Virus record (IMG/VR): IMGVR_UViG_3300032893_000012
Span: 1 to 64,000 of that record
DNA from: a virus
Length of the DNA: 64,000 nt
Strand: one strand, 5' to 3'
Part shown: positions 1 to 64,000 of the stretch, in pieces
Position numbering within the stretch: position 1 is the stretch's first letter
Layout of the letters: every line of letters starts with the position of its first letter
Program-made: the position numbers and the translations under genes
The notes under the pieces: generated by a model
Database searches by the model: none
Told to the model about the DNA's origin: nothing
Seen by the model: only the letters and a program-made list of their open reading frames with translations

Positions 1-93
1 CATTACTTGTGTAATCACAGACGTGGCGACAATGTGATTCCCAGAGTCGAACCGAAGCACCCAGCGGAACCGCCGGAGAAGGTCGAATTTCCG

Positions 94-122
94 TTGCCAT
101 TCCCGTGGCCGAGATAGATACT
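94..122 (+). promoter_or_regulatory. sigma70-like promoter for tmRNA
   Basis: TTGCCA(94-99)-N17-GATACT(117-122), 11 nt upstream of the tmRNA 5' end. Confidence 0.55.
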
Positions 123-133
123 TTTACCAACAC

Positions 134-485
134 GTGGCCGACCGGCTTCGACGTGGGAATGAAAGGATGGTCTGCGCGTCAGGAACGCCGCTCACTTCAC
201 GAGGGCAAACGTCAGTTGCGAACGACAACGCAATCGCTCCCGGCCGCATCGCGGCTTGAGCTGTTCACCGAGCAAGGAACTCGAGTAGCGCGGTGAGCAC
301 GAACCCACACGAGTCCGGACTTCGCTAGGTAGCTCGGAGCGAAGTCGGTATTAGAGCAGCGAAGAACGCTCGTCTCCCGCGCCGATGGGGCGAGCAACGG
401 CGCCGGTGACGTTCACCGGCTACGACGCGTGAACGAAGACTGTGCAGACATCTCGCGGACCGGGGTTCGATTCCCCGCGGCTACA
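134..485 (+). ncRNA. ssrA: tmRNA (SsrA)
   Basis: 5' GTGGCCG pairs with 3' CGGCTAC-A (G3.U70 Ala determinant); 5' motif GACCGGCTTCGAC; T-arm GGACCGGGGTTCGATTCCCCG; tag ORF 218-259 encodes ANDNAIAPGRIAA*. Confidence 0.93.
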
Positions 486-486
486 C

Positions 487-564
487 CGACCCTTCGGGGT
501 CGTGGTGGAGGGCATAGAAAGCCCCCAGAGACGGCTCGGTGATCCCGGGCCGTTTCGCTTTCTT
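487..564. terminator. hairpins downstream of tmRNA, probably a bidirectional terminator
   Basis: CGACCC-TTCG-GGGTCG (487-502), then ACGGCTCGG-TGATC-CCGGGCCGT followed by TTCGCTTTCTT; lies between convergent genes. Confidence 0.5.
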
Positions 565-646
565 AGCGGAGGCTCTCAAGCTCCTCACACCACCTCCCCA
601 CCGTCTCCTCCTTCTGTGCCGTAAGCACGACAATTTGCCGCTGGCG

Positions 647-997
647 TTACGCACGACATAGCTCAGCGAGCTCGAGGCACCATCGCTCCACTGTCTCTTC
701 CGTTGTCTCGTTCTTCTTCGCCCGTAGCACAACGTGCGGCACTTCCCATTCGATGCACCACGCTCGCCACGTCCTCTGATCCGCAGAAGTAGGCGTATTA
801 ACACCTTTGAGCTCTACTTCAATGTGACGACCGCCGCGGGTGATCGCATAGAGATCGCATTGCCCTTTTATACCAGCCCGGACCAACCGATCTTCGATGC
901 GAACCTTGACGATATTTCGTCTGAATAAACGCACGTTCGGCAAGCGCTCGGGAGCGGCAAGGAGGAGAGCGGCCTGAAGGGTGGACTCGAGACTCAT
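647..997 (-). CDS. VRR-NUC-like PD-(D/E)xK nuclease
   Basis: GIKGQCDLYAI...HIEVELKG motif; 116 aa. Confidence 0.75.
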   Translation of the reverse strand: MSLESTLQAALLLAAPERLPNVRLFRRNIVKVRIEDRLVRAGIKGQCDLYAITRGGRHIEVELKGVNTPTSADQRTWRAWCIEWEVPHVVLRAKKNETTEETVERWCLELAELCRA

Positions 998-1374
998 GCA
1001 GGGATCCTGACTGTAGGCACCATGGCCGCCAGAGCGCGCTCGACCATGTCGTTGGTGCCGCTCCTACCAGGGAAGGCAGCAACGAGCGTCGGCCGCCCCT
1101 CGTGCAGCATTTTGACGTTTCGGGCGAAGCCCGCCATACGGCGCCCGTAACCCCGCCACTGAGCGGGGAACGGGAGCGTCGGAACGCCGTGGTCACGCGC
1201 CCAATCGTCGGCGAGGGTGTCTGCGCCGGGCGCTGCGCCGTGGATGATGAGGGCCGGCCTCAGGAGGTACAGCACCTCGGAAACACGCCCACGGTCCGCG
1301 TAGAGCTGGCCCCCGCACACGAGAAGGCGGGAGGCGTCGACGGGGGCGGTGAGGGGCCAGGCGAACTCAGTCAA
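994..1374 (-). CDS. DUF2493 / YspA-like SLOG family protein
   Basis: LLVCGG...IIHGAAPGADTLA...AGFARNVKM...AFPGRSGTNDMV. Confidence 0.85.
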   Translation of the reverse strand: MTEFAWPLTAPVDASRLLVCGGQLYADRGRVSEVLYLLRPALIIHGAAPGADTLADDWARDHGVPTLPFPAQWRGYGRRMAGFARNVKMLHEGRPTLVAAFPGRSGTNDMVERALAAMVPTVRIPA

Positions 1375-1555
1375 GCGAGCAACTCCGAAGCGAACGAGCG
1401 TTAGCGGTGTCGCGTCGGCCAGATCTGGGATTCGCCATTGGTCTTATTACCCAGCCGCACGGAGCCGACATATCGCCTTGTACATCCCGTACCCGTTGTG
1501 ACACCAACCACCTGGATCATGCGCCAACGCTCGCTCGCTTCGAAGTTGTTCTTCT

Positions 1556-2059
1556 TCAAAATGCCTCCCGAAGCCGACGAAACAGGTCGCGTATCCCCCA
1601 CCGCGGCCGATCTTCCGACTCGATGATTCTCAGCTCGTCTGTTTCTTTCACCCCTTGAGTCAGTAGTCCTTCGACACCGTGATGGACCGCGATGTCGAGC
1701 ATGCAGCGGTGATTGAATACACCGAGCGGAGGACAGTCGTAACACAGTGGCTTGTCACGAGCTCCGGCGAACTGTACGAACACCTGAGACTTCGGAACCG
1801 TTTCGACTATCACGAACGGGTGAAGGTCGCCATCTTTGGAGATGAGGCGACGAAGTGCTTCAGTGAGCGGCGCTTCCAGCTCGGAAAGTGTTGTTGTCAT
1901 TGCAGCTTTCATAGGTAGGGCCCAGAGCATCCAGGAAACGAGGACCCGTTCCCACATACGCATCGAGAGACGGTCTCTATTGTAGACGCTCCGCACGCTA
2001 GCCAGATGAACGGAAAAGAAGTGATCAATAGCACTCTCAGGTAACAGGAGAGTCCGCAA
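1556..2059 (-). CDS. hypothetical protein
   Basis: ORF co-oriented in the leftward block; start uncertain. Confidence 0.5.
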   Translation of the reverse strand: MRTLLLPESAIDHFFSVHLASVRSVYNRDRLSMRMWERVLVSWMLWALPMKAAMTTTLSELEAPLTEALRRLISKDGDLHPFVIVETVPKSQVFVQFAGARDKPLCYDCPPLGVFNHRCMLDIAVHHGVEGLLTQGVKETDELRIIESEDRPRWGIRDLFRRLREAF

Positions 2060-2126
2060 GAACAGAATGGAGCTCTATCGTGCCGACAGTTTTTGAGGGG
2101 TGCATCAACCCAAGAAATCAACTCTT

Positions 2127-2480
2127 TCACGAATGCCTCTTTACCAACTCGATGGCTTTTCGAGTAACTGCGTCGACCTTCGCAATTGCGTTTGACACGT
2201 CGGAGAGCTGTCGATCCTTCTCTGCGCAGAGAAGAAGAAAAAGTTCGTCGACCTTCTCGGCGGCAAGAACTCTTGTTGACCGATCCGTCGCTAGTAGATC
2301 GGTCGATTCTTCCTGGATATCTACTATGAGTTTCCAGCCGCTGTTGGTTCGTCTGAACGAAAGCGATTTTTGTGGTGCAAGCTCGACGCTCACAGAGACT
2401 CCGAAGTTGAGCGCAGTCAGCGCCCCCTCGAGCTGTTCAAAGCTCTCGTTGAGTCGATCTGTCTCTTCTCCTAGATCCAT
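2127..2480 (-). CDS. hypothetical protein
   Basis: 117-aa ORF, tightly packed with neighbours. Confidence 0.6.
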   Translation of the reverse strand: MDLGEETDRLNESFEQLEGALTALNFGVSVSVELAPQKSLSFRRTNSGWKLIVDIQEESTDLLATDRSTRVLAAEKVDELFLLLCAEKDRQLSDVSNAIAKVDAVTRKAIELVKRHS

Positions 2481-2484
2481 TTTT

Positions 2485-2745
2485 TCACCTTATTCTACGC
2501 GGCGCTCTCCGACCAGGCTGACCCGGACGAGGTACCGGTACCTGCCAAACCGGTTTTCCAGCCTTCAGTTCGCCGTTTACGCTCCAAATCGAGATGCGAG
2601 CAGCGACCTTCTCCACCGCAAGAAGTCGCGCCTCTTCGTCGTTCTTGGCTGTCACGCTCACGCCGTAGATCGTGACATTGAGTTTCACGGGCACTGTGTA
2701 TTTCAAGGTTGCCTCAATTTTTCGATCGTGTAGTAAACTCACCAT
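2485..2745 (-). CDS. hypothetical protein
   Basis: tight packing in the leftward block. Confidence 0.45.
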   Translation of the reverse strand: MVSLLHDRKIEATLKYTVPVKLNVTIYGVSVTAKNDEEARLLAVEKVAARISIWSVNGELKAGKPVWQVPVPRPGQPGRRAPRRIR

Positions 2746-3019
2746 CGAAATTCATACTGTAGTGCATCGCCTCGTCGTCTGATCCCATTTCGGGGGGCGG
2801 AAGGCCATAGCTCTCCGCTAACCGGTCGATCCATTCACCGAAATCGCGTCGAGCTTTATCAGGAAGCCATACACCGTCCACTTTTACGATCGGAGTGTCG
2901 GCGACGATCTTCGCGCGCTTGATCGCCATCAGTCGGTGTTCATCTGACATAAAAATACCGGTACCCACGAATATAGCGTTCTTTGGATCATTAACATCTA
3001 TTTTCATTTTCGGTTCCAT
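2714..3019 (-). CDS. hypothetical protein
   Basis: 101-aa ORF in the leftward block. Confidence 0.55.
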   Translation of the reverse strand: MEPKMKIDVNDPKNAIFVGTGIFMSDEHRLMAIKRAKIVADTPIVKVDGVWLPDKARRDFGEWIDRLAESYGLPPPEMGSDDEAMHYSMNFDGEFTTRSKN

Positions 3020-3034
3020 TGTTCACTTTCTTGC

Positions 3035-3244
3035 TCATTTCGTCCCTACCCATCCACACATCTTGCACTGCCCCACCCGCGGCGGCCCCGTAACCAAAGC
3101 CAACGCCCGCGCAAAATCATCCCCAGTGAGCCGACAGCCGCAGCCTGGGCAGGTATTACGGACGCGGGTCTCAAGCGGGAGGGCCATGAAGATTTGGCGG
3201 TCGCGTTGGGCTTCGATGCCGGCTAGAGCATTGGTCGCCTTCAT
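3035..3244 (-). CDS. small Zn-finger-like protein
   Basis: CPGCG...CKMCG; ATGA overlap with the upstream gene. Confidence 0.55.
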   Translation of the reverse strand: MKATNALAGIEAQRDRQIFMALPLETRVRNTCPGCGCRLTGDDFARALALVTGPPRVGQCKMCGWVGTK

Positions 3245-3462
3245 TCTGGTTTTCCGGTCATCCTATGTCCGATACCAGCGCGTTTACGACTCCAGTCTTC
3301 CCAGTATCCGCACGCTGGTGTTTGCTCAGTATCGGTTCCGAGACTTGCTCCGTGACAGTAGTAGACTTGGTTAGAGCTACCAAAACAATCGCCGCCGCAA
3401 TTCGGGCAACGCCAACGCTTTCCGCCAAGTTTCGTTGGATCCCGTATCCAAGCGCTTCTCAT
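3241..3462 (-). CDS. small Zn-finger-like protein
   Basis: start MRSAWIRD at 3462 (ATGA overlap); CPNCG...YCHG...ACG. Confidence 0.5.
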   Translation of the reverse strand: MRSAWIRDPTKLGGKRWRCPNCGGDCFGSSNQVYYCHGASLGTDTEQTPACGYWEDWSRKRAGIGHRMTGKPE

Positions 3463-3716
3463 TTTTTTTCCTTGTGCGAGCAGTCCGGACAACACTTCTT
3501 CTGCTCGGGCCATAGGTGTGAGCAGTTGGGGGCGCCGCAGCCGGTGCAGGTATCTTTCTTGGCGGCTTCCCATGCACGGTTCGCCGCCCACGCGATTGCC
3601 TCGAGAACGGATCCGTCACGATGCGCGGTACGGTCGTAACTTCGCTTACACGACGTACACCAATGTCCGCCAGGAACTGGCCTACGGCAGATTGGGCAGT
3701 GATCTTTTTTAGTCAT
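3459..3716 (-). CDS. small Cys-rich protein
   Basis: several CxxC pairs; start MTKKDHC overlaps the helicase stop. Confidence 0.5.
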   Translation of the reverse strand: MTKKDHCPICRRPVPGGHWCTSCKRSYDRTAHRDGSVLEAIAWAANRAWEAAKKDTCTGCGAPNCSHLWPEQKKCCPDCSHKEKK

Positions 3717-5340
3717 CCGGCTCCTCAATCTTCGCGAGCTCCTTCTTCATCTTCTCGATCTCCCTCTGCCTCTTCCGACTCGAATTCGCCTCGTAGTTCG
3801 TCTGCCACTCCGGATCACTAGCGAAGCTCGCCTTCACCGCCTCGCTCCAGTCCCACGGCGGCCATCCTCCGTACCGTTCCTTGTACCGCGCGCCGGCGAA
3901 GCCGGGCTTGTAGCCCTTCGCGCGAGCGACCCGGACCATCGTGTCGAAAAACATCCGGCGCATCGCCTCGGGGCTCGTGTCGAGCCCTTGGAGCCGCGCT
4001 GTGGTCTCGTCCGGAATGAGCCCTTCATCGTCCGGCGGGGGCGCCTCGGTGTTGCAGTACGGGCAGATGCGCCTGTACGCCTGGATGTAGGCGAAGCAGC
4101 CCTTGCAGATGCGAACCGCGATCTTTTTCTCGATTTGGCGAGCGCTGGTCGTGAGCTCCCAGAACAGATCCTCGTGAGGGAAACCGAGGCGCGGGATATT
4201 GTTCGCGTGATCCAGGAGCATCGGGACGAGGCTCGGGTGCGCGGTGCATCCACGACGGCAGCCGGGGTGCCAGGGTCTCAAAATTCTGCCAGCGGACTGC
4301 CGCCACAGAACCATTGACTGCGTCGGGCGCGCGTGCACGACGCACTTCGCGCTCGGTATGTCCACGCCTTTCAGGAGCACGCCCACCGAGGTGATCGCGT
4401 CAAGTTCACCAGTGTCGAGAGCCGCCATGATGCGTCGCCGTTCAGTCTCAGACGTTTTTCCGTCGAGGTGCGCGATGCGAACACCGTCGGCTTCGAACCT
4501 CGTACAGATGTCGAGCGAATGCTGAATTCCAACCGCGAAGATGAACGTCCGGCGGTACGGACCCTCAACCAAACTAGGGTTCTCTTTTGATCGTGGATAC
4601 TGGTTCGCGAGCTTCCGCCAATGCTCGAGGAGGCTCCCAACGAGCGAGGCGTCGCGCATCACGTCGCCTAGAGCGGCCTCGTCGTAGTCGCCGCCAATGG
4701 TTTTGATCTGAGATAGGTCGAGTTCCGCCGGACCGCTGTAGCAGAGAGGCGCGACGATGAATCCGAGTTTGATGAGCTCCTCGTACGTGGTAACGACCTC
4801 GAGACACTCGTAGAGATTTCCGAGTGGACGTCCGTCGAAACGGGTCGGGGTGGCAGTGAAGCCGAGGATAATGGCGTGCGGGTAAGCGTCGAAGACATGT
4901 TTCCGGTAGGAGTCGCTTGCGGATAGATGAGCTTCGTCGACAAGCAGGAGTCCAGCCGGCGGCTTGTCGCGACGGGCAAGAGTCTGGATAGAACACACTT
5001 GCACTGTGGCGTGCGGGTTTGTTCGCTCGTCGTTTCCGCGGATGACGCCGACATTTGTGATGCCGACGCGAGCCAGCTCCAAAACACACTGGTCGATCAA
5101 CTCGAGCGCGTCGCATACGAAGAGCACCGGTACAGACGACGTCCGGATGATGGCCGCGATCATCGTGCCCTTGCCGGCGCCGGTTGGGGCCACGAGCAGG
5201 ATGCGTCTCTTGCCTTCGCGCACGCGGTTGCGAAGGGTCTGGATAGCCTTCTGCTGATAGGGACGGAGCTTCGGCGGAGCGGACTCGAAGAGAGCAGCGC
5301 CTGTGCTGAAGAGGGGGAGGGTGGAGGAATCGTGTTTCAT
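3709..5340 (-). CDS. SF2 DEAH-box helicase (RadD/YejH-like) with C-terminal Zn ribbon
   Basis: LRPYQ Q-motif, APTGAGKG Walker A, DEAH, TATP, QSAGRILR, CKGC...CPYC; probable start MKHDSS at 5340. Confidence 0.92.
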   Translation of the reverse strand: MKHDSSTLPLFSTGAALFESAPPKLRPYQQKAIQTLRNRVREGKRRILLVAPTGAGKGTMIAAIIRTSSVPVLFVCDALELIDQCVLELARVGITNVGVIRGNDERTNPHATVQVCSIQTLARRDKPPAGLLLVDEAHLSASDSYRKHVFDAYPHAIILGFTATPTRFDGRPLGNLYECLEVVTTYEELIKLGFIVAPLCYSGPAELDLSQIKTIGGDYDEAALGDVMRDASLVGSLLEHWRKLANQYPRSKENPSLVEGPYRRTFIFAVGIQHSLDICTRFEADGVRIAHLDGKTSETERRRIMAALDTGELDAITSVGVLLKGVDIPSAKCVVHARPTQSMVLWRQSAGRILRPWHPGCRRGCTAHPSLVPMLLDHANNIPRLGFPHEDLFWELTTSARQIEKKIAVRICKGCFAYIQAYRRICPYCNTEAPPPDDEGLIPDETTARLQGLDTSPEAMRRMFFDTMVRVARAKGYKPGFAGARYKERYGGWPPWDWSEAVKASFASDPEWQTNYEANSSRKRQREIEKMKKELAKIEEPDD

Positions 5341-5407
5341 GAATCGGGTCTCGTAAAGGTTCGACAATCGGCCGGTGCGGTCGCCTACCGTCGGCCGTCG
5401 AGCGGAG

Positions 5408-5653
5408 TCACTTCGGCACCTCCGTTTCCCCCCGCTCCACGCGGTTGGCGAGCGACTCAAGCTTGCGCCAGCTTCCCATTGCCTCAACGCTTGCCCACCG
5501 AATCGCCCGCGCCTGCATCTCGCGATCGACGTACGCCCGCTCTTCGGCGATACGACGAGCAAGCGCCTTCCGCAGTAGCTCTGGCGATAGAGTCCGCCAG
5601 CAGGCCCATTCGACGAATCGCTCCCATTCGGCGTCGAGCATTGCGCGCGTCAC
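5408..5653 (-). CDS. hypothetical protein
   Basis: GTG start overlapping the upstream stop (GTGA). Confidence 0.45.
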   Translation of the reverse strand: MTRAMLDAEWERFVEWACWRTLSPELLRKALARRIAEERAYVDREMQARAIRWASVEAMGSWRKLESLANRVERGETEVPK

Positions 5654-7560
5654 GTTTTCCCCTCCCGCTTGACGCCGTGCTCGGGGCAGTCCGGATCGAG
5701 GCACTCCCTCGGGAACGTCGCTTCGTCCCACGCCCGCTTCCATACGGCTTCCGGCGACTCCCGCCCGCGCAGGTCGGCGAGTTCGGATTCAGCCTCGATA
5801 CAGCGAGCCTTCTCGCGCTCAGCCCGCTCGTGGTGAGCCTCGCCATGCTCCCTCCAGTGGCGGACTCGTTCACGCTCGAGGCGCAACGCGGCGTCGAGTT
5901 GCCGGATGCGGGCGTTCCGGCGCTTGATGGCTGCGAGCAACGGTATCGCCGGGACCATGTCGCTCATGAGGAGCTTGTTGCATTCGTCGTCGGTGAACTC
6001 GTCGCCCGCTTCCGCCTCGCCCTCTTCGCCCTCCGGCTCGCGAATCCCTCGCACGCTGCCGACTCGCGAGAAGTCGATCGGCGCGCGGGCGGAGGGGTGG
6101 GGCTGTTCGATTGGGGGCGGGGCGGTGAGCGTAACGCCGGTCGATGCGGGCGACGCTTGTGCGATGTGCAGCTCACAGCTGCCGTCCTGATGACGCGACG
6201 GACGCCCACAGAAACACTGTGATCCGCTCGGTGCGTCCGTGACATTCGCGCCGATTTCGCTCGAAGTCTTCTCTTGCGGGAGGGTCGCGAGTGTGACGAG
6301 GAGACTCTCCGTCCGCCTTCGGATCGCGCTCGCGGTGGCGTTCCAGGATAGATCCATGTCCGGGTCGGCCTCCAGAAAGGAGATGACCGAGGCCAATTGC
6401 GCCCTCGCCGTCCGCTCGACGATGGTGGCGAGTTCGCCTTTCAGTTGCTTACGTTCCGCTTCCGCGAGCTTGGCGCGAAGAGCGTCCCGCTCCGAATGCC
6501 ATTCCGTCGTGTAAAGGTCTTGCATCTCCACGAACAGGTCGCGCCGCGCATCCGCGGAGAGCGCTGCTACAGCGTTCAAAGCAGGAGCCAGATTCGTTGT
6601 CGCGTCAGCTGGAAGCCCCGCATCGGGCGAGGCGTCGGGGGCGCGGAGGGCGGAATAAACGGCGCTCAGGTCGAGCACGCCATTCACCATGCCGGTGCCG
6701 TCGTCGGGAAACTTCGCGGCCAGTTGCCGCGTCGCCTCGACGACAGGACGATAGCGAGCCGCATCGGCGCGAGCCTCCTTCGCCATTGCCCACCTGTGGT
6801 TGCTCTCCTCTCTGGCTAGCGCGGCGTCCTTTTCCGCCCTCTCCGCACGCTGGTTGGCGGCGTCGCGCTCGGCCTTAGCGTCATTGCGCTGTTGTTCGGC
6901 AAGGTTCATGCGTCGCTCTGCCAAGTCTTTAGCGATATGTGCCTCATCGGTCGCGTCTTCCAGACGGTCGATCTGTTGGGATGCGGCATTGACAAAGTTT
7001 GCGTGGTCTTTGGCCGAGGCAGCGAGTTCAAGTTCCGCCGTTTCCTTTGCTGCGATTGCGGCGTCACGCTCTTCCTCCGCGGCAGCGAGCCTTTGGCGGA
7101 GGGAGTCGCGCTCGGCCATGAGCCTGCCGCGAGATAGCAAAATGTCCTCTCGAATCGGATGAAGCACTGTAATCAACGCGAATTTCTGCTCCGTCGTGAG
7201 CTTCGGGATTGCGGCGAGAAAGTCTTTCCACGGAACCTGCATCTGGTAGAGCCCTTCGCCGAACAGGACCACCGGCAACTCCTGCCCCGCTTCCTTCGCG
7301 GGCTCGGCCTGCGACGAAGCATCCCAGGAAGCTAATTCAGCCGCGACTCGCTGTTCCGGAGGCCCCTGCTCTTTGGACCAAGTACTCGGATGCCGACCGA
7401 GCAGACCGAGCCAGTATTGTGGCAACCCCTCGTCGAGAGAGATTAACGCATCACGGAGGTCTCCGCGCGCATTGGCCATCGCTATACCGCCATCTAGCGG
7501 TAGATCTAGTATTACGCGCGCAGCTTTAACGACAGCAGTGAACCGATCGAGTTTAGTCAT
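5650..7560 (-). CDS. large coiled-coil hypothetical protein
   Basis: 636-aa ORF with Ala/Glu/Arg heptad-like segments; ATGA overlap with the helicase. Confidence 0.7.
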   Translation of the reverse strand: MTKLDRFTAVVKAARVILDLPLDGGIAMANARGDLRDALISLDEGLPQYWLGLLGRHPSTWSKEQGPPEQRVAAELASWDASSQAEPAKEAGQELPVVLFGEGLYQMQVPWKDFLAAIPKLTTEQKFALITVLHPIREDILLSRGRLMAERDSLRQRLAAAEEERDAAIAAKETAELELAASAKDHANFVNAASQQIDRLEDATDEAHIAKDLAERRMNLAEQQRNDAKAERDAANQRAERAEKDAALAREESNHRWAMAKEARADAARYRPVVEATRQLAAKFPDDGTGMVNGVLDLSAVYSALRAPDASPDAGLPADATTNLAPALNAVAALSADARRDLFVEMQDLYTTEWHSERDALRAKLAEAERKQLKGELATIVERTARAQLASVISFLEADPDMDLSWNATASAIRRRTESLLVTLATLPQEKTSSEIGANVTDAPSGSQCFCGRPSRHQDGSCELHIAQASPASTGVTLTAPPPIEQPHPSARAPIDFSRVGSVRGIREPEGEEGEAEAGDEFTDDECNKLLMSDMVPAIPLLAAIKRRNARIRQLDAALRLERERVRHWREHGEAHHERAEREKARCIEAESELADLRGRESPEAVWKRAWDEATFPRECLDPDCPEHGVKREGKT

Positions 7561-8858
7561 GTGAGTACCGTCAATCTCTCAGAGGCTCGAGTTACCGCCG
7601 TGTACGCAAGCCTCTTCGTGTTCTCGTTGGAGTAGTCAGGTCGCCAATCCGCGACGACGACCGCGTGTTTAAATTGCGATCCTTGGCTCTTATGCACAGT
7701 CATCGCATACCCGAAATCATACAGCTTTCCAGCTCCTCCCATCGAGTGCACCTGAATCCCCGCTTTCTTCAGATCCTCGACCGACTCAAACGGTCTAGCG
7801 CGATGAAACTGATCTCGACAGATCTCTTGATCTGTTGCCGGTAGCCCCTCGTCCGGAAATTCCAGTCGAGTCTTCATGAGCCACCACTCGTCTTTGAACG
7901 GAGACGTCGCCTCTTCAGTAACGAGCCCGCGCATCCCGTTGAAAATCGGAGCGTGGTTCTTGAGCGCCACGAGCGGCTCTCCGACCTGCGGCGGCTTGCC
8001 GGCGTACCCGAGGTGCTCGCGAACGGTTTTGTTCACGTGCACCCGCGTGGCGTTACGCCAACACAGGACTGCGGCATCGAGCTTCTCGCGCGAGAGTAAC
8101 GCAGCGAGTGACGGATGCGTCATGTCTTGGGTGCTTCTGAACCGAAGCTGATCACCGTCGGCGAGCTCGCGCGCTAGGCGTCCTTCCTCGCGCAGGATGC
8201 GCGACAGTTGAATGATCGGGGAGCCTTCGGCTTGCCGGTGGATTTTTTCGAGACACAGCATCGGCCGCGTGACCAGTGAGCCATCGCCCATCACCGGCGG
8301 AAGCTGTCCGTGATCGCCGACAGCCATGATGCGAACGCCGTGGGCGTTGAGGTCTTCGACAATGGCGCCCGAAACCATGGAGGCCTCGTCGAGAACGACC
8401 AGATCGTAGTTCCGATCGAGTTCCTCGCGCTTCTTCCAGCCGAGGAGCTCCTCGGTGGTGTCGTCGATGACCGCGCGATAGAGGAGCCGGTGAATAGTGC
8501 CGCAGAACGGTTTTCGAGACTCGTCGCTGCCGCGGGAGTAAAAGAGGTGCCCCCACGGACCGGCAAGCTTGTCTTCGTCGTCTGTGCAGGCTCGGTTGGT
8601 GGTCGCAACGCCGCACGCAGTGAGCTTTCGTTGGAGGACGCTCGAGGCGCGGCCGGTGAAACAGATGTATGCGATGCGGAGATCGGTCATCTCGGAAGCA
8701 AAGAGACCAAGAAGCGTGCTCTTGCCACTTCCAGCGACCCCGCCGATCGTAAGTAGGTTGCTCGCCGGCGTTCGCACCCAGTCGAGCATCGACTCGTAGA
8801 CGCGACGCTGGTCGGGGGAGAGGTCGGAGCGTGTGAGGCGGTGATCGGAATTGGTCAT
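7557..8858 (-). CDS. Dda/RecD-like SF1B helicase
   Basis: GVAGSGKS Walker A, TIHRLLY, LDEASMV, GDHGQLPPV, HRQA, YAMTVHKSQGSQF, YTAVTRA. Confidence 0.93.
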   Translation of the reverse strand: MTNSDHRLTRSDLSPDQRRVYESMLDWVRTPASNLLTIGGVAGSGKSTLLGLFASEMTDLRIAYICFTGRASSVLQRKLTACGVATTNRACTDDEDKLAGPWGHLFYSRGSDESRKPFCGTIHRLLYRAVIDDTTEELLGWKKREELDRNYDLVVLDEASMVSGAIVEDLNAHGVRIMAVGDHGQLPPVMGDGSLVTRPMLCLEKIHRQAEGSPIIQLSRILREEGRLARELADGDQLRFRSTQDMTHPSLAALLSREKLDAAVLCWRNATRVHVNKTVREHLGYAGKPPQVGEPLVALKNHAPIFNGMRGLVTEEATSPFKDEWWLMKTRLEFPDEGLPATDQEICRDQFHRARPFESVEDLKKAGIQVHSMGGAGKLYDFGYAMTVHKSQGSQFKHAVVVADWRPDYSNENTKRLAYTAVTRASERLTVLT

Positions 8859-9070
8859 TTTCTAAATACTCGACCTGCTCGTCTCAAGGCCGACCACGGG
8901 TCTTTGTATTTGTTGCCCCAGTGCCCATACGCTCCTCCTCCGGCATATTTTGGTAATGGAATTCCAGACAGGAATGTAAGCCCGCAGATTAGGTCTTCCA
9001 GTCTGTCTTTGAAGACCCGCGGATGCAGGCGTCGGTCGGAGGGGGAGAGGTCGGAGCGCTTCACCCCCAC
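8855..9070 (-). CDS. hypothetical protein
   Basis: overlaps both neighbours; N-terminus resembles the helicase N-terminus. Confidence 0.4.
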   Translation of the reverse strand: MGVKRSDLSPSDRRLHPRVFKDRLEDLICGLTFLSGIPLPKYAGGGAYGHWGNKYKDPWSALRRAGRVFRK

Positions 9071-9333
9071 ACGTCCTTACGGTGCTCCTGGAGAGCCCTA
9101 ATGAGCCTGTCGAGGGTACCGGGACCCTTGAACCGATACACGATCGTCGCGCCGGCGATGGGGATGTGGAGGTGCACCTGAGTCGGCGGCACCGTCGGCT
9201 CCGGAGTTGGACACCACGAGAAGATATGGAATCCTTCCGGGTTCGCCTCGAAGTAGTCGATCTGGTTCTTTTCGTGTTTTCGTCCAGCCACTTGGTCACC
9301 TGTGCGCGCGGTAGGCTTCTTTGATCGTGGCAT
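9061..9333 (-). CDS. hypothetical protein
   Basis: operon packing. Confidence 0.55.
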   Translation of the reverse strand: MPRSKKPTARTGDQVAGRKHEKNQIDYFEANPEGFHIFSWCPTPEPTVPPTQVHLHIPIAGATIVYRFKGPGTLDRLIRALQEHRKDVWG

Positions 9334-9520
9334 TGACCTGATTGCGAAGAATCGCGTTTGGACATCCGTTTGCCGCCGCGATGTGAATCCCAGTCTTGAT
9401 CAAAAATCCGGCAACCGTTCCGTTGAACTCTACGGGAGTCATGTTCGCGGTCTTCCTGAGATCCTCGACAACTGCGGCGATTCGTTCATCCAATAGGTCG
9501 TTGAGTTCTTTAGTGGTCAT
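9296..9520 (-). CDS. hypothetical protein
   Basis: operon packing. Confidence 0.5.
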   Translation of the reverse strand: MTTKELNDLLDERIAAVVEDLRKTANMTPVEFNGTVAGFLIKTGIHIAAANGCPNAILRNQVNATIKEAYRAHR

Positions 9521-9529
9521 TGTTACCTG

Positions 9530-9931
9530 TTACGGTTTTTCCAGGATGAGAGTGAGACTGACGTGCTGCTCGAAGCGCCCGTTCGCGATGCGAATCAGAT
9601 ATGGCGTATGGGCGCGCAGCATCGGGCGAACGGACTCGAGTCCAGAAAGAATCGACGCGCCCTCGGAAGCGTCTAGCTCGTGTCCTACCACGACCGAATC
9701 TAGCGGCACCGTAAACACGAGCTGGCATTTTCGCCAGGCGCCAACCGGTTCCGAAGTGGTCATCGTGATCTGGTTCGGTTGGTTCTCCAGCGAATCATTG
9801 CGCGCCCTCGCAACCACGTTTCCGTATCCATGCGCCCGCAGCGCCTCGACGACGTCGTGTCCCGTTAGGTCATCCATCTTGAGCGCCATGGTGGCGAGCG
9901 TGACGAGCATGTCGTGTTCGGTGAGTTTCAC
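9530..9931 (-). CDS. hypothetical protein
   Basis: GTGA overlap with the upstream gene. Confidence 0.55.
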   Translation of the reverse strand: MKLTEHDMLVTLATMALKMDDLTGHDVVEALRAHGYGNVVARARNDSLENQPNQITMTTSEPVGAWRKCQLVFTVPLDSVVVGHELDASEGASILSGLESVRPMLRAHTPYLIRIANGRFEQHVSLTLILEKP

Positions 9932-10248
9932 GCTTTTCCACGTCCCTTCTCCCCCATGATCTCGTCATAGAAGCCATCTCCAAAAAATTGAGTCGCAAGC
10001 AGACGCAACTCCTCTTTCTGAGCAAGAGTCGGTTGCTCGTCGTCGTACGCGCCGTCGATCGTCTTCTGCGCCAAGTCTTCGAAGCCGGCCGCGCGTAGCT
10101 CGGTCACGAGTTGGACCTTCGGCGTCGCGAGCGGGCTATCGAAGTCGTGATAGTAGCCGCGCTCGGCGCGCCTCAGGATGGTTGTGCGGGCGAGCGAATA
10201 CGGCTTTCTCCAAAGATCTTCGAGTAGGTCTTTTTTGGTGGTGCCCAT
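9928..10248 (-). CDS. hypothetical protein
   Basis: operon packing; contains GYYHDFDSPLATPK. Confidence 0.6.
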   Translation of the reverse strand: MGTTKKDLLEDLWRKPYSLARTTILRRAERGYYHDFDSPLATPKVQLVTELRAAGFEDLAQKTIDGAYDDEQPTLAQKEELRLLATQFFGDGFYDEIMGEKGRGKA

Positions 10249-10602
10249 TACACCGCTCGCTCCTCTCTCAGTTCTTCGCTAGCCAGTTCGACGAGTTCCT
10301 CTGCTTCCCGTGAAGAACATCCGTCTCTTTCGAGTGTGTCGATCACGTCAATGAACTCTGCGCCGTCAAGCAGTTCTCGCTTGGCGACTTGAATCCAGTG
10401 GATTCTGCCGCTCATGATCGCACCTCGTCAAATATCGATCCATGCTCACGAGTTCCACACACGCAATCCGCAAGTCGTTCTTTGCACGTCGGACACCATC
10501 CGCGCCCCCGAACCTCCTTCGGTCTCTCACCGTGAAGTGGCTCGAATGGACAATGATTGAGTTGGTCTTCGCGACGATGGCTCTTGCCGCATTTGCAGGC
10601 GG

Positions 10603-10872
10603 TCATTTTCGCGCCCCGTACGGCGCCCACGCGAGTATCAGACGACAATTTTTACTGTGTGGTCCCTCGCGGCCGCCGCCGCAGTCGCAAAGAGTCGTTT
10701 CTGGAGCAGGTTTCTTTGATTTAAAGGTCACCTCTGCCCAGACCGCTAGCGAGCCAATGAGGCCCGATAGTGCCATTCCTGCAATAGCACTATGTAGCAC
10801 CCAACCGAGATTGAACGCAGAAAGATGGATCGCGGTGATTCGGAGCCACCAGTAGAACGTGTCGCGAGTCAT
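10603..10872 (-). CDS. hypothetical membrane protein
   Basis: hydrophobic segments; TGATG overlap. Confidence 0.5.
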   Translation of the reverse strand: MTRDTFYWWLRITAIHLSAFNLGWVLHSAIAGMALSGLIGSLAVWAEVTFKSKKPAPETTLCDCGGGREGPHSKNCRLILAWAPYGARK

Positions 10873-11327
10873 CAGACATCGTCTTCCTGCGCCGCGAACT
10901 TCTCCTCCGGCGCATCCAGCCTCTTCGCCATATCCTCCGGAGTCTCCGGGTGCATGTGCCAGCGCTTGCAGAGGCGTAGGTAGTACTGGTTCCAGATACT
11001 GCGCCGGTTGAAGTCTGGATGATGGAACGCGAGAACCTCGATCGCGTGGATGAGGTGCGAGACGTAGTGCGCCGGAAGTTCGTCCTGTGCATCGCAGACC
11101 GCGGGGAGCATATCGACGAGCTCTTCGTGGAAAAGCGGTTTGATGTACGTCGCCGCTTTCCTCGGGTCGCCACAGTGAGCGTTGAGGCAGTCAGCGCGGA
11201 GCCCGCGCACGAGTAGCTTCGTGATGTGGTTCTTCGGCACCGTGTCGCAGCCGCGGATACCGGAGAGCAGCGTACCCTGCTGGCGGAGGCCGATGTTCAT
11301 GACCCAGTCTTGGAGGATGCTCTTCAC
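10872..11327 (-). CDS. hypothetical phage protein
   Basis: 151-aa ORF, GTGA overlap with the regulator gene. Confidence 0.7.
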   Translation of the reverse strand: MKSILQDWVMNIGLRQQGTLLSGIRGCDTVPKNHITKLLVRGLRADCLNAHCGDPRKAATYIKPLFHEELVDMLPAVCDAQDELPAHYVSHLIHAIEVLAFHHPDFNRRSIWNQYYLRLCKRWHMHPETPEDMAKRLDAPEEKFAAQEDDV

Positions 11328-11500
11328 TTTTTTCTCCCGTTCGCCTCGAGCCCCTTCTCGATGAGCATCCTCACGGTTTCGTTGATACTCGGTTTGATTC
11401 CGGTAGTTTTCGTGATTCTCTGCTGCTCGGCGATGATTTTCGCGTGAAGCTGTTTGCTGACGCGAGCGCCGAGCACGATTTCGTAGCGTTCCTGCTGCAT
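11324..11500 (-). CDS. ribbon-helix-helix (Arc/CopG-like) regulator
   Basis: 58 aa, EIVLGARVSKQLHAKI...SINETVRMLIEKGL; first gene of the leftward block. Confidence 0.65.
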   Translation of the reverse strand: MQQERYEIVLGARVSKQLHAKIIAEQQRITKTTGIKPSINETVRMLIEKGLEANGRKK

Positions 11501-11507
11501 GCTACCT

Positions 11508-11552
11508 ATCGTAGCGAAAGTTGTTGACTGGCGCAAGCGCGTGGCGTAGGGT
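11508..11552. promoter_or_regulatory. overlapping divergent sigma70-like promoters
   Basis: plus: TTGACT(11524-29)-N17-TAGGGT(11547-52); minus: TTGCGC(11536-31)-N17-TACGAT(11513-08), 7 nt before the regulator ATG. Confidence 0.6.
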
Positions 11553-11589
11553 CTCGCCGAGAGAGAGTCGGTAGAGAGAGAAAGGTCTG

Positions 11590-12294
11590 GTGACGATGGC
11601 GGACGATAAGCGTTCCCTGCGGTTCTGTGCGCTCTTGGATACGGAGACCACGGGGATGAACCCCGCGTCCGACAGGACGATCGAAGTCGCGGTGATGCTC
11701 TTCGACCTGAAGCACGCGCAGCCGGTCATCAGTTTCGCGAGTCTGATCAAGGGGGAAGCCGACAACGCCGCGTTTCCCGTCAACGGCATTCCGGCGGCGA
11801 TGCTCCCGGAGGCGCGCGAGTCGGAGCGCGTTTGGGCGGCGGTGAGATGGGTCATCGAACCAGCCGCCGTGATCGTGGCTCACAATAGTGATTTTGATCG
11901 GCAGTTTACGCCCGATCTCGGCAAGCCATGGGTGGACAGCGAAAGCGACATCATATGGCCCGGTAGCCAGAAAGGCGGCCGCGGGGGCTCGCTGTCTCAC
12001 CTGGCGCTCTCCATGGGGGTCGGCGTTGCGAGCGCGCACAGAGCGATGTGCGACGTGGATACCCTCTCACGCATCCTGACTCGGCTCGCCGAAAAGGGTC
12101 ACGACCTCGAAGCGATGCTCATGCACGCGATGCGACCGAAGGCGATGTTCCACTCGCTCGCGCCGTTTGAGCAGAAGGATATCGTGAAGGAGGCAGGCTT
12201 CCGATGGGACCCAGACCGGAAGGTGTGGTGGCGTCGGATGGCGATCGACGATGCTAAGGAGCTGCCGTTCAAGGTGAGGCAGGTGGGGGCGTGA
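11590..12294 (+). CDS. DnaQ-like DEDDh 3'-5' exonuclease
   Basis: LDTETTG, VAHNSDFD, AHRAMCDV; C-terminal FEQKDIVKEAGFRWD tail. Confidence 0.9.
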   Translation: MTMADDKRSLRFCALLDTETTGMNPASDRTIEVAVMLFDLKHAQPVISFASLIKGEADNAAFPVNGIPAAMLPEARESERVWAAVRWVIEPAAVIVAHNSDFDRQFTPDLGKPWVDSESDIIWPGSQKGGRGGSLSHLALSMGVGVASAHRAMCDVDTLSRILTRLAEKGHDLEAMLMHAMRPKAMFHSLAPFEQKDIVKEAGFRWDPDRKVWWRRMAIDDAKELPFKVRQVGA

Positions 12295-12500
12295 GCAATA
12301 AATTCATCCGTGCCGCATCGAACGAGGACAGCGAAGCCTGGCGAACACTCGGCAAAATTCGCAGAGAACCAGGAGCCGGTAACCCGAAGTGCATGGCGTG
12401 CAGCATCGAAGCGGAGATCGGAACCGAGGAGAATCCGCATCCGGTTCCGGAACGCTTCCACACGTGTCCGCCGGTTGGCGCGAAGGGGAGGAGACCATGA
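12291..12500 (+). CDS. hypothetical protein
   Basis: 4-nt overlaps at both ends. Confidence 0.5.
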   Translation: MSNKFIRAASNEDSEAWRTLGKIRREPGAGNPKCMACSIEAEIGTEENPHPVPERFHTCPPVGAKGRRP

Positions 12501-13561
12501 AGTGCTACCTGTTGGAGACGAAGACCGCCGGCGAGGACATCTCCTTCGGCTCGACTTTCTGGAAGCGCACCACCCTCGACCCGCAGCTCTCGCTCTATCT
12601 TCCAGCGATCCGAAAGCTCGGTCACGATCCGCGCGGTTGTATTTATGAAGTGCTGAGGAAGCCTGACCAACGCCCCGGCACCGTCCCTCTCCTCGATGAG
12701 AACGGTTTGAAGATCGTGCTCGATGCCGACGGACAACGCGTGCGCACAAAGGATGGTAAGAAGTGGCGTCAGACCGGCGATACCGAGCTCAAGTACGCGC
12801 TTCAGACTCGTCCGGAGACGCCGGAGGAGTACGGACAACGGTGTCTCGATGCTATCGCGGAGGCGCCTGACAAGTACTACGCCCGCGGTGTCGTAGTCAG
12901 GCTCGAGGCCGACGAGCGCGAGGCGGCGCAGGACATGTGGAACACGGCGTCGTTGATGCGCGATGCGCGGCGGCTCAACATGTATCCGAGAAACGCCGAC
13001 GCCTGCATCTCGTGGGGCCGCGAGTGTGACTATCTCAACGTGTGCGCTGGCGTGATGGATCTCAACGATCCATTGTTCTTCCGCTTCGAAGAAGACATCC
13101 ACGAAGAACTCGCCGAAGAAGGCGTCGCGACGACCCTGACCGATGACGCGAGTCTCCTCACACAGAGCGCGATGCGCGCTTACCGCTCGTGTCCGCGAAA
13201 GTTTCAGCTCCGCTACGTACTCCGGATGCGTCCGCTCAAGAAGTCGGAGGCGCAGTCGACCGGTCATAGCGTCCACGCTGCCCTCGATGTCTATCGCCGG
13301 ACCGGCGGCGATCTACCGGCGGCGCTTGCGGCGCTAGAGACCGAGGATCCCTACGTGCGCGCCAAGGAGGAAGCAATGCTCATCGGTTACGCTACACGAT
13401 GGGGGAAGCCGACTGGAGTCATCGCCATCGAGAAGACCTTCCGAATAAATTTGGTGAATCCAGAAACTGGAGCAGCTAGTCGCACATTTTCTCTTGGCGG
13501 CAGAGTCGATGCAATCGTTCAGGCCGAATCGGTAACTGAACTGATAAATCCGGTGGGTTGA
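12497..13561 (+). CDS. PD-(D/E)xK (Cas4/AddB-like) nuclease, apparently circularly permuted
   Basis: GGAGGAG RBS before ATG 12497; ETKT, QLSLY and C-x6-C-x5-C come before SCPRKF, GHSVH, IEKTF and GRVD. Confidence 0.8.
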   Translation: MKCYLLETKTAGEDISFGSTFWKRTTLDPQLSLYLPAIRKLGHDPRGCIYEVLRKPDQRPGTVPLLDENGLKIVLDADGQRVRTKDGKKWRQTGDTELKYALQTRPETPEEYGQRCLDAIAEAPDKYYARGVVVRLEADEREAAQDMWNTASLMRDARRLNMYPRNADACISWGRECDYLNVCAGVMDLNDPLFFRFEEDIHEELAEEGVATTLTDDASLLTQSAMRAYRSCPRKFQLRYVLRMRPLKKSEAQSTGHSVHAALDVYRRTGGDLPAALAALETEDPYVRAKEEAMLIGYATRWGKPTGVIAIEKTFRINLVNPETGAASRTFSLGGRVDAIVQAESVTELINPVG

Positions 13562-13562
13562 T

Positions 13563-14201
13563 ATGAGCAGAAAGCCTATTCACGGAATGTCAGGTTCTCG
13601 TGAGTATCGCATTTGGATGGGAATGCGCAAAAGGTGTTCTCAGAGGTTGGGGTCGGATAGTTATTTGAACCGTGGGATAAAGGTTCATTCACGATGGGAA
13701 TCATTTGGAAATTTTATTCATGACATGGGCTTGGCGCCAAGCGACAAGCACCAGCTAGATCGAATTGATAGCAATGGCGACTACGAGCCATCTAATTGTC
13801 GATGGGTTACTACGGTAGAGCAGCAAAGAAACAAGCGCAGTAACGTTAGACTGTATTTTAACGGTGAAACACTGACACTTACTGAGTGGGCGGAGCGATT
13901 GGGTATAACGCCGCAGGCGATTAGTCACCGTCTTCGTCATCTTGGTTGGTCTACAGAGCGCGCCTTAACGGAAACAAAGAAAAGCATTAATGGTGGTCCA
14001 CATCCGCGGGCTAATGCGGTGATGCTTGAAGTAGACGGGGTGAATCTAATCGTTTCCGAATGGGCTCGAAGGATCGGTGTACGCCCAGGTGTTCTATACC
14101 ATCGCATTCAAATGAACTGGCCCAAAGATCGCATCCTTGAAAAACCGATAAGAGGAAGAAAAGTAGTCCCTGAGGGAAAATTCTTAGGGGTCGCGTCGTA
14201 G
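13563..14201 (+). CDS. phage HNH-like homing endonuclease
   Basis: HGMSGSREYRIWMGMRKRC...RGIKV...LDRIDSNGDYEPSNCRWVT..EQQRN plus two HTH-like repeats; more AT-rich than its neighbours. Confidence 0.8.
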   Translation: MSRKPIHGMSGSREYRIWMGMRKRCSQRLGSDSYLNRGIKVHSRWESFGNFIHDMGLAPSDKHQLDRIDSNGDYEPSNCRWVTTVEQQRNKRSNVRLYFNGETLTLTEWAERLGITPQAISHRLRHLGWSTERALTETKKSINGGPHPRANAVMLEVDGVNLIVSEWARRIGVRPGVLYHRIQMNWPKDRILEKPIRGRKVVPEGKFLGVAS

Positions 14202-14233
14202 CATCGACGGACCCCAATCAGGAGTTAGAAAAA

Positions 14234-15088
14234 ATGCCGAAAGCCTCAAGAGATTCGCTGAACGCCAAAGGGAAGCGCGACGCCTACATGTTCGACCCGG
14301 ACGATCTGGTCCTGGTCACCGACGAGAAGTCCCCGATCTACGACGAGCGTGTTCACCTGCCCGTCGACGAGGCGCTCGTCCTCAACCTGCTACACGCCCC
14401 CGACGGGGTGCCGCAGGGCGTCATCGAGCCAATCACCGTCATCCGCAACCCGGAGACGGGGAAGGTGGAGGTACTCGTCGGGCGTCAGCGCGTGAAGGCC
14501 GCACGCGAAGCAAACAAGCGTTTGAAGAAGCAGGGCCTCGAACCGATCCGGGTGCCTGCGATGATCCAGCGTGCGAACAATTACCGCGCGATGGGGATCC
14601 TGATCAGCGAGAACGAGCTTCGTCAGGACGATACGCCGCTCGGGCGTGCCAAGAAGGCACAGCGGTACCTCGATCTCGGTCGCAGCGAAGACGAGGTGGC
14701 TGCTCTCTTCGGGATCAGTAAAGCGTCCGTGAAGAACATGCTGGCGCTCCTCGATGCGCCGGCGGCCGTACGCAACGCGGTCGAGGCGGGGAAGATCACG
14801 ACTTCGGAGGGGTACAAGCTCTCGAGGCTCGAACCGGCGGAGGCAAAGGAGAAGGTTTCCGAGCTCATAGAGCACGCTCCGCGTACGCCGGGCAAGAAGC
14901 GTCGTAGCAACTCGACGAAGGCTCGAGAGATCGTTGGCGGCAAGAGCAACGGGAAGATCTCGAAAAAAACCGAGGACGCGGTCGCGACTGACATCGCGGC
15001 GTGGATCGATGCCAATTGGGACGACTGTGCGGAGATTACCAGGAAGCTCCGCGGTGGGGAGTGGAGGAAGGTGAGAGGAGAGTCGTGA
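14234..15088 (+). CDS. ParB/Srx-like N-terminal domain plus HTH protein
   Basis: GVIEPITV...VLVGRQRVKAA, ISENELRQD, EVAALFGISKASVKNML. Confidence 0.85.
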   Translation: MPKASRDSLNAKGKRDAYMFDPDDLVLVTDEKSPIYDERVHLPVDEALVLNLLHAPDGVPQGVIEPITVIRNPETGKVEVLVGRQRVKAAREANKRLKKQGLEPIRVPAMIQRANNYRAMGILISENELRQDDTPLGRAKKAQRYLDLGRSEDEVAALFGISKASVKNMLALLDAPAAVRNAVEAGKITTSEGYKLSRLEPAEAKEKVSELIEHAPRTPGKKRRSNSTKAREIVGGKSNGKISKKTEDAVATDIAAWIDANWDDCAEITRKLRGGEWRKVRGES

Positions 15089-15393
15089 AAGAAAACTTAG
15101 TGCGCGACTGTGTTTTTATGGCCGAGGCTCTTTCCCCAGAGAACGGATCGCAAGGTTTAACTGTTTACATCATTCGCGCAGGAACTGAATTTTCTCATCC
15201 TCACGCAGACCTGATATCTGATCGTGATAGGTACATTGTCACAACTACGGATGCCGACGGTGAGGAGACTTTCGGCTCCGTAGTTAATGAGAGTCTGAAT
15301 GAAGCGTTGAACAAATTGCATGAGAACATGAGGAAAGACTGTCTGGATACAGCTGAGGATTTGCTCCGAATATCTGGAACCAAGAGTACCTGA
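15085..15393 (+). CDS. hypothetical protein
   Basis: GTG start with GAGGAG RBS overlapping the ParB stop. Confidence 0.5.
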   Translation: MKENLVRDCVFMAEALSPENGSQGLTVYIIRAGTEFSHPHADLISDRDRYIVTTTDADGEETFGSVVNESLNEALNKLHENMRKDCLDTAEDLLRISGTKST

Positions 15394-15559
15394 TGGCGTG
15401 GAGATACACTCAGGCAGGCAAAGAGATGAACCGTCCCGACAATGAGCATGGTTTCTCCGTAGAGGAACCGCTCACTGTCGAAGACTGGAAGAACATCCTG
15501 GAAGACATCGTCGCTGAGATTTGCGAGCAGGCGAAGAAAGAAGCCAAGGAGACAGGCAG

Positions 15560-15808
15560 ATGAGCGAACAATATGTGTTGATCATAACGTCCGAGGATGG
15601 GGATGTCTCTGTCGAGGTACTCGATCGTGAGGCCCTGCTGGGTCGACTGAACTCCGGGTACTACGGCGAGGGGGCTTACCAGCCGAAATTTCACAAGGGG
15701 GCACCGCCGAGGGACCCGATGACGTGGGGTAACACGAGGGCGCTCCTGGTGCGCGGAACCATCGTCGTGCCTGGCGCTGAGAGGGTCGTCGAGAAGTTCA
15801 CCCTCTAA
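15560..15808 (+). CDS. hypothetical protein
   Basis: ATG 15560 with upstream AAGGAG. Confidence 0.55.
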   Translation: MSEQYVLIITSEDGDVSVEVLDREALLGRLNSGYYGEGAYQPKFHKGAPPRDPMTWGNTRALLVRGTIVVPGAERVVEKFTL

Positions 15809-16083
15809 GGTGAGAGAGAAGAAGGATGCCTAGAGCTCGTCGCCGCCGCTTGAAGCGGCAAAGGAAGAAGTGGGGGGGTGCGACCAAAGCTTCCGACAGC
15901 TATGCATACGCTCCCATCCAGACACGGAGGGACGGGTGCCGGTGGCTCATCTCCTGTTGCTCAGGAGACGTCGCGTAGCGTATCCACCCTCTCTAGCACC
16001 GACATCCTAGCTCTCGCTGCGTCTGCGAAGGATCCGAGTGAGAGGAGGCGATACCGAAGGATGCTAAAGGAGTCTGCAAAGAC

Positions 16084-16335
16084 GTGACGGCGCGTCTGGA
16101 TCTTGTGGGTAACCGCTTCGGTCGTCTCGTCGTTGTGGCACGGGCGTTGGCACGCAATACAGGCAGACATAAGTGCGTATGTGATTGTGGTTCGATTACG
16201 ATAGTATGGCCTGACCAGCGGAAGCACTATTTCCTGCGGATGTCGCCGAAGGGAACATTGGAATTCATTCAGTCGAAGGCATGGAAAAACAAATACACCC
16301 ACACATCGCTCGTGGATGTCGATGATCACACGTGG
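16084..16335 (+). pseudogene. frameshifted, truncated HNH-like endonuclease remnant
   Basis: GNRFGRLVV...CVCDCG, then in another frame after about 16205 LTSGSTISCGC...HGKTNTPTHRSWMSMITR, matching the N-terminal motif of 13563-14201; catalytic part absent. Confidence 0.7.
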
Positions 16336-16387
16336 AACGCGCGCTCACTCAGCCGGTAGATCACAGAAAAGGAAAGAAGGCAGCCGT

Positions 16388-17308
16388 ATGATCGATTTGA
16401 AGAGAATCTCTGAAGGAAAGCAACAGCGAGAGCCTAGAGTGCTTTTGTACTCGGCCGATGGTCTGGGTAAGACGAGGTTCGCGGCCGGGGCTCCCGATCC
16501 GTTCTTCATCGACGTGAACCGAGGGAGCTTCCAGTACGACGTCAAGCGGGTCGTGCCGGAGACATGGAGCGAAACGCTCGAGTGGATCGGTGCCGTGGAA
16601 AGCGGCGCGGTGAAGTGCAAAACGCTCGTGATCGACTCGGTAAGCGATCTCGAGCATATGGGTAACTCGGAATTCTTTCCGAACACGACGATCGACAAGT
16701 ACGACGGTGGCTACGGCAAAGGTGACACGTATTCGCTCACGCGCTGGCGAGAGCTTCTGAGCGCACTCGAGCGAGTATGGGCGTCCGGTAAAGGGGTCGT
16801 TCTGATCGGTCATGCAACGGTGAAAAGGTTCGACGATCCAATGGGGGCCGGATATGATCGCCATGAGCTCTCGTTGAGACAAAAGCTCGCCGGGCAACTT
16901 AGACAGTGGGTCGACTTCGTGTTCTTCGCCACCCTCGACGTTGCTCAGCAGAAAGTTGGCGGAGAAACGAAGGCCGTTACTACCGGCACCCGCTGGATTC
17001 ACACGCAACGCTCTCCGGCCTTCGATGCCAAATCTCGCGGCACGACGATGTTTCCAGAGAGGATTCCGCTCTCGTGGGATGACTTCGCCCGCGCCCGCAC
17101 CGCCGACTCGGAGCGCGCCGAAGCGCTCCGCAAAGAGATCGAGGCGATGCTCGTCGAGATCGCTGACAAGAACCTCGACGCGATGGTCAAGGAGTACCTG
17201 CGCGCCAATCCGGGCATGGTCGTCGAGGCCAGGAATCGAGTAGCCGCACGCCTGGAAGAGGCGCGCGCCAGTAAGACAACGACTGCGAAGCAAGGAGAAG
17301 AGAAATGA
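16388..17308 (+). CDS. Sak4-like / AAA_24 ATPase (ssDNA annealing)
   Basis: VLLYSADGLGKT, FIDVNRGS, TLVIDS, GGYGKG, LIGH, AFDAKSR. Confidence 0.85.
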   Translation: MIDLKRISEGKQQREPRVLLYSADGLGKTRFAAGAPDPFFIDVNRGSFQYDVKRVVPETWSETLEWIGAVESGAVKCKTLVIDSVSDLEHMGNSEFFPNTTIDKYDGGYGKGDTYSLTRWRELLSALERVWASGKGVVLIGHATVKRFDDPMGAGYDRHELSLRQKLAGQLRQWVDFVFFATLDVAQQKVGGETKAVTTGTRWIHTQRSPAFDAKSRGTTMFPERIPLSWDDFARARTADSERAEALRKEIEAMLVEIADKNLDAMVKEYLRANPGMVVEARNRVAARLEEARASKTTTAKQGEEK

Positions 17309-17784
17309 TCACTGCTAGGGATTACGAAGGTCAGGCAATCAAGGGCAAGGTTCAGCTCGGGGAGACCACGAACGGTGGTCTTCAGATCGCGATCGACATG
17401 AACCTGTTCGACAAGGACCAGTTGGTCGGACAGATGACAACGCTTCTGTATTTCACGGAAGCGGCGGCCGTGTATTCGTACGAACGTCTGCGCTTGCTCG
17501 GTTGGAAAGGGCAAGGTCCGGACGATATCGACAAGATGGACGACATCTTCGAGAAGCGGGTTCCGGTTCGAGTGACCGCTCCGGAACCGTTCACGGACAA
17601 GGACGGAACCAAGAAGATGGGCTCACCGAAGCTCGAAATCATTACCGGTGCCGGCACTCTAGTGCTCGCCAAGCCTCTCGACGCTGGTACGTTCAAGGCT
17701 CGGCTTCGAGCACTGGGCGGCGGCGGGAGCGCCGGATCGGCGCCGCCGGCGGGTGGAAACGGAGGGACGGCGCCTCCGTTTTGA
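17305..17784 (+). CDS. putative ssDNA-binding protein
   Basis: follows the Sak4-like gene; Gly-rich linker ending in APPF (SSB-like tail). Confidence 0.65.
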   Translation: MITARDYEGQAIKGKVQLGETTNGGLQIAIDMNLFDKDQLVGQMTTLLYFTEAAAVYSYERLRLLGWKGQGPDDIDKMDDIFEKRVPVRVTAPEPFTDKDGTKKMGSPKLEIITGAGTLVLAKPLDAGTFKARLRALGGGGSAGSAPPAGGNGGTAPPF

Positions 17785-17807
17785 TTTTTTTGAGGTGACC
17801 TAGAGAA

Positions 17808-17831
17808 TCCGGGGGAGACTTCTCCCCCGGA
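17808..17831. terminator. strong hairpin
   Basis: TCCGGGGGAGA-CT-TCTCCCCCGGA; no 3' U-tract on plus, so function uncertain. Confidence 0.45.
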
Positions 17832-17902
17832 AGGTGTACAAGAAGGTGTACGGAAGTTGTACGGGACGGAAATTCCGTCCGGATGGGAAAAGGAGATCCC
17901 GA

Positions 17903-19336
17903 ATGACGATCAAAAACCCGAGCAAGTATCAGCTGGCCCTCTTTGAGAACGTTGCCAACGGAACCGGACATACCGTCGTTAAGGCAGTGGCCGGAGCTGG
18001 GAAGACCAGTTCAATTGTCGAGGCGCTTACTTATGTCCCACATGGTCTTCGAACCCTCTTCGTCGCCTTCAATAAGTCGATTGCGGAAGAGCTCAAGAAG
18101 CGCGCGCCGCACGGAGTCGAAGTCTCAACCCTTCATTCCTACGGCCTCAAGGTTATCACGCGGTCACTGGGGCGCCTACGCATCGACTCGCATCGAGTGG
18201 ACGACATGGTCAGCGCCATGCATGGCAAAGATTCGAAGACATGGGACATGCGTCGCGATCTCGCGAAAACCGTTTCGCTCGCAAAGGGGCAGCTCGCCAG
18301 CGACGAAGCCGATATCGACGCGATCATCGATACCTTCGGCATCGAGTCGGCTCGGAACGGATCTCGCGCTGCGTTCATCCAGGATGTGCTCAAGATCCTG
18401 ATCCAATGCACCGACGTCTCCGACGGCCGGATCGATTTCGATGACATGATCTGGCTTCCGGTCGTGTTGAACCTTTCTCAACCGAAGTACGACCGGGTGT
18501 TCGTCGACGAGACCCAAGACCTGAACGCAGCACAGATCGAGATGACGCTGCGCGCGGTCAACGACAATGGTCGGATCTGCGCCGTGGGCGACCCTAGGCA
18601 GGCCATCTACGGGTTCCGCGGGGCGGATTCGGCAGCCGTCGACAACGTGGTGAGCCGGCTCAAGGCGACCGTGCTGCCGCTCAGCGTCTGCTACCGCTGC
18701 TGCAAGGCGGTCATCCGGGAGGCGCAGGAAGTGGTTCCGGAGATCGAGTACGCGCCGGACGCAGACGAGGGATCGGTCAGCGAGGTAACCGTATCGGAGA
18801 TGAAGAAGAACGCGCGCGCCGGAGATTTCATCCTGAGCCGAACGAACGCGCCTCTCATCTCGCTCTGTATGTACTTCCTCAAGAACGGACGCCCTGCGAG
18901 TATTCAGGGGCGCGACGTCGGTGCCTCGCTCGCGGCATTCGTCAAGAAGAGTAAGGCGCCGACCGTGGGAGCCCTTCGCGACTACGTCGAGGAGTGGCGC
19001 GGGATCGAGGTTGCCAGGCTCGCCGCCAAACACCGCGATACGCAAGCTGTCGACGATCGCGCGGAGTGCATTCTGGCGCTCAGTGAGGACGCGATGACCG
19101 TGTCCGACGTGCTCGAGAGCATCGAGTCGCTGTTTGCCGACAAGGACGAGCACTCGAGGATCGTACTGTCGTCGACGCACAAGGCGAAGGGACTCGAGCG
19201 AGATCGGGTGTGGATGCTCAACAGCACGTACCGGAGACGACCGGGGGCGGAAGAGGACAACCTGACCTATGTGGCTATTACACGGGCTCGGAAGACTCTC
19301 TTCATTGTCGAGGGTAGCGTGGGGCAGAAAAAGTGA
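17903..19336 (+). CDS. UvrD/Rep-like SF1A helicase
   Basis: AVAGAGKT, VAFNK, STLHS, VDETQD, VGDPRQAIYGFRGA, STHKAKGLE, YVAITRA; AGGAG RBS. Confidence 0.93.
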   Translation: MTIKNPSKYQLALFENVANGTGHTVVKAVAGAGKTSSIVEALTYVPHGLRTLFVAFNKSIAEELKKRAPHGVEVSTLHSYGLKVITRSLGRLRIDSHRVDDMVSAMHGKDSKTWDMRRDLAKTVSLAKGQLASDEADIDAIIDTFGIESARNGSRAAFIQDVLKILIQCTDVSDGRIDFDDMIWLPVVLNLSQPKYDRVFVDETQDLNAAQIEMTLRAVNDNGRICAVGDPRQAIYGFRGADSAAVDNVVSRLKATVLPLSVCYRCCKAVIREAQEVVPEIEYAPDADEGSVSEVTVSEMKKNARAGDFILSRTNAPLISLCMYFLKNGRPASIQGRDVGASLAAFVKKSKAPTVGALRDYVEEWRGIEVARLAAKHRDTQAVDDRAECILALSEDAMTVSDVLESIESLFADKDEHSRIVLSSTHKAKGLERDRVWMLNSTYRRRPGAEEDNLTYVAITRARKTLFIVEGSVGQKK

Positions 19337-19773
19337 CCTCCCGCTTCGTCCAAGTCCCCGCCTCTGCCATCCGCGAACGGTTGGTGGGGGCGGGCTTCGA
19401 GCTGATGGAAGCTACAAGCGATGAGGAGGTGTACCTCAGGGTGCACGACAAGGACGAGCGGTACGCAATCAAGGTGTACTCGTCGATCCAACACGGAGAG
19501 TCTGCCGTCCGCGAGTGCGGGGCCGACGCTATCCGAGTGGTAGCTCTGTTTCAGCCTCGAGATCAAATCTACCCGATATTCAAGTCCGCGCGTGTGTACC
19601 GAACCGGCAGCGTTGAGGCTGTACTCGATCGCGTGATCGAGCGCGCTAGGGAGGCGTATGCGCGGTGTAACGAGCATCGAAAGAAAAATTCTGGGACGCC
19701 CGAGCGGAACCAGCAGGCGAAAACCCCGTCCCCCGGGAACACGTCTACTGGTTCCACTCGGGCGCCGAGATAG
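19333..19773 (+). CDS. hypothetical protein
   Basis: GTGA overlap. Confidence 0.6.
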   Translation: MTSRFVQVPASAIRERLVGAGFELMEATSDEEVYLRVHDKDERYAIKVYSSIQHGESAVRECGADAIRVVALFQPRDQIYPIFKSARVYRTGSVEAVLDRVIERAREAYARCNEHRKKNSGTPERNQQAKTPSPGNTSTGSTRAPR

Positions 19774-19776
19774 CCA

Positions 19777-20106
19777 ATGTTCAGGCGTGACACATCGAAA
19801 AAATGTGAGCGCTGTGGAGCTCCAGGAGAATCCTATCCAATGGTTGGACTTCCGTGCGTGTTCGTTTTTAGGGTCGATTTCGATCGAATGGAAAATCATT
19901 CTCCAAAGGAGACCAGGCTTCGGGCTATCTTCGCCGGGGAGACTTGTGAGGCAGCCCTGATTCAGTCAGAGCGTTTCATCGCGCTGGAACGCACGGAAAA
20001 TCAGGAATACAAAGGTTACGACGGCAAGACCTATCCCTATTGGTATGTCGAGCATGGCGTTATCGGCGAGCCGATCGATAAAACAAGGACGATCATTGGG
20101 ATATGA
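19777..20106 (+). CDS. hypothetical protein
   Basis: operon packing. Confidence 0.5.
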   Translation: MFRRDTSKKCERCGAPGESYPMVGLPCVFVFRVDFDRMENHSPKETRLRAIFAGETCEAALIQSERFIALERTENQEYKGYDGKTYPYWYVEHGVIGEPIDKTRTIIGI

Positions 20107-20128
20107 CTGTTTTCATAGGAAAAAAGAA

Positions 20129-20353
20129 ATGAGGACTGGCGGCCGCATGTCGATCGAACTCTCCGGCGCGGAAGCGCGGGTGCTCTTCAACGAGATCGGT
20201 GACATTCCGAAACTTCTTGTGGGACCAAAGCTCCTCGAGCTCTACGTTCGACTCAGTAATATGCTCGATTTGAACGAAGAGGCTCACACTAAGAGCAGAA
20301 AACTAAAGTCGCCGGTGTCGGGGAATTCAGGGTCCTCGGCGCCGGCGCAGTAA
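20129..20353 (+). CDS. hypothetical protein
   Basis: operon packing; start uncertain. Confidence 0.4.
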   Translation: MRTGGRMSIELSGAEARVLFNEIGDIPKLLVGPKLLELYVRLSNMLDLNEEAHTKSRKLKSPVSGNSGSSAPAQ

Positions 20354-20369
20354 CTCTACTGGAGGAAAA

Positions 20370-21365
20370 ATGGCATACGCTTGTCGAATTCTAGCTGACT
20401 CGATCTCTCCCGCTGGCCACCGACTCACGAGCTTTGAAGTTACATTTCCGCGTATTGTGTTGGCCGAATTCAATACTCATTGCATGCTATCGCGCAACAG
20501 CGCCTCGAGTCGTGCCATCCCAGTCGCCAAGCGAATCGATGCTGTCGAGACTGATCCATTCGTTCCGGAATCGTTTGGTCGAAACCAGAAGGGTATGCAA
20601 CCTGGCGAACCTCTCGACAGCAAAGATGCGGCGGCAGCGCAGCTGGATTGGCTAGACGCTCGTGATGAGTGCATCCTTCGGGCGTCGAGTCTTGCTTCGC
20701 GTGGCGTGCATAAGCAGTACGCAAACCGCCTCCTCGAGCCATTTTCGTGGCATACGGCCGTGATCACGGCGACCGAATGGGACAACTTCGAACACCTTCG
20801 GTGCAATCCGATGGCGCAGGGTGAGTTCCAGAAAGCGGCGCAGCTCATGATGGCGGCGCGGACAAACAGCGAACCGCGCGCGCTCAACTGTAATGAGTGG
20901 CACTTGCCGTACGTCGAGCCTGACGCAGAGGTGTTTACTCTCAATTCGGTTGGATTGGATCCTTGGAAAGTCTCTGTCGGACGTTGCGCTCGTGTTTCGT
21001 ACCTCACTCAAAATGGCGTACGAGACCCAGCCGAGGATGTAGCGCTCGCTGATCGTCTCCTCGAAAATGCTCACATGAGCCCTTTCGAGCACGTTGCGCG
21101 ACCGATGACCGATACCGAGCTCGCTATCACCAGATCGTTCGATGTTGCGGTAAGCGATGGACCTATCTTGCGATACGGGTGTCCGCCGTCCATTCCGGCT
21201 CCGCGCGTATGCGGCGCAGCATGCGACGATCCATCGAAAAATCACATCTCTTTCGTGCGTGGCCCGCTCCATTACTCAGGCAAATTGAATGGCTGGATCT
21301 CTAGACGCGCGTTCGTGCATGGTGAGCACGACATCCTCGGGTATCGAAGTCAAGTTCACGGGTGA
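20370..21365 (+). CDS. thyX: FAD-dependent thymidylate synthase (phage-type ThyX)
   Basis: RIVLAEFNTHCMLSRNSASSRAIP, HKQYANRLLEPF, RCARVSY, HMSPFEHVA; GGAGG RBS. Confidence 0.88.
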   Translation: MAYACRILADSISPAGHRLTSFEVTFPRIVLAEFNTHCMLSRNSASSRAIPVAKRIDAVETDPFVPESFGRNQKGMQPGEPLDSKDAAAAQLDWLDARDECILRASSLASRGVHKQYANRLLEPFSWHTAVITATEWDNFEHLRCNPMAQGEFQKAAQLMMAARTNSEPRALNCNEWHLPYVEPDAEVFTLNSVGLDPWKVSVGRCARVSYLTQNGVRDPAEDVALADRLLENAHMSPFEHVARPMTDTELAITRSFDVAVSDGPILRYGCPPSIPAPRVCGAACDDPSKNHISFVRGPLHYSGKLNGWISRRAFVHGEHDILGYRSQVHG

Positions 21366-21369
21366 AAAC

Positions 21370-23025
21370 ATGTTGACACTTTCTAGACCAGCATATTTGG
21401 AAACGTCAGAGATCTCGCTCTCTCAGGAGTGCTCGTCCGCACGCTGGACGTACCATCGTCTGCTCGATTTCGAGCAGGAACACCAACGAGTACTCGACGC
21501 CGCAGCGGAAACCATCGCGCCAGGGATCGTGCGCATCGGACGCATCGTGGCACGCCTGGCGAGACGAGCACGTCGAGCAGAACACACGTCCGCAGGAGCG
21601 TGGTGTCCGAACCCGCGACCTGAGCTCGCTGACCGACTCCGTGAAAAGCTCGTGGAGCTACGGGTACAACGCAATGCAGATCCGCGATGGAAAGTCGCTC
21701 TCGGATGGGCTGACGAGGAGGTTGGTGAGTCGAAAGCTGTTCGACGACGGCGTGCGAAATCGCCCGACAAGGTCAAGCGTCGCAAGGGTGAGACTGACGA
21801 AGCATTCGCGAAACGGTTCGAGCTTCTCACGCACGACGAGACCGATGAACACTACGGGGAGAAGCTCACCAGCCAACCGCGCAGGACGCGACGTGAGGCA
21901 TATCGCACAGAGCTCTACGCGACTCGGCGCATTTATTGGGGAACATGGAACGCTTTGGTGCGGAGCGTCGATCAGGCTCGGAAGGATGTCCTGAAAGCGC
22001 GCAAGGTTGGCATGCCGGCGGATTTGCGGCGTCCCAAGTACCGCGATCCGGTGACGCTCGCGGCCGACAAGGGCGGCTTCAGAATCGTGGAACGAGGGTC
22101 CGTTTGGTGGACGATCGAACTACGAATCGGCGTCGCGGACGAGTGGGTTCGCTTCCGCGCGAAGTGCGGAACGTGGCACGACGTACCGAGCGGCGCGAAC
22201 ATCCGTACATTGAAGCTCACCCGCCGGAAGGATGGCGAGCGTTGGGCCTACTCGGTCAGCATGGCGATCGAGATGGAGAAGCAATCGATCCCGCGCGCGG
22301 AGTCACGAATGGTGGCGTTCGACTGGGGCCACCGCGAACATGGACATCCGCGCTGGCGAGAAGGTATTCGTGTCTTCACATGGCTCGGAGACGACGGCGC
22401 AATCGGTGAGGTTCTCATTCCAGCGGAATGTCGGGATGCGCTCGACGAGATCGACTCACTGAAGAGCCGTGTAGATACGGCCTACGACGCGCGCCGCAAG
22501 ACACTCGGACTTTCGCACAAGAATCGATTTTTGTATCGACGCGAACTGATGCGCTCGGGCGTCCGCACTGCCGAGGAGACTGATTGGCTTCGGTGGGAGA
22601 TGCGATACGAGAGAAGGATCGCTGCGCGACGAAAGCGCATCATGAATGTGCGGCGCGAGCTCTATCTGCGAACGGTGCGAGATCTTCGATCTCGTTACGC
22701 GATCTTCGCCTTCGAGGATGAGAGCGTTGCTCAAATCAAGGTAAAGCAGAAAGATGAAGAAATGAAGCGCCGACAGCGGAGCACCAGGGACATCTCGGCG
22801 CGTTACGAGTTCGTGAGTCTGTGCGAGCGGTTCGGTGCCGAGATTTTGACCGTACCTGCTCGCAACACTACGAAGGAGTGTCCGAACTGCGGCGTGCTCG
22901 CGGAAAATGGCCCGGAATTGTTGATCGCGTGTCCTGGATGTGGGGTCGTTCGTGACAAAGATCGCGGTGCTGCGAGGGTCATTCTCGCTCGGGCGACGGA
23001 GGCGCTCGCAAACCGTGCTGCATGA
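21370..23025 (+). CDS. compact type V CRISPR effector (TnpB-derived, Cas12m/V-U1-like), 551 aa
   Basis: RuvC-I VAFDWG, RuvC-II FAFEDE, Zn finger TTKECPNCG...ACPGCG, RuvC-III RDKDRGAARVI; YWGTWN motif; array begins 31 nt after the stop; probable ATG at 21370, just after thyX. Confidence 0.88.
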   Translation: MLTLSRPAYLETSEISLSQECSSARWTYHRLLDFEQEHQRVLDAAAETIAPGIVRIGRIVARLARRARRAEHTSAGAWCPNPRPELADRLREKLVELRVQRNADPRWKVALGWADEEVGESKAVRRRRAKSPDKVKRRKGETDEAFAKRFELLTHDETDEHYGEKLTSQPRRTRREAYRTELYATRRIYWGTWNALVRSVDQARKDVLKARKVGMPADLRRPKYRDPVTLAADKGGFRIVERGSVWWTIELRIGVADEWVRFRAKCGTWHDVPSGANIRTLKLTRRKDGERWAYSVSMAIEMEKQSIPRAESRMVAFDWGHREHGHPRWREGIRVFTWLGDDGAIGEVLIPAECRDALDEIDSLKSRVDTAYDARRKTLGLSHKNRFLYRRELMRSGVRTAEETDWLRWEMRYERRIAARRKRIMNVRRELYLRTVRDLRSRYAIFAFEDESVAQIKVKQKDEEMKRRQRSTRDISARYEFVSLCERFGAEILTVPARNTTKECPNCGVLAENGPELLIACPGCGVVRDKDRGAARVILARATEALANRAA

Positions 23026-23056
23026 TAGCGAAATCACTAGAGGTCTCTTGGGGCCT

Positions 23057-25596
23057 CTATCGACAGCTGCGTGGAGCTTCGAACACCACGACTCCGCCTC
23101 CGAGCGCCGCGCCGCCGTCGCGGCGGCGGCTATCGACAGCTGCGTGGAGCTTCGAACACCACGACGGAGCGCGTCGTCCACCGTGCACCGAGTATGGCAC
23201 CTATCGACAGCTGCGTGGGGCTTCGAACACCACGACAAGTAGCGCCGCTGGCCGGCGGCCGATGCCGATATCATGCTCTCAACAGCTGCGTGGAGCTTCG
23301 AACACCACGACCCGAAGAGCCGACATGCGCGGCCGACGAGCCCGCTACTCTCACAGCCGCGTGGGGCTTCGAATGCCACGACGTCGAGTTCGGCGGACCA
23401 AGGAGGATCGCGCCCGTGGCATTCAACAGCCGCACGGGGCTTCGAGTGCCGTGACGGTGCGCTCGGGGTCGGCATCTGTCTCAACAGCTGCGTGGGGCTT
23501 CGAGTACCACGACGAGGAGTGGTCTCGGCTCATTCCCCACGCCATTGTCTCTCAACAGCTGCGTGGAGCTTCGAGTACCACGACCAGGAGCACGTCGCTC
23601 TAACTCAACAGCTGCGTGGAGCTTCGAATGCCACGACGGAGACGACGAGGAGGCCAATTTTCTCTCAACAGCTGCGTGGAGCTTCGAAAGCCACGACAAG
23701 CCGCAGGTGCAAAGCCACGCTGGCTTGCACGACTCTCAACAGCTGCGTGGGGCTTCGAATGCCACGACCACTGGTGACCCACGGCGAGCGGATAGAGCCG
23801 CTGCGGTCTCTCAACAGCTACGTGGAGCTTCGAGTACCACGACGTGACGCGGGCGGTGTGGCAACAGCCGCGCAGAGCTTCGAATACTGCGACGGGGTCG
23901 AACCCAATGTCCTCCTCAATAAGCTGCGTGGAGCTTCGAATGCCGCGACTACGGGCAGATTCTGGACCTTCAGTGGCCGCGCGGGGCTTCGGGTACCGCG
24001 ACAACGCGATGCATCGTTGGTTTTGCCTTTCCGGCTATCGAAAGCTGCGTAGAGCTTCGAATGCTACGATCAACTCAACTCAGTCAGTCTGATCTATCAA
24101 CAGCTGCATGGAGCTTCGAATGCCGTGATGCAAGCTTGAAGAGCGGACCAATACTGCGACTCGGTGATTCGAGCCACAGCCGCGTGAGGCTTCTAATGTC
24201 ACGACCTCGGCGCTATGCCGTCTCTGCCACTAATAGCTCTCAAATAGCCGTGCTAGGCTTCGAATACAGCAACCAGGACGAAAAGTCCGTGAAGATTTTC
24301 GCGATGTCAATCAACATCAGTATTGGACTTCCTCTCAACAGCCGCGTAGGGCTTCGAATATCTCGACATCTGAAACCTCTCGCGCCAGTTAAAAACAGCT
24401 GTGTGGAGCTTCGAATGCCACGACTCGGTCAGCCACGTCAGTCTTTGGACCCGGATCTAATCAACAGCCGTACGGGGCTTCGAGTGCCGTGGACTACAGA
24501 ACGGAGCGCGTCACGCATTCCGCGACGAGCTCATCAACAGCCGCGCGGGGCTTCGAGTGCCGCGACTTGCTGCCAAGGAGCTATCAACAGCTGCGTGGAG
24601 CTTCGAATGCCACGACACGATGCACCGCCCTTCCCACGCGACCGCGCGACGAGCTCTCAACAGCTACGTGGAGCTTCGAGTACCACGACGCGGCGGGTTT
24701 CCGCGGAACGTTTCCACTTTCGGCACATCTCAACAGCTGCGTGGAGCTTCGAGTACCACGACAGCCGCTCCGTGTAACCGTCCTTCCGGTTCGCGAACTC
24801 TCAACAGCTATGTGGAGCTTCGAATGCCACGACCAGCTGCCCTCGCGCGGACGGATTACCGTCGAGGCCGGCTCTCAACAGCTGCGTGGGGCTATATCAA
24901 CAGAGAGCTTCGAATGCCGCGACTACGGGCAGATTCTGGACCTCAATAGCCGCGTGGGGCTTCGAAAATCACGACCGCGAGCTGATCGCAGCCATCCGAG
25001 ATCAACAGCTGTGTGGAGCTTCGAAAGCCACGACTGCGCGTCGCACACTGGTACCCGTCTCTCAACAGCTGCGCGGAGCTTCGAGTGCCGCGACCACGAG
25101 CGTCACCCCGAAGGCGTGTCTGTCGTGCACCTATCAACAGCTGCGTGGGGCTTCGAGTACCACGACGGCGCGTGGACGGAACGAAGAGATCCCGTGATGC
25201 AGACAGATTCTCAACAGCTGCGTGGGGCTTCGAGTACCACGACATCTCATCTGCGCCGCCCCCCATCGAATTCTCAACAGCTGCGTGGGGCTTCGAGTAC
25301 CACGACACGGCGGCGTCCCATCCCCTGCTATAGAGGCGCGCGTGCTTCTCAACAGCTGCGTGGGGCTTCGAAAGCCACGACAACCGGCGGCCTCTTTCTT
25401 TTGTACCCGGCAGGCCTGACGCCTATCAACAGCTACGTGGGGCTTCGAAAGCCACGACCTAGCGCACGCCCCCCATCTGCGCTTGAAGCGCCGTGCTATC
25501 AACAGCTACGTTTCGAATGCCGCGACCAGGTCCTCCGCGATGGCGTCGCGCCGCTCGGTCCTATCGATAGCTGTGTGGAGCTTCGAATACCACAAC
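23057..25596 (+). CRISPR. CRISPR array, about 39 repeat units (some partial), 36-nt consensus CT(C/A)TCAACAGCTGCGTGG(A/G)GCTTCGA(A/G)T(G/A)CCACGAC
   Basis: repeats traced by eye from 23057-23092 to 25561-25596 with mostly unique spacers of about 14-58 nt; G.U-compatible variants indicate plus-strand transcription. Confidence 0.95.
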
Positions 25597-25628
25597 TCAG
25601 GGTTCCTTATTTCCTTCCCAGCAAAATA

Positions 25629-26456
25629 ATGAAAAATCAGAATCCAATCGCACACCCATTCCTGAAGTTCGCCGGCGGAAAGACGCAGCTCTTACCTGAG
25701 ATTCTTCCGCGCCTCCCCGCGAAGATTAAAACCTACTACGAACCGTTTCTCGGTGGCGGCGCGGTCTTTTTCGCGTTGGCTGCGGAGAAACGGTTCGAGC
25801 GTGCAGTACTCTCGGACGCAAACAAAGAGCTCATGAATTCGTACGCTGCTATAGCGGCTTCGTTGGATCGCATTATCTCATTGCTACGAGAACACGAGTC
25901 CGCGCACTCCAAGACATACTTTTACGAAGTGCGAGCCTCAGAAATGAAGCTAGCGATATCGAAAGCAGCGAGATTCATCTACTTGAATCGCACCTGCTTC
26001 AACGGTCTTTATCGCGTCAACAAGTCAGGCAAGTTCAACGTACCTTTTGGGGACCACAAGAATCCAACCATCTGCGACGAAGAGAACCTGCGTGCTGTAT
26101 CGGCGGCTCTAGAGAATGCCCACGTCTCGGCATGCGATTTCGAAGAAGCGATTTGGATTGCACGAAAAGGCGACGCGATATACTTCGATCCGCCGTACGT
26201 ACCCATCTCTGCAACATCTAACTTCGCTGCCTACACAAAAGATGGTTTCGGCCCCGACGAGCAAGAACGTCTCCGTCACGTCGCAGAGAAGCTCAGCACG
26301 AAAGGCGTGTTCGTTCTGCTATCGAACTCCGACACTCCGTTCGTGCGTGAGCTATACCAAGGGTTCGTCATCGAGAAGGTGCGCGCTCGGCGAGCGATCA
26401 ACTCAAAAGGAGACAAGCGCGGTGATGTTGGCGAATTATTGATTCGAGGTAGATGA
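25629..26456 (+). CDS. dam: Dam-family (D12 class) DNA adenine methyltransferase
   Basis: FLKFAGGK, YYEPFLGGGAV, YLNRTCFNGLYRVN, YFDPPY, LSNS; real start ATG 25629. Confidence 0.93.
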   Translation: MKNQNPIAHPFLKFAGGKTQLLPEILPRLPAKIKTYYEPFLGGGAVFFALAAEKRFERAVLSDANKELMNSYAAIAASLDRIISLLREHESAHSKTYFYEVRASEMKLAISKAARFIYLNRTCFNGLYRVNKSGKFNVPFGDHKNPTICDEENLRAVSAALENAHVSACDFEEAIWIARKGDAIYFDPPYVPISATSNFAAYTKDGFGPDEQERLRHVAEKLSTKGVFVLLSNSDTPFVRELYQGFVIEKVRARRAINSKGDKRGDVGELLIRGR

Positions 26457-26488
26457 GTATCCTGATTTAGGAGCCCTAGTTACATAGC

Positions 26489-26842
26489 ATGTCGTCTTTC
26501 AATATTTCTGGACTCATGCTCTTACCGCAACACAGGAAGAAACTAGAAATACTTGTTGCGGCAATCGCGCATCATCGCGTTCATGGTAGGTTTCCTACCC
26601 GCAGTATGGTTGCGCGCTTTCTAAGCGACGTCACAGGTAAAAAACGTAATCTAGATGACGTTTCACGTCTTGTTCACACTATGGATCGATGGAATGTGAT
26701 TTCCGTGACTACTCCGGTAGGAGAACGACTTCCACTGATCCACGTGTTAAGTCTCGGTTTTGATACGCTCACGGATCTTCTCGGGTATGATCCGCGTACG
26801 GAAGGAAATTCATGTCCCAAAATGCTGCCTCTAGAGGAATAG
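26489..26842 (+). CDS. hypothetical protein, possibly winged-helix
   Basis: HGRFPTRSMVARFL segment resembles a wHTH start. Confidence 0.45.
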   Translation: MSSFNISGLMLLPQHRKKLEILVAAIAHHRVHGRFPTRSMVARFLSDVTGKKRNLDDVSRLVHTMDRWNVISVTTPVGERLPLIHVLSLGFDTLTDLLGYDPRTEGNSCPKMLPLEE

Positions 26843-27090
26843 CACCTCTAATGGAAGAGCGTCGCAAGCTCGCCGAAGAGAATATTCGTCTGCGCGAACG
26901 TTGCGAGCGACTTCGCAAGGCGATAATTTTAACCGACGCCGATCACTGTCGCTGTGGAGCGTGCGGCGGGGAATGGCAAGCCGGCGCCACAGAATCGCAC
27001 TCATCCGGTTGCGTAGCTGCTTCAGACGAGCCTCGAGCGTCGAGTTCGACCCAGAACTCCCGCGGGGCGGCATCGAAGCGCAGGCGGTAA
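26812..27090 (+). CDS. hypothetical protein
   Basis: short coiled coil plus Cys/His cluster. Confidence 0.45.
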   Translation: MSQNAASRGIAPLMEERRKLAEENIRLRERCERLRKAIILTDADHCRCGACGGEWQAGATESHSSGCVAASDEPRASSSTQNSRGAASKRRR

Positions 27091-27118
27091 GCTGCTTCGA
27101 GCATCGCGGCTAACAGCA

Positions 27119-28594
27119 TCATAGAAATGTGATCGGCTGTGCCGAAACAGGCATTGCAAGCGCGAGCGAGAGCGTTCGCGTAAAGAGCCCGCTCAGGAAC
27201 GTCGGTGCTGGTACCGTCCCAGGTGGGAGTGGCGCATTCGGCGGTGGTCCAGCTGTTTCCGGTGCTACGAACTGTCCAAGCGCAGCCGAGAGCTGATCGT
27301 TCGTAGGTGGTACGGCGCTAAGGATCAAAAAGGCTGCAGTCGCCTTCTTATTGACCACGGATCCGATATTGCCTTTCGATCCGGCGTCGCTGTTGGTGCC
27401 AACATTGTTGGTTCCAGTGTTGTTGTTATCGATTCCGGTGAATGGGGCAGTAAGTTTCACGAGACTCGGTGTAACTGAATCGACGACATACGTCACTTCG
27501 ACCACGCCAAAGGCTGTGTTGTTCTGAAGCTGTTCGGCGAATTGAATAATACTCCCGGGAGAGAGTACGCCCGTCTGGTCGACTGTGGTTGGCACGTTCG
27601 TCGAACCTGTTGTGACGATGAAGTCGCCAGCGAGCTGCGGTTTGCTGTTCGACTGTTGAGCGATTGAAAAATACGACGGTGGTAGATATGCCAGATGTTG
27701 CGCAATGAGCAACTGTGCCTGGTCCGTGAGCGGACCTCTGAAATTATCTGGCGTCTTACTCGCTAGCGTTATCGACGGGAGATCCTCTGATAGTTCGACG
27801 AGCGTGATTTGGCCGACGCTGCTCCCGAAACTTCCGGCGGCAAGAATCTGCATTCCGTCGATCTGCGCGATGTCGACACTGCCAACAGCAAGAATCAACT
27901 GTACTGGACGTTTGCCGGTAAGCAACGCCGCCACGTTGAACGGGCCCCCGCCAGTTGAGTCGTGATAGGTCAGGATCACGGTATGTGCACCGGGACCTGC
28001 GGAGATAGCTGGCGACGTTGCGACGGCAGCTGTGTCCAAGGGTGACGTCGAATAGATTGCTGCCTTTGTCACCGGAGCAACAACTTCTTTGAATGCTCCC
28101 GTGTTACCCATCGTTCCTGTGTACGCAGACGAAAGAACGATCTGCGTCGAACTGAGAACTGATGCGACTGTGTAGGAGACACCGGGTTGCGAAAGAAACT
28201 GGATGGTATCGCCAGGATTGATCGACGGTAACTGCGTCGCACTCGTCGCGACTCCGAAAAGTCCTGTTGTCGGAAAGAACGATCCGGGAAGCGTAACCGT
28301 TCGACGTAGCGGATACGGAAGCACCGGCGGACTCGAGGTACGCGGATGGCATGGGAACGGAAACGGCGCAAAGGCTGTGGGACTCATATTGAGCGTCAAC
28401 GTTCGAGTCGCGACGTTCCCGAATGTAGTGGTCTGGTCAGTCGCAACGGTGAGCCCGAAGAGCTGTCCGAGCACCGGATCGGTGTGGATGTTCGTGTAGA
28501 GCGGCACGGCGGCGAGCTTCGTTGCAGCCCCGGCGGCTCCGAGAGAGGTTCCAGCGGCGTCGACGGCCCATGCGAGGATGATTTGGTCCGGCAT
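27119..28594 (-). CDS. Thr/Ser/Pro-rich, beta-rich putative virion protein with an internal duplication
   Basis: 491 aa; PGDTIQF..Q..YTVASV..IVLSSAYTG recurs as PGSIIQF..Q..YVVDSV..VKLTAPFTG. Confidence 0.7.
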   Translation of the reverse strand: MPDQIILAWAVDAAGTSLGAAGAATKLAAVPLYTNIHTDPVLGQLFGLTVATDQTTTFGNVATRTLTLNMSPTAFAPFPFPCHPRTSSPPVLPYPLRRTVTLPGSFFPTTGLFGVATSATQLPSINPGDTIQFLSQPGVSYTVASVLSSTQIVLSSAYTGTMGNTGAFKEVVAPVTKAAIYSTSPLDTAAVATSPAISAGPGAHTVILTYHDSTGGGPFNVAALLTGKRPVQLILAVGSVDIAQIDGMQILAAGSFGSSVGQITLVELSEDLPSITLASKTPDNFRGPLTDQAQLLIAQHLAYLPPSYFSIAQQSNSKPQLAGDFIVTTGSTNVPTTVDQTGVLSPGSIIQFAEQLQNNTAFGVVEVTYVVDSVTPSLVKLTAPFTGIDNNNTGTNNVGTNSDAGSKGNIGSVVNKKATAAFLILSAVPPTNDQLSAALGQFVAPETAGPPPNAPLPPGTVPAPTFLSGLFTRTLSLALAMPVSAQPITFL

Positions 28595-28805
28595 GACCTC
28601 GAGAATACCAGAGAGGGGGACGTCCCCGCTTGAAGCCGTCTACTAGCCGCGAAAATGCCGTGTGGCTGCCGATCAGTATGCCGGGGGTGTCCGTATTGTG
28701 TGGCTACGGAATGATGCGTTTTCGCGTCTTAGGGCGAGCTTTATCTGTTTTCTGGACGTCTTTGGCCATGCGTGATAAGCCTCGTTCTCACGCATACCCC
28801 CACGA

Positions 28806-29891
28806 ATGTCGGATAACCAGATAACTAAAATTGCTGCTTCCGACGCAATTGCGGCGGCGCAGAACGAGTTAGCGGCGCTCGACGAACGAGCGCAGGAAGA
28901 GGTCGACAAGGCCATCCCGGCTAACACCAGGCGTGCCTACGAGTTCGAACTGGCTTGTTTCGCCTCTTGGTGCGCTCGCCATGGTGTTCGCGCGGTGCCG
29001 GTCGAGCCGCGTGTACTTCGGGGCTACCTGCAAGAGCTAGCTGAACGCGGACGCGATCAGGCGGACGTCCCAAAAGGTAGACCGAAGGGTCCGCTCGGGT
29101 ACAGCGCCCTGATGCGCGCTCTGGCGGCAATCTGTCGTAGCCATCAACAAGCAGGTCATCTAAGCCCTTGGAAACACCCAGTTATCGAAAGCGTGCGCGA
29201 TAAGTTCGCTAGAGTTCTAGGGAAAGCACCGAAGAAACAGAAGCAGGCGATTGAGGCTGTTGGGGAAGAACTACTGTTCCGAGTTTGCGACTTGATAAGC
29301 GAAGACATTCGAGGTGTTAGGGATCGCGCAATGCTTCTCGTTGGATGGTCTGGCGGCGGGCGCCGTCGCAGCGAAATAACTGCCGCACGTGTTGAGGATT
29401 TTACCGAGATCGAGGAGGGGATTCGGTGGTCGATCCCGCGCAGTAAAGCGGATCAGGTTGGTAAGGGCCTGGTAGTACTAATGAAACCGTCAGACGATGA
29501 GCGGTACTGTCCTGTCTTGGCGTTGCGGCGCTGGCTCGAAGTCTCGGAGATTAAGAACGGTCCAGTGTTTCGTGGGGTCGACGCAGCCACCGGCAAAATC
29601 ATGGATCTTGCGCTTGCGCCCGAAGGGGTATCGCGTCGAGTGCAGTACTACGTGAAAAAACTCGGTTTGGATCCGGCTGATTTTGGAGGCCACTCGCTGC
29701 GCAGTGGCTTCGTTACAACGGCACATAGGCTAGGGGAAAGTCCGGCTGATATCGCAGTTTCCACCGGACATCATGGCGTGAATCAGGTCAACGAATACAT
29801 CCGACGAGCAGGACTTCAGGATGCGGCTGGCCCCGGGTTACTCAATAAGGCGCTTGCGCGTCGAGGCGAGAAGAAACTGGAGGAGAAATGA
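28806..29891 (+). CDS. tyrosine recombinase/integrase (Cre-like)
   Basis: ANTRRAY, RDRAMLL, RRRSEI, RSKADQ, GHSLRSG, TGH, EYIRR. Confidence 0.93.
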   Translation: MSDNQITKIAASDAIAAAQNELAALDERAQEEVDKAIPANTRRAYEFELACFASWCARHGVRAVPVEPRVLRGYLQELAERGRDQADVPKGRPKGPLGYSALMRALAAICRSHQQAGHLSPWKHPVIESVRDKFARVLGKAPKKQKQAIEAVGEELLFRVCDLISEDIRGVRDRAMLLVGWSGGGRRRSEITAARVEDFTEIEEGIRWSIPRSKADQVGKGLVVLMKPSDDERYCPVLALRRWLEVSEIKNGPVFRGVDAATGKIMDLALAPEGVSRRVQYYVKKLGLDPADFGGHSLRSGFVTTAHRLGESPADIAVSTGHHGVNQVNEYIRRAGLQDAAGPGLLNKALARRGEKKLEEK

Positions 29892-30442
29892 GCTTCAGTG
29901 AAGATGACGCTAGAGCGAAGTATTACATCGCCTCGGCACGCGCTCTGCTTAAGGCAGACGCAGAACGATCGATGATCGAAATCGAAGCTGACAGATCGTG
30001 TGTTGTGTACTTCATACAAGAGAGTGCTATCGGCGCTATCAAGATCGGAGCTACGGGCAACTTGAAAAGACGCCTCGATATGTTGCGCGTGCACTCGCCG
30101 CATGAAGTGAGCGTTTTGGCGTGTGTGCCTGGCGATGAGCGCCTGGAAAAGTATCTACACGACCGCTTTCGCAGTTCGCGTATCCGAGGGGAGTGGTATC
30201 GCGCCACACCTGAACTGTTTGTATGTATCGAAGAGTTAAAGGTACGCCGCCCACTGCTTTCCGATTCAGAGCATGCGTTTGTCGAAGAAGCCGGTAAGAC
30301 ATTTGCGCAACCGTTCGCTGAGCGACCCAGGCGGAAAAAACGAAAATGGAAAGACGTTGTTGCGAATCTCATCGAGAATTCGGCTGGGCGTGGGCTTCTG
30401 GATGAAGGGTTCTCTAGCCGTAAAGAGGAGGAACCGACGTAA
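29888..30442 (+). CDS. GIY-YIG-like (T5orf172/MUG113) domain protein
   Basis: VYFIQ...IKIGAT..LKRRL...LEKYLHDRF...RGEWY. Confidence 0.85.
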   Translation: MSFSEDDARAKYYIASARALLKADAERSMIEIEADRSCVVYFIQESAIGAIKIGATGNLKRRLDMLRVHSPHEVSVLACVPGDERLEKYLHDRFRSSRIRGEWYRATPELFVCIEELKVRRPLLSDSEHAFVEEAGKTFAQPFAERPRRKKRKWKDVVANLIENSAGRGLLDEGFSSRKEEEPT

Positions 30443-30855
30443 TGCGAAAACGCCTAATCTGCAAACGCTGCCACCGTCTCCGTCCCATCAAAGAGAGGGG
30501 CTATTGCGCCGAGTGCGGTGGTATCTTGCGCGCCGCCGAGCAACCGAAACCGGTCGCCGCGGAAGCTGCCACCGACGACGGATACGAGGAGTTCGCGCAG
30601 GGTCTGATCATGGCACACGCATTTTCTTTCAGCGCGAGTCGCATTGCGCCAGACGAAGATAGGCACGCCAAAGCGGGCCGATACTGCAAATGCGGCAACC
30701 CGTCCACATCCGAAGATGGCAGTTGTGCCGCGTGCATCGAGAAGTGGGCGCAGGAGCTCTCGACCGGGCTCGTCGAAGCCGGTGAGACGCCGGACGGCGC
30801 GTTCGAGCTCGAGGACGGAACCGTGTTCGATCTCAGCGTTACGGGTGAGTTGTGA
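30442..30855 (+). CDS. Cys-rich hypothetical protein
   Basis: CxxC pairs; GAGGAGG RBS, TAATG overlap. Confidence 0.6.
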   Translation: MRKRLICKRCHRLRPIKERGYCAECGGILRAAEQPKPVAAEAATDDGYEEFAQGLIMAHAFSFSASRIAPDEDRHAKAGRYCKCGNPSTSEDGSCAACIEKWAQELSTGLVEAGETPDGAFELEDGTVFDLSVTGEL

Positions 30856-31003
30856 TCGTGACGGGCGTAGCGCCACTGGTGGTAGACTACATCGGTGCGA
30901 TCTCCCGCCATCTGCCGACGCTGTCACCGCGTCCGAGCCGTCGACTGGGCGCGTCTCTGTGATCGGTGCGCACGGGAGCTTGACGCGCTAGGCCGGCCGC
31001 AAA

Positions 31004-31168
31004 TCAGAACCCCCATTCCCCTGCAACCCCCCGCGACGGAGGAAGCGGTGACGGAGGTTGATCCGCCGCCGTCTTCCAACCAGAGCGAACCCCGGCTCCG
31101 ATAGCGATGACCGCCGACGCAATGAGCGCGAACGGAAACCACTCAGGTAGTTCCGCTTTTTTGGCCAT
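31004..31168 (-). CDS. small membrane protein
   Basis: MAKKAELPEWFPFALIASAVIAIGAG; TAATG overlap. Confidence 0.45.
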   Translation of the reverse strand: MAKKAELPEWFPFALIASAVIAIGAGVRSGWKTAADQPPSPLPPSRGVAGEWGF

Positions 31169-33003
31169 TAGCCGGCACAGGGACGTGCGGTGATCGCCCC
31201 GTTCTCGAAGGCGAAGAGATAGACGACGCCATCCGGTCCTTGGACCATCGACGGCTGCCCTTTGGAGACGCTGAGAGCCACTCGCGCAGCCGTAGCCATC
31301 GCCGGCGGTATGTCGACGGGCGCGCCCCACACACGGCAATTGGCGGGCAGCGATGGTGTGTTTGGGGTGAACGGGACCCCCCACCACGGGGCTCGCCCGC
31401 TCGACCAACGGATCCCTGATGCTGGATGCCGTTCACCGCCAGGCGAGGCATGGAATGCGTGCGCCGGGTGCGGAAGGTGCGGGGGCGCACTGAGCGCGCC
31501 AGGGTAGGGCGGGTAGGCAGGTGTGGCGCCAAGTCCGTGAACACCGGAAGTGAGTGAAGACGGATATGGCGGGTACGGAATATCTCCTGAGGCAGTCGAG
31601 GTAATTGCGGCGGCTGGGACAGTTGCCGCCGGTGCCGATGGTACAGATGCTCTCGACGGTTCGGGCGGCTTCGGTGTTGGCTTTGGCGGCTCTGGTGCAT
31701 GAGGGGCCGGTTTTGGCGGTTCCGGAGCATGAGGTGCTGCCTTTGGCGGCTCCGGCGCATGCGGCGCGACTCTGGGCGGCTCAGGCGCGTGCGGCGCCGC
31801 CTTCGGAGGAACGACCGCGGCAGCAATCGCTGCCTTTGCTGCCATTGGCGTGCTCGCCACTGCCTGCACGACGTTGCCGAGCCATGGGAGATGTTTCTCC
31901 TGCGTCTTCAGGGCAGCATCAAAACCCTGACGTACGGCGGCAGGTAGCTGACTACGTACGGCCGTGAGCGCTTTCTCGTTCATCCCCTCGTGACCGAGTA
32001 AGCCGGCCGCCATCTGAAAACCCCTCGTTGCATCGCCAGGCGCGACGGATTTGATAGCTTCTGCGAGCCCCGGTGTCGACGAAAGCGCTTGCTGTCCGGC
32101 GGCAAGTACCGCCTGAAGCCCTTCAGGCGCGATACCGACGAGTCCTTTCGCAAGTGCGTTTTGGATCTTCTCGCCGGTTGCGACAGAAACGCCGATGTCG
32201 AACGCTTTTCTGGCGGGACCATCCGGAACAAGATTTCGAGCGCTCTCGATTGCGGCCTTGGCGACGTTCTCGCCAGAGGCGACTTTCATCGCAGCGTCGA
32301 AACCGGCAGCGGCGATAGGACCACCCGGGATCGCTCCGCGGATTGCAGCCTTCGCCGCTTCGTCGATACTTTTACCCTCGGCGAGCGCTGCGCCTGCTCC
32401 GATAGCTGCCGCGACTCCGGTACCGATACCCGGGACGAGAGACACGACGGTTTGTGCGTACGGAGCAACGTCTTTGACGATTTTGACCTGATCCTTGAGC
32501 GCTCCAACGAGTGCGTGATCGAGTCGTTCGCCAGTTGCGATGTTTTTTGCGAGATTGAGAGGTGCGACCGCTGCCTCACCAACGATATGCGCCAAATCTC
32601 CTACGACTGGGATGCTCGAGATGGCGTGACCAACATCTGAGATCGCTTTGCCGGGATCGAATCTTGTGGTGATTGTCCAGCTTCGCTTGGCGGCATCGCG
32701 TAGGTAGCGGTCGTGATCCTCTTTCCTCTTCGGAGTCGACTGCCAAAACTTGTCATCCGGGCGCGTGTTGACATCGTTGGGTTTGTCGTAACCGTTCATC
32801 TCCGCAAGTCGTGCGGTACGCGCCGCTATTGCAGCCGTGTCATTGGCTTCGGTCTCTTTTCGAAGCGCAATTCTGTTGGCGTCCACATCCTGAATCACAG
32901 CCATCGCAAAACCGGTCCAGCGCTGGCGGTCGGCGTTGGTCGCATTTTTGATGTGTATCTGAAGCCATCCGGGCCATTCGCTTCCAAGTCCTATTTCGTC
33001 CAT
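31168..33003 (-). CDS. Ala/Gly-rich helical protein with Pro-rich repeats (putative virion protein)
   Basis: 611 aa; glycine-zipper-like GIGTGVAAAIGAG; four to five APHAPEPPK-like repeats at about 31655-31805. Confidence 0.7.
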   Translation of the reverse strand: MDEIGLGSEWPGWLQIHIKNATNADRQRWTGFAMAVIQDVDANRIALRKETEANDTAAIAARTARLAEMNGYDKPNDVNTRPDDKFWQSTPKRKEDHDRYLRDAAKRSWTITTRFDPGKAISDVGHAISSIPVVGDLAHIVGEAAVAPLNLAKNIATGERLDHALVGALKDQVKIVKDVAPYAQTVVSLVPGIGTGVAAAIGAGAALAEGKSIDEAAKAAIRGAIPGGPIAAAGFDAAMKVASGENVAKAAIESARNLVPDGPARKAFDIGVSVATGEKIQNALAKGLVGIAPEGLQAVLAAGQQALSSTPGLAEAIKSVAPGDATRGFQMAAGLLGHEGMNEKALTAVRSQLPAAVRQGFDAALKTQEKHLPWLGNVVQAVASTPMAAKAAIAAAVVPPKAAPHAPEPPRVAPHAPEPPKAAPHAPEPPKPAPHAPEPPKPTPKPPEPSRASVPSAPAATVPAAAITSTASGDIPYPPYPSSLTSGVHGLGATPAYPPYPGALSAPPHLPHPAHAFHASPGGERHPASGIRWSSGRAPWWGVPFTPNTPSLPANCRVWGAPVDIPPAMATAARVALSVSKGQPSMVQGPDGVVYLFAFENGAITARPCAG

Positions 33004-33007
33004 GGCG

Positions 33008-33403
33008 TCAAGATCGTATCACCATCTTGAGAAAATGGGGATTGGTCAAACCGTTGCGAATTCGCTGGATTCGCCGCGCGGCTCGAGGTCCAGGAACACC
33101 GAGTTCTACGAGTGCCAGTCCCGCGATGACCCCGGAACGGTTACGCCCCTGCCAACAAGTTACGAGTACGCGTTGTCCGGAGCGAATTTGCCGAGCGACT
33201 TCGTACGCGGTGTCTCTGATCAGTGCTTTCTCTTCTCTGGTCGGCGGAGGGCCGTCGTCGAGCGGTACATGAATGACTTCGTATCCGGGTATCTCCGGTT
33301 GGTATTCGATTGCCGCGAGCACGATAGTATCGAATGGGATTTCGACGCTAATCGGCGGAGCACTTCCTTGCGCTAACCTTTGCGACAGATACGAATACCC
33401 CAT
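33008..33403 (-). CDS. dual-specificity protein phosphatase family protein
   Basis: HVPLDDG acid loop and VLVTCWQGRNRSG (CX5R); start MGYSYL at 33403. Confidence 0.88.
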   Translation of the reverse strand: MGYSYLSQRLAQGSAPPISVEIPFDTIVLAAIEYQPEIPGYEVIHVPLDDGPPPTREEKALIRDTAYEVARQIRSGQRVLVTCWQGRNRSGVIAGLALVELGVPGPRAARRIQRIRNGLTNPHFLKMVIRS

Positions 33404-33789
33404 CACGTTGCGGCGAGTAGGGTCACTCCGTGATGCAACCCCCATGGCTTCACCGGCCCTCCAGGCTCATGGTAGTGCTGCTCGATCCATGTAGCGTACA
33501 TTTTCCCATCCGAAGCTGTAAACGGTGCGAGTGTTCCGTACGGCATCGACGTAAATCCAGGGGTACTTCGAAGAGCGTTTGCCTGTGCACGTAGATCTGA
33601 TGTGACCTCAGAACTGGTTACTCGACGCCACCCGGGTGGTACGGCAAGCGAGACTTTTTTAGTTTCTCCGTAAGTAGTGGGTGGTACTGCTGTTGATACA
33701 ATCGGTGTTGCGCGTGATTTTCGCGCAAGAAGAAACACAGCTGTTGCTGCTGCGGCTGCTCCTCCAAATACGATCCAGTTCGATTTCAA
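33403..33789 (-). CDS. N-terminally membrane-anchored protein
   Basis: hydrophobic N-terminus then basic residues; overlaps both neighbours. Confidence 0.65.
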   Translation of the reverse strand: MKSNWIVFGGAAAAATAVFLLARKSRATPIVSTAVPPTTYGETKKVSLAVPPGWRRVTSSEVTSDLRAQANALRSTPGFTSMPYGTLAPFTASDGKMYATWIEQHYHEPGGPVKPWGLHHGVTLLAAT

Positions 33790-34346
33790 GCGAACCTTCG
33801 CACTGGTAGTGTTCGGTAGGCTACGTATCCAGCGGTCGCTGCGAGACCAAGAGCAGCGACCACCACAAGCGCATCAGATCCTTTAGTGCGCTGTGGCGCG
33901 ATCACTTGTGTTTCAGGCTGCACGTCTTGAAGTCTAGCAATCAACTTATTCAAAGATGGGTACGTGCTACCGAGATACGAATTCAAAGCGTTCTGCCACG
34001 CGGTTACGTCGCCTGAGTCTGCCGCCACAAGGCCGCCGTATCGATCCAGAGCCTTCAGCATCGAATACGCACCGGATCTCGCGTCTGAGAATGCGCGGAA
34101 TTTCAGTGGCGAGGAAACTTTTGGATTATAAAACCACGATACATCGTCGCGCGACGTGGTCACATTTCCGACGTTCCAGTTGTACATCGATTGCCACTCA
34201 GCTGTTTCGTTTGCGCTGAGCGCTAGTGGCCAAAGCCACGAGCTTTTTGCCGGAAGATCGCGAGATCTCAGCGTACGATACGCCTCGACAATAGCGCCGG
34301 CGACGTGCGGCGCATTACTCGGCGTTAGAGCGGCGGCGACCTGCAT
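33786..34346 (-). CDS. putative lysozyme-fold (GH73-like) hydrolase with C-terminal TM anchor
   Basis: SANETAEWQSMYNWNVGNV...FRAFSD; C-terminal hydrophobic helix plus basic tail. Confidence 0.55.
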   Translation of the reverse strand: MQVAAALTPSNAPHVAGAIVEAYRTLRSRDLPAKSSWLWPLALSANETAEWQSMYNWNVGNVTTSRDDVSWFYNPKVSSPLKFRAFSDARSGAYSMLKALDRYGGLVAADSGDVTAWQNALNSYLGSTYPSLNKLIARLQDVQPETQVIAPQRTKGSDALVVVAALGLAATAGYVAYRTLPVRRFA

Positions 34347-34468
34347 TAGCGCGAAGGGGTACGACGCGGTTCCGGATCTGGACCTGGCGCGACGGAAGGC
34401 GAACTCGTATCGAGTTTCGTGCTGCGTACGACTTCAAGCTTCGGTGGTTCGTATTTTTCTTTCGTCAT
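34346..34468 (-). CDS. 40-aa small protein absent from the ORF track
   Basis: MTKEKYEPPKLEVVRSTKLDTSSPSVAPGPDPEPRRTPSR*; ATGA overlap upstream and TAATG overlap downstream. Confidence 0.55.
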   Translation of the reverse strand: MTKEKYEPPKLEVVRSTKLDTSSPSVAPGPDPEPRRTPSR

Positions 34469-35904
34469 GGCAACGCGACGACCTCCGAGAGGTTACTGGT
34501 GTTCGCGAACGGAAGCGTCGCCCACGTCTTGTCGGTTCCGGCGATGCGAGCATCGACGGTGGAGCCGGTAAGGGAGGGCAAAATATCGTACTGAAATGCG
34601 GCCATCGAGTAGGTTCGAATCCCGAAGGCGTACCCGCTCGTTGGCCCCCAGAGACGCGCGTTGTTGTGCTGGTAGCTTGCACATCCTGGGTCTACCTCCC
34701 ACGCGACGCCGCCTGAGGCGGTCGCTCCTGCTTGAACCTGCGCGCCGTTCGCTTCGATGAAGCCAGCATCAGTCTGGAGCACGCGGCCGCCGTCGAGCGT
34801 GATCGCGTTCTGCATTTGCAGGGTCGCCGAACCAAAGACGTTCAGCGTCGACTGAAAGACGCAGTCGGCCATTCCCAGGGTCGAATTCAATCCAACTGTC
34901 ATGCTCGACTTGAAGATGGATTGATCAACGTGGCAGGTCGCGTTCACGAAGCCAGCGAAGCAATTCGAGTCGAAGGAACATCCGACGAACTGAACGCCGG
35001 AAACGGTCGACGGATCCGACTGAGGACGCCAATACTGGAACGAGGCGAAACCGCTCGAGGGATCGCTCGTGAAGTTCATGTCCTTCCATAGGAAGCGTCC
35101 AGCGCCTTTGACGCGGAGATCCATGCGCCCCTGAAACGTCGTCTGGAGAGTATCGACGACGTAGGAATCACCCGGGGACGGGTTTACTCCGGTCGCGATC
35201 ACATTGCCCGGCGGCGCGTTCGACGTGAAGCGCGACCACCCGGTCACCTGGGCGACGGTACCGGTCGTACCCCCCTGAGTGTAAGTGATGGCCCCGCTCG
35301 TGGCGCCGCTCGTTGTCCGGAGACGTTGCCCACGTGAGAACGAGCCCGCACCGTCTGTTGCCGTTCCACGGGTGTTCGAGCCTGAAGCAGTTGGCGTGAG
35401 CGCCGAGAAGGTCGACGCGACGCTTGAACTGACGGTCCCCTGGATCGTGACGAGGATGCCGGTTCCGATGTGCAAGTCGAGCGGTCCGAGATCGGTCAGT
35501 GTTCCTGCGGCGACAGTGACAACGACGTTCGAGGAGACGTCGTTCCAGCGCATCCGATTTCCCCATTCGACGAGTGTCTTGAGCGGCGCACCGAGCGTCA
35601 TGCCGCTGTTCCGGTCGTCGCCCGAGACAGGGTCGATGAACCATGTCGTGACGTACTGGGCGAGCTGGTTTCGAATGTATTGCCGGATAGCTAAGGCCCC
35701 TGCGGGCGCCGCCGGTGCGATGACGTTCAGCCCGTCCGCGGCGGGAGTTGGGGAAGGTGCGACGAGGTAGAGATACTGGTCGTTCACTACGCCGACGGTT
35801 ACCACCGTGAGATCGTTCATCGTCGTCAGATCCGCTGCAGCGAGTGCCTGCGGCGACGCGAACGCGGTCTGGGTGATCTGGCTCTGACGAACCTTCTCGG
35901 TCAT
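34465..35904 (-). CDS. putative spike/receptor-binding beta-helix protein
   Basis: WFIDPVSGDDRNSG..APLKT motif; paralogous to the C-terminal domain of the collagen-like protein. Confidence 0.7.
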   Translation of the reverse strand: MTEKVRQSQITQTAFASPQALAAADLTTMNDLTVVTVGVVNDQYLYLVAPSPTPAADGLNVIAPAAPAGALAIRQYIRNQLAQYVTTWFIDPVSGDDRNSGMTLGAPLKTLVEWGNRMRWNDVSSNVVVTVAAGTLTDLGPLDLHIGTGILVTIQGTVSSSVASTFSALTPTASGSNTRGTATDGAGSFSRGQRLRTTSGATSGAITYTQGGTTGTVAQVTGWSRFTSNAPPGNVIATGVNPSPGDSYVVDTLQTTFQGRMDLRVKGAGRFLWKDMNFTSDPSSGFASFQYWRPQSDPSTVSGVQFVGCSFDSNCFAGFVNATCHVDQSIFKSSMTVGLNSTLGMADCVFQSTLNVFGSATLQMQNAITLDGGRVLQTDAGFIEANGAQVQAGATASGGVAWEVDPGCASYQHNNARLWGPTSGYAFGIRTYSMAAFQYDILPSLTGSTVDARIAGTDKTWATLPFANTSNLSEVVALP

Positions 35905-35914
35905 CGCGATGTTC

Positions 35915-36406
35915 CTACGGTGACTGGTTTACAGTGAGCTGCTGAATGAAAAGTTTCGTGCCGCTCGCGAGAATGAGTCCGCTTGCGCCGATCATGTTCG
36001 CCTGTGCGAAGATGACCGTCGGAAACCCGGCTGGCGTCCCGGAGTAAGGGATCTCATTTCCGAGTCGATTCGCGTTCAGGGTCATGGTGAGGACGGAGGT
36101 GCCCGAGTGAAGATCCGTCACCGAGACGTCAGAGGTCGTCGTCGATGAGCTCGCCAGAGTGACCTGGGTCTCGCTCGGCTGTACGTTCAGAGCAAACTGA
36201 AGCTGGACGAAGTAGAATCCGTACTGGCACGCGAATGCCGGGGAGGCCCCGAAGCTCCCCCCTGGGAAAGCGACGACGCCGAACGAGTCGGAGATAAACT
36301 CGAGCGAGCTGAAGGGGATGATCAACGGAACGCCGCTCGAGAAGGCGGTGTTCGTCGCTAGACCGAGTCTTGCGAAGGGGCGACTGCCGTAGGTTCGATT
36401 GCTCAC
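35915..36406 (-). CDS. beta-rich putative virion protein
   Basis: 163 aa, operon packing. Confidence 0.6.
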   Translation of the reverse strand: MSNRTYGSRPFARLGLATNTAFSSGVPLIIPFSSLEFISDSFGVVAFPGGSFGASPAFACQYGFYFVQLQFALNVQPSETQVTLASSSTTTSDVSVTDLHSGTSVLTMTLNANRLGNEIPYSGTPAGFPTVIFAQANMIGASGLILASGTKLFIQQLTVNQSP

Positions 36407-36409
36407 AGG

Positions 36410-39400
36410 TCAGGTTCCTCCCGGACCATACGTCGCGCCGTTCGTCAAATCGACGAACTGATCGGAGTAGGAGTGGAAGACATTGTTCGCTGCCACCTGC
36501 TGTGACGCGATCATGCCTGGGATGGTCGGGGTTGCTCCGTACATGAACGTCGATCCGCCAGACACGTAGATCCCGAACTGTAGTCCGGTATTGTTTGCGC
36601 CCCAGACATACGACGAGGAGCCGTTGAAGACCATCTTCGCGCCTTCGGTGACCAAGATCGCGCCGGCCGGAGGTGTGCCCGAGAGTCCGACAAAGGAACA
36701 GTCGAAGCCGTTCGAGAGCCAGTTGCCGCTCCGGATGGTGAGGCTCGAGGTTCCGCCTCCGACGATTTGCACCGATTCGAGCTGTGACACGTAAGAATCA
36801 ATCGACGTGAGCGAGCCAGATACGACAACGGCTGCAAGTTGAATATTACCGCCCTGCAGGGTCGAGCTGCCTCCGAAGTTACCTCCGAATTTGCTGCAAC
36901 CGATGATCCCTGTCGAGTCCTGGAAAAAAGCCCCGAAGGGGAAGTCGCATCCGTAGACGAATGCCCCGAGAGCGTTTGGATTTTGGTTTGACCAAATCCG
37001 GCAAGCGTCGGTCGCGATAGTGCTCGTATCAAGGAGCGCGATGACGCTACGACTCGTTCCGATAGCACGGATCTGGAATCCAGGAATGAGGCTGTCGAGT
37101 GTATCGACTACGAAGATGTCGCCTGGATCGGGATTCAGTTCGGAAAAGACCGGAGCGATCCCGCCGGTGAGCTTCGCCCAACCGTTCGTGTTCGAATCGG
37201 AACCGTCGATGGTGTGGGTCGTCCAGGTGATAGCGCCGACGTTGTTCGCATTTGCGGCTGCGGTCACTCGAAGGCGTGCGTTCTCTGCGATACTGATCCC
37301 GAGGTAACTGAGGAGCGCACGCGTGTTCGTCGCGCCATTCTGGGGCGTGCTCGAAACCACCGCGTAGTTCGGGCTTGAGGTGACATGCCCTTGGATAAGG
37401 AACTCGATACCGTCGACGTCAGCGAAGATGATGTCGAGATTGATGGCGTCGAAGGTTCCCGCGGCGAGCGTAACGAGCACGCTCTGTTGGATGACACCCC
37501 CCTTCAGACGGTAGCCGAGCTCGCGGAACGTGCGGATGGCAGTGAGCGCGGTCGATCCGTCGAGCTCATCGTTTCCGTTCACCGGATCGATGTACCAGTT
37601 CGTCTGGAGCCACGCCTGATAGTTGCCCCAAAAGAGTCGTACCCAGACGGCTCCTGCCGGCGCGAGCGCGAGGACGACGCTCGTCCCGTCGACGGCGCCG
37701 ATGAGACTCCCGGGCGCGTTCTTCACAAGCTCGTAGCCGTCGTTGATGGTGCGGGTGTAGGCAATGGCTCCGTCGGCGATGCCCGTCGCGTCGGTGTTCG
37801 CCATCTGGTTCACCGAGGCGAACAGGATGCTCGCGCCAGGGCCCGCGGGGCCGGTCGCACCAGTGAGACCTGTTGGTCCCGTGCGTCCCGTGAAACCGGT
37901 TGGTCCGGTTGACCCTAGATTACCCGTGGGTCCCGTGCGTCCGGTTGGTCCAGTAAATCCGGTCGGTCCCTGCGTACCGGTCGTTCCGGTTGGCCCGGTG
38001 CGTCCCGTCGAACCGGTCGGCCCCGTGCCGAGGGCCCCTGTCGGTCCGGTCGGTCCCGTGCGACCCGTCGCGCCCGTCGGACCCGTGCCGACAGCGCCAG
38101 AAGGTCCCGTGGGTCCCGTTCCGCTCGCTCCGGGGACGTCGTAGAAGAAGTCTAGCCGGTAGTTCCCGTCGAGGTTGAAGCCGGCGACGCTCTGGTTCCA
38201 GTAACAGCGATCACCCAGAACGATGGCGCCTTGCGCGCGCGCCGTCGCGCCGCCGTCGCCCGAGAAATAGCAAGAGACGCCGATCTTGGTACCGTTGCCG
38301 ACGCTGTAGAGGACTCCGTCTGCGGCGACTGAGGTGTATCCGATGGGAGTCGCGGCAATCGCCGTCGCGGTCGCGAGATCTCCGTCCGCTGTCGTGACGG
38401 AGGCGACCATCTGTTTGTTCAGGGCGGATGGCGCGTTGGCGATGTTCGCAGGCCCGGTCGGTCCAGTGGCGCCGGTGTTTGCAGCCGTCCCCTGGGGTCC
38501 CGTAGAGCCGGTCGGTCCGGTCGTTCCTGTCGCACCGGTGTTTGCCGCCGTACCCGCGGGTCCTGTCGCACCAGTGACGCCCGAGGCGCCGGTCCACCCG
38601 GTAGGCCCTGTTGCGCCCGTTATGCCGGTTGGTCCGGTACGTCCCGTTGGACCCGTCGCGCCGGTGTTCGTAGCCGTTCCGGCGACGCCGGTCGGACCCG
38701 TGAATCCAGTAGGTCCGGTAAATCCGGTTGCTCCAGTTGCGCCCGTATTCGCCGCGCTTCCGTCCGGACCTGTGAATCCGGTTGGACCAAGCGGCCCTGT
38801 GACACCTGCGGGGCCAGCGGCGCCGACAGGTCCGGTTGTGCCCGTTGGCCCCGTCGTTCCGGTCGCACCCGTATTTGAAGCGGTTCCCGCGGGACCCGTC
38901 GAACCTGTGACCCCAGAGGGCCCTGTCGGTCCCGTGACCGTGCTTGTTGCTCCCGTCGGCCCGGTCGCTCCGGTGTTCGTGGCGCTTCCAGCGGGGCCCG
39001 TTGGACCCGTCGAACCAGAGGGGCCCGTCACGCCGGAGGGACCGGTAGCGCCGGTCGATCCAGTCACGCCTGAAGCACCTGTGGGGCCCGTCGCGCCGGT
39101 GTTCACGGCCGTGCCTGCAGGACCCGTGGACCCAGTCGGCCCTGTATTTCCGGTGGGACCTGTGAATCCGGTCGCGCCCGTCGCGCCCGAGGGACCTGTG
39201 CTTCCGGTGGCGCCCGTCACACCGGAGGGTCCCGTCGCCCCCGTGGCGCCGGTGTTGGTTGCCGAACCGGCAGGCCCAGTAGGACCCGTTCGTCCAGTAA
39301 ATCCAGTTGGCCCGGTTGCTCCGGTATTGGTCGCTGACCCCGGAACGCCGGTCGGGCCAGTGAAGCCCGTGGGGCCCGTCGCGCCGGTGTTTGAGGCGCT

Positions 39401-41854
39401 TCCAGGCAGGCCTGTTGGTCCAGTAATTCCGGTTGGTCCTGTGGGTCCCGTGCGTCCGGTGGCTCCGGTGTTCGAAGCCGTACCGGCGGGGCCGGTCGCG
39501 CCGGTTGGTCCCGTGCGTCCGGTCGCCCCCGTGTTCGCGGCGCTGCCGGCGGGCCCCGTGAGTCCTGTCGGTCCCGTGAACCCGGTGGGTCCCGTGACGC
39601 CGGAAGGGCCCGTGACAGTGCTTGGCGCGCCTGGAATCCCTTGCGAGCCGGTGGGCCCAGTCGTTCCGGTCGCGCCCGTGTTTGTCGCCGTGCCCGCAGG
39701 CCCGGTCGTGCCGGTTGGCCCTGTCGCTCCGGTATTGGTTGCGCTACCGGCGGGGCCAGTTGGGCCACTCGGGCCCGTCACGCCGGAGGGACCGGTCGCG
39801 CCGGTGTTTGTCGCGCTTCCCGCGGGCCCCGTAGATCCTGTGAACCCGGTAGGCCCAGTGCTACCGGTCGACCCTGTCGCTCCAGTGTTCGACGCAGTCC
39901 CCGCGGGTCCAGTCGGACCCGTCGCTCCCGTACGACCGGTCGCCCCCGTGTTCGTCGCGCTACCGGCGGGACCCGTCGCGCCAGTCGGTCCAGTATGCCC
40001 GGTAGTGCCCGTTGGACCCGTGACCGTGCTCGGTGCTCCGGGAGGGCCAACGGGCCCCGTACTTCCGGTCGCGCCGGTGTTCGAAGCGCTTCCCGGGGTG
40101 CCGGTTGGTCCAGTTGCACCGGTCGCGCCGCTTGCGCCAGAAGGACCCGTCGCTCCGGTATTCGTTGCGCTTCCAGGGACTCCGGTTGGTCCCGTGTAGC
40201 CGGTCGGTCCTGTCGCTCCGGTATTTGTCGCTGAACCAGGGACGCCGGTTGGTCCCGTCGCGCCTGTCGGTCCAGTCGTACCCGTCGCACCGGTGTTCGT
40301 TGCACTGCCGGCGGGGCCGGTTGCTCCGGTTGGACCTGTAGGTCCAGTGCGTCCGGTCGCGCCGGTGTTTGCTGCGCTGCCAGCAGGACCCGTTGCGCCA
40401 GTCTGTCCGGTTGGTCCTGTGCGTCCCGTAGATCCGGTTGAAGAAGCTCCAATGGGCCCAGTCGCGCCCGTGGAGCCTGTGAATCCAGTCGGACCTGTTT
40501 GACCCGTCGCTCCGGTGTTCGTCGCGCTGCCAGCGACGCCGGTAGGACCGGTGATGCCAGTGGGACCTGTTGGACCGGTAGCTCCGGTATTTGTCGCGCT
40601 TCCGGCTACGCCCGTCGGTCCAGTGAATCCAGTTGGACCGCTCGCACCAGTGGATCCAGTTGCACCAGTATTTGTTGCTGATCCGGCGGGTCCTGTTGCG
40701 CCCGTCGGGCCTGTTGGACCTGTTCTACCTGTCGCACCGGTGTTTGCGGCGATGCCTGCTGGACCGGTTGCACCGGTTCGTCCAGTTGGACCTGTCGCGC
40801 CTGTCGCTCCCGTGTTCGTGGCAGAGCCGGCGGTACCGGTCGGGCCTGTCGTACCTGTTGATCCGGTAGGACCGGTCGCTCCGGTATTGGTTGCACTTCC
40901 TGGAGCACCAGTCGCTCCGGTGGCACCAGTCGGACCGGTGGCGCCAGTGGCGCCTGTATTCGTTGCTGATCCGGGTGCACCGGTTGCGCCAGTTGGACCA
41001 GTTGAACCGGTCGCTCCTGTGGCTCCTGTGTTTGCTGCGGTTCCGGCGGGACCTGTTGCACCAGTGACTCCGGTCGGTCCTGTTCTTCCGGTCGCTCCGG
41101 TGTTGGATGCACTACCCGCCGGTCCAGTTGCACCGGTTTGTCCTGTTGGACCGGTTGTGCCGGTTGCCCCGGTGTTTGTTGCAGATCCAGCAGTACCGGT
41201 AGGACCAGTGAATCCCGTTGGTCCAGACGGACCTGTAGCACCGGTGTTTGTCGCAGATCCGGCGACACCGGTAGGACCCGTGAAACCAGTTGAACCTGTT
41301 GGTCCAGTTGCTCCTGTATTAGTTGCTGATCCGGCGGGACCCGTTGTTCCGGTTGCCCCAGTTGGGCCAGAGGGACCTGTGGCGCCTGTATTTGATGCGC
41401 TACCAGGAATTCCAGTTGCACCCGTTGGTCCGAGTGCGCCAGTTGGGCCAGTTATACCAGTAGGTCCAGTAGATCCAGTCGCTCCGGTGTTTACGGCTGT
41501 GCCCGCGGGTCCTGTAGCTCCAGTGCGTCCAGTGGGTCCCGTCGCGCCGGTATTCGTAGCCGATCCTGGAGCCCCAGTAGGACCAGTATTTCCGGTCGAT
41601 CCGGTTACACCTGTGGGCCCAGTAGCACCTGTGTTCGTTGCGGATCCAGCCGGACCAGTAGTGCCAGTGGGTCCAGTTTGTCCTGTTGCGCCAGTGTTCG
41701 TCGCAGTGCCGGGAGCTCCTGTGGGTCCGGTAGGTCCAGTTGGACCGGTTGCGCCGGTAACGCCGGACGCACCGGTTGCGCCGGTAACGCTCTTGTGCGC
41801 ATCGGGGTAGGTCTCCCCGTGGTAACGCCCGCGCCTACCGGTGATGTAACCCAT
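36410..41854 (-). CDS. collagen-like fibre protein (Gly-X-Thr repeats) with C-terminal beta-rich domain
   Basis: 1814 aa; about 1100 residues of GPT/GAT triplets, a short globular insert, a second collagen stretch and a [10 protein letters not shown] domain. Confidence 0.92.
38452..41788 (-). repeat. 9-bp-period collagen-coding repeat
   Basis: GGN-(C/G)CN-ACN periodicity with recurring G-(S/T)-A-(T/S/A/V)-N-T inserts. Confidence 0.9.
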
Positions 41855-42166
41855 ATCCGGAAACCTTTTTTATGTTTGAAGTCGTTCAAGGTCGCACAGG
41901 AGGCAAATGGATCAGCTCGGTGGTCTAGACAGCGGTGTGACCGATCTCAACGAAATCGCGAAGTCGCGAGGCCTGCTCATGTTCGAAATTCCGCTATATC
42001 GCGCATCCCAATGAGGGTTCCCACTGCCATTTGCAACCACGTTGGTGTTGTTGACGGCTTCTCGATAAATGGCTTCATCGATCATCTGTCGAGGAGAACC
42101 ATTCTCCGAATGTCCACTCTTGTTCTTGAGGTTCTTGAGTTTGCGTCTCATTGGGAGTGTTTCTTT

Positions 42167-42439
42167 CTATTCGATGACTTCACCGAGTAACGCGACAGTT
42201 ACCCCGCCAGCTAAATGCGACATGAGGCTGACGGCGCACCCGACGAACATCGCGTCCAGGATGCGACCACTGTCAGCTGATACGATGTTGCACGCTCCTC
42301 CAATCACACCGATCCAGAAGCCGACACACTGGTTGCATTTCAACACTGATAGTCGTCGTCTAACTGAGCGAAAGATCGTGCTCTGCGTTACGATGAGAGT
42401 TGCCCCGATCAGCGCCAATACACGGATCAGGGTGAACAT
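42167..42439 (-). CDS. small membrane protein, DUF1360-like
   Basis: LKCNQCVGFWIG between hydrophobic helices. Confidence 0.6.
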   Translation of the reverse strand: MFTLIRVLALIGATLIVTQSTIFRSVRRRLSVLKCNQCVGFWIGVIGGACNIVSADSGRILDAMFVGCAVSLMSHLAGGVTVALLGEVIE

Positions 42440-42442
42440 CGT

Positions 42443-42631
42443 TCACTTCTTCGCTTTGGACGCGATCTCAGCTAGACGCGCTACGACTTCGGGGCGAATC
42501 TTGATCGTTCCTACCGAACCGTTCTCTTTGTCGTCGTCGGAGATTTCCATCGAACCATCGTCCATTGTCCGCACCGTGGGACACCTCTTTTGTCCGCAGC
42601 ACAGTGTTTCTTGATGGATCGTTTTCGGCAT
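42443..42631 (-). CDS. small hypothetical protein
   Basis: LCCGQKRCPTV...ISDDD; AAGGAG RBS. Confidence 0.6.
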   Translation of the reverse strand: MPKTIHQETLCCGQKRCPTVRTMDDGSMEISDDDKENGSVGTIKIRPEVVARLAEIASKAKK

Positions 42632-42641
42632 AGCGGACTCC

Positions 42642-43190
42642 TTATCCAGTTGGCGCTGACACCTCTTGCAGATCGAGAGACGATCCTTCCGACAGAATCA
42701 CAATGAGATTGTCGGCGTTTGCGGTCACATGAATGCGAACATCCGCCAGTACACCAACCGGTGTCTGAATTGCCGTTGTCTCTATGAGAAATGGTACCGC
42801 TTCCAAAGCGGTAGTGTTTCCACCGCTACCGATCCCGACTGTATTAGTGAAAATAGGAACCGGAGACGATAGAACAACGTTGTTGATCGATACTTGCACT
42901 TCAACTGATCCGGCGGCAGCAGGATCGTTCGACGTGTTTTTTAGAGACAGTACACCGGAGATGCGAACGATTCCGGTGGAAAGAGGAGTGATTGGTACAG
43001 CAGTTCCTGCAGGAGCGCCGCTAGCGATAATTTCCCAAGGTACCTGCGTTCCAACACCGGTTGACACGACGTCGGTTTGATCCGTTGGCCCGGTTGCGTA
43101 ATTCCGCGCGAAATCATTGTTCGTACCGACGCCACGAGATGTTGGATACACCTCTGGAGACTTGCGCTTACTGTTTGTGAGATATCCCAT
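42642..43190 (-). CDS. beta-rich putative virion protein
   Basis: 182 aa; N-terminus resembles that of the collagen protein. Confidence 0.65.
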   Translation of the reverse strand: MGYLTNSKRKSPEVYPTSRGVGTNNDFARNYATGPTDQTDVVSTGVGTQVPWEIIASGAPAGTAVPITPLSTGIVRISGVLSLKNTSNDPAAAGSVEVQVSINNVVLSSPVPIFTNTVGIGSGGNTTALEAVPFLIETTAIQTPVGVLADVRIHVTANADNLIVILSEGSSLDLQEVSAPTG

Positions 43191-43193
43191 TTT

Positions 43194-43430
43194 TCAGGTT
43201 CCTCGGAGTGCGTTACGAGCCGCAATGAACTCTTCGGTCGTCATTGGCACGAGTTTTCGAGCTACCAGGAAGTCCAGATACCTAGAGCTGATCCGGTTCG
43301 ACAGCAGACGCATCACTGTCGCGTTCCAATCAGAATACACCAGCGCCTCCCCATTCCATTCCGGAGAGGTCAAGTACACATCACAGGCTCGCGCCGCGAC
43401 GAGTTCTGCTCTGGTGATTATGACTTGCAT
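43194..43430 (-). CDS. hypothetical protein
   Basis: operon packing. Confidence 0.55.
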   Translation of the reverse strand: MQVIITRAELVAARACDVYLTSPEWNGEALVYSDWNATVMRLLSNRISSRYLDFLVARKLVPMTTEEFIAARNALRGT

Positions 43431-43439
43431 CTTGGTTGT

Positions 43440-44798
43440 CTATTTTCGCTTCTTCGTCTTCTTTGAAGGCCTCTTGTGAGGTGCGCTTCGCGCACTCTTC
43501 TTTCCTGTAGCCGCAAGCGCAACTACACCGACGAGTGCCGCGACACCGAGACCGCCGGCAACGAGCGCTCCGGTGCTGAGTCCTTTTTGTTCAGGCGCTG
43601 CGACTGTAGGTTGAGAGGGTCCTACCGGGGTGACCGTTGTTGTAGATGTTGCCGTGACTGGCGAAACGCCTGGTCCAGGAGGGGGAGGCGTAGCTTCTAT
43701 AATTGGCTGAACGGGAAGAGAGGGTGGCGTTGCCTGCCATCCTGCAGACGTAGTTGTTGCAGGCGTAGAAGGCGGCGTGAACACGGGAGGCTGCAGTGAT
43801 GCGCCACCGCACTTGTTGTCGGTCGCTTTCCCCCACCACAGCGGCGCTGGGCTGCACGGCGCTGGAGCGCTTGGCAGAAATCGTCGCAGAGCGTTTGCGG
43901 TATTGGCGCCGTACTTACCATCCGCCGGAAGGCCAAGGGCCGCCTGTGCCGCGCACACCATTGCTGCGTTGCCGGAGTAGCAAGGATCGATCGATACGAG
44001 TGCCTGTACGGCGGTCGGAATCGACGTCGGAATGATCGTAGGAACGGTTGAGACCTGTACCGGTGCAGGAACTGGCGGCGGTGGTACCGATGGCGCAGCA
44101 CCGCATCCAGGTGGAGCGGGAATACCGCCTAGAGCAGATGAGAGCGCGGAGGCTACGACCGGTTCGTACTTACCTGTGTTGATCGGTACCGCTTGTCCAG
44201 GATTGGCTGCGTTCCATGCTGCTTTGAAATTGTGGACAGCTGTGTTTACCGGAGTACCGCTCCGGGCGACACTGGAGCAGTAGTTCGGATCGGCCATGAT
44301 TGCCGCAGAAGCCGCAGCGGCCGCTGCCGCAAGCGATGCTGTGGCAGCGATCGGTGTAGCCACAGCAGGGATTGCGGCAGCCGCAGCCGGGAAAGCACCA
44401 CCGAGTGCCGCTCCCCAAGTGTTTGGCCCGACGACACCATCTGGAGCGACTCCGTGCGCGCTCTGCCATTTGCGTGTCGCGGCGTCTGTGCCGGAACCGA
44501 AGATACCATCAGCAGTAACCCCGATGATCGTTTGCCAGAGAGCAACGTCTGGACCAGTGCTTCCTTGCTTGATCAAAGAGTGCGGCGCAGAGGGAGATGC
44601 GGGAGCTATCGCGCCGAGTGCGCCAACTGTGCCAGGTACGTTCAGCGTCTCGCCAGCGTGAAGTGATCGCCAGGTGCGAACCCCTGCTACCACCGTCGTT
44701 GCCTTGTGCGGATTTGCCGCCACCAGTGAACCCAACGGCATACCGAATTTGCGAGCGATGATCGACGGGCTCTCACCGCTTCGAACTGAATAACGCAT
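43440..44798 (-). CDS. LysM plus peptidoglycan-binding domain protein with C-terminal TM anchor
   Basis: YSVRSGESPSIIARKFG..LVAANP; IKQGSTGPDV..ADGIFGSGT..WQSAHG..DGVVGPNTW; TM helix plus Lys/Arg tail. Confidence 0.85.
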   Translation of the reverse strand: MRYSVRSGESPSIIARKFGMPLGSLVAANPHKATTVVAGVRTWRSLHAGETLNVPGTVGALGAIAPASPSAPHSLIKQGSTGPDVALWQTIIGVTADGIFGSGTDAATRKWQSAHGVAPDGVVGPNTWGAALGGAFPAAAAAIPAVATPIAATASLAAAAAAASAAIMADPNYCSSVARSGTPVNTAVHNFKAAWNAANPGQAVPINTGKYEPVVASALSSALGGIPAPPGCGAAPSVPPPPVPAPVQVSTVPTIIPTSIPTAVQALVSIDPCYSGNAAMVCAAQAALGLPADGKYGANTANALRRFLPSAPAPCSPAPLWWGKATDNKCGGASLQPPVFTPPSTPATTTSAGWQATPPSLPVQPIIEATPPPPGPGVSPVTATSTTTVTPVGPSQPTVAAPEQKGLSTGALVAGGLGVAALVGVVALAATGKKSARSAPHKRPSKKTKKRK

Positions 44799-44828
44799 CT
44801 CGCATTCTCCTTAAAAAAATCTCGATGC

Positions 44829-45545
44829 TCAGCGCCCGCGGCGCCCCTTCTTCGTAGCAAGCAGAACGATACCGCCGAGTGCGGCCGCCCCTGCCACACC
44901 GATTCCGACCATAGCTCCCGTGGAAAGCTTCTTGTCGGACGCTGCTGCGACTGGAAGCGGCGCTGCACAGTATTGTCCGCTCGGCTCAGGGAACACGTCG
45001 TAGTCCTTTGGGTGCATCTTCGCGATCATGATGAGCGCGCAGAGCGTATCTTCATCGAATGTGCCGTCGGTTCGGAGCGCCTTGCTCGGACCGCCCTGTC
45101 CGGCGTAGTTCGCGTTGTACCAAGCCTGAAAGCAGCCGCCGGCCAGATTGATCGCGGGTCCCCATGTCGGACACGGCTTGGATCCCTGCGCAATGATCGC
45201 ACTGTTCAGCTTGTTCAGCGTATTCGACACCCACATTTGTTGTGGCTGCGTGAGCTTGCTCCAGATCTCCGGATCACTCGGACTGTCGAGCGCGAAGCCA
45301 AGCGCACCTCTACCTCCTATCGAAAGGTGCTCTGCAACGAAACCTGATCCATTACCTCGAACCGGAGAGAGTGATTGCTGTGCCCACATTGGAATTGGTC
45401 CTTCACAATCGACGCATGCTGGTTTTCGCGTCGGCAGTCGTTGCTGTTGAATGCAGTCGGCCGAACGGAGACCCTCATCGGTCGGGCCTTGTACGGGGAC
45501 GTCTGTAACGAAATTCGGATGCCCGTAAGCTTGAGCGGGGGTCAT
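44829..45545 (-). CDS. membrane-anchored protein with a PG-binding-like motif
   Basis: FQAWYN...LRTDGTFDEDTLCAL; LSTGAMVGIGVAG TM plus KKGRRGR. Confidence 0.65.
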   Translation of the reverse strand: MTPAQAYGHPNFVTDVPVQGPTDEGLRSADCIQQQRLPTRKPACVDCEGPIPMWAQQSLSPVRGNGSGFVAEHLSIGGRGALGFALDSPSDPEIWSKLTQPQQMWVSNTLNKLNSAIIAQGSKPCPTWGPAINLAGGCFQAWYNANYAGQGGPSKALRTDGTFDEDTLCALIMIAKMHPKDYDVFPEPSGQYCAAPLPVAAASDKKLSTGAMVGIGVAGAAALGGIVLLATKKGRRGR

Positions 45546-45766
45546 GGGAACCTCGGTGGAGCTAATTGCTGTTGCGGCTGCGGATCAGGCCCGGCGCCGA
45601 TCGCTGCACCGACAAAACCGCCAAAGACCGCTCCGAGTGCGACGCCTGCCTCTTGAGCGTCACCACGGGTTAGTCCTCCAGGGAATCTGGTTGCGAGCTG
45701 TTCACCGACGATCGCTCCCACGATGACGCCAAGTCCGCCGCCGAGTCCAGCTAACGCGCGGCTCAT
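45542..45766 (-). CDS. glycine-zipper small membrane protein
   Basis: MSRALAGLGGGLGVIVGAIVG...GAVFGGFVGAAIG; ATGA overlaps. Confidence 0.6.
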   Translation of the reverse strand: MSRALAGLGGGLGVIVGAIVGEQLATRFPGGLTRGDAQEAGVALGAVFGGFVGAAIGAGPDPQPQQQLAPPRFP

Positions 45767-46650
45767 GGGACATCGCTCCCGATGTTCTGGTCGAACACCA
45801 GCGCTCCGGCGATGGATCCATATTGCGCGAACGTCGGATACGCAGCAACGAACCGATCCTCGGATCCGAGGGCAGCGATCTGTTGCGCCGAGACGGTTGG
45901 ATCGCTGAAAAATGGATTCGTCGACGGATCGTTTTGACGCACACTCGCGAACAGCGCGACGTCGCACGGAACAGGTAGAGGCACATCGAGCACGCGCTCG
46001 CTTCTCGTTGTGCGCCACGGATATCGGAGCTCGTGAATGTTGCCGAGACTAGCCGCGAGAGGCGTACCCCACGGACGTCCACCGTTCGGAGCCGTGTACG
46101 GCGCAAGATTTTGAAAAAGCAACGCAGGTGAAAGAGAGTCCTGGAAGATAAACCCGTCCGTGTTGAACGGATTTCTGGTGTCTCGTTGCACCTTGTTGAT
46201 CACCATCACGTGCCAGGAGATGTCGCCGTCGAGCGGATGCCAAAGCGGGCTCTCGATCTCCTTACGGAAAGTGACTGTGCTGCCCAGCGGTGGCCCAGAG
46301 ATGGCTCCGTCTTCTACAATCGGTATCCGCGCAACGAGTTCGGCGTACTGGCGGATCCCGACCAGACGAACGCCACAATTGTCCGAACTCTGCTCGCCGG
46401 TACCAAAGCTCGCTCGCGCCAGAAGAAATAGATATCGCGCGTCACCGATAGCTGCGCTCGGAACGGATGGGACTACGAGACCCGTGTAGGCGTTCGTGTT
46501 GTACGGATCGCTTCCGATGAATCCGAACTCGGAATTCGGACCTACGGTGACGAGTTCCTGTCTCCCGTTCGCGAGTACCGAACGGATCTGTTCCGCTACA
46601 CCGCCGGGGCGGTATTGCATACGGATCACGTTGTCGGTCTTAGCGGCCAT
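45763..46650 (-). CDS. putative virion structural protein
   Basis: 295 aa, beta-rich, in the structural operon. Confidence 0.65.
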   Translation of the reverse strand: MAAKTDNVIRMQYRPGGVAEQIRSVLANGRQELVTVGPNSEFGFIGSDPYNTNAYTGLVVPSVPSAAIGDARYLFLLARASFGTGEQSSDNCGVRLVGIRQYAELVARIPIVEDGAISGPPLGSTVTFRKEIESPLWHPLDGDISWHVMVINKVQRDTRNPFNTDGFIFQDSLSPALLFQNLAPYTAPNGGRPWGTPLAASLGNIHELRYPWRTTRSERVLDVPLPVPCDVALFASVRQNDPSTNPFFSDPTVSAQQIAALGSEDRFVAAYPTFAQYGSIAGALVFDQNIGSDVP

Positions 46651-46652
46651 TT

Positions 46653-47300
46653 TCAGCGCGTGGGTAGAAGCAGTTGCAAATCTGGTGTTTCGATGCCCAG
46701 CTTGCGCAAATTCGAACGCGCGTCTGCGTCTGAGAGATCGTCTATGGTCTTATCTAGAAATTGCCACCCTAGAAACGTGAGCGTCACGGTGTACGGGACA
46801 CTGACCGGCGTCTGCGTGAGGATCGCGCTCACCTTCACGTTCATCTGCTTGTAAAGCGGCCATCCTTGTGGCCAGGTCACAGCGAAGACATCGATCAGAT
46901 TGCCGAGATCCGTGAACGTGTCGTTGATGGCGTACTTCGGGCCTCCGTAAGCGTCCATCCTGATCCCGACACCCGTTTGCCCGCTCTGCTTCAGCTGGTT
47001 GAAGTAGGTCGATTGGAACGGACTTCCAGCGAAACTGTTCTGCTGAAACAGGTTGTACGAGACGCGCTCGATGAGCGTGTCTTGAGTCAGGTTGTTCTGA
47101 AAGCTCTGAACTACCGGCGGTGCGTTCACTGTGCTCGAGGAGAACTGGATCGGAATATCGAGCACGGTCGGCACGCGGGGGACGCCAATGATCATGGCGT
47201 ACGCAAATCGCGGTGCGTAGATAGCGAGATTCCTCACATCGAAATCACGAGGCTGCAAGGCGGGCCTTCTTTCTTTGGCGGTATTTCTCTTGCCGCACAT
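46653..47300 (-). CDS. putative virion structural protein (minor capsid candidate)
   Basis: AGGAG RBS before ATG 47300; alternating beta-strand pattern such as YTVTLTFLGW. Confidence 0.65.
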   Translation of the reverse strand: MCGKRNTAKERRPALQPRDFDVRNLAIYAPRFAYAMIIGVPRVPTVLDIPIQFSSSTVNAPPVVQSFQNNLTQDTLIERVSYNLFQQNSFAGSPFQSTYFNQLKQSGQTGVGIRMDAYGGPKYAINDTFTDLGNLIDVFAVTWPQGWPLYKQMNVKVSAILTQTPVSVPYTVTLTFLGWQFLDKTIDDLSDADARSNLRKLGIETPDLQLLLPTR

Positions 47301-47494
47301 TGCTCCTGACAGAAAAATCCGCATGCGGCTTTACTGTCTTACAGCCGCCGCAAAACTTCTCTACTTGTGTGGCAGTCGACTTCAAAAACTTGTTCTCCTG
47401 AAACGCGACGAGCGGCGCGGCGCTGTTTTCGCCGGCGCCGCTCGCGCTATGTGCTTAGAAAAGGCGATCGACCTTCTTCGGCACTCCTCTCGAA

Positions 47495-48832
47495 TCAGCC
47501 AGCCTTCTGCACGAGCTGCGGCGCGTTCTGGCTGCAGTATGCCTTCCAGCCGCCGGGCATTTCCCAGCCCTTGATCTTGATACCGATCTTCAGGATGCCA
47601 CCCTTGAAGACCTCTCGGCAGACGTTGACCGACTGCTGGATCAGCACCGGCGTCGCGTCGAGCGTCTGCTCCAACATGACGTTGTTTGCGCCTGAAGCAA
47701 TGGCGCCTGCGGTCGGTACACCGTTGCCTGCCGCAGCCCCCACCTGTGTCGAACAGGAAAGATTCGTGTCCGGCGAGATGTTGACACCGAGAGGCTCGTT
47801 GTTGATCGTGACTGCCTGGAGCATGAGCGCCTGGTGCACGGCGTCCTGCACGACGAACAGCATGCCGATGGGGATACCGCGCTCGAGGAAGCACGGACTC
47901 TCGATCGGCCGGTACATCTGGCCACGGCAACCGTAGCCCTGCCACCGGAGACCGCCCCACGTAACCGGTGCGAGATCGAAGTCGCGCGTCGGGTGGAACA
48001 CGCCGACGTTGTTGGTCGCGCTCGTGCTGTTGACGCTGCCGACGCGCCTGAAATTCACCGGAAGGAAGATCGTCGCCGATCCCTTCGAGCGATAGAGCGC
48101 GTTGACCGCAGCCACGAATTCGATGATCGGCACCTCGCTCGTGCCGCTCGCTTCGGCGTCCGCGAAGGATCCGAAGTACGAGACGTCGGCCGCGAGCTCG
48201 TTCAGTACGAGCTCACGCTGCGAGGTCTTCCATTGGAACTGGTAGGCGTTGATGAAGTTCCAACCTGCACGCCACACGTCGGCACCGAACTCGAACACCG
48301 CCGGAGACGGCGGCGTATCGCTCGTCGGAGTCGCGCCGGCGAACTGTCCACCGAGTGCGCCGTTGAAGAGATCGTTGGCGGTGAACACGTCCGGTGAAGG
48401 AGGCGGAACCTGCGTCGTTGCCGGCGCCGCGAAAGCGTTGCCGATCGTCGAGAAGCTCATTGGTTCGCAGAAGGTGTGCACGCCGACTCCCTGAGCGAGG
48501 ATATCGGTTTGCAAGATCCCGTTGATGAGGAACGTCGAATCGATCGACGCCACTCCGGGCACGCTCGATGAACCGCTGAGCAGGTTCACCGTGTCTCCGA
48601 GAGTGGCGAGCGCCTCCTCGGCAGTGAGCGGCAGAGGGATCGTCCAGACCACCTCTTCGATGACGGGGATGTTGCCGAATGAGCAACGAAGGCACTTGTC
48701 CATCGCGGCTGCGGCGAGCGTGCCGTCGATCTTGTTGGGGTCGAGACCGAGTCCAAACTGCGGACGCGCCACTTTCGGCTGGTCTCCGCCGAAGGTCTTG
48801 ATGGTTCTGCCGATGATGCTTCTCGAGGACAT
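47495..48832 (-). CDS. major capsid protein candidate
   Basis: 445 aa from ATG 48832; strongly C/G-ending codons; beta-rich, ends LKIGIKIKGWE; no clear HK97 motif; the role is inferred. Confidence 0.5.
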   Translation of the reverse strand: MSSRSIIGRTIKTFGGDQPKVARPQFGLGLDPNKIDGTLAAAAMDKCLRCSFGNIPVIEEVVWTIPLPLTAEEALATLGDTVNLLSGSSSVPGVASIDSTFLINGILQTDILAQGVGVHTFCEPMSFSTIGNAFAAPATTQVPPPSPDVFTANDLFNGALGGQFAGATPTSDTPPSPAVFEFGADVWRAGWNFINAYQFQWKTSQRELVLNELAADVSYFGSFADAEASGTSEVPIIEFVAAVNALYRSKGSATIFLPVNFRRVGSVNSTSATNNVGVFHPTRDFDLAPVTWGGLRWQGYGCRGQMYRPIESPCFLERGIPIGMLFVVQDAVHQALMLQAVTINNEPLGVNISPDTNLSCSTQVGAAAGNGVPTAGAIASGANNVMLEQTLDATPVLIQQSVNVCREVFKGGILKIGIKIKGWEMPGGWKAYCSQNAPQLVQKAG

Positions 48833-48947
48833 GATTTTTCGAGCTCCTGTTTTGCTTCGCCGTTTCTCTGGGCCGACGCGAAGCGTCTCTGACACCTCAA
48901 CCCCGGGGCTCGAGGCCTACCGGGGCGAGGTGTTTCACTGAACGAGT

Positions 48948-50678
48948 TCAGGTGCCGGGCAGGTACGGCAGCTCCTCGCGACTTTCTCCGAGGAAAGCGG
49001 AGTGACCGGCGAGCGGATCGCCTACGCACCCGCACGACGGATCCGAATGCGGTCGCGCCTGTGGCCCGGGACCGACGTCTGAGGGCGGTCCTGGTTGCCA
49101 ATCCTGGCTCACGCCAGGTTGACCCGGATTACCGCGTCCGTACGGCGCTCCGGTCCCCATGGACTGCGCCACGGTCGGGTAGTCGCTTCCGGGACCACCG
49201 GTTCCCCACGTGTTTTGCACGGTGGGGTACTGGGAGTCCTGAATGCCGGTGGCGTTTCGCAGCGCCTGGCCAGCATCCGGGTAAGGCGACTCCGCGGCGA
49301 GCGCGAACGGACCCACGTCGGCTCCGGAGAGCACGCCAGCCACGGCAGTCACCTGCTTCTGCTGCATGTTCAGGGATGCCGCGACCTCCGCTGGATAGAG
49401 GCGCACGATGATGCTCTTCTGGAGCGACGGAGGACTCGTGTCCTTCGGTGTGAGCATCGGCATGAGGAAGTTGTTCCAGAACATCCGGAACAGATTCACT
49501 CCGGCGCCGAGCGCCAGACCATCCAATGCCGCTTTCCCTGTTCGATTGCGGACGGCATACGCCGAGAGCAACGCTGGCGCGGCAGCGACCCCGACTCCGG
49601 CGCCGATGCGCATGAGGTTGGGACGCATGGCCACGTTCAACGTGTTTGCGAGCGTGCCCGAACCATCGCTCGTAAACTTGTCGGTCGGCTTCGGATCTGT
49701 CGAGGACGGATTGTACGTAGCGAGCAAGCGATCGATGCCGTCCGCTAGAATGAAACCGACGCCGCTGGTGACAACCGCCACCGCGAAATCAGCAACACCC
49801 ATTCCGCTTCCGCCTCCGCTAGATGCGTGCATACGCCGACTGTGACGCCGACGAGAATGACGACGACGAGGCGATTCCATCACGTGCGCTCGGCGCCGGC
49901 TGTGGCGCCTGCGACGACGACGCGGAGCTTCGCTCACCACCGCTTCTCGAGTGGTTCGCCTACGCGCGTGCCGGCGCGTCTTCTTGCGACGCCAACCCTT
50001 CTTGGCTGCCTTCCGGTGACCGGAGGGGTTACCGCGCCACGCCTGCACGTTGCTATGCACGCGACGCCGATGCCGGCGACGTCGCCACTTCTGCTGCGGC
50101 GTGAGCACGCGCTTGCGCGTTCGACGACTTGCGCGGGCCTGTGTCTTGCGCGCTCGGCGACGACGCCTCCGCTTGGGGGCTGCCACCGATGTAGCTGCAC
50201 GAACGCGCCGGCGACGCGCGCGCTTGGGCGCACTCTTCTTCTTGCTAGAGCGACGACGACGACGGGGTGAGGATACTTTCGCAGTTCTGGCCATGCTTTC
50301 CTCTCGAGCGACTACGGCGCGGATGCCTTTGCCGAACGGGACGGTCCGTTTGACTTTGGACCCTTTCGGATCGAATTGACGGATGCGGATGTACTGGTCG
50401 GTGACGTCCACCTTCCCGTACCGGTAGCCGTGAGACCTAGCCCACGCTTTCGCCTTGCTCTCGGTCCACCCGGCGCTGCGATGAAACAGCAACGATTGGA
50501 CAGACATCGATTTCGACTCGTGCGGCGCAACGGCGTCCGTACGCGGGTATGCGATCGGAGATGGCCTGTTTCGCGCGACATCACTACGGCGTGATTCGCT
50601 GAGATCGGCCAGTCGATCGTCGTAAAGACCCATGTCACGATGCACTGACAGGCTCTCAGCGCAACCTATTACGGTCAA
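48948..50678 (-). CDS. Arg-rich protamine-like protein with membrane segments
   Basis: VQSLLF..WTESKAKAW..HG..IRIRQFDP domain, about 155-aa poly-Arg region (49820-50294), hydrophobic helices, Pro/Gly tail; start uncertain (50678, 50633 or 50507). Confidence 0.8.
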   Translation of the reverse strand: MTVIGCAESLSVHRDMGLYDDRLADLSESRRSDVARNRPSPIAYPRTDAVAPHESKSMSVQSLLFHRSAGWTESKAKAWARSHGYRYGKVDVTDQYIRIRQFDPKGSKVKRTVPFGKGIRAVVAREESMARTAKVSSPRRRRRSSKKKSAPKRARRRRVRAATSVAAPKRRRRRRARKTQARASRRTRKRVLTPQQKWRRRRHRRRVHSNVQAWRGNPSGHRKAAKKGWRRKKTRRHARRRTTREAVVSEAPRRRRRRHSRRRAHVMESPRRRHSRRRHSRRMHASSGGGSGMGVADFAVAVVTSGVGFILADGIDRLLATYNPSSTDPKPTDKFTSDGSGTLANTLNVAMRPNLMRIGAGVGVAAAPALLSAYAVRNRTGKAALDGLALGAGVNLFRMFWNNFLMPMLTPKDTSPPSLQKSIIVRLYPAEVAASLNMQQKQVTAVAGVLSGADVGPFALAAESPYPDAGQALRNATGIQDSQYPTVQNTWGTGGPGSDYPTVAQSMGTGAPYGRGNPGQPGVSQDWQPGPPSDVGPGPQARPHSDPSCGCVGDPLAGHSAFLGESREELPYLPGT

Positions 50679-50897
50679 TACGATGGCAAATAACGAGACG
50701 AATCACGCGCGCGTTGCCATCACGCGAATGCGCGTCAACACCCCGACTCAGCACATGTCTAAAAATTTAGTATTCACGCGATGTTACGCATGAACACCCT
50801 CGTGACAATTCGACGCCAAATACCACTACGACATCGGCGTAACTCGAGCACCGTTTCTGTTCAACGAACGTTAAACAATCGTCAAACGATCGTTTGA

Positions 50898-52529
50898 TTA
50901 TCGGATGTTCGGGTAGAGCAGATCGAGCAAAGTTGTGCGTTTACGGTGCACGCCGCCGAGCGAGCCTTCGCTCATACCAACGAAGTCTCCCGCACCGATC
51001 TCTTTTGCGGTCTTCCCTGGTTCGACCCACCACTCTTTTGCGTTGGGAGAGACGTGTCCGACGGGATAGTTCGTCGTTCCGTCCATTCTCACCCAATCTC
51101 CGAGGTCATCTTCGAACGCCATGAATACGTGTGTCGGTACTTCATACGGCGCACGGTGACTGCTTCCGATGATCATGGCGTCGATACCGATCGACATCAC
51201 CGCTGCGGCGAGCGTGATAGCCGCTTCGTCACAGTTGCTTACGGTTACGTCGTGCTCTGGGAGGTAGACGTAGTGATCGTCGGTAGAAATATCCCAGCAA
51301 GGGACTTTTCTGACGGATCGATCTATCGATCGAACCGACAGTGTGAGTGATCCTTTCTCCCGTTGACCGACACGCCACAGAGGATGCTTTCCAGCTCCGC
51401 CATGTTGCTCTGGAGTGAGCATTTTAACGCTTGTCATCTTGCCGAACATACGATGCAGTACGCGCACCTGAAGCATGAGTTGTCTGCTAGTCGTCGAATA
51501 CGTACGCGTGGCGGCGCCGGTGTTCTTCGTGCTATCGGCCATCAATCCGCGCAAGGCCGCAGCGGCGCTAGCCTCTTCGAGATTAATCGTTTCCAGATGT
51601 TTAAATCTCGCTCGAGATCCTAGTCCGGCTATCCGTGAAGCCCATTCTCTATCTTTGATCTCGATGTATTTCGCGTGCCAGAGAGTCTCGATCCCGAGGC
51701 GTTCGCAGATGGCCTTGACCTCATGCTTCTGTTCTTCTTTGCGTTTGCCGTCGCGACCGCCAATGCGAAATTTCAGATGCGGCAGATTTTTGTTTTTGCT
51801 CGCTTCCACCCATCCGTCTGCGAGCGTCAGAGCTTCGACGTACATGCGATCCGGATCAACTCGCATCGATCCGAAAACGATACGTTCTGGTTGGAGAAGT
51901 GCGTCTCCCTCCGACAGATCAGTCACGCGGACACGCTCAAATGCGTTGCAATCTTTTTGGTAGCAGGCTCCGTGTGCTGACCGACCGTGCGGACACCTGC
52001 CGACATATACCTTGTGATCGCCGGTCAAATGCATCGTCGAGCCGTTGCTCATCTCGATAGCATCGACCGAAAGCGCTCCTTTTGCCCATTTTTGCGTAAC
52101 TTCGCTCCACTTGTCCTTGCCCCAGATACGATCGCCGATATTGATCTTTTCGATCGGAATGAATTCAAAATCGTCGCGTAGGAGCAGCGTTCCTTCCGGG
52201 AAGCAATCGCCGCCGATGATGCAAAGCCCTCCCTCGTCGAGACAGAGAAGCTGGTTCGGTGTCGCCATAAATTCTCCCATGACTGGGTCAGCGACGTACG
52301 GAACCTTCTTTCTGAAGGCATCGAGAATACACTGCGCCTTTTGACGTTTCCCGCCACGTGACACGCCTTTTTTGTCGAGCTGTTGGAGCACCCAGGCGCG
52401 CAATCTCGGACTCATTCGTGCGGACCATGCGCGGTCGGCCACCTCTTGCAAGGATTTCTTCGCTCCCTTAGCGCCAGCAGGGTGCGGTCCAGCATCTGTC
52501 TTCACTCCATTTATAGGCTTGTCGATCAT
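50898..52529 (-). CDS. transglutaminase-like cysteine protease interrupted by an intein
   Basis: spliced product reads YVADP...GGD|CDEAA...THVF...WVRMDGT (Cys-His-Asp triad). Confidence 0.85.
   Translation of the reverse strand: MIDKPINGVKTDAGPHPAGAKGAKKSLQEVADRAWSARMSPRLRAWVLQQLDKKGVSRGGKRQKAQCILDAFRKKVPYVADPVMGEFMATPNQLLCLDEGGLCIIGGDCFPEGTLLLRDDFEFIPIEKINIGDRIWGKDKWSEVTQKWAKGALSVDAIEMSNGSTMHLTGDHKVYVGRCPHGRSAHGACYQKDCNAFERVRVTDLSEGDALLQPERIVFGSMRVDPDRMYVEALTLADGWVEASKNKNLPHLKFRIGGRDGKRKEEQKHEVKAICERLGIETLWHAKYIEIKDREWASRIAGLGSRARFKHLETINLEEASAAAALRGLMADSTKNTGAATRTYSTTSRQLMLQVRVLHRMFGKMTSVKMLTPEQHGGAGKHPLWRVGQREKGSLTLSVRSIDRSVRKVPCWDISTDDHYVYLPEHDVTVSNCDEAAITLAAAVMSIGIDAMIIGSSHRAPYEVPTHVFMAFEDDLGDWVRMDGTTNYPVGHVSPNAKEWWVEPGKTAKEIGAGDFVGMSEGSLGGVHRKRTTLLDLLYPNIR
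51234..52205 (-). mobile_element. intein (324 aa) with degenerate LAGLIDADG-like endonuclease region
   Basis: CFPEGTLL block A, LTGDHKV block B, CWDIST..HYV block F, ends VTVSN/C; LTLADGW and LRGLMADS motifs. Confidence 0.9.
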
Positions 52530-53578
52530 CGGCGATTACGCTTTCGGTTTGTCAGATAGATCGCACTTCCTACGACTCCTGCCCCGAGGAGTCCGATTCC
52601 CGCCATCGCTCCGACGCTGAGTCCAGATGATGCAGTCGCTACAGGTGCAGCAGGCGTGATAGGCGCAACAGGTGATACGGTTACATGCGGTGCGCACGCA
52701 GTCGGAGCGCTCCCTAGCGCCTGCGCTAGAGCGCTCGCTGTCGCTTGCTCGTAGTTGCTCGTGTTGATCGGAACTGGGTTAGCGCCGGACGAATTCCAAG
52801 CCGTTTTGAAGGCGTGAACCGCTGCGTTGACGCTGCTTCCGGGGTGCGTCACCGACGTGCAGTAACTCGGATCGGCGACAATGGCGGCTACTGCGGCTCG
52901 TGCGGCATCGGCTACTGAGGTAGGCGGCGCCGGGACATCGCCGTAAAACGCTTGCAGCGCTAGCCTAGCCGATGACATCGCATCCGAGAGATCGTGTAAG
53001 ACGTCCGAACGAACCTGAAAGGAATCGTTGCTATTTCCGGCAACGATTGCAGCACTAAGCGCCGGAAGTCGAGCGCGCGCTTTACTGGTGCTCTTACGTA
53101 CGTCTTGCGCGTACGGGATTGCGTACACCGCAGGGGACCCACTGCCGACGATTTCCGAGACCGATGCATCCACAACATTGGCAGCATTTTCAGCGGCGTC
53201 GCCGAATCCTTGATCTCCCATCGCAGCAAGCGCACTGACCTTCGCATTCGCCGCATCGAGCGCGGCGTAGTCGGCGAGCACTCCAGCGGCCGCATCACCG
53301 AGAGACGATGGCGTGACGCCATCCATATGAGGAAGCGCAGCGAAGTACGCCCGGGGACGCGTATCCAGTTCGCCAGAGAACCACTTCTCCGGTAAGTTGA
53401 GAACCTCGCCCTCGCGTAGATCTTTGAACGTAACGAAACCGTTCGGAAGACGCTTTGCCGCCTTGTGAGGGTTGGCGCGCACGATGTCAATTGCGCATTT
53501 TGGGCAGCCAGCCATGTCCGGCCGACTGGCGATACTAGCCGGGCTATCTCCAGCCTGAACGACGTAAGTCCGCGTCAC
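52526..53578 (-). CDS. LysM-like protein with C-terminal TM anchor (paralog of 43440-44798)
   Basis: YVVQAGDSPASIA..ANPHK; shared ADP.YC.SV..G..VN.AVH.FK.AWN..VPINT..YE domain. Confidence 0.8.
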   Translation of the reverse strand: MTRTYVVQAGDSPASIASRPDMAGCPKCAIDIVRANPHKAAKRLPNGFVTFKDLREGEVLNLPEKWFSGELDTRPRAYFAALPHMDGVTPSSLGDAAAGVLADYAALDAANAKVSALAAMGDQGFGDAAENAANVVDASVSEIVGSGSPAVYAIPYAQDVRKSTSKARARLPALSAAIVAGNSNDSFQVRSDVLHDLSDAMSSARLALQAFYGDVPAPPTSVADAARAAVAAIVADPSYCTSVTHPGSSVNAAVHAFKTAWNSSGANPVPINTSNYEQATASALAQALGSAPTACAPHVTVSPVAPITPAAPVATASSGLSVGAMAGIGLLGAGVVGSAIYLTNRKRNRR

Positions 53579-53631
53579 GCCTCAAAGACTACGCGCTAGT
53601 CATGAGGGTCGTCCAGCAGCAGCTGGAATCT

Positions 53632-53823
53632 TTAGGCGTATTCGCGCTCTGGCTGGTGTACGACAGGGCTTCCGTTACCGTCCGCGAGCCGGATTCCTTC
53701 ATTTTCGACTGCCATCCGTACGAGCGGACTCTTGAGGAGTTCGAGTAACTTGATCGCTTGTTCAAGCCCCTGATGGTCGTTCGCCGCTTCGATCGCAACG
53801 CTCATTGTGACGCGGTATCTCAC
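53632..53823 (-). CDS. hypothetical protein
   Basis: GTGA overlap. Confidence 0.5.
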   Translation of the reverse strand: MRYRVTMSVAIEAANDHQGLEQAIKLLELLKSPLVRMAVENEGIRLADGNGSPVVHQPEREYA

Positions 53824-54095
53824 GCAGAGAACCCCGCATCAGGCTGCGGCTCAGGCGGCTGTGGAGCGTTTTCCTGCGGAGGCGTGTCAGAAGTAATCGG
53901 AGGAGCGCTAGGCGGCGTCGAACCCACAACAGCAGCAGCGAATATTTCTCCAGCTATCCGAAAAAGATTCGGATCGATTCCACGCAAGTGTCTCAAAGTG
54001 TCGTGGATAGCGTTCAGTGTCCAACGCCGCCCTACGTCTTCGGCATACTTGAGCACTTCATCGTCAGTGAGTTCAACTTGAATAGAAAAACGCAT
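53820..54095 (-). CDS. hypothetical protein
   Basis: TAATG overlap, start MRFSIQ. Confidence 0.55.
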   Translation of the reverse strand: MRFSIQVELTDDEVLKYAEDVGRRWTLNAIHDTLRHLRGIDPNLFRIAGEIFAAAVVGSTPPSAPPITSDTPPQENAPQPPEPQPDAGFSA

Positions 54096-55777
54096 TAGGA
54101 GTTTCCTTGTCCAGAAATATTCGGTGGTGCCCACGTCTGTCGCGATGCAGGTGAAGGCGAAATAGGCGGCGGTAGATTCGCTGGCGGAGGAGGAAGCGGC
54201 GCTGCGGTCGGGGGCAATTGATGCGGATCCACCGCTGCCGCAACGAATCCTGGCGGTGGTTGGTAGTCTGGCGGCACCTCTAAGTAGCCTGGCGGCAACA
54301 CGCGCTTCTGTTCTGGAGCTCGATTTTGACTCTTCTGGATCGCCTCGCGTTGTTCACCGAGCCACTTGAGAAAGCTTCCCAGGTTCGCCGCTGCAGATTC
54401 GCCCCAGCGCATAGTGCCATCCGCTTTGCTGTACGCGATCTTGCCGTTGCCAGTATCGAGAATTTTGATCGGACTGTCGTCTTCTTCGGTCGCTACCGGT
54501 TCCGGCGCTTCTCGCTCTTCGTCCGTCCCTAGAATACTTCCAAATTCTTTCGCGGTAGCTACAGCCGTGCGTACCAATGTCAGCGATTCTTTGAGATGCT
54601 CCGCCGCAGTTTGCTGGCGCGGTGGCTGCTCACTGCTGTATCGCGGTGGCGGTGGCGGCGCCTGACCTGGATCTCCTTGCGGGTAATACTGACGCTGAGG
54701 CCCCATGCGCGCGCCCGATCCGGGCCCCATGTTCGGAACGAACAGCGACGCTAGTCGGTCGATCGGTACGAAACCGAGCGGCGTCCACACCGTGCCCTGA
54801 GGAGCAGGTATCGGGGGCGCACCCATCATTCCTGGAACGAAGCTTGGTACCGCTGGCGGCGTCGGCGGCGCTCCCTGCGTTACCTGTTGCGGCTGCATGG
54901 ACTGCGCGAGAGTGAGCATCCGCTGGAACCATTCCATCATCGTCGGCATGTCCGCCCCCGGTGGGGGCATTGGCGGCGGCGGCGGAGGAGGCGGCGGCGC
55001 TTGCGGCGGAGGCTGCATGCTCTGAACTATTTGCTGCATCCGCTGAAACCACTCGAACATCGTACCCATGTCGGGTCCAGCCGGCGCCTGAACAACGACT
55101 GGTACTTGCGGCGGCTGCGGCGACGGAGCTGTCGCAGCTGCGGGCGGATACGCTGGTTGCGGCTGCGGGGGCGAGTAACCAGGTTGAGCTGGATAACCGG
55201 GCAGCGGATACTGTGGTGGATAGCCGGGCGGATATGGATATGACATCGGCTGTCCTTGCTGCGGTCGAGTATCCGGCAATGTGATCTTACCGTTACCGCG
55301 AAACTGCTTGCTATTGGTGTCGAGGATTTTGACCTCGTAGTCGGCCTCACCGTGCTGGCCGTGAATGATCTTGAGCGCGTCGTAGAGTTCCGCCGCGGAT
55401 CTTGGACGACTGATGATTACTTGCTGGACCGGAGTTCCAGTAAGCCGTCTAACGTGTATGTCGAGTGTGTTTGCTGGCCAATACCGAAGAAGCGTCTCGT
55501 ACGTGGTGAGCAGATCACCGGTGTTGAACGAGACCTTGCTCTGGTTCGAGCGCTTCTTGTCGACGATAGCGTCGAGGCGACGGTTTTCACGTACGCTTTC
55601 GGCGTCGACGGCGCCTATCGCGCGAACGGCATCTTCGGATGCTACGAGTTCGCCAGTGTCCTCGTCACGTTCAGCCCCAACCTCGGCCAGGACGTCGGCC
55701 TCGTCCTCCTGCGCAGGTGTATTCGAGGCTGTATGCGCAGGAGGCGATTCACTGCGAATTCGTCTACGTGTTCCCAT
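54095..55777 (-). CDS. Pro/Gln-rich large hypothetical protein
   Basis: 560 aa; duplicated DM.TM.EWFQRM..QSMQ motif. Confidence 0.75.
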   Translation of the reverse strand: MGTRRRIRSESPPAHTASNTPAQEDEADVLAEVGAERDEDTGELVASEDAVRAIGAVDAESVRENRRLDAIVDKKRSNQSKVSFNTGDLLTTYETLLRYWPANTLDIHVRRLTGTPVQQVIISRPRSAAELYDALKIIHGQHGEADYEVKILDTNSKQFRGNGKITLPDTRPQQGQPMSYPYPPGYPPQYPLPGYPAQPGYSPPQPQPAYPPAAATAPSPQPPQVPVVVQAPAGPDMGTMFEWFQRMQQIVQSMQPPPQAPPPPPPPPPMPPPGADMPTMMEWFQRMLTLAQSMQPQQVTQGAPPTPPAVPSFVPGMMGAPPIPAPQGTVWTPLGFVPIDRLASLFVPNMGPGSGARMGPQRQYYPQGDPGQAPPPPPRYSSEQPPRQQTAAEHLKESLTLVRTAVATAKEFGSILGTDEEREAPEPVATEEDDSPIKILDTGNGKIAYSKADGTMRWGESAAANLGSFLKWLGEQREAIQKSQNRAPEQKRVLPPGYLEVPPDYQPPPGFVAAAVDPHQLPPTAAPLPPPPANLPPPISPSPASRQTWAPPNISGQGNS

Positions 55778-55780
55778 CGT

Positions 55781-56170
55781 TCAAACTTGCGCCTGTCCGC
55801 CCGTCGTCTGCTGCGGTTCTTCCTCTTCTGGTTCGGTTCCGTCAGATTCGGCTGCCTCGAGTTCGTCAGCGAAGACCTCGAGAGGCATCGCCTCTTGTAC
55901 GAATCGAATTCGACCCATTGGAACGAAGTCGCGCATACCTACTGCGTCACCACCTTCAACCGCATCCAAATACGAGAAAATCTCGATTCCTCCGCCCGCA
56001 TCTGTTCCAATGAACATACGTACGACTTTCGCGCCTGGCACGTGCGGATGCTCGCTACCCACCGCCCATCGTGTGGTCTCAGGCTGCCCCGATACGGGAG
56101 CTAGATTGTCACTGATCACGAGTGTGACCATTGGATAGGTCGGAGGCGGAAGCTTAAAAACTGTCGTCAC
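55781..56170 (-). CDS. hypothetical protein
   Basis: GGAGG RBS, GTGA overlap. Confidence 0.6.
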   Translation of the reverse strand: MTTVFKLPPPTYPMVTLVISDNLAPVSGQPETTRWAVGSEHPHVPGAKVVRMFIGTDAGGGIEIFSYLDAVEGGDAVGMRDFVPMGRIRFVQEAMPLEVFADELEAAESDGTEPEEEEPQQTTGGQAQV

Positions 56171-56769
56171 AGCGCGTTATCCTCCAAGAATGAGTAGTAG
56201 CTCCGCCTACGAGCGTCGCCGGCGACGATAATGTGGTCGAGGAACTTGATGTCAATGGTTTCGAACGCATCAACGAAGGCGTCTGTCGTTTCGATGTCCG
56301 CCTCGCTCGGTTCGGCTTCGATGCCCGACGGGTGTACGTGGAAGATGATCACCGCGTGCGCCCCGTCCGCTACGGCGGCTTGAAGAGTCGGTAGGATGGG
56401 TGCCATCACGCTGGACGGCTCCCCACGTCCGGTCTCAGCAAGACCCTTGAATCGTAAATGCAGATCAAGCGTCACGACTCCGAAAACCTCATTGACCTCG
56501 TCTTCGATGGCCTCACCGATGAGATGGAAGGCCTTTTCCGGTTCGTCGAGCGGTCCGATCTGATCTGAGAGCGCGTTACACGCCGCGAACCTGTCAGCGT
56601 CCTTCTGAATCGTCAAAAACGGACGGCACCGCGCGCCGCGCTTGCCATCGATGATGAGCGGTTCTACTTCGCGCGGTCGTCGCGGGGCCACCCGATCCCG
56701 TACAATACCGCGGATGGCATGTTCCGAGACTCCGTGCATGCGAGTAAGCGGCCTGCACGCGCAAGTCAC
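56167..56769 (-). CDS. RadC-like JAB-domain protein
   Basis: EVFGVVTLD...IIFHVHPSG..PSEADIETT...FLDHIIV. Confidence 0.88.
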   Translation of the reverse strand: MTCACRPLTRMHGVSEHAIRGIVRDRVAPRRPREVEPLIIDGKRGARCRPFLTIQKDADRFAACNALSDQIGPLDEPEKAFHLIGEAIEDEVNEVFGVVTLDLHLRFKGLAETGRGEPSSVMAPILPTLQAAVADGAHAVIIFHVHPSGIEAEPSEADIETTDAFVDAFETIDIKFLDHIIVAGDARRRSYYSFLEDNAL

Positions 56770-57074
56770 GCTACAGCCGCCTGTATTGATGCGCCTTTCA
56801 GATCGACAAATTCATCTAGCGATACGCCGCGCACGCGGCAGATCGCTTCGTCGATCTTGAAAGTGACGCAATGCCTCTTGAAGGTCATGTCGTACACTTT
56901 TTGTGCCACGACGATGTCTCCCGGCTTGTATCCTGCAGCCTCTGCCGCTGGACCAACCTCGTCGAGCAGGAAACAGCGCGTGACACCTTTCGCGTGATCA
57001 AGCACCAGTTCACTGGTCGGTTTCGGCACAAGAGCGCGTCCGATGACCCAATCGTTAACAGGTTCGAGCTTCAC
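56766..57074 (-). CDS. GroES/Cpn10-like co-chaperonin
   Basis: MKLEPVNDWVI...ELVL...EVGP...YKPGDIVV...DEAICRV. Confidence 0.6.
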   Translation of the reverse strand: MKLEPVNDWVIGRALVPKPTSELVLDHAKGVTRCFLLDEVGPAAEAAGYKPGDIVVAQKVYDMTFKRHCVTFKIDEAICRVRGVSLDEFVDLKGASIQAAVA

Positions 57075-57655
57075 GTCTGTTCCTCTTCTTGTTCGATAGT
57101 GAATCGATCGTAGAAAGACTGCGAAGGTGACGGAGGGGTTAGCGCAGCGATGGTACCGTCCGTATTCGGCGGAGGTTCGACCGTTGCGCTTTGAAGGCGA
57201 GCCAGTTCCGCTTTCGTTGTTTCGAGCTCGATCTCGAGAGCCATACGCGAGGTTAATACTTCACTGAAATACTCACGACTTGGGGCGAAGTACGGTTCCT
57301 GTGCCGGCGGACGCGCAGCGAGAGGAGCAAACTGTCGTGCGGCGTTCAATACAACGAGAGCGTTCATGCGCTGTTCGCGGTCAGGGCAACCTCGAGTGAT
57401 CAGAACAGCAGGCTTCCCTGAATCTGAAGTGTCGTAGCGATCGTTTACGCACGGTTCCGTTTCATCGTCTTTGCCGGGACAGCCGTTCACGTGCGCGCAT
57501 CGTTCAAGTATTCCGAAGGCAGCGCGCGCCGCAATCTGCCAGCCGACTTTGTTGCGCCACAGAGCGAGCTTGACGGCGTTCCAGTCGCGTACCGATATCG
57601 GTACCTTCTGATCGACTGGAGTTTCGAGCCCCTGCCTTCTTTTTTCGTTCATCAT
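57071..57655 (-). CDS. hypothetical protein
   Basis: operon packing, 194 aa. Confidence 0.6.
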   Translation of the reverse strand: MMNEKRRQGLETPVDQKVPISVRDWNAVKLALWRNKVGWQIAARAAFGILERCAHVNGCPGKDDETEPCVNDRYDTSDSGKPAVLITRGCPDREQRMNALVVLNAARQFAPLAARPPAQEPYFAPSREYFSEVLTSRMALEIELETTKAELARLQSATVEPPPNTDGTIAALTPPSPSQSFYDRFTIEQEEEQT

Positions 57656-57927
57656 CAGATCGTCGCTCCGTCTGGTTCAACGATGCGGATGTACCCGTCG
57701 CTCGGAGGGCGCTTAGCCGCTTGAACAAGGATCGAGCGCATCCACGCGCTCATGCTTAGTCCGCGTTTCTTCGCTCTTTCTTCGATCAAACGGTACTGAG
57801 CCGGCGTGAGCTTGACGCCCGCGGTCTTGGCCTTGAGCGGTAGACGTTCGGTTGGACGTTCGTTTGCCGTTCGTTTGCCTTTCGTTGACGCTTTCGTATA
57901 CTGCTCTCCGTCCGCTAGACGTGTCAA
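57655..57927 (-). CDS. ribbon-helix-helix (CopG/MobC-like) DNA-binding protein
   Basis: AGVKLTPAQYRLIEERAKKRGLSMSAWMRSILVQAA; start uncertain. Confidence 0.65.
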   Translation of the reverse strand: MTRLADGEQYTKASTKGKRTANERPTERLPLKAKTAGVKLTPAQYRLIEERAKKRGLSMSAWMRSILVQAAKRPPSDGYIRIVEPDGATI

Positions 57928-57954
57928 GACGCTAGACGTAGACTCAGCGTACGG

Positions 57955-58368
57955 ATGGCACAGTTCGGCATCGGACCTGAACTCGCGGCACAGTGCCCAC
58001 AAGCGTCGACGCCAGACGGTTGGCGTCCGTGGTCACCTGACGCAGATGGGCCAATTCCGGACGCTCTAGCTGCGCGCGCGGCTGCTCTTGTGGGCGATCA
58101 GGCGACCGCGCTCGGAGCGACAGAAAGCTATCCTCTTCCAGGGGTTACGACACTTATTCGAATCGAACCACGTGTCTGGGGACGCGATGCACAGGGCGCA
58201 CTCGTCGAGGGGTGCTTTCGAAGTGGCGGTGTCTATCTACCGTACGGAACCCCGGCAGGCGCAGCGACACCGAGCGACGACAAGCTCGCAAAAACAGTTG
58301 GAGTACTCACCGCGGTGAGCCTGGTGGTCGGAACTGCGGCAACGATTGCTACCTGGGGACGTCGATGA
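57955..58368 (+). CDS. C-terminally anchored membrane protein
   Basis: TM helix plus WGRR; begins a rightward overlapping gene run. Confidence 0.6.
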   Translation: MAQFGIGPELAAQCPQASTPDGWRPWSPDADGPIPDALAARAAALVGDQATALGATESYPLPGVTTLIRIEPRVWGRDAQGALVEGCFRSGGVYLPYGTPAGAATPSDDKLAKTVGVLTAVSLVVGTAATIATWGRR

Positions 58369-58547
58369 CCATCGAACGTAATGGTCGTACTGTTGTTGGA
58401 TTCGGAGATGAGGCTGTTTCGCTTCCGATCAAAGCGCCGCCGTCGACGTGGACCGTTGCGCTCGCGACGAGCGTCGTTGGCGCTGCGACAGGATGGGTCA
58501 TCGAGGAAATAGCGAGCAACATCCGAGGTCGAAAGAAGCGCCAATAA
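58365..58547 (+). CDS. small membrane protein
   Basis: ATGA/TAATG overlaps; TM plus RGRKKRQ. Confidence 0.55.
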   Translation: MTIERNGRTVVGFGDEAVSLPIKAPPSTWTVALATSVVGAATGWVIEEIASNIRGRKKRQ

Positions 58548-59170
58548 TGAACGAGCAGATTCGAATCAATGGCGCATCTGTCGTCGGGCTCGGGGACGCG
58601 AAAGTTGTGGCGCCTCCAAGTTCCCGTGTAGCGCAAACACTCGCGGATGCTTTTCTCGGTGCGGCAGCGGGAGCAGGGCTCGGTGGGCTTATCGGAGGGA
58701 AGACTGGCGCACTAATCGGCGTCGCGGTTGGGGGTATCGGTGTGGGAGCAGTTACGTATGCGGTGCTGGGAGAGGATACGTGGAATACATCACCTCTACC
58801 TCCAACAACGACATCTGTCTGGCGCCAGCTCACTCAACCGACTGACAGCGTGAAGGCGGGAGAGGAGATGGCCGTAGCGATCTTAGGACCCAACAGGACA
58901 CCTCTGTCGCCGGATCTGATCGCGCAGCTAGATGCTGCACTTGCATTGATTCCTAGCTACAACGTGACGGCGCTCATAGCGAAGTATCCGCCAGGAACAT
59001 CGCCGCCTGCAAACGATTGGCCCTCAGACTATGTGATACCGCCCGGAATGAGAGATGATTTCGGTCCCGGCGCGTATCGCGTGCTACTTCGTGCGCTTAT
59101 CGATTCCCCTCCGACGTTCTGGCACTCCGTACCATCAAATGTCGGGACGTTCGGAATATGGGCACGATGA
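58547..59170 (+). CDS. glycine-zipper membrane protein
   Basis: GAAAGAGLGGLIGG..GALIGVAVGGIG. Confidence 0.6.
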   Translation: MNEQIRINGASVVGLGDAKVVAPPSSRVAQTLADAFLGAAAGAGLGGLIGGKTGALIGVAVGGIGVGAVTYAVLGEDTWNTSPLPPTTTSVWRQLTQPTDSVKAGEEMAVAILGPNRTPLSPDLIAQLDAALALIPSYNVTALIAKYPPGTSPPANDWPSDYVIPPGMRDDFGPGAYRVLLRALIDSPPTFWHSVPSNVGTFGIWAR

Positions 59171-59721
59171 AGTACGGCGGTTACTCTGAAGCGGAGGCAA
59201 CGATGATCTTTCTCGGCGAAACGGCGTTCCTAGGCGCGTGTCCCGTCATTCGGCCGGAAGGGATCTATCTCGATGGGCAGCGTGTGATTAGATTTGGGCT
59301 CGGTGCCGTAGAACGCAAAAATCCGCTACCTGCAGGAAGATACTGGGTCGATGTTTTCGCAAAAGATTCAGACGCTTTTGGCGCATGGCTCAACTCAAAT
59401 AAAGCCACCGTTCAGGTACGCACAACGGAACATTTTGACTCGGATCCGGTACGTGATTGGTACCTGTTTGAAGTAAGCGTTCCGACTCCGTGGCAGGGAC
59501 CTGGTTTTCCAACTATCGCTGGGCCGCACGTAACGAGTTCGAGCGATACCGCACAACGACCCGATCCAGTACCTTCAGTCGCGACACAGGTTGAAAAAGA
59601 ACTCGCGGATCTGAAAAGCGCAACCAGAACCGCGACATGGATCGGTGCTGCGGTTCTCGTCGTGGTTGGTGGAGCTCTACTCGTCTACTACGTACCTCGC
59701 CCTGCAACGCGATCTAGATGA
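59167..59721 (+). CDS. C-terminally anchored membrane protein
   Basis: ATGA overlap; TM plus basic tail. Confidence 0.6.
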   Translation: MKYGGYSEAEATMIFLGETAFLGACPVIRPEGIYLDGQRVIRFGLGAVERKNPLPAGRYWVDVFAKDSDAFGAWLNSNKATVQVRTTEHFDSDPVRDWYLFEVSVPTPWQGPGFPTIAGPHVTSSSDTAQRPDPVPSVATQVEKELADLKSATRTATWIGAAVLVVVGGALLVYYVPRPATRSR

Positions 59722-59855
59722 CGCTTCGAGCTCGCATTCAAGAATTGGAAGAACGAGTCGAAGCGATAGCCGCAGAACTCGCTGACGTACGTCAAAATCT
59801 ACTCGAAGCCCTAGCGCGAGCAATCCACGGGCCGTCCCAACCGCCCCCGATACTC

Positions 59856-60179
59856 TCACTTCAGTCGCAAGACCCAAGCGAGAACGACGATGCCGACCAC
59901 AATCACGAAAAGAATAAACGCTGACGGGCGCGCGTTTTTCAATAGGACGCGGAGCCCAGTCGGACGAAGCGAAAACTGCGTTTCGCTCGGCAACTCATCT
60001 CGATAGCGATCGATCGCACTCTGGCTCTGCCGATCCTCTGCCTCGCCCTGCAGTGTCGCAAGTTCGTTTCCGAGTCGTCGTACACGCCCCCAGATCACGA
60101 TAACCTCGGCTTTTAGCTCATCGACTTCCCGCTCCAGGTCGAGTCGGCGCTGGCGTTCATCAGTCGGCATACCCACCAA
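59856..60179 (-). CDS. coiled-coil plus TM protein
   Basis: C-terminal FILFVIVVGIVVLAWV; overlaps the alternative ORF 59718-59924(+). Confidence 0.45.
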   Translation of the reverse strand: MVGMPTDERQRRLDLEREVDELKAEVIVIWGRVRRLGNELATLQGEAEDRQSQSAIDRYRDELPSETQFSLRPTGLRVLLKNARPSAFILFVIVVGIVVLAWVLRLK

Positions 60180-60236
60180 GGTAGCGCGAACTCACGCATT
60201 TCGCTTGACGGTACCGCAAGCGGTACTCTCGGGTTG

Positions 60237-60488
60237 TCAGCGCGGTAACTGTTGCGTCGGTACTGGTGCGGGTTCGTCACTTCCGATTGTCCCACCGATG
60301 AATGCTCCGACCACTGCGCCGGTCGCGCCGCCAACCACCATCGCGTCTTCGATATCTGCGCCACGTTGAGCCGCAGTGTATCTGACGCGCGGACGATACC
60401 GCGCTGCGTAATGCCCAGCGGCAGCGCCGGCAGCACCCCCGACTAACGCACCAAGCGCGCTCCAGAGACCAGTCTTGGCGTTGCTCAT
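60237..60488 (-). CDS. glycine-zipper small membrane protein (paralog of 45542-45766)
   Basis: GALVGGAAGAAAG...GAVVGAFIGGTIG..QQLPR. Confidence 0.6.
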   Translation of the reverse strand: MSNAKTGLWSALGALVGGAAGAAAGHYAARYRPRVRYTAAQRGADIEDAMVVGGATGAVVGAFIGGTIGSDEPAPVPTQQLPR

Positions 60489-60500
60489 GGAATTTTGCTT

Positions 60501-60899
60501 TCAGTTCGTAGCTGTCGTCTCGTACGAGACGGCGAACAACACGGTGTCCATCGTCAAAGTGTCATTACCGCGAGCCACGACGAGCCATAGTGCCTCCGCT
60601 TCCGAGGGAAGGTGCACCATGCTGTGCGCCGACTTGTGGGCGATCGTGAGTGCGCGTAACAATGCGGGCGCTTTCGAACCCATTTTCTCTCGAAACCATT
60701 TCACGTAGGCGGGGCGTGGCATCGCCTGAAAACCACTCGGGTCCTGCTCCGACACTAGAAGAACGAGATCGCTCGTCTTGAACGTATCGCGCGCAACTCG
60801 ATAGGCGCCGAGAATGTCTTCCGGCGCGAACAGTTGCGTGATCAAGCGTTTGCAGTTTTCTGCTGTATTCGGAGCGAAATCGATTCCTGTTCGACGCAT
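60501..60899 (-). CDS. hypothetical protein
   Basis: 132-aa ORF. Confidence 0.6.
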   Translation of the reverse strand: MRRTGIDFAPNTAENCKRLITQLFAPEDILGAYRVARDTFKTSDLVLLVSEQDPSGFQAMPRPAYVKWFREKMGSKAPALLRALTIAHKSAHSMVHLPSEAEALWLVVARGNDTLTMDTVLFAVSYETTATN

Positions 60900-60925
60900 C
60901 TCCTCATGCTACCATATCTTTCGCC

Positions 60926-61543
60926 ATGGTCGGAATCGCGCAACACGTTCCGCTCTTCACCAAGATGGTCGATAGGTTAGCGCCGATTTCCGCCGAGCTT
61001 GCATCGGCGTTCAAGGCAGCTGGAATAGGGGTCGTCGGACGCTACCTGGAAACGCTTACTCCGTACGAACGCGACAATCTGTTCGAGGTCGGACTCGGAA
61101 TTTTACCCCTCTCGAAGGCGCCCCCTCAACCTCTCTCGGCAGCGTTCGGGCGCGCTCGTGCTGAGGAGCTACTTCAAAAAGCGTCGTTGCTCGGCGTTCC
61201 GGCAGGCGTGCACCTCATGATCGATCTCGAGGCGCAGCAGGGGGATCACACGGATGTCGTTGGCTACGACAGCGAACTTTCAACCGAGATCGCTCGCATC
61301 GGTTACATTCCGCTCGCGTACATCGGAGCCGATCAGCGACTCTCGAGCGCAGAACTGTTCACGCTTCCAGATATCCATCTCTACTGGCGTGGTGGATCGC
61401 TCGGCATTCCGGAACCGGCATGCGGGTTCGCTATTTGGCAAATTCCACCGCTCGAACAGCAGGTATGCGGTTCGATTGTCGACATGAGTCTCACTGGAGC
61501 CGATCTACGCGGACGTCGACCGATCTTCTGGTATCCAGACTAG
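60926..61543 (+). CDS. DUF1906/GH25-like glycoside hydrolase (candidate endolysin)
   Basis: FKAAGIGVVGRYL..LT..E..GLGILP..LGVPAG..MIDLE..GY..AY..IWQ pattern. Confidence 0.7.
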   Translation: MVGIAQHVPLFTKMVDRLAPISAELASAFKAAGIGVVGRYLETLTPYERDNLFEVGLGILPLSKAPPQPLSAAFGRARAEELLQKASLLGVPAGVHLMIDLEAQQGDHTDVVGYDSELSTEIARIGYIPLAYIGADQRLSSAELFTLPDIHLYWRGGSLGIPEPACGFAIWQIPPLEQQVCGSIVDMSLTGADLRGRRPIFWYPD

Positions 61544-62091
61544 TTCCACTGTTTTCCGTTCACTGGATTCGGACACGCTCCCTCTATGCCGACGTATCCG
61601 GTCGTGTTTCCTTCGTAGCCCCAGACGTAGTTTTTTGGATCGCTCGATGGCGTCTGTACGACATGGATCGCGGTACCGCACCCAGGAGCGACATGACAGT
61701 CTCCGCTTCCTGTGGAGGCAGTGTATGACGAGCATGCCATCAACGCTTGATATATGTTGTACGTACGCAACGGTACGCAGTCGATCCAAACCTGTCCGAC
61801 ACCGTTGTCGTGTATTACGCCCGAACAGGTCTTGGCTGCTCCACCAGTTCCGGAGCCTCCGGCGCCTTCAGACACTTTCCCAGCTTCGTTTTCGCTAGAG
61901 TCGGTGGCGCCACCTGCGGCATCACTGTCGACGGTTACCGCGTCGAACGCACCATCAGCTGGGGTTAAGCCTCCGTCGTTCTGGTCGTTACTTGGACTCG
62001 CGAAACTGGGTTCGAATCCGAACGGGGATCCAGGGTCGCAGCCAGCGACTACCAGCATGCTCAAAACCAGCTTCACCTTCATGTTTTTCAT
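61540..62091 (-). CDS. Cys-rich lipoprotein
   Basis: KVKLVLSMLVVAG|C lipobox, Gly/Asp linker, six Cys in the C-terminal domain. Confidence 0.7.
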   Translation of the reverse strand: MKNMKVKLVLSMLVVAGCDPGSPFGFEPSFASPSNDQNDGGLTPADGAFDAVTVDSDAAGGATDSSENEAGKVSEGAGGSGTGGAAKTCSGVIHDNGVGQVWIDCVPLRTYNIYQALMACSSYTASTGSGDCHVAPGCGTAIHVVQTPSSDPKNYVWGYEGNTTGYVGIEGACPNPVNGKQWN

Positions 62092-62447
62092 TTGATCTCT
62101 CCGAGCACTTCCAGATCGAACGATATCGGCAGCTTCAAATCGAAGTTTTCACAACCATCGACATGCTCCGTTCGACCTTCGCAGACAGCGCACGCTGAAT
62201 ATCCAACCGGCGCGTAAGACGAAGGCTCGCGACCGAGTTTCGTGATCACACGCTGGCGCACACGAAGTTCGATGAGTGCTTCATCGGCGGCGCGTTTCGC
62301 GCACTCACGATCGGACGTTCGCATCTCGTAGGCATACGCTCCGGTATTCTTCTGCGTCGCTTCAGACAGCAACCGCGCGAATATGTCGCCCCAAAAACGA
62401 CGCTCGATATCGTCCCTGAACTCGATCTGCTTCATGACGTGACGCAT
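62088..62447 (-). CDS. hypothetical protein
   Basis: GGAGGT RBS, ATGA overlap. Confidence 0.6.
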   Translation of the reverse strand: MRHVMKQIEFRDDIERRFWGDIFARLLSEATQKNTGAYAYEMRTSDRECAKRAADEALIELRVRQRVITKLGREPSSYAPVGYSACAVCEGRTEHVDGCENFDLKLPISFDLEVLGEIK

Positions 62448-62472
62448 TCTGGATACCTCCGGCGTCGATGAC

Positions 62473-62730
62473 TTATGCCTTTTCCCGAGTCAACTTCCAG
62501 ATGCTGTACGAACCCCGATCAAACAAGCGCGCGATCTCGCGGTAGCCCATGCTCTTGGTGCCGCGTAGCCATCCGTAAACCGCTCGTCGCGCGGCGATGA
62601 CAGGACCCGTGCGGGGACCCTCGTAGATCTCCTGGAGCGAGACGCGGGTCGCCTTTGCGCGCTTCTCTAGCTCGGGGCGGAGACCGCTTGAGTCGAGTCG
62701 CTTGAGGAACTTTTTGTAGGAACGCGTCAT
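62473..62730 (-). CDS. DnaA C-terminal-like HTH protein
   Basis: RTGPVIAARRAVYGWLR...MGYREIARLFDR. Confidence 0.65.
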   Translation of the reverse strand: MTRSYKKFLKRLDSSGLRPELEKRAKATRVSLQEIYEGPRTGPVIAARRAVYGWLRGTKSMGYREIARLFDRGSYSIWKLTREKA

Positions 62731-63716
62731 CGTGTCGCACTCCTGGTCAGCGCGGAGAGGAGCGCCTCGACGACGGTCGTCATCTCTCTGACATCACCGA
62801 GATCGATCCATTCCCCCGAATCGCTCACGCGGTATGCGTGATACGAAAGTACGTCGATGCCGCACTCACCGAGCTTCCGCCGACGGCGATCGGCGACATG
62901 GTCCCACCAAGAGATCGAGACCGATCCGTCGTCGCCCGCCGTGGCGGTGCCGGCGTAGCCCGCCGTGGCGATGCCGCCGTCGCCCGCCGTGGCGGTGCCG
63001 CGTGCGCCCGCCGTGGCGGTGCCGCCGTCGCCCGCCGTGGCGGTGCCGGCGTAGCCCGCCGTGGCGGTGCCGGCGTCGCCCGCCGTGGCGGTGCCGCGTG
63101 CGCCCGCCGTGGCGGTGCCGCGTGCGCCCGCCGTGGCGGTGCCGTCGTCGCCCGCCGTGGCGGTGCCGGCGTCGCCCGCCGTGGCGGTGCCGGCGTCGCC
63201 CGCCGTGGCGGTGCCGGCGTAGCCCGCCGTGGCGGTGCCGGCGTAGCCCGCCGTGGCGGTGCCGTCGTCGCCCGCCGTGGCGGTGCCGGCGTAGCCCGCC
63301 GTGGCGGTGCCGAACACGCATGCCACGGATGGGTAAGCCCCCTGGATCAGGGCAATCGCACCGGCGCGGTCGCCCGCGAACACCACGAAGCCGCGCGGCG
63401 CCTTCGACTTGCCGCCCCCATCTTCGGTGATCGGTACTACCTCGCTGGCAACGGCGGCCCAGACGAGCCATTTCGCATCGTCATATTTAGAGAGAAGATT
63501 CGCCTTCCCTTCGCCGCGAGGTAGGCCGTGCAGGCCATAGCCGCAGCAGTCTCGCGACGACCAGTCTGGCGCGGAAACAAGCCCGCGTTCGGGCCATGTG
63601 AAGTCGCCGTACGAGCGCATTGCAGCGGAACAAGTGCGTAGAAGGAGGAGTAGGTCATCCGGCGCGCACCTGAGTGCCGCAGCAGCTTCGTGGCGGATTG
63701 ATTTCAGGTCGATCAT
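62727..63716 (-). CDS. phage protein with GTATAGxx octapeptide repeats
   Basis: APDW..CGYGLHG N-terminal domain plus 16 octapeptides; probable start MIDLKS at 63716. Confidence 0.8.
   Translation of the reverse strand: MIDLKSIRHEAAAALRCAPDDLLLLLRTCSAAMRSYGDFTWPERGLVSAPDWSSRDCCGYGLHGLPRGEGKANLLSKYDDAKWLVWAAVASEVVPITEDGGGKSKAPRGFVVFAGDRAGAIALIQGAYPSVACVFGTATAGYAGTATAGDDGTATAGYAGTATAGYAGTATAGDAGTATAGDAGTATAGDDGTATAGARGTATAGARGTATAGDAGTATAGYAGTATAGDGGTATAGARGTATAGDGGIATAGYAGTATAGDDGSVSISWWDHVADRRRRKLGECGIDVLSYHAYRVSDSGEWIDLGDVREMTTVVEALLSALTRSATR
62928..63311 (-). repeat. 16 x 24-bp tandem repeat
   Basis: GGCACCGCCACGGCGGGC-N6 units counted directly. Confidence 0.95.
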
Positions 63717-64000
63717 TACTAACTGTTCACCTTCCGTACAACATCTACGCCACCCGCGCAAGTTTCCTTCCCCACAAAGCCAGCGAGCCCCCTTTTGGAG
63801 GCTCTTTCAAGACGGACTGGATACCGCTGGTATATCCGGTAATTAGCAGGGCTGGCACGACGATATTGACTGCTGCCGCGCAAATGGCAACGGGAAAAAA
63901 TACCCGACGCCTTGACGATCCCCGGATCTCTGCGGGACACTCCTCGTACAAGATGAGCCTTCCCCCGCGACGCCGAGTCGTTGCGGCTTCCGTCCGGCGG

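Follow-up and report, generated by a model that had tools for sequence, protein, structure and literature searches.

A virus-carried Cas12m-like effector with an intact RuvC triad beside a long and heterogeneous CRISPR array

Described Cas12m systems and the viral locus

Cas12m proteins (type V-M, formerly V-U1) form a family of four clades, in two of which the RuvC triad is DED (PMC10442227). Clades 3 and 4 carry DED, NED or DND, and HDD or NDD mark clades 1 and 2 only (PMC10442227). All Cas12m proteins tested so far, those with D-E-D included, bind without cutting, and the four D-E-D variants of Bigelyte et al. 2024 bound dsDNA and did not cleave it (PMC11013384), whereas DNA hydrolysis by clades 3 and 4 was suggested as a possibility by Omura et al. 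(PMC10442227). The absence of cas1 and cas2 is the rule in V-M systems (PMC10691335), and a phage-encoded member has already been reported, MvCas12m from myxophage MV-1 (bioRxiv 10.64898/2026.09.14.751636). The references for the comparison below are MmCas12m2 (8hhl/8hio), GoCas12m (8pm4), PmCas12m, the D-E-D variants, UnCas12m4a (23vu) and 23vw.

The locus analysed here lies in a 109-kb environmental virus (IMG/VR record of 109,321 bp, CheckV completeness 100%), within a stretch of 64,000 nt that we call the window. That the record is viral is taken from its labels in IMG/VR and CheckV and from the genes it carries; among the ORFs scanned, no terminase, portal or capsid family was recognised. 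The effector gene occupies positions 21370-23025 on the + strand and encodes 551 aa, the open frame running from 21289 to 23025 (+) and the start being set at the ATG at 21370 (MLTLSRPA...) according to the start of the homologues. It begins 4 nt after a thyX-like thymidylate synthase gene (20370-21365, +; Pfam Thy1 2.6e-11, PHROG 85 4e-57), and its array is followed by dam, a D12-class N6-adenine DNA methyltransferase gene on the same strand (25629-26456, +; Pfam MethyltransfD12 1.2e-66, PHROG 56 1e-75), whose ATG at 25629 stands 32 nt beyond the last repeat. The Pfam and PHROG matches thus agree with a preliminary description of this DNA, which had placed the cassette between thyX and dam on one strand. 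Its further statement that cas1, cas2 and tnpA are missing now extends over all 109,321 bp of the record, in which Cas1, Cas2 and Y1 transposase profiles found zero matches. The genes around the cassette belong to the replication module, and the cassette may be transcribed with the early genes, a suggestion read only from its position in a block of replication and nucleotide-metabolism genes. No sigma-70-like promoter was found in 19500-26600, a terminator scan stayed at chance level, and neither Rfam families (19000-27000) nor tRNA genes (64,000-nt window) were detected.

Assignment of the effector to the Cas12m group

The 551-aa protein belongs to the Cas12m group, an assignment that is based on its best HMM match, its closest solved sequences, its fold, and the stem and GAC register of its repeat. 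The best defence-system HMM is PADLOC Cas12u1 (119 bits, 5.6e-35), with a Cas12f-labelled model only slightly lower (111 bits, 1.9e-32), and the NCBIfam TnpB model reaches 46 bits against a cut-off of 100. When a family profile was compared with the PDB, the top match was 23vu (7.5e-21), followed by 23vw (3.9e-19), the latter over nearly the full length, and the N-terminal REC/WED halves of GoCas12m and MmCas12m2 were matched at 1e-9. The AF2 model of the effector (pLDDT 88) points the same way: Cas12m2 and GoCas12m rank first in Foldseek (6e-22 to 9e-21), and Cas12f and TnpB follow at 1e-13 or weaker, solved Cas12f structures at 1e-13 to 1e-10. Moreover, the model combines a TnpB-like core with a REC1 domain and a coiled-coil REC2 insertion, as expected of a Cas12m fold, and long helices at residues 352-379 and 401-440 stand between RuvC-I and RuvC-II. 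The structural alignment covers about 475 of the 551 residues for Cas12m (Z 17.8-18.4) and about 340 residues for the TnpB core (Z 18.8).

All motifs quoted in the preliminary description (VAFDWG, FAFEDE, CPNC..CPGC, RDKDRGAARVI and YWGTWN...KVGMPADLR) are present in the ORF. The cysteines of the CxxC...CxxC zinc ribbon in the TNB domain (C504, C507, C521 and C524; 22879-22941, +; Pfam Cas12f1-like_TNB 7.7e-9) are invariant or nearly so among homologues. Two neighbouring classifications were considered. A TnpB element would bring a Y1 or other transposase, element ends and a single omega-RNA; neither a transposase nor recognisable element ends were found, and the multi-unit array downstream is conserved in relatives. 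A Cas12f protein would have about 400-550 aa, act as a dimer and use a tracrRNA with an anti-repeat near the array; the size is compatible and Cas12f-labelled PADLOC models also match, but the search for an anti-repeat was empty and the solved Cas12f structures stand well below Cas12m in Foldseek. Similarity to Cas12m (V-U1) exceeds that to other Cas12 proteins and TnpB, and the array stands beside the gene with neither cas1 nor cas2 anywhere in the 109-kb record. The earlier proposal of a miniature, Cas12m-like type V effector on a virus with an adjacent array is supported by HMM, fold and repeat, and the HMM and structure searches that it had called for place Cas12m ahead of TnpB.

In the phylogeny the effector falls in a clade whose stem, long and fully supported, separates it from other V-M-like proteins. 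This compact and discrete sub-clade, in which the D-E-D triad is invariant, is new here. Its members come from virus records and metagenome contigs; among GTDB species genomes it occurs in only two, both MAGs, and some relatives are in Polyangiaceae and Sorangium MAGs. Close relatives are encoded on three other complete virus records, one of which has terminal repeats, and tblastn of the effector against GenBank phages gave zero matches. Array and protein also go together elsewhere: 15 related loci have an array adjoining the gene, and in most of these, repeats of this family begin 31-35 nt past the gene and on its strand.

The array, its repeat handle and the movement of the cassette

The CRISPR array spans 23057-25596 (+) and comprises 38 units of a 36-nt repeat whose consensus ends 3' in ...GCTTCGAATGCCACGAC; the preliminary description was right about the array and counted about 39 units. 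It had also placed the array 31 nt after the ORF, and the gene does stop at 23025, leaving 31 nt (23026-23056, +) before the first repeat at 23057, which is too little room for a recognisable separate leader or promoter. A repeat profile run on both strands found 36-37 matches within the array, against 0-1 in the remaining 107 kb, and for this reason the array is far beyond chance; no solitary repeats lie outside it in the genome. Long ORFs that traverse the repeats, such as 23273-24052 and one that opens at 24489 and continues into dam, were discarded as genes because they are the product of stop-free repeats.

The array is heterogeneous, with 30 distinct 30-nt repeat cores and spacers of 14-58 nt (median 35), 13 of them no longer than 27 nt and five of only 14-17 nt. 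Two units, at 24869-24923 and 25496-25531, are broken. An exact 39-nt duplication, consisting of half a repeat, the spacer TACGGGCAGATTCTGG and the start of the next repeat, is found at 23931-23969 (+) and again, at 100% identity, at 24905-24943 (+), where it adjoins the hybrid repeat at 24869-24923; together, the second copy and the hybrid repeat look like a recombination scar. The unit at 25496-25531 (+) has lost the 5' stem arm to an internal deletion, retains 20/36 identity and is probably dead. The units at 23858 and 24531 resemble repeat types found in other phages more than they resemble any of the units around them in this array.

Beneath this diversity a fold is conserved. Positions 14-18 of the repeat form a 5-bp stem with positions 30-34; in the array 98.9% of cells are paired, and all five pairs show changes on both sides; none of 500 shuffles and no shifted register comes near this pairing. 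The same stem drawn over 25 repeat types from other loci is paired in 99% of cells, again with double changes at five of five pairs. G-U pairs appear in the + strand reading only. The register, in which C(-23)..G(-19) pairs to C(-7)..G(-3) and A(-2) and C(-1) follow, is that of the published Cas12m2 and PmCas12m crRNAs. Covariation in the array and across loci supports the guide-proximal stem of the predicted crRNA handle, which ends in GAC. A second helix, AGC with GCU, is invariant, so covariation speaks neither for nor against it. No anti-repeat of at least 24/36 matches was found on the minus strand of the genome, nor any convincing inverted match within 19000-27500.

One hypothesis is that the 38-unit array is a decaying relic, in which the effector may still work and most units yield no useful guides. 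The 30 repeat cores, the two broken units, the shortest spacers and the missing adaptation genes would be expected of a relic, and the present array is the odd one out, since the arrays of relatives are mostly clean and homogeneous with 35-39-nt spacers. However, random decay is hard to reconcile with the compensated stem, with a terminal GAC kept in 31 of 36 aligned units or with a GCTTC core that is invariant across them, and 2.5 kb of dead DNA is unlikely to last in a tightly packed viral genome. We therefore consider a relic very improbable.

What, then, do the spacers recognise? No protospacer was found for any spacer in any set searched. Against the virus's own genome there were only chance matches of at most 14 nt, and three related virus genomes and 18 other related loci gave only repeat-to-repeat matches plus one 21-nt match; the latter, to GC-rich spacer 1, was judged a chance match because the first three guide positions are unmatched. 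Zero targets were obtained in 50,697 GenBank phage records and 72,556 plasmids, and spacers 2, 4 and 5, searched for in IMG/VR as exact 22-nt strings, had zero matches. Weak matches in 126 of 401 Myxococcota genomes were rejected as compositional noise because almost all of them involve the two spacers richest in GC. No spacers are common to the arrays of different loci.

These searches bear on an alternative in which the guides, instead of being aimed at competitors, would serve as a set of programmable repressors that act on host genes or on the timing of the virus itself, a CRISPRi-type regulation like that by TldR or the Cas9 scaRNA. Cas12m is a transcriptional roadblock, the cassette sits within a gene block and outside any defence island, and one relative (G405) has solitary repeats scattered in its genome far from the gene, the layout expected of regulatory guides. 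In the present genome, however, solitary repeats are absent and the spacer matches do not rise above the 14-nt chance level, and the Myxococcota genomes offer only GC-rich chance matches. A regulatory role thus seems improbable.

The cassette itself has changed place. In this genome (G000) it lies between thyX and dam, and in a genome relative (G404) between ParB and an AAA_24 gene; moreover, the Cas12m protein is 76% identical to that of an unrelated phage (G403) and 71% identical to that of G404. The cassette has moved between unrelated phages and its sites differ in related ones, which is new here. Such movement, together with the intact RuvC triad, could reflect a selfish, TnpB-like homing element that cuts cassette-free relatives on co-infection, after which recombination copies the cassette in. 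This explanation is barely plausible, given that the spacers match no relative's genome, would-be empty sites included, that a transposase and recognisable element ends are absent, and that a homing element needs no array of many different guides.

Binding or cutting, and comparison with known systems

The catalytic residues of RuvC are intact, as the preliminary description had read them. Asp318 of RuvC-I (VAFDWG; 22321-22323, +) aligns with the D in the 23vu motif IGIDLG and in the 23vw motif AIDLG, Glu449 of RuvC-II (FAFEDE; 22714-22716, +) with the E of GVEN and VLEE, and Asp531 of RuvC-III (RDKDRGAARVI; 22960-22962, +), whose codon was confirmed by direct reading of the sequence, with the D of HDRDTNAA and DQDYNAA. 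All three, and also D529, are invariant in 41 homologues at identities down to about 49%, and the triad is DED in 115 of the 133 nearest cluster representatives. The protein therefore differs from MmCas12m2, GoCas12m and PmCas12m, which have the non-canonical HDD or NDD. The preliminary description had taken characterised Cas12m proteins to have a degenerate RuvC, a premise that fails, as DED clades are described (PMC10442227) and 23vu and 23vw align D, E and D. Its conclusion that an intact triad makes this a possibly nuclease-active protein, or an intermediate between TnpB and Cas12m, is weakened because DED prevails among the nearest representatives, because lack of cas1 and cas2 is normal in V-M (PMC10691335), and because four D-E-D variants bind and do not cut (PMC11013384).

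A serious though rather unlikely alternative is nonetheless that the effector is an active RNA-guided nuclease that cuts or nicks matching DNA like Cas12f, Cas-phi or TnpB, with the same layout of gene and array. Invariance of the triad and D529 would fit a working nuclease too, the structural core is as near to active TnpB as to Cas12m, and Omura et al. allow for DNA hydrolysis in clades 3 and 4 (PMC10442227). The long branch means that results from tested Cas12m may not transfer; the D-E-D proteins that were tested are related to this one only distantly (against the family profile, 23vu and 23vw as the nearest solved proteins score 72-77 bits), which counts against a binding-only reading. 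On the other hand, dsDNA cleavage was absent in 4/4 D-E-D variants (PMC11013384), and conversion of Cas12m2 from HDD to DED left cutting unrestored, which indicates that the triad alone is insufficient. Conservation could also be explained otherwise, since conserved residues of Cas12m2 bind the non-target strand via a metal.

The reading that we favour, with confidence evenly balanced for and against, is a virus-carried two-part V-M-like cassette, cas12m plus array, that acts by guided DNA binding and blocks competing elements; on this analysis, guide-directed binding and silencing of competing DNA is the most likely function. Transcription would proceed on the + strand, probably within the thyX-cas12m-array-dam gene block, as the position suggests. 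By analogy with characterised Cas12m, the effector would process the transcript itself, without a tracrRNA, into crRNAs with a repeat handle of about 33 nt and a guide of about 17-20 nt, and the handle would present the covarying 5-bp stem directly before the terminal GAC. The complex would then recognise PAM-flanked dsDNA matching the guide and remain bound, and a rival element that shares the host, be it a phage, a plasmid or another, would thereby be blocked in its transcription or replication; 23vw was named 'DNA-binding protein' by its depositors. The 13 spacers of at most 27 nt, among them five of 14-17 nt, at or below the ~17-nt guide of characterised Cas12m, count against this preferred explanation, as does the absence of a protospacer, and with it of a PAM, from every set searched. 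The duplication scar, the hybrid repeat and the units resembling repeats of other phages suggest that the array would be kept and reshuffled by recombination, and possibly grow via adaptation enzymes given in trans, with selection presumably holding the handle fold while the repeat sequence drifts. We also offer a bolder hypothesis, doubtful as a whole: a virus-specific compact D-E-D Cas12m lineage may still cut, and its arrays may be built and diversify without Cas1-Cas2 through recombination between those of co-infecting phages, compensatory repeat divergence keeping each unit functional and guarding a long array against recombinational collapse in a viral genome where recombination is active.

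Current understanding is not overturned by this locus, since the literature already describes the kind of system, its D-E-D variants and an example carried by a phage. It does indicate that Cas12m-type systems are not confined to chromosomes and plasmids, and that a sub-clade travels among unrelated phages as a bare gene and array. Of potential interest as tools, the effectors of this sub-clade are smaller by about 50-90 residues than the Cas12m proteins now used in base and epigenome editing, and with their intact triad they are well suited to ask whether there is a Cas12m-type protein that cuts DNA, and which features beyond the triad turn cutting off. Thirty repeat variants read by one protein map the handle positions that are tolerated, and the locus suggests that acquisition genes are not required for a long array to be retained and reshuffled.

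How does the cassette compare with its closest counterparts? IS200/IS605 TnpB shares the WED-RuvC-TNB core (Z 18.8, 340 residues) and an intact D-E-D; here, however, tnpA is absent from the genome, the guide source is a multi-spacer array instead of one omega-RNA that overlaps the gene at its 3' end, and about 135-210 residues beyond TnpB form Cas12m-like REC parts. Cas-phi (Cas12j) and Cas-lambda (Cas12l) of huge phages are likewise phage-borne small RuvC effectors with an array, without adaptation genes or tracrRNA, and presumed to act against competing elements, but they are proven nucleases of other Cas12 lineages (Foldseek 1e-6 to 1e-7, against 1e-22 for Cas12m).

MvCas12m is also phage-encoded and D-E-D, with an adjacent array, neither cas1/2/4 nor tracrRNA, and no spacer targets found, and its host was assigned to Polyangiales, which may be set beside the Polyangiaceae and Sorangium MAGs noted above. 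It has 610 aa, D305/E463/D555, 8 spacers and one consensus repeat, whereas the present system has 551 aa, D318/E449/D531, 38 units and 30 repeat variants; the two are distinct proteins, since the residue spacing differs. Two proteins of a Polyangiaceae MAG in the clade were excluded as MvCas12m on the same ground.

Type V-M as a whole shares with this locus a TnpB core with REC insertion, a zinc-ribbon TNB domain, a single array next to the gene, where other cas genes and a tracrRNA anti-repeat were not seen, and a 36-nt repeat that has a GAC end and a 5-bp stem of identical register; the D-E-D triad is that of clades 3 and 4, 23vu and 23vw. Unlike the solved Cas12m structures, to which identity is only about 15-19%, the effector is short (551 aa, clade median about 525 aa, against about 580-615 aa), and its carriers are viruses instead of chromosomes or plasmids. 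The array, much longer and far more heterogeneous than described V-M arrays, is an outlier in its 30 repeat cores, 14-58-nt spacers, duplication scars and compensatory stem changes, which is new here: the system is of a known kind, and its array is unusually long and varied.

A Cas12m-family effector and its array in a virus genome

The source is an IMG/VR virus record that spans 109,321 bp and is rated complete by CheckV; the window covers its initial 64 kb. An open frame on the + strand (21289-23025) includes the cas12m-like gene, and homologues place its start at the ATG at 21370 (MLTLSRPA...), giving an effector of 551 residues. The effector frame begins 4 nt past the end of a thyX-like gene (20370-21365), a repeat array (23057-25596) begins 31 nt past the cas12m stop codon, and a dam methyltransferase gene starts at 25629, 32 nt beyond the array. 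The pairing of a Cas12m-like effector (21370-23025) with an adjoining array, as proposed in the preliminary description, is thereby confirmed. The block around this cassette encodes a PD-(D/E)XK nuclease, ParB, an AAA_24 ATPase and a UvrD-type helicase, with an integrase further on, and the content of these neighbouring genes therefore describes a replication and nucleotide-metabolism module. The effector gene is single-copy in the 109,321-bp record. Profiles for Cas1, Cas2 and Y1 transposase returned zero matches across the entire record, in agreement with the earlier statement that cas1, cas2 and tnpA are missing from the window.

Among the large ORFs scanned (window 31000-60500, and L055-L057 for the rest of the genome), no terminase, portal, HK97-type capsid or tail protein family was recognised. 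The same ORFs include a 958-aa collagen-repeat protein, a GH16 glycosidase, two GT2 glycosyltransferases, a primase-polymerase, helicases and a weak protein-kinase match. Within the putative structural block, the ORF at 50898-52529 (- strand, 543 aa) gives a weak LAGLIDADG_3 match (2e-4, just below the Pfam cut-off), possibly the relic of a homing endonuclease or an insertion of intein-like type.

To which family does the effector belong? The sole Pfam match is a C-terminal Cas12f1-like TNB zinc ribbon, the NCBIfam TnpB model scores far under its cut-off, and the top defence-system model is Cas12u1 (5.6e-35), as Cas12m was formerly called. A single-sequence search of solved proteins returned UnCas12m4a first (23vu, 5.8e-18), followed by the "CRISPR-associated DNA-binding protein Cas12m" (23vw); with a 41-homologue profile these matches improved to 7.5e-21 and 3.9e-19, respectively, and the REC/WED halves of GoCas12m and MmCas12m2 matched at ~1e-9. 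An AlphaFold2 model built from the 41-homologue alignment (mean pLDDT 88) retrieved Cas12m2 and GoCas12m as the top Foldseek matches (6e-22 to 9e-21), with Cas12f and TnpB far behind (1e-13 or weaker). A second structure aligner gave tied Z-scores, 18.8 over 340 residues for TnpB and 17.8-18.4 over ~475 residues for Cas12m; the predicted model therefore has a TnpB-like core with additional parts that are Cas12m-like. Down to ~49% identity, homologues keep D318, E449, D531 and the four zinc-ribbon cysteines with no or almost no variation. The assignment to Cas12m (V-U1), anticipated in the preliminary description, is sound.

Relatives and movement of the cassette

A word-indexed search recovered 131 effector relatives (46-76% identity), many of them from contigs 60-113 kb long. 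Exhaustive profile searching gave 30 cluster representatives that reach 1e-30 or better; below these comes a sharp fall in score, to ~118 bits or less, where the other V-M-like proteins (550-650 aa) lie. In the tree the effector group is monophyletic (support 1.0) on a long stem and consists of proteins shorter than those branching next to it. Complete IMG/VR virus records of 94, 88 and 71 kb harbour three close relatives; among the GTDB species genomes searched, relatives occur in two only, both MAGs (one Sorangium sp., one Acidobacteria bacterium), and none of 50,697 GenBank phage records carries one. Genes neighbouring the other loci encode DNA polymerase A, ParB, an SNF2 helicase and a sliding clamp, together with many orphan genes. 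A distant relative, 25% identical over the C-terminal half, is found on a 152,857-bp IMG/VR contig (L023; 8001-8900, 9567-9686) with two identical 33-nt repeats that end in ...CCGCGAC and share the stem layout of the studied array; it is a second virus-borne lineage of Cas12m-like kind.

Comparison of related viruses bears on how the cassette is inherited. Most of the 88-kb genome G404 is common to it and the studied virus, and its cassette sits between ParB and an AAA_24 gene rather than between thyX and dam; thyX is absent from G404. The effector (21370-23025) is 71% identical to its counterpart in this true genome relative (66618-68159), whereas its highest identity of all, 76%, is to that of G403 (34305-35918), a 94-kb virus of 69% GC whose effector gene is all that it has in common with the studied genome. 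This higher identity to an unrelated virus is an indication that the cassette has passed from virus to virus.

A different arrangement is seen in G405, a 70,587-bp virus with terminal repeats (loci L051-L054). Its main array of 11 units (23446-24181, +) lies ~28 kb away from cas12m, a solitary repeat (52488, -) lies directly 3' of the gene, a 3-unit mini-array (49736-49888, -) lies 2.6 kb downstream of it, and three more solitary repeats are dispersed in the genome (69527 and 3814, -; 12444, +). The solitary repeats could be a source of regulatory guides.

A heterogeneous array with a predicted conserved handle

The array at 23057-25596 is real, and its count, put at about 39 units in the preliminary description, is 38 units of 36 nt. 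The repeat profile is specific, with 36-37 matches within the array and 0-1 in the remaining genome on both strands. Relatives carry the same repeat family, usually starting 31-35 nt past the gene, and most of their arrays are homogeneous with 35-39 nt spacers. The studied array is an outlier among these: it contains 30 distinct 30-nt repeat cores, and spacer length varies from 14 to 58 nt around a median of 35, with 13 spacers of 27 nt or less. A hybrid unit of two half repeats adjoins an exact 39-nt duplication (half repeat plus spacer), a single unit has a deletion that removes a stem arm, and the units at 23858 and 24531 resemble another phage's repeat type more than they resemble any other unit in the array. 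These two units and the duplication scar suggest that the array may have been remodelled by recombination.

Inside spacer 15, where the array is most degenerate, there is a terminator-like hairpin (24002-24019) with a T-rich tail; the number of terminator-like sites across the region is at chance level. On a 2.9-kb contig of the Sorangium sp. MAG (L007, contig C24; 1055-1558), which is without a cas12m gene, ten heterogeneous repeats of the same family lie mostly 10-13 nt apart, gaps too short for guides, and look like a collapsed or degenerate array.

Despite repeat drift, 98.9% of cells pair in a 5-bp stem that joins repeat positions 14-18 to 30-34, with both-side changes in 5/5 stem pairs within the studied array. 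No shuffle reached these values, shifted registers pair in at most 54% of cells, and the same stem pattern holds for 25 repeat types of other loci. G-U pairs arise in the + strand reading only, a pattern that fits transcription in the same sense as cas12m. The register, C(-23)..G(-19) with C(-7)..G(-3) followed by A(-2) and C(-1), is identical to that of the published crRNAs of Cas12m2 and PmCas12m. A candidate second helix, AGC with GCU, would form a pseudoknot as in PmCas12m; this helix is invariant, so covariation speaks neither for nor against it. No anti-repeat was found in the genome or in the region around the locus.

What might the guides recognise? No convincing protospacer was found in the virus itself, the three related viruses or other related loci, nor in GenBank phages, PLSDB plasmids, 401 Myxococcota genomes or, by three exact spacer scans, IMG/VR. 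Weak Myxococcota matches were rejected as noise, as they came from the two most GC-rich spacers and were dispersed over 126 genomes. Targets of the MV-1 array were likewise not found (bioRxiv 10.64898/2026.09.14.751636).

The RuvC triad and known Cas12m systems

The preliminary description took the intact RuvC triad as the mark of a new, possibly nuclease-active or intermediate lineage. The residues D318/E449/D531 are indeed retained; the triad is nevertheless not the novelty it was taken for, and the claim that it marks such a lineage is, in that form, unsupported. The Cas12m family comprises four clades, of which clades 3 and 4 have DED, NED or DND (PMC10442227), and Altae-Tran et al. describe "gradual inactivation" of the RuvC site across V-M, whose loci have arrays and lack other cas genes (PMC10691335). 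D, E and D align with the effector's triad in 23vu and 23vw, the two closest solved relatives, and DED is present in 115 of the 133 nearest cluster representatives. Does such a triad imply cutting? Bigelyte et al. assayed four D-E-D variants beside HDD and NDD ones; PAM-dependent dsDNA binding was seen for all of them and dsDNA cutting for none (PMC11013384), and conversion of Cas12m2 from HDD to DED did not regain cutting (PMC10442227). Given the known DED clades and these non-cutting variants, cutting is compatible with an intact triad but cannot be predicted from it. DNA cutting by the effector is a real possibility. By analogy with characterised Cas12m proteins, the effector's function is most likely guide-directed binding and silencing of competing DNA.

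A September 2026 preprint reports a myxophage Cas12m, MvCas12m (D305/E463/D555), whose locus has eight spacers and lacks adaptation genes; it is labelled there as the first phage Cas12m (bioRxiv 10.64898/2026.09.14.751636). Still of interest here are the compact virus-associated sub-clade, the cassette's mobility, and a long, heterogeneous array that still folds into the predicted stem. MvCas12m has 610 aa and a residue spacing unlike that of the effector (551 aa, D318/E449/D531), so the two are not the same protein.

What the first reader, a model, noticed from the sequence alone, without database searches (positions are those of the whole stretch)
23057..25596. CRISPR repeats diverge in sequence but co-vary to keep an H-type pseudoknot
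Seen: the stem at repeat positions 14-18/30-34 (CGTGG/CCACG) shows paired changes: CACGG/CCGTG (23420), CGCAG/CTGCG (23858), CGCGG/CCGCG (23967, 24531, 25059), CGTAG/CTACG (24035), CGTGA/TCACG (24171), TGTGG/CCACA (25561). Most single changes give G.U pairs. A second helix (9-12/19-22) also co-varies: AGCT goes with AGCT or GGCT, and 9 of the 10 repeats with (A/G)GCC have GGCT (exception at 23858). The geometry (loops of 1, 0 and 7 nt) is that of an H-type pseudoknot. The repeat at 24332 breaks the main stem. Inference: each degenerate unit is under selection for structure, so this is a long-lived functional guide library rather than decay. Divergence may limit recombinational loss or tune guide abundance, or the units were collected from related arrays.
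Basis: partly seen in the sequence, partly recalled or inferred. Interest (0 to 1): 0.88.

Follow-up and report, generated by a model that had tools for sequence, protein, structure and literature searches.

The report
Phage Cas12m array with drifted repeats
A 109-kb virus encodes a small Cas12m-type CRISPR protein followed by about 39 guide units whose repeats have drifted apart in sequence but keep, through paired base changes, the small RNA knot this protein family is known to grip. The fold is already known. This much drift inside one array is unusual but has been seen in other phages in this scan.

Summary
Window 23057-25596 (+) is a CRISPR array of 36 intact and 3 broken 36-nt repeats, directly downstream of a 578-aa Cas12m-like gene. 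It lies in a complete 109-kb virus record that has no cas1, cas2 or cas4.

- **Main stem (14-18/30-34):** all five pairs show double compensatory changes, and 98% of cells are paired. This exceeds column shuffles, slid-partner controls and a tree-aware null.
- **Strand:** non-Watson-Crick cells are 17 G.U against 4 mismatches on the + strand, but 3 against 18 on the - strand. Selection therefore acts on the + strand RNA.
- **Second helix (9-12/19-22):** only pair 12:19 varies. That association is no stronger than lineage linkage between unpaired columns such as 12:16. Its real support is homology.
- **Homology:** the layout matches the solved Cas12m crRNA pseudoknot (MmCas12m2, GoCas12m).

The pseudoknot is therefore known. 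Part of the "covariation" is retention of family-typical stems in a lower-GC middle block, which suggests a mosaic history.

What is unusual is the drift inside one array: 33 distinct repeats and 78% mean identity. The closest viral relative shows a milder form. Earlier agents of this scan reported the same pattern in other phage Cas12m arrays.

The parts
21289..23025 (+). cas12m-like effector gene (578-aa ORF; the database protein starts 10 codons later, 568 aa)
   Evidence: TnpB-family C-terminus; best PDB sequence hits are UnCas12m4a (E 7e-18) and Cas12m (1e-9); the AF2 model (pLDDT 84) best matches Cas12m2 8hhl (E 2e-22) and GoCas12m 8pm4 (3e-20) over its full length, ahead of Cas12f and TnpB. 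D345, E476 and D556/D558 are conserved in 22 relatives.
23057..25596 (+). CRISPR array: 36 intact plus 3 broken 36-nt repeats, with spacers of 14-58 nt
   Evidence: The first repeat starts 31 nt after the cas12 stop codon. No copy lies elsewhere in the 109-kb genome.
23858..24566 (+). Middle block with the most diverged repeats, many carrying family-typical (ancestral-like) states, short spacers and lower-GC spacers
   Evidence: 23858, 23967, 24238, 24458 and 24531 are closer to the family consensus than to the window consensus; spacer GC is 0.55 here against 0.67-0.69 in the flanks (Mann-Whitney P 5e-5).
24238..24273 (+). Strongly diverged repeat that keeps 4 of 5 stem pairs after changes at four stem positions on each side
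24332..24367 (+). Repeat with a broken main stem (two mismatches and one G.U); the stem evaluates at +2.0 kcal/mol against -3 to -9 for the others
24872..24923 (+). Composite unit: the first 22 nt of one repeat fused to a truncated second repeat (recombination scar)
24905..24943 (+). Exact 39-nt duplicate of 23931-23969 (repeat 3' half, spacer, and start of the next repeat)
   Evidence: family D7, 100%; spacer self-match
25497..25527 (+). Repeat with a 5-nt internal deletion that removes part of the stem and the second helix

Best explanation
This is the guide array of a virus-encoded type V-M-like (Cas12m-like) CRISPR system. Inferred: the array is transcribed on the + strand with or just after the effector gene, and each unit gives a crRNA made of roughly the last 28-30 nt of a repeat plus the spacer that follows it. 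That repeat part folds into the Cas12m scaffold. A 4-bp stem (9-12 with 19-22) stacks coaxially on a 5-bp pseudoknot helix (14-18 with 30-34), with G13 as the one-nucleotide linker and AC before the guide. In the solved Cas12m2 complex the protein holds the two helices mainly by backbone contacts. Helix sequence is therefore free to change if pairing is kept, while the loop and stem core (GC at 10-11 and the run at 20-26) stays fixed. The virus has no cas1, cas2 or cas4, so nothing renews and homogenises the repeats. Units persist for a long time, accumulate point changes, small deletions and unequal-recombination scars, and are probably also exchanged with related arrays. Purifying selection on the RNA removes units that lose the fold. 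What is shown: the covariation, the strand-specific G.U excess, the column-specific constraint, the homology of effector and repeat to Cas12m, and the absence of adaptation genes. What is inferred: transcription, processing, loading, and that the units still act on targets.
For: Main-stem covariation in the window. The same stem covaries independently in 24 repeats from relatives' arrays (99% paired, 0/500 shuffles, 4 pairs with double changes). Non-Watson-Crick cells are 17 G.U against 4 mismatches for + strand RNA, and 3 against 18 for the - strand. Columns 9-12 and 20-26 have 4 changes against 33 expected, and the 5' tail is the most variable part. Positions 1-7 correspond to the disordered -36 to -30 segment of the Cas12m2 crRNA. 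The repeat layout matches published Cas12m crRNAs, in which the second helix also changes compensatorily between orthologues (GCC/GGC, GCG/CGC, CCC/GGG). The cryo-EM description gives a pseudoknot plus a coaxial stem. The effector fold is closest to Cas12m2 and GoCas12m. Cas1, Cas2 and Cas4 profiles find nothing in a record rated 100% complete. The nearest viral relative (L001, effector 75% identical, also without Cas1) has three fully compensated stem versions in one array.
Against: There is no expression, processing or binding data. No spacer has a match in the virus itself, in the fetched loci, or in the phage and plasmid collections, so current function is unproven. Three to four units are broken and two spacers are only 14 nt. 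Evidence for the second helix within this array is confounded by lineage. Other arrays of this clade, including a second one on a viral contig (L043), are homogeneous, so lack of adaptation genes alone does not force drift. The assembly could not be checked against reads.
Confidence: 0.75

Rival explanations
1. Mosaic origin. Most compensated variants did not arise in this array. They are repeat types that evolved under selection in other arrays or in the ancestor, and were brought together by recombination between related viral arrays. It is compatible with structural selection but changes where and when that selection acted.
For: Six divergent units are nearer the family consensus than the window consensus. 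Unit 23858 differs from the common repeat of L018, at positions 6-36, only at position 19. The diverged block sits in the middle of the array, flanked by two blocks of the derived type, which simple one-ended growth does not predict. Its spacers have lower GC. There is an exact 39-nt duplication and a composite repeat. L001 shows block-wise stem types.
Against: Within the middle block nearly every unit differs from every other. Several stem versions (15/33 A-U, 14/34 U-A, 17/31 U-A) were not seen in any fetched relative. No shared spacers with relatives were found. The sample of relatives is small.
Confidence: 0.4
2. A DNA-level mechanism without RNA selection. Template switching within quasi-palindromes during replication copies one stem arm from the other and restores complementarity automatically.
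For: The stem is an inverted repeat, so such correction is conceivable. This rests on established knowledge of quasi-palindrome mutagenesis and was not tested here.
Against: The strand asymmetry argues against it: 17 G.U against 4 mismatches on the + strand but 3 against 18 on the - strand. DNA-level correction has no reason to prefer one strand. The stem is only 5 bp with an 11-nt loop. Invariant unpaired loop columns need selection anyway.
Confidence: 0.03
3. Assembly artefact. The metagenome assembler concatenated or interleaved arrays of several strains, which inflates within-array diversity.
For: The contig is metagenomic. The exact 39-nt duplicate and the composite repeat at 24872-24923 could be assembly joins. 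Reads could not be consulted.
Against: Sequencing or assembly errors do not create compensated pairs. An independent assembly from another sample (L001/L004) also shows several stem types in one array. Spacers other than the one duplicate are unique.
Confidence: 0.07
4. Neutral decay of a dead array: the repeats are simply eroding.
For: Three to four units are broken, spacers are shortened, and no targets were found.
Against: There is strong column-specific constraint (P about 2e-12), 98% of stem cells are paired, and the G.U bias is strand-specific.
Confidence: 0.03

Closest known systems
Type V-M CRISPR-Cas12m crRNA scaffold (MmCas12m2, PDB 8hhl/8hio, PMC10442227; GoCas12m, PDB 8pm4, PMC11013384)
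   Same: 36-nt repeat. The 5' part is disordered or trimmed. A 4-bp stem stacks on a pseudoknot helix, with no nucleotide between the pseudoknot 5' strand and the stem 3' strand. The scaffold ends in AC before the guide. No tracrRNA is expected, there are no adaptation genes, and the effector has the same fold.
   Different: The pseudoknot helix is 5 bp, not 6. The loop is 7 nt, not 4. There is one linker nucleotide instead of a flipped A plus G. The effector is only about 16% identical over the structural alignment and keeps a D-E-D RuvC triad. The host is a virus, and the repeats within one array are highly diverged.
Compensatory base changes in CRISPR repeat stems between arrays and species (Kunin et al. 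2007, PMC1896005)
   Same: The stem is kept by paired changes while its sequence differs.
   Different: That work compared consensus repeats of different arrays. Here the paired changes lie between units of one array.
Phage-encoded Cas12m next to arrays without adaptation genes (myxophage MV-1, bioRxiv 10.64898/2026.09.14.751636)
   Same: A virus-borne Cas12m with an intact RuvC triad, an adjacent array, no cas1/2/4, and no spacer targets found.
   Different: That array is described as one consensus repeat with eight spacers. No repeat drift or covariation is reported. Whether the effector belongs to the same clade was not tested.
Degenerate trailer-end repeats of ordinary CRISPR arrays
   Same: Old repeats accumulate changes (general knowledge).
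   Different: Here drift affects the whole array and is greatest in the middle, and pairing is maintained rather than lost.
TnpB omega/reRNA triplex-pseudoknot core
   Same: According to PMC11013384, the Cas12m scaffold resembles the triplex-pseudoknot core of TnpB guide RNA.
   Different: The scaffold here is much shorter and lies in a repeat-spacer array, not at a transposon end.

Membership tests
Type V-M CRISPR-Cas (Cas12m) | Effector with the Cas12m fold (compact TnpB-derived RuvC protein of about 550-620 aa) | tested here: met
   the top Foldseek hits are 8hhl, 8hio and 8pm4 (E 2e-22 to 3e-20, full length), ahead of Cas12f (5e-13) and TnpB (about 1e-11); the best PDB sequence hits are Cas12m entries, but they cover only the C-terminal 140 aa.
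Type V-M CRISPR-Cas (Cas12m) | Repeat with the Cas12m layout: short stem, linker, pseudoknot helix, stem 3' strand, loop, pseudoknot 3' strand, AC | tested here: met
   By inspection against the eight published crRNAs and the nucleotide-level description of the Cas12m2 structure. Both span 28 nt from the start of the stem to the end of the repeat.
Type V-M CRISPR-Cas (Cas12m) | Pseudoknot helix supported by covariation | tested here: met
Type V-M CRISPR-Cas (Cas12m) | Second (coaxial) stem supported by covariation in this clade | tested here: inconclusive
   Only pair 12:19 varies in the window and its association equals lineage linkage. The helix is invariant in relatives except two U.G cases. 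It does covary among published orthologues.
Type V-M CRISPR-Cas (Cas12m) | No adaptation module next to the effector | tested here: met
   Cas1, Cas2 and Cas4 Pfam profiles find nothing in the 109-kb record.
Type V-M CRISPR-Cas (Cas12m) | Effector processes its own pre-crRNA and binds DNA without cutting it | not testable with these tools
   This needs biochemistry. The RuvC triad here is D-E-D, as in four of the eight orthologues characterised in PMC11013384.
CRISPR array | Regularly spaced direct repeats separated by unique spacers | tested here: met
   One spacer is duplicated, and spacer length is irregular (14-58 nt).
H-type RNA pseudoknot | Two helices in the order S1a-L1-S2a-L2-S1b-L3-S2b, with loop lengths able to span the grooves | tested here: met
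   Loops are 1, 0 and 7 nt. The same topology is seen in the solved Cas12m2 scaffold. No experimental probing was done for this RNA.

The most novel reading that the evidence does not exclude
The array is not an updatable immune memory. It is a fixed, vertically inherited set of about 35 guide genes, each evolving as its own small RNA gene under purifying selection, which the virus uses with a Cas12m-type binder or nuclease against host or rival-element targets. Repeat drift is itself favoured, because only 26 of 630 repeat pairs share 25 nt or more of identity, and this protects the guide set from recombinational loss.
Probability: 0.25. Interest if true: 0.6.

Novelty: new variant of a known kind. 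Interest (0 to 1): 0.4.

Why it matters
The array works as a natural mutational scan of the Cas12m guide scaffold. It shows which positions must stay fixed (10-11 and 20-26, with 9 and 12 nearly so), which only need to pair (14-18/30-34), and which are free (1-8 and 27-29). This is directly useful for engineering Cas12m guides and non-repetitive multiplex arrays. It also explains why standard CRISPR finders would fragment or miss such arrays. Finally, together with the other phage cases seen in this scan, it suggests that virus-borne arrays without adaptation genes evolve as long-lived guide sets. The pseudoknot itself is not new.

Tried and rejected
- **Rfam:** a scan of 20000-28000 at E <= 1 gave no family.
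- **Spacer targets:** no convincing matches in the virus's own genome or the fetched loci, and none in the phage or plasmid collections.
- **Lone repeats:** a structure-aware scan of both strands of the 109-kb genome found none outside the array.
- **Promoter and terminator scan:** nothing above chance.
- **Possible base triple:** position 8 is U together with 14:34 U-A in two units (P 0.01 uncorrected). I rejected it because position 8 and pair 14:34 lie at opposite ends of the coaxial stack, and the signal does not survive correction for 630 column pairs.
- **Position 12 as a flipped-out base:** I considered position 12 as the counterpart of the flipped-out A(-24) of Cas12m2, with a 3-bp second stem. 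This is not excluded; C12/A19 occurs only once.
- **Link between homogeneous arrays and adaptation genes:** only L001 and the L032 genome could be searched, and both lack Cas1, so this is uninformative.
- **Input error:** one search failed on a wrong reading frame of my own and was not repeated for that gene.

Full report
**What is there.** Window 23057-25596 (+) is a repeat-spacer array that starts 31 nt after the stop codon of a 578-aa ORF at 21289-23025 (+).
- A Hamming scan plus inspection gives 36 intact 36-nt repeats and three broken ones: a composite at 24872-24923, a 5-nt deletion at about 25497-25527, and a broken stem at 24332.
- Spacers run from 14 to 58 nt.
- The repeats are unusually diverse: 33 distinct sequences, mean pairwise identity 78%, and a median longest shared identical run of 11 nt.
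- No further copy exists on either strand of the window or of the whole 109,321-bp genome.
- The genome is an IMG/VR virus record rated 100% complete.

**Check of the observation.**
- In the main stem (14-18 with 30-34) all five pairs show changes on both sides. The non-Watson-Crick cells are 8 G.U and 3 mismatches, and those mismatches lie in two units, 24332 and 24238.
- For both helices together, 98.7% of cells pair against 92.6% after shuffling (0/500). Six pairs carry double changes (3/500). Sliding the 3' partner by 1-3 columns gives only 0-2 such pairs.
- Repeats in an array are related by descent, so I also re-dealt each column's inferred substitutions over an NJ tree, 5000 times. For the main stem no run reached the observed pairing, and P(5 double-change pairs) = 0.004.
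- RNAalifold independently predicts exactly this stem.
Its stem has four changed positions on each arm and still forms 4 of 5 pairs.

**The second helix.** Three points limit the inference.
- Only pair 12:19 varies. Pairs 10:21 and 11:20 are invariant, and 9:22 varies once, to G.U.
- The tree-aware null gives P about 0.001 for pairing.
- A scan of all column pairs shows that 12:19 (mutual information 0.24) is no more associated than the non-pairing columns 12:16 (0.27) and 12:32 (0.25).

This reflects two repeat lineages. One is family-typical with C12, C16, G19 and G32. The other is derived with U12, U16, A19 and A32. Within this array the second helix is therefore compatible with pairing, and passes through a U.G intermediate in 7-8 units, but it is not independently demonstrated.

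**What the system is.**
- The ORF has a TnpB-type C-terminus. Its best PDB sequence hits are Cas12m entries.
- An AlphaFold2 model built on 22 homologues (pLDDT 84) matches Cas12m2 (8hhl, E 2e-22; 8hio) and GoCas12m (8pm4, 3e-20) over its full length. These are ahead of Cas12f and TnpB.
- D345, E476 and D556/D558 are conserved.
- Cas1, Cas2 and Cas4 profiles find nothing in the virus.
- The protein has at least 120 metagenomic relatives.

**Comparison with the known scaffold.** The Cas12m2 cryo-EM paper describes a 36-nt repeat-derived scaffold with these features:
- nucleotides -36 to -30 are disordered;
- A(-24) is flipped out;
- G(-23) pairs non-canonically with A(-2);
- a pseudoknot helix joins -22..-17 to -8..-3;
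- that helix stacks coaxially on a stem;
- the helices are held mainly through backbone contacts.

The Mm crRNA printed in Table S5 of PMC11013384 fits this description nucleotide by nucleotide. It places the stem at -28..-25 with -16..-13 (by inspection). The window's repeat has the same order of elements and the same 28-nt span:
- stem 5' strand (9-12)
- one linker (13)
- pseudoknot 5' strand (14-18)
- stem 3' strand with no gap (19-22)
- loop (23-29)
- pseudoknot 3' strand (30-34)
- AC (35-36)

Among the eight published orthologues the short stem changes compensatorily: GCC/GGC, GCG/CGC, CCC/GGG. GoCas12m is described as a triplex plus pseudoknot.

**Evidence that selection acts on the RNA of each unit.**
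- Inferred changes per column are very uneven. Positions 1-8 have 13, 7, 11, 6, 4, 3, 2 and 5 changes. Columns 9-12 and 20-26 together have 4 of 108 changes, where 33 are expected (P about 2e-12). Loop positions 27-29 have 4, 6 and 4. The free 5' tail coincides with the disordered or trimmed part of Cas12m crRNAs.
- Non-Watson-Crick cells are 17 G.U against 4 mismatches if the + strand is the RNA. They would be 3 against 18 for the - strand. This fixes the transcribed strand as that of the effector gene and argues against a purely DNA-level origin of the paired changes.
- The stem evaluates at -3 to -9 kcal/mol in all units except 24332, which is +2.0.

**Relatives.** Arrays next to homologues in viral, metagenomic and genomic contigs carry the same repeat family.
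- In 24 distinct repeats from these arrays the main stem again covaries: 99% of cells paired, 0/500 shuffles, and four pairs with double changes. G.U intermediates link the versions. The second helix is invariant apart from two U.G cases.
- Most of these arrays are homogeneous, including a second array on the viral contig of L003/L043.
- The closest viral relative, L001, has an effector 75% identical and no Cas1. Its single array holds three fully compensated stem versions arranged in blocks.

**History of the array.** Six of the divergent units (23420, 23858, 23967, 24238, 24458, 24531) are closer to the family consensus than to the window's own consensus. Unit 23858 differs from the common L018 repeat, at positions 6-36, only at position 19. 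Five of the six lie in the middle of the array (23858-24566).
- There the repeats are most diverged, short spacers are common, and spacer GC is 0.55 against 0.67-0.69 in the flanks (P 5e-5; genome GC 0.59).
- The array also contains an exact 39-nt duplication (23931-23969 = 24905-24943) that ends in a composite repeat.

Growth from one end does not put the oldest-looking units in the middle. Recombination within the array, and probably with related arrays, has therefore shaped it. Part of the within-array covariation is retained or imported variation rather than innovation unit by unit. Several versions (15/33 A-U, 14/34 U-A, 17/31 U-A) were nonetheless not seen in any fetched relative.

**Limits.**
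- Expression, processing and loading are untested.
- Reads could not be consulted, and contigs of further homologues could not be fetched.
- No spacer target was found.
- The idea that drift protects against recombination is physically plausible, since only 26 of 630 repeat pairs share 25 nt or more. Cause and effect cannot be separated, and recombination scars are present.

**Known or new.**
- The Cas12m pseudoknot was published in 2023-2024.
- Compensatory changes between repeat families were published in 2007.
- A phage-encoded Cas12m with an adjacent array was reported in a 2026 preprint.
- Three literature searches found no description of strong repeat drift with compensation inside one array.
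- Earlier agents of this scan reported the same pattern in several other phage Cas12m arrays. I did not re-test those cases, and they are leads only.

I rate this a clear and statistically sound instance of an unusual variant of a known system, of moderate interest.

Noticed in passing
window 23858-24566: Spacers in the middle block have markedly lower GC (0.55) than those on either side (0.67-0.69; genome 0.59). This coincides with the most diverged repeats and many short spacers. It suggests a block of different origin or age.
   Followed up: partly
window 23931-23969 and 24905-24943: An exact 39-nt duplicate covers a repeat 3' half, a spacer and the start of the next repeat. The second copy is joined to a half repeat at 24872-24893. 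This is either a recombination scar or an assembly join.
   Followed up: partly
window 24274-24331: The 58-nt 'spacer' contains a decayed fragment resembling the 5' half of a repeat just before the repeat at 24332.
   Followed up: no
window repeats 24238 and 25561: The two units with U14-A34 also have U instead of C at position 8. Uncorrected P is 0.01, and geometry makes a base triple unlikely. Unexplained.
   Followed up: partly
L003/L041/L043 (one 70.6-kb viral contig): This relative carries a degenerate set of four repeats after its cas12 gene. Elsewhere on the contig it also has a separate homogeneous 11-unit array and a lone repeat.
   Followed up: no
L012 5898-6094 and L014 6674-6850: A sub-group of relatives has a repeat with a loop 2 nt shorter and another compensated stem version. 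The loop length of the scaffold is therefore not fixed.
   Followed up: no
window 17834-19336, 20370-21365 and from about 25631: The array's neighbours are a UvrD/Rep-like helicase and a ThyX-like protein, both weak NCBIfam hits. By eye only, a Dam-like DNA methyltransferase starts right after the last repeat.
   Followed up: no
window 23093-23129 and 25528-25560: The first and the next-to-last spacers share a 24-nt reverse-complement match with 3 mismatches in very GC-rich sequence. It may be a low-complexity coincidence.
   Followed up: no

Follow-up and report, generated by a model that had tools for sequence, protein, structure and literature searches.

Candidate morphogenetic module of a large, probably tailless bacterial virus with jelly-roll-type proteins

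The window analysed here (the whole stretch of 64,000 nucleotides) is the opening part of a 109,321-bp IMG/VR virus record with a CheckV completeness of 100%, a virus-like element that carries none of the tailed-phage hallmarks. With a probability of about 0.6, a portion of it holds the morphogenesis genes of large bacterial viruses that belong to an undescribed clade and have a jelly-roll shell, no tail, and circular or circularly permuted genomes. Most likely the clade has not been described so far, is widespread, has genomes of about 96–125 kb, and is devoid of a recognisable DNA-packaging motor. The original prediction of a tailless, membrane-containing virus stood as far as the absence of tailed-phage hallmarks and the jelly-roll-type folds are concerned, but no conserved FtsK/HerA packaging ATPase was found, and therefore the element lacks one of the features by which the classic PRD1-type lineage is defined.

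As had been proposed, the genome is larger than those of tectiviruses and corticoviruses, and by a wide margin over any of them: the record measures 109 kb, and two closed relatives with direct terminal repeats of 127 bp measure 111 and 125 kb, within a range of 96–125 kb for the relatives. The 109,321-bp record itself showed no terminal repeats. A structural module of about 29 kb had been claimed; only 41.9–60.9 kb of the window proved conserved and collinear among relatives, whereas 31–41.9 kb contains variable fibre or spike genes. The suspicion that the window misses part of the genome was correct, and the other 45 kb contained no packaging genes. Glycosyltransferases, a GH16 domain, a kinase-like domain, Prim-Pol, and HNH genes were observed there.

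The three consecutive beta-rich proteins that had been singled out (Table 1) are encoded by the most strongly conserved genes of the clade (50–88% identical, collinear) and were present at every one of the 33 related loci amenable to checking. The start of the middle gene had to be corrected from 47300 to a TTG at 47258, giving 201 aa. None of the three has a TM segment in a hydropathy scan, and no signal-peptide-like N-terminus was seen by eye. The gene of the 445-aa protein is preceded by a strong ribosome-binding site (AGGAG, 12 nt upstream of the ATG) and followed by a GC-rich hairpin downstream of the stop. Its product is 67–88% identical across the three sequenced relatives. Scoring of candidates gave 426 metagenomic homologues, and the top 120 are 71–90% identical and lie on contigs of up to 139 kb; at 50% identity the family falls into 167 clusters.

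Table 1. Features of the window and one fibre gene beyond it
Feature	Position	Strand	Basis or remark
Thr/Ser/Gly-rich beta-type protein, 491 aa, further virion candidate	27119..28594	-	54–61% identical in 3 of 3 sequenced relatives
Variable fibre-side genes: 611-aa, 479-aa, and 163-aa proteins (spike or fibre candidates)	31168..36406	-	Partly conserved in relatives
Collagen-like fibre protein, 1814 aa	36410..41854	-	Collagen-repeat "tail fibre" PHROGs
Five small conserved genes, one of them for a two-TM protein (42167-42439)	41912..43430	-
Cell-wall-binding protein, 452 aa, C-terminal TM anchor	43440..44798	-	Pfam, PHROGs
Tail-anchored membrane protein, 238 aa, TM helix then KKGRRGR	44829..45545	-	Relatives 34–54% identical
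74-aa protein, two glycine-zipper hydrophobic segments	45542..45766	-	Weak sequence conservation
Single jelly-roll protein, 295 aa, penton or vertex candidate	45763..46650	-	AF2 model
Conserved beta-rich protein, 201 aa, candidate small capsid protein	46653..47258	-	Conservation
Candidate major capsid protein, 445 aa	47495..48832	-	AF2 fold, conservation
Arg-rich protamine-like protein, 2–3 hydrophobic segments	48948..50678	-	Candidate membrane-anchored DNA-condensing core protein
Transglutaminase-like Cys-His-Asp enzyme, intein-split	50898..52529	-	Transglut_core in orthologues
Tail-anchored protein, 350 aa, C-terminal TM helix and basic tail	52526..53578	-	Relatives 47–58% identical
Pro-rich low-complexity conserved protein, 560 aa, scaffold or internal protein candidate	54095..55777	-	Relatives 37–42% identical
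RadC-like JAB-domain protein within the conserved module	56167..56769	-	PF04002 E 3.5e-23; relatives 61–68% identical
End of conserved block: 194-aa, 137-aa, and 132-aa conserved proteins, NikA-like RHH protein	57071..60899
Second collagen-like fibre protein, beyond the window	71673-74549	+	Pfam Collagen E 9.9e-93

The AlphaFold (AF2) model of the 445-aa protein (pLDDT 87.4) is nearly all beta. Its top VIA rows were PRD1 P3 and PR772 (Z 6.2–6.4, 152–166 residues aligned, rmsd 6–7 Å), followed by D13, SPV1, STIV, and faustovirus; every Z was below 8, carbohydrate-binding modules, GOLD, and TNF-like jelly rolls trailed the viral rows by no more than about 1 Z, and the comparison tool itself cautions that values of this size may reflect merely a common arrangement. 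Strands and helices follow one another in the model in a way that could fit two eight-stranded sets with one helix apiece, while the alignments with single-domain jelly rolls, covering residues 55–425, suggest one sandwich formed from both chain ends rather than two in tandem. The AF2 model of the 295-aa protein (pLDDT 76, pTM 0.77) is a single jelly roll, and its best match, 6h82_b (Z 8.0, 122 of 135 residues aligned, rmsd 6.5 Å), leads the next row by about 2 Z units; below it, viral single jelly rolls are mixed with generic ones. We infer from PMC6414509 that chain b of 6h82 is the HHIV-2 penton VP9. Chain 6oj0_Z of SPV1 was among the top rows of both models (Z 5.4–5.6). The 201-aa protein is 37–83% identical in 24 relatives, whose N-termini read MQPRD or MQPKD. 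Searches of Pfam, PHROG, and PDB with it returned no match, and in the Atlas it fell into its own viral clusters (0.96), the nearest named family being PM2 P2_N/P2_C at just 0.78.

Two of the three proteins were thus modelled, both as jelly-roll types, and the top Foldseek rows were nearly all viral jelly-roll capsid proteins, yet none was significant. The models support the view that the 445-aa and 295-aa proteins are beta-sandwich or jelly-roll proteins; among solved structures, capsid or penton proteins of tailless, membrane-containing viruses come closest to them, the scores being evidence of fold and not of homology. The expectation of jelly-roll-type capsid proteins is borne out for the fold, but generic jelly rolls score almost equally. 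Because only these two proteins were modelled, a very divergent HK97 protein or portal could lie among the remaining ORFs.

No terminase, portal, HK97 capsid, sheath, tube, or tape measure had been recognised at first, and profile searches agreed. None was among the families listed by Pfam and PHROGs for about 135 ORFs (the large ORFs and 110 further ones, best 25 families per batch scan). In six frames, across the whole 109-kb record and its relatives (six related genomes), nothing exceeded the cut-off for Terminase_6N, TerL_ATPase, Phage_portal, Phage_capsid, or FtsK_SpoIIIE, while control genomes gave matches and the Terminase_6N search detected terminases in unrelated IMG/VR contigs. The search for an FtsK/HerA-type ATPase or a terminase and portal in the rest of the 109-kb record was likewise negative. 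P-loop scans of the record and of relative G001 found no canonical Walker-A protein besides replication enzymes, and a RecD-like helicase was the only P-loop protein common to all four genomes.

A HerA/FtsK-superfamily ATPase is, however, encoded in both closed relatives (326 and 590 aa) and partly in a third, so the packaging ATPase may be variable or replaced. It is absent from the 109,321-bp record, including the syntenic site, and from relatives G001 and G005. Members of the same family are encoded on over 150 further viral contigs; among five sampled, two had Terminase_6N and none the 445-aa protein. Since terminase-bearing phages carry this family, the ATPase of some relatives appears to be accessory. 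Its PDB matches are HerA proteins, mostly labelled merely HerA or ATP-binding protein, several of which belong to defence systems. These data bear on the best-surviving alternative, a classic PRD1-type virus with the 445-aa protein as a divergent double jelly roll and a motor that is HerA-like, replaced, or supplied by the host. The P3 and PR772 matches, the two possible sets of eight strands, and the ATPases of the closed relatives speak for it, but the low Z values, the single sandwich suggested by the alignments, and the patchy distribution and unspecific matches of the ATPase make it unlikely.

Compared with Tectiviridae and Corticoviridae (PRD1 and PM2, with double jelly rolls, an internal membrane, and genomes of 10–15 kb), the clade shares a bacterial host, the probable lack of a tail, a structural module with membrane proteins, and cell-wall-active candidate virion components. 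For the 445-aa model, the structural matches are headed by P3 of PRD1 (Z 6.4), and the 201-aa protein gives a weak Atlas lead to the P2 domains of PM2 (0.78). In contrast, the FtsK/HerA packaging ATPase that is a hallmark of PRD1 is not conserved, the 445-aa protein is only a candidate double jelly roll, and a protein-primed polymerase is absent, the replication genes of the record being Prim-Pol with a D5-like helicase.

The module resembles the sphaerolipovirus type (Helvetiavirae: HHIV-2, HCIV-1, SH1; Thermus P23-77) in its adjacent genes for several small-to-medium candidate beta-barrel capsid proteins, in having small, large, and penton proteins of a similar size pattern, and in the best match of the 295-aa protein, the presumed HHIV-2 penton VP9 (Z 8.0). 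It differs in genome size (96–125 kb, 3–6 times larger than the about 17–31 kb of those viruses), in having no conserved packaging ATPase and no detectable sequence similarity, in its bacterial, probably mesophilic host, and in the Arg-rich core protein, collagen-like fibres, and transglutaminase-like enzyme. A genome of about 30 kb is given in PMC12643093. In viruses of this type the shell rests on an internal membrane rich in protein, and the penton proteins dock on proteins of that membrane (PMC6414509); many TM proteins are likewise predicted from the genes of the module.

In SPV1 (Portogloboviridae) an inner lipid layer lies beneath capsid and penton proteins of single jelly-roll type, the dsDNA genome is circular, and a DNA-protein core takes the place of motor-packed DNA (PMC8459092); a packaging ATPase is lacking (PMC8812541). 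The clade shares with it jelly-roll proteins, the lack of a conserved packaging ATPase, and, probably, the circular dsDNA genome, inner lipid layer, and DNA-protein core. Portogloboviruses also bear mini-CRISPR arrays, and the genome studied here has a Cas12/TnpB-like gene next to a repeat array noted in the first reading. SPV1, however, infects a hyperthermophilic archaeon and its genome measures 20 kb; the structural matches score low, sequence similarity is nil, and the core protein here would be a membrane-anchored poly-Arg protein, not of the VP1 type.

Ten or more proteins with a TM helix and basic tail or with a glycine zipper had been reported, and about eleven were counted in 31–60.5 kb. 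A lipid membrane in the virion is probable from the abundance of small TM proteins encoded in the conserved module. The Arg-rich protein, with TM segments at residues 293-311 and 358-376 and a 165-aa tract that is 44% Arg+Lys, has no Pfam family; it is 51–63% identical in relatives and invariably adjoins the capsid-candidate gene on its upstream side. The 452-aa protein matches PG_binding_1 (E 1.6e-14), LysM (E 4.4e-4), and endolysin PHROGs, with its TM segment at 411-429, and the N-terminus of the 350-aa protein, without a match in Pfam, looks LysM-like by eye. Further small glycine-zipper and tail-anchored proteins are encoded in the terminal part of the conserved block.

The many membrane proteins, the Arg-rich nucleoprotein-like protein with its membrane anchors, and the missing motor would also suit another morphology (pleomorphic, enveloped, spindle-shaped, or rod-like), in which the jelly rolls are spikes, fusion, or matrix proteins; jelly rolls are common in receptor-binding proteins, which figure among the structural matches. 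But the trio has neither TM segments nor signal-peptide-like N-termini, its very high conservation is atypical of receptor-binding proteins, whereas the fibres of the clade (31–41.9 kb) vary, and the best single match is a penton protein. This alternative ranks next and is improbable.

For the jelly-roll-shelled virus that we favour, the following assembly can be proposed. The 445-aa protein, perhaps jointly with the 201-aa protein, would form the shell, closed at the vertices by the 295-aa single jelly roll and placed on a lipid vesicle carrying many tail-anchored and glycine-zipper proteins. The membrane-anchored Arg-rich protein would condense the genome, and the DNA would be enclosed at assembly with no motor pumping it in. 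The transglutaminase-like enzyme may mature or cross-link virion proteins, the anchored LysM/PG-binding proteins may handle the cell wall at entry or exit, and the collagen-like fibres may bind the host. FLiP and SPV1, jelly-roll membrane-containing viruses without packaging ATPases (PMC8812541; PMC8459092), are precedents for enclosing a genome without a motor. The internal membrane, icosahedral shape, and motor-less packaging of the 109,321-bp virus are what we infer from its genes.

A large plasmid or other mobile element, whose conserved block encodes cell-envelope or surface proteins, is very unlikely. ParB, tyrosine recombinase, NikA-like RHH, TnpB/Cas12-like, and methylase genes are present, packaging genes were not found, and related contigs were binned into Binatia and Polyangiaceae MAGs. 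However, no relaxase was among the families listed and no type IV secretion ATPase candidate emerged from the P-loop scans, the trio looks free of signal peptides, the nearest structures of the modelled proteins are of capsid type, and the Arg-rich core-like protein adjoins the trio. The genomes are IMG/VR virus records, complete per CheckV, and their layout, in which the structural block is conserved and the replication modules are swappable, is typical of viruses. An extremely divergent tailed phage, with HK97 capsid, portal, and terminase escaping all profiles, is extremely improbable, since its supporting "tail fibre" PHROG matches stem from collagen repeats only, and the HNH endonuclease and endolysin-like domain stand against the absence of terminase, portal, and capsid families in six genomes with positive controls, the P-loop results, and a most conserved protein (445 aa) that is nearly all beta.

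Neither the 560-aa Pro-rich protein (no family match) nor the 491-aa Thr/Ser/Gly-rich protein (no match in Pfam or PDB) could be assigned. The predicted cysteine protease is indeed a Cys-His-Asp enzyme, but of transglutaminase-like type: 17 of 18 intein-free orthologues match Transglut_core (best E 1e-6), with C109, H143, and D159 invariant. A 324-aa Hint and LAGLIDADG intein (51234-52205; Hint E 0.0058 and LAGLIDADG_3 E 2e-4, both under the Pfam cut-offs) sits immediately ahead of the catalytic Cys, with splice junctions GGD|CFPEG and VSN|CDEAA, and was found in only four relatives. The predicted fibres include the 1814-aa collagen-like protein, beside which the variable genes also encode a dual-specificity-phosphatase-like protein and two small TM proteins, and the two collagen-like proteins have a similar N-terminal peptide.

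We give a probability of about 60% to the reading that the window holds the virion module of a widespread, so far undescribed clade of bacterial viruses, large and tailless, whose shell proteins are of the jelly-roll type. The full record (G000) is a single contig of 109,321 bp (G+C content 59%) that lacks a terminal repeat and is classed as linear in IMG/VR, with CheckV completeness at 100%. A codon-usage model trained on its long ORFs called 135 genes, and no tRNA gene was found across the 109 kb. The original prediction had warned that the window may omit part of the genome, a point settled by fetching and scanning the remaining 45 kb, which were without packaging genes. The replication genes in the rest of G000 were SF1 and SF2 helicases, AAA_24, an exonuclease, a PD-(D/E)XK nuclease, ParB, and a Prim-Pol with a D5-like helicase. 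Also present were a Cas12/TnpB-like gene, a tyrosine recombinase, HNH, genes for glycosyltransferases and a Dam methylase, and GH16, kinase-like and VWA domains.

Among the candidates scored, the 445-aa beta-rich protein of the module had 426 homologues (E <= 1e-3), the best 120 of which were 71–90% identical and lay on contigs of up to 139 kb. Clustering of the family at 50% identity gave 167 clusters, with the lowest identity at about 25%, and no homologue had a name or a Pfam domain. The protein was found at 31 IMG/VR loci and also on three contigs that binning had assigned to Binatia and Polyangiaceae MAGs; a tblastn search of 50,697 phage records gave no match. No published description of the clade was found in a full-text library with few subscription journals. 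The relatives rated complete (n = 5) measure 96–125 kb, and 127-bp direct terminal repeats in two of them (111,461 and 124,600 bp) indicate closed circular or circularly permuted genomes. When the whole proteome was compared with three relatives by tblastn, only one block, at 41.9–60.9 kb, was conserved and collinear, and between relatives the replication modules and most non-core genes were swapped. The order of the 445-aa gene followed by the 201-aa and 295-aa genes was kept at each of the 33 loci where checking was possible, and comparison of orthologues placed the start of the 201-aa gene at a TTG. The virion block was common to genomes with wholly different replication modules: one relative (G004) has the set of G000, and two others (G001 and G002) do not.

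Coordinates of the features discussed, in the window unless another sequence is named, with protein identity in relatives
Feature	Position	Strand	Identity in relatives
Region with the 578-aa protein (Cas12f1-like TNB domain) and putative CRISPR-like array	21289–25596	+	
491-aa Thr/Ser/Gly-rich beta-type protein	27119–28594	-	54–61% (3 of 3 sequenced relatives)
Structural-looking region of the original prediction	31004–60488		
1814-aa collagen-like protein	36410–41854	-	
Conserved block	41.9–60.9 kb		
295-aa protein	45763–46650	-	50–73%
201-aa protein (TTG start at 47258)	46653–47258	-	68–75%
GC-rich hairpin, downstream of the 445-aa gene	47400–47450	-	
445-aa protein (capsid candidate)	47495–48832	-	67–88%
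GC-rich hairpin, upstream of the 445-aa gene	48900–48945	-	
Arg-rich protein	48948–50678	-	
Transglutaminase-like enzyme	50898–52529	-	70–76% (exteins)
Intein in the transglutaminase-like gene	51234–52205	-	
RadC-like protein			61–68%
958-aa collagen-like protein	G000 71673–74549 (L001:7673–10549)	+	
HerA-like ATPase of G002	L038:14700–15680	-	
HerA-like ATPase of G004	L048:6970–8742	+	

Jelly-roll capsid proteins had been proposed among three consecutive beta-rich proteins, two of which (445 and 295 aa) were folded. The AlphaFold2 model of the 445-aa capsid candidate (83-sequence alignment; pLDDT 87.4, pTM 0.85) was almost all beta. Foldseek gave no row with E < 1e-3 for either model in PDB or BFVD, and the best rows for the 445-aa model, which were not significant, were papillomavirus L1 and small DNA-virus capsid proteins. 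An exhaustive structural search with this model (best Z 6.0) returned the capsid jelly rolls of PBCV-1, SPV1, HCIV-1, PRD1, HHIV-2, faustovirus and FLiP, interspersed with carbohydrate-binding and discoidin domains; the HHIV-2 and HCIV-1 chains gave Z 5.2–5.4. After re-scoring of the Foldseek candidates, PRD1 P3 and PR772 came first, with weak matches (Z 6.2–6.4, rmsd 6–7 Å, 152–166 residues aligned), followed by vaccinia D13, SPV1 and STIV. The alignments to single-domain jelly rolls ran from about residue 55 to residue 425, which suggests that the modelled protein is one sandwich formed from both chain ends and carrying a large insert, rather than a tandem double barrel. An AGGAG site precedes the gene and a GC-rich hairpin follows it, and such hairpins lie on both of its sides; a scan for promoter and terminator consensus sequences gave no more matches than shuffled sequence did.

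The model of the 295-aa protein (40-sequence alignment; pLDDT 76, pTM 0.77) was likewise nearly all beta and a single jelly roll, with 6h82_b as its top match (Z 8.0, 122/135 residues aligned, 15% identity, rmsd 6.5 Å); in both structural searches the second-best row trailed it by about 2 Z units. We infer that this chain is the HHIV-2 penton protein VP9, because the structure has 27 capsid chains, named A–Z plus a, and the first 40 residues of the penton are disordered (PMC6414509). A single jelly-roll penton, together with two vertical single jelly-roll capsid proteins, is typical of the Helvetiavirae. The packaging ATPase that adjoins the capsid genes in that group is absent here. The ESM Atlas's own model of the 295-aa protein had a pLDDT of 0.28 and no useful neighbour, and for the 201-aa protein the Atlas gave a weak lead only (score 0.78), to PM2 P2 domains. 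The predicted complex of the 445-aa and 201-aa proteins scored 0.00, which is not evidence either way; hhalign detected no relationship among the three proteins; and single-sequence and profile searches of solved structures gave nothing significant for the 445-, 295-, 201- and 491-aa proteins or the protease family. Guidance for structural searches holds that Z < 8 may reflect a common arrangement only, and every value for the 445-aa model was below 8. Among the top structural rows for the two proteins folded there were no HK97-fold chains. The proposal of jelly-roll capsid proteins thus stood as to predicted fold class, for which jelly roll rather than HK97 is well supported in both models, and did not extend to homology with any capsid family.

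Concerning the packaging motor, G000 had no canonical Walker-A proteins besides its replication enzymes, a RecD-like helicase was the only Walker-A protein shared across four genomes, and no P-loop protein was found in or near the conserved block. FtsK_SpoIIIE gave nothing over cut-off in six frames of G000 and the relatives searched. In contrast to the Bamfordvirae (PRD1-adenovirus lineage), an FtsK/HerA-type packaging ATPase was absent from G000, G001 and G005, and it was only partial in G003. Both closed relatives (G002 and G004) carry a HerA/FtsK-superfamily ATPase (37% identity to each other; PDB matches to HerA proteins), which was also missing from the syntenic site in G000. It was tested as the missing motor because the PRD1-type packaging ATPases belong to the same superfamily. 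Members of its family turned up on over 150 further IMG/VR contigs; among five of them sampled, two carried Terminase_6N and none carried the 445-aa protein. Because of its patchy distribution and its occurrence on terminase-bearing contigs, it was rejected as a clade-wide motor and is regarded as an accessory gene, possibly for anti-defence, DNA processing or as an optional packaging aid. A PRD1-type virus with a variable ATPase would accommodate the PRD1 P3 and PR772 rows as well as the HerA-like genes of the two closed relatives, and given this distribution it is less likely than a large tailless clade. FLiP and SPV1 are jelly-roll, membrane-containing viruses without packaging ATPases (PMC8812541), and SPV1 encloses a nucleoprotein core beneath its lipid layer (PMC8459092).

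The ten or more proteins with a TM helix plus basic tail or with glycine zippers reported earlier were recovered, about 11 being present in 31–60.5 kb and seven of these within the conserved block. Judging from the protein sequences, the virion would contain a lipid membrane. The Arg-rich protein, encoded just upstream of the capsid candidate, has a 165-aa tract with 44% Arg+Lys followed by hydrophobic segments, and might enclose the genome without a motor. Only tentatively do we go further and propose a new high-rank lineage of bacterial viruses of 96–125 kb, in which a jelly-roll shell would cover a membrane, a protamine-like protein anchored in the membrane would condense the DNA, and a packaging NTPase would be absent. 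The particle would presumably be icosahedral; a virus of another morphology is less likely.

A tail-anchored wall-binding protein matched PG_binding_1 and, weakly, LysM, and a second tail-anchored protein has a LysM-like N-terminus, recognised by eye only. The cysteine protease that had been predicted proved to be of the transglutaminase-like family. Transglut_core (PF01841) was matched by 17 of 18 intein-free orthologues (best E 1e-6), and C109, H143 and D159 are invariant in the intein-free orthologues; this Cys-His-Asp triad places the predicted enzyme in the transglutaminase-like cysteine protease superfamily. A 324-aa Hint+LAGLIDADG intein interrupts its gene immediately ahead of the catalytic Cys, so that the same Cys is the intein +1 nucleophile. 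The intein was found in only 4 of about 25 relatives (loci L013, L015, L016 and L032), which suggests that it is mobile and is spreading in a virion gene. A non-viral element, with which the MAG-binned contigs would be compatible, is a less likely reading of the module.

The original prediction had also described the region as structural-looking and free of terminase, portal, HK97 capsid and tail genes, and this was upheld by Pfam, PHROGs and six-frame searches with working controls. Pfam and PHROGs scans of all large ORFs of G000 gave no family of terminases, portals, HK97-type capsids, sheaths, tubes, tape measures or baseplates, and a batch scan of 110 further ORFs had no tailed-phage families among the best 25 families listed. 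The six-frame profile searches covered G000 and up to five relatives, and control genomes gave matches. Nothing over cut-off was obtained for Terminase_6N in G000, a search that gave terminases on unrelated IMG/VR contigs, for TerL_ATPase in G000–G004, or for Phage_capsid in G000 and relatives; Phage_portal, a test at HMM level only, gave nothing in five genomes. The sole "tail" matches in G000 were to the collagen repeats of the 1814-aa protein. Neither an FtsK/HerA-type ATPase nor a terminase or portal was thus found in the whole 109 kb. Because the record differs from the Caudoviricetes in lacking a terminase large subunit (about 135 ORFs, in part among the best 25 families listed, and six-frame searches) and, at HMM level, a portal protein, a hyper-divergent tailed phage is less likely than a tailless virus.

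To our knowledge, large prokaryotic virus genomes have so far been those of tailed phages with a terminase motor only. All tailless jelly-roll viruses of bacteria and archaea that we know of have small genomes, of roughly 9–35 kb (in part PMC12643093, PMC8459092). If the lineage proposed tentatively above is real, the present genomes are several times larger than those of any known tailless prokaryotic virus, and the motor-less strategy of SPV1 and FLiP reaches jumbo-phage scale and common soil or peat bacteria. Jelly-roll, membrane-containing particles with 100–125 kb of DNA and no recognisable motor would break the size rule for tailless viruses, offer a tractable case for how large genomes are enclosed without pumping, and bring a deep branch into the discussion of how jelly-roll capsids originated (PMC8812541). 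With hundreds of metagenomic members, the clade is a common group overlooked by marker-based virus surveys, and the 445-aa protein can serve directly as a marker in the search for hosts and for samples suited to isolation.

Some further genes deserve mention. The 1814-aa and 958-aa collagen-like proteins resemble each other in the N-terminal peptide (M-x-x-[IV]-T-G, a basic stretch, then E-T-Y), which may be a shared anchor for attachment to the particle. For the 491-aa protein, which is encoded outside the conserved block beside a tyrosine recombinase-like gene, no family or PDB match was found; it could be a further virion component. Between the replication genes and the Dam methylase sits the gene for the Cas12f1-like protein, which adjoins a putative CRISPR-like array; portogloboviruses also carry mini-CRISPR arrays (PMC8459092).
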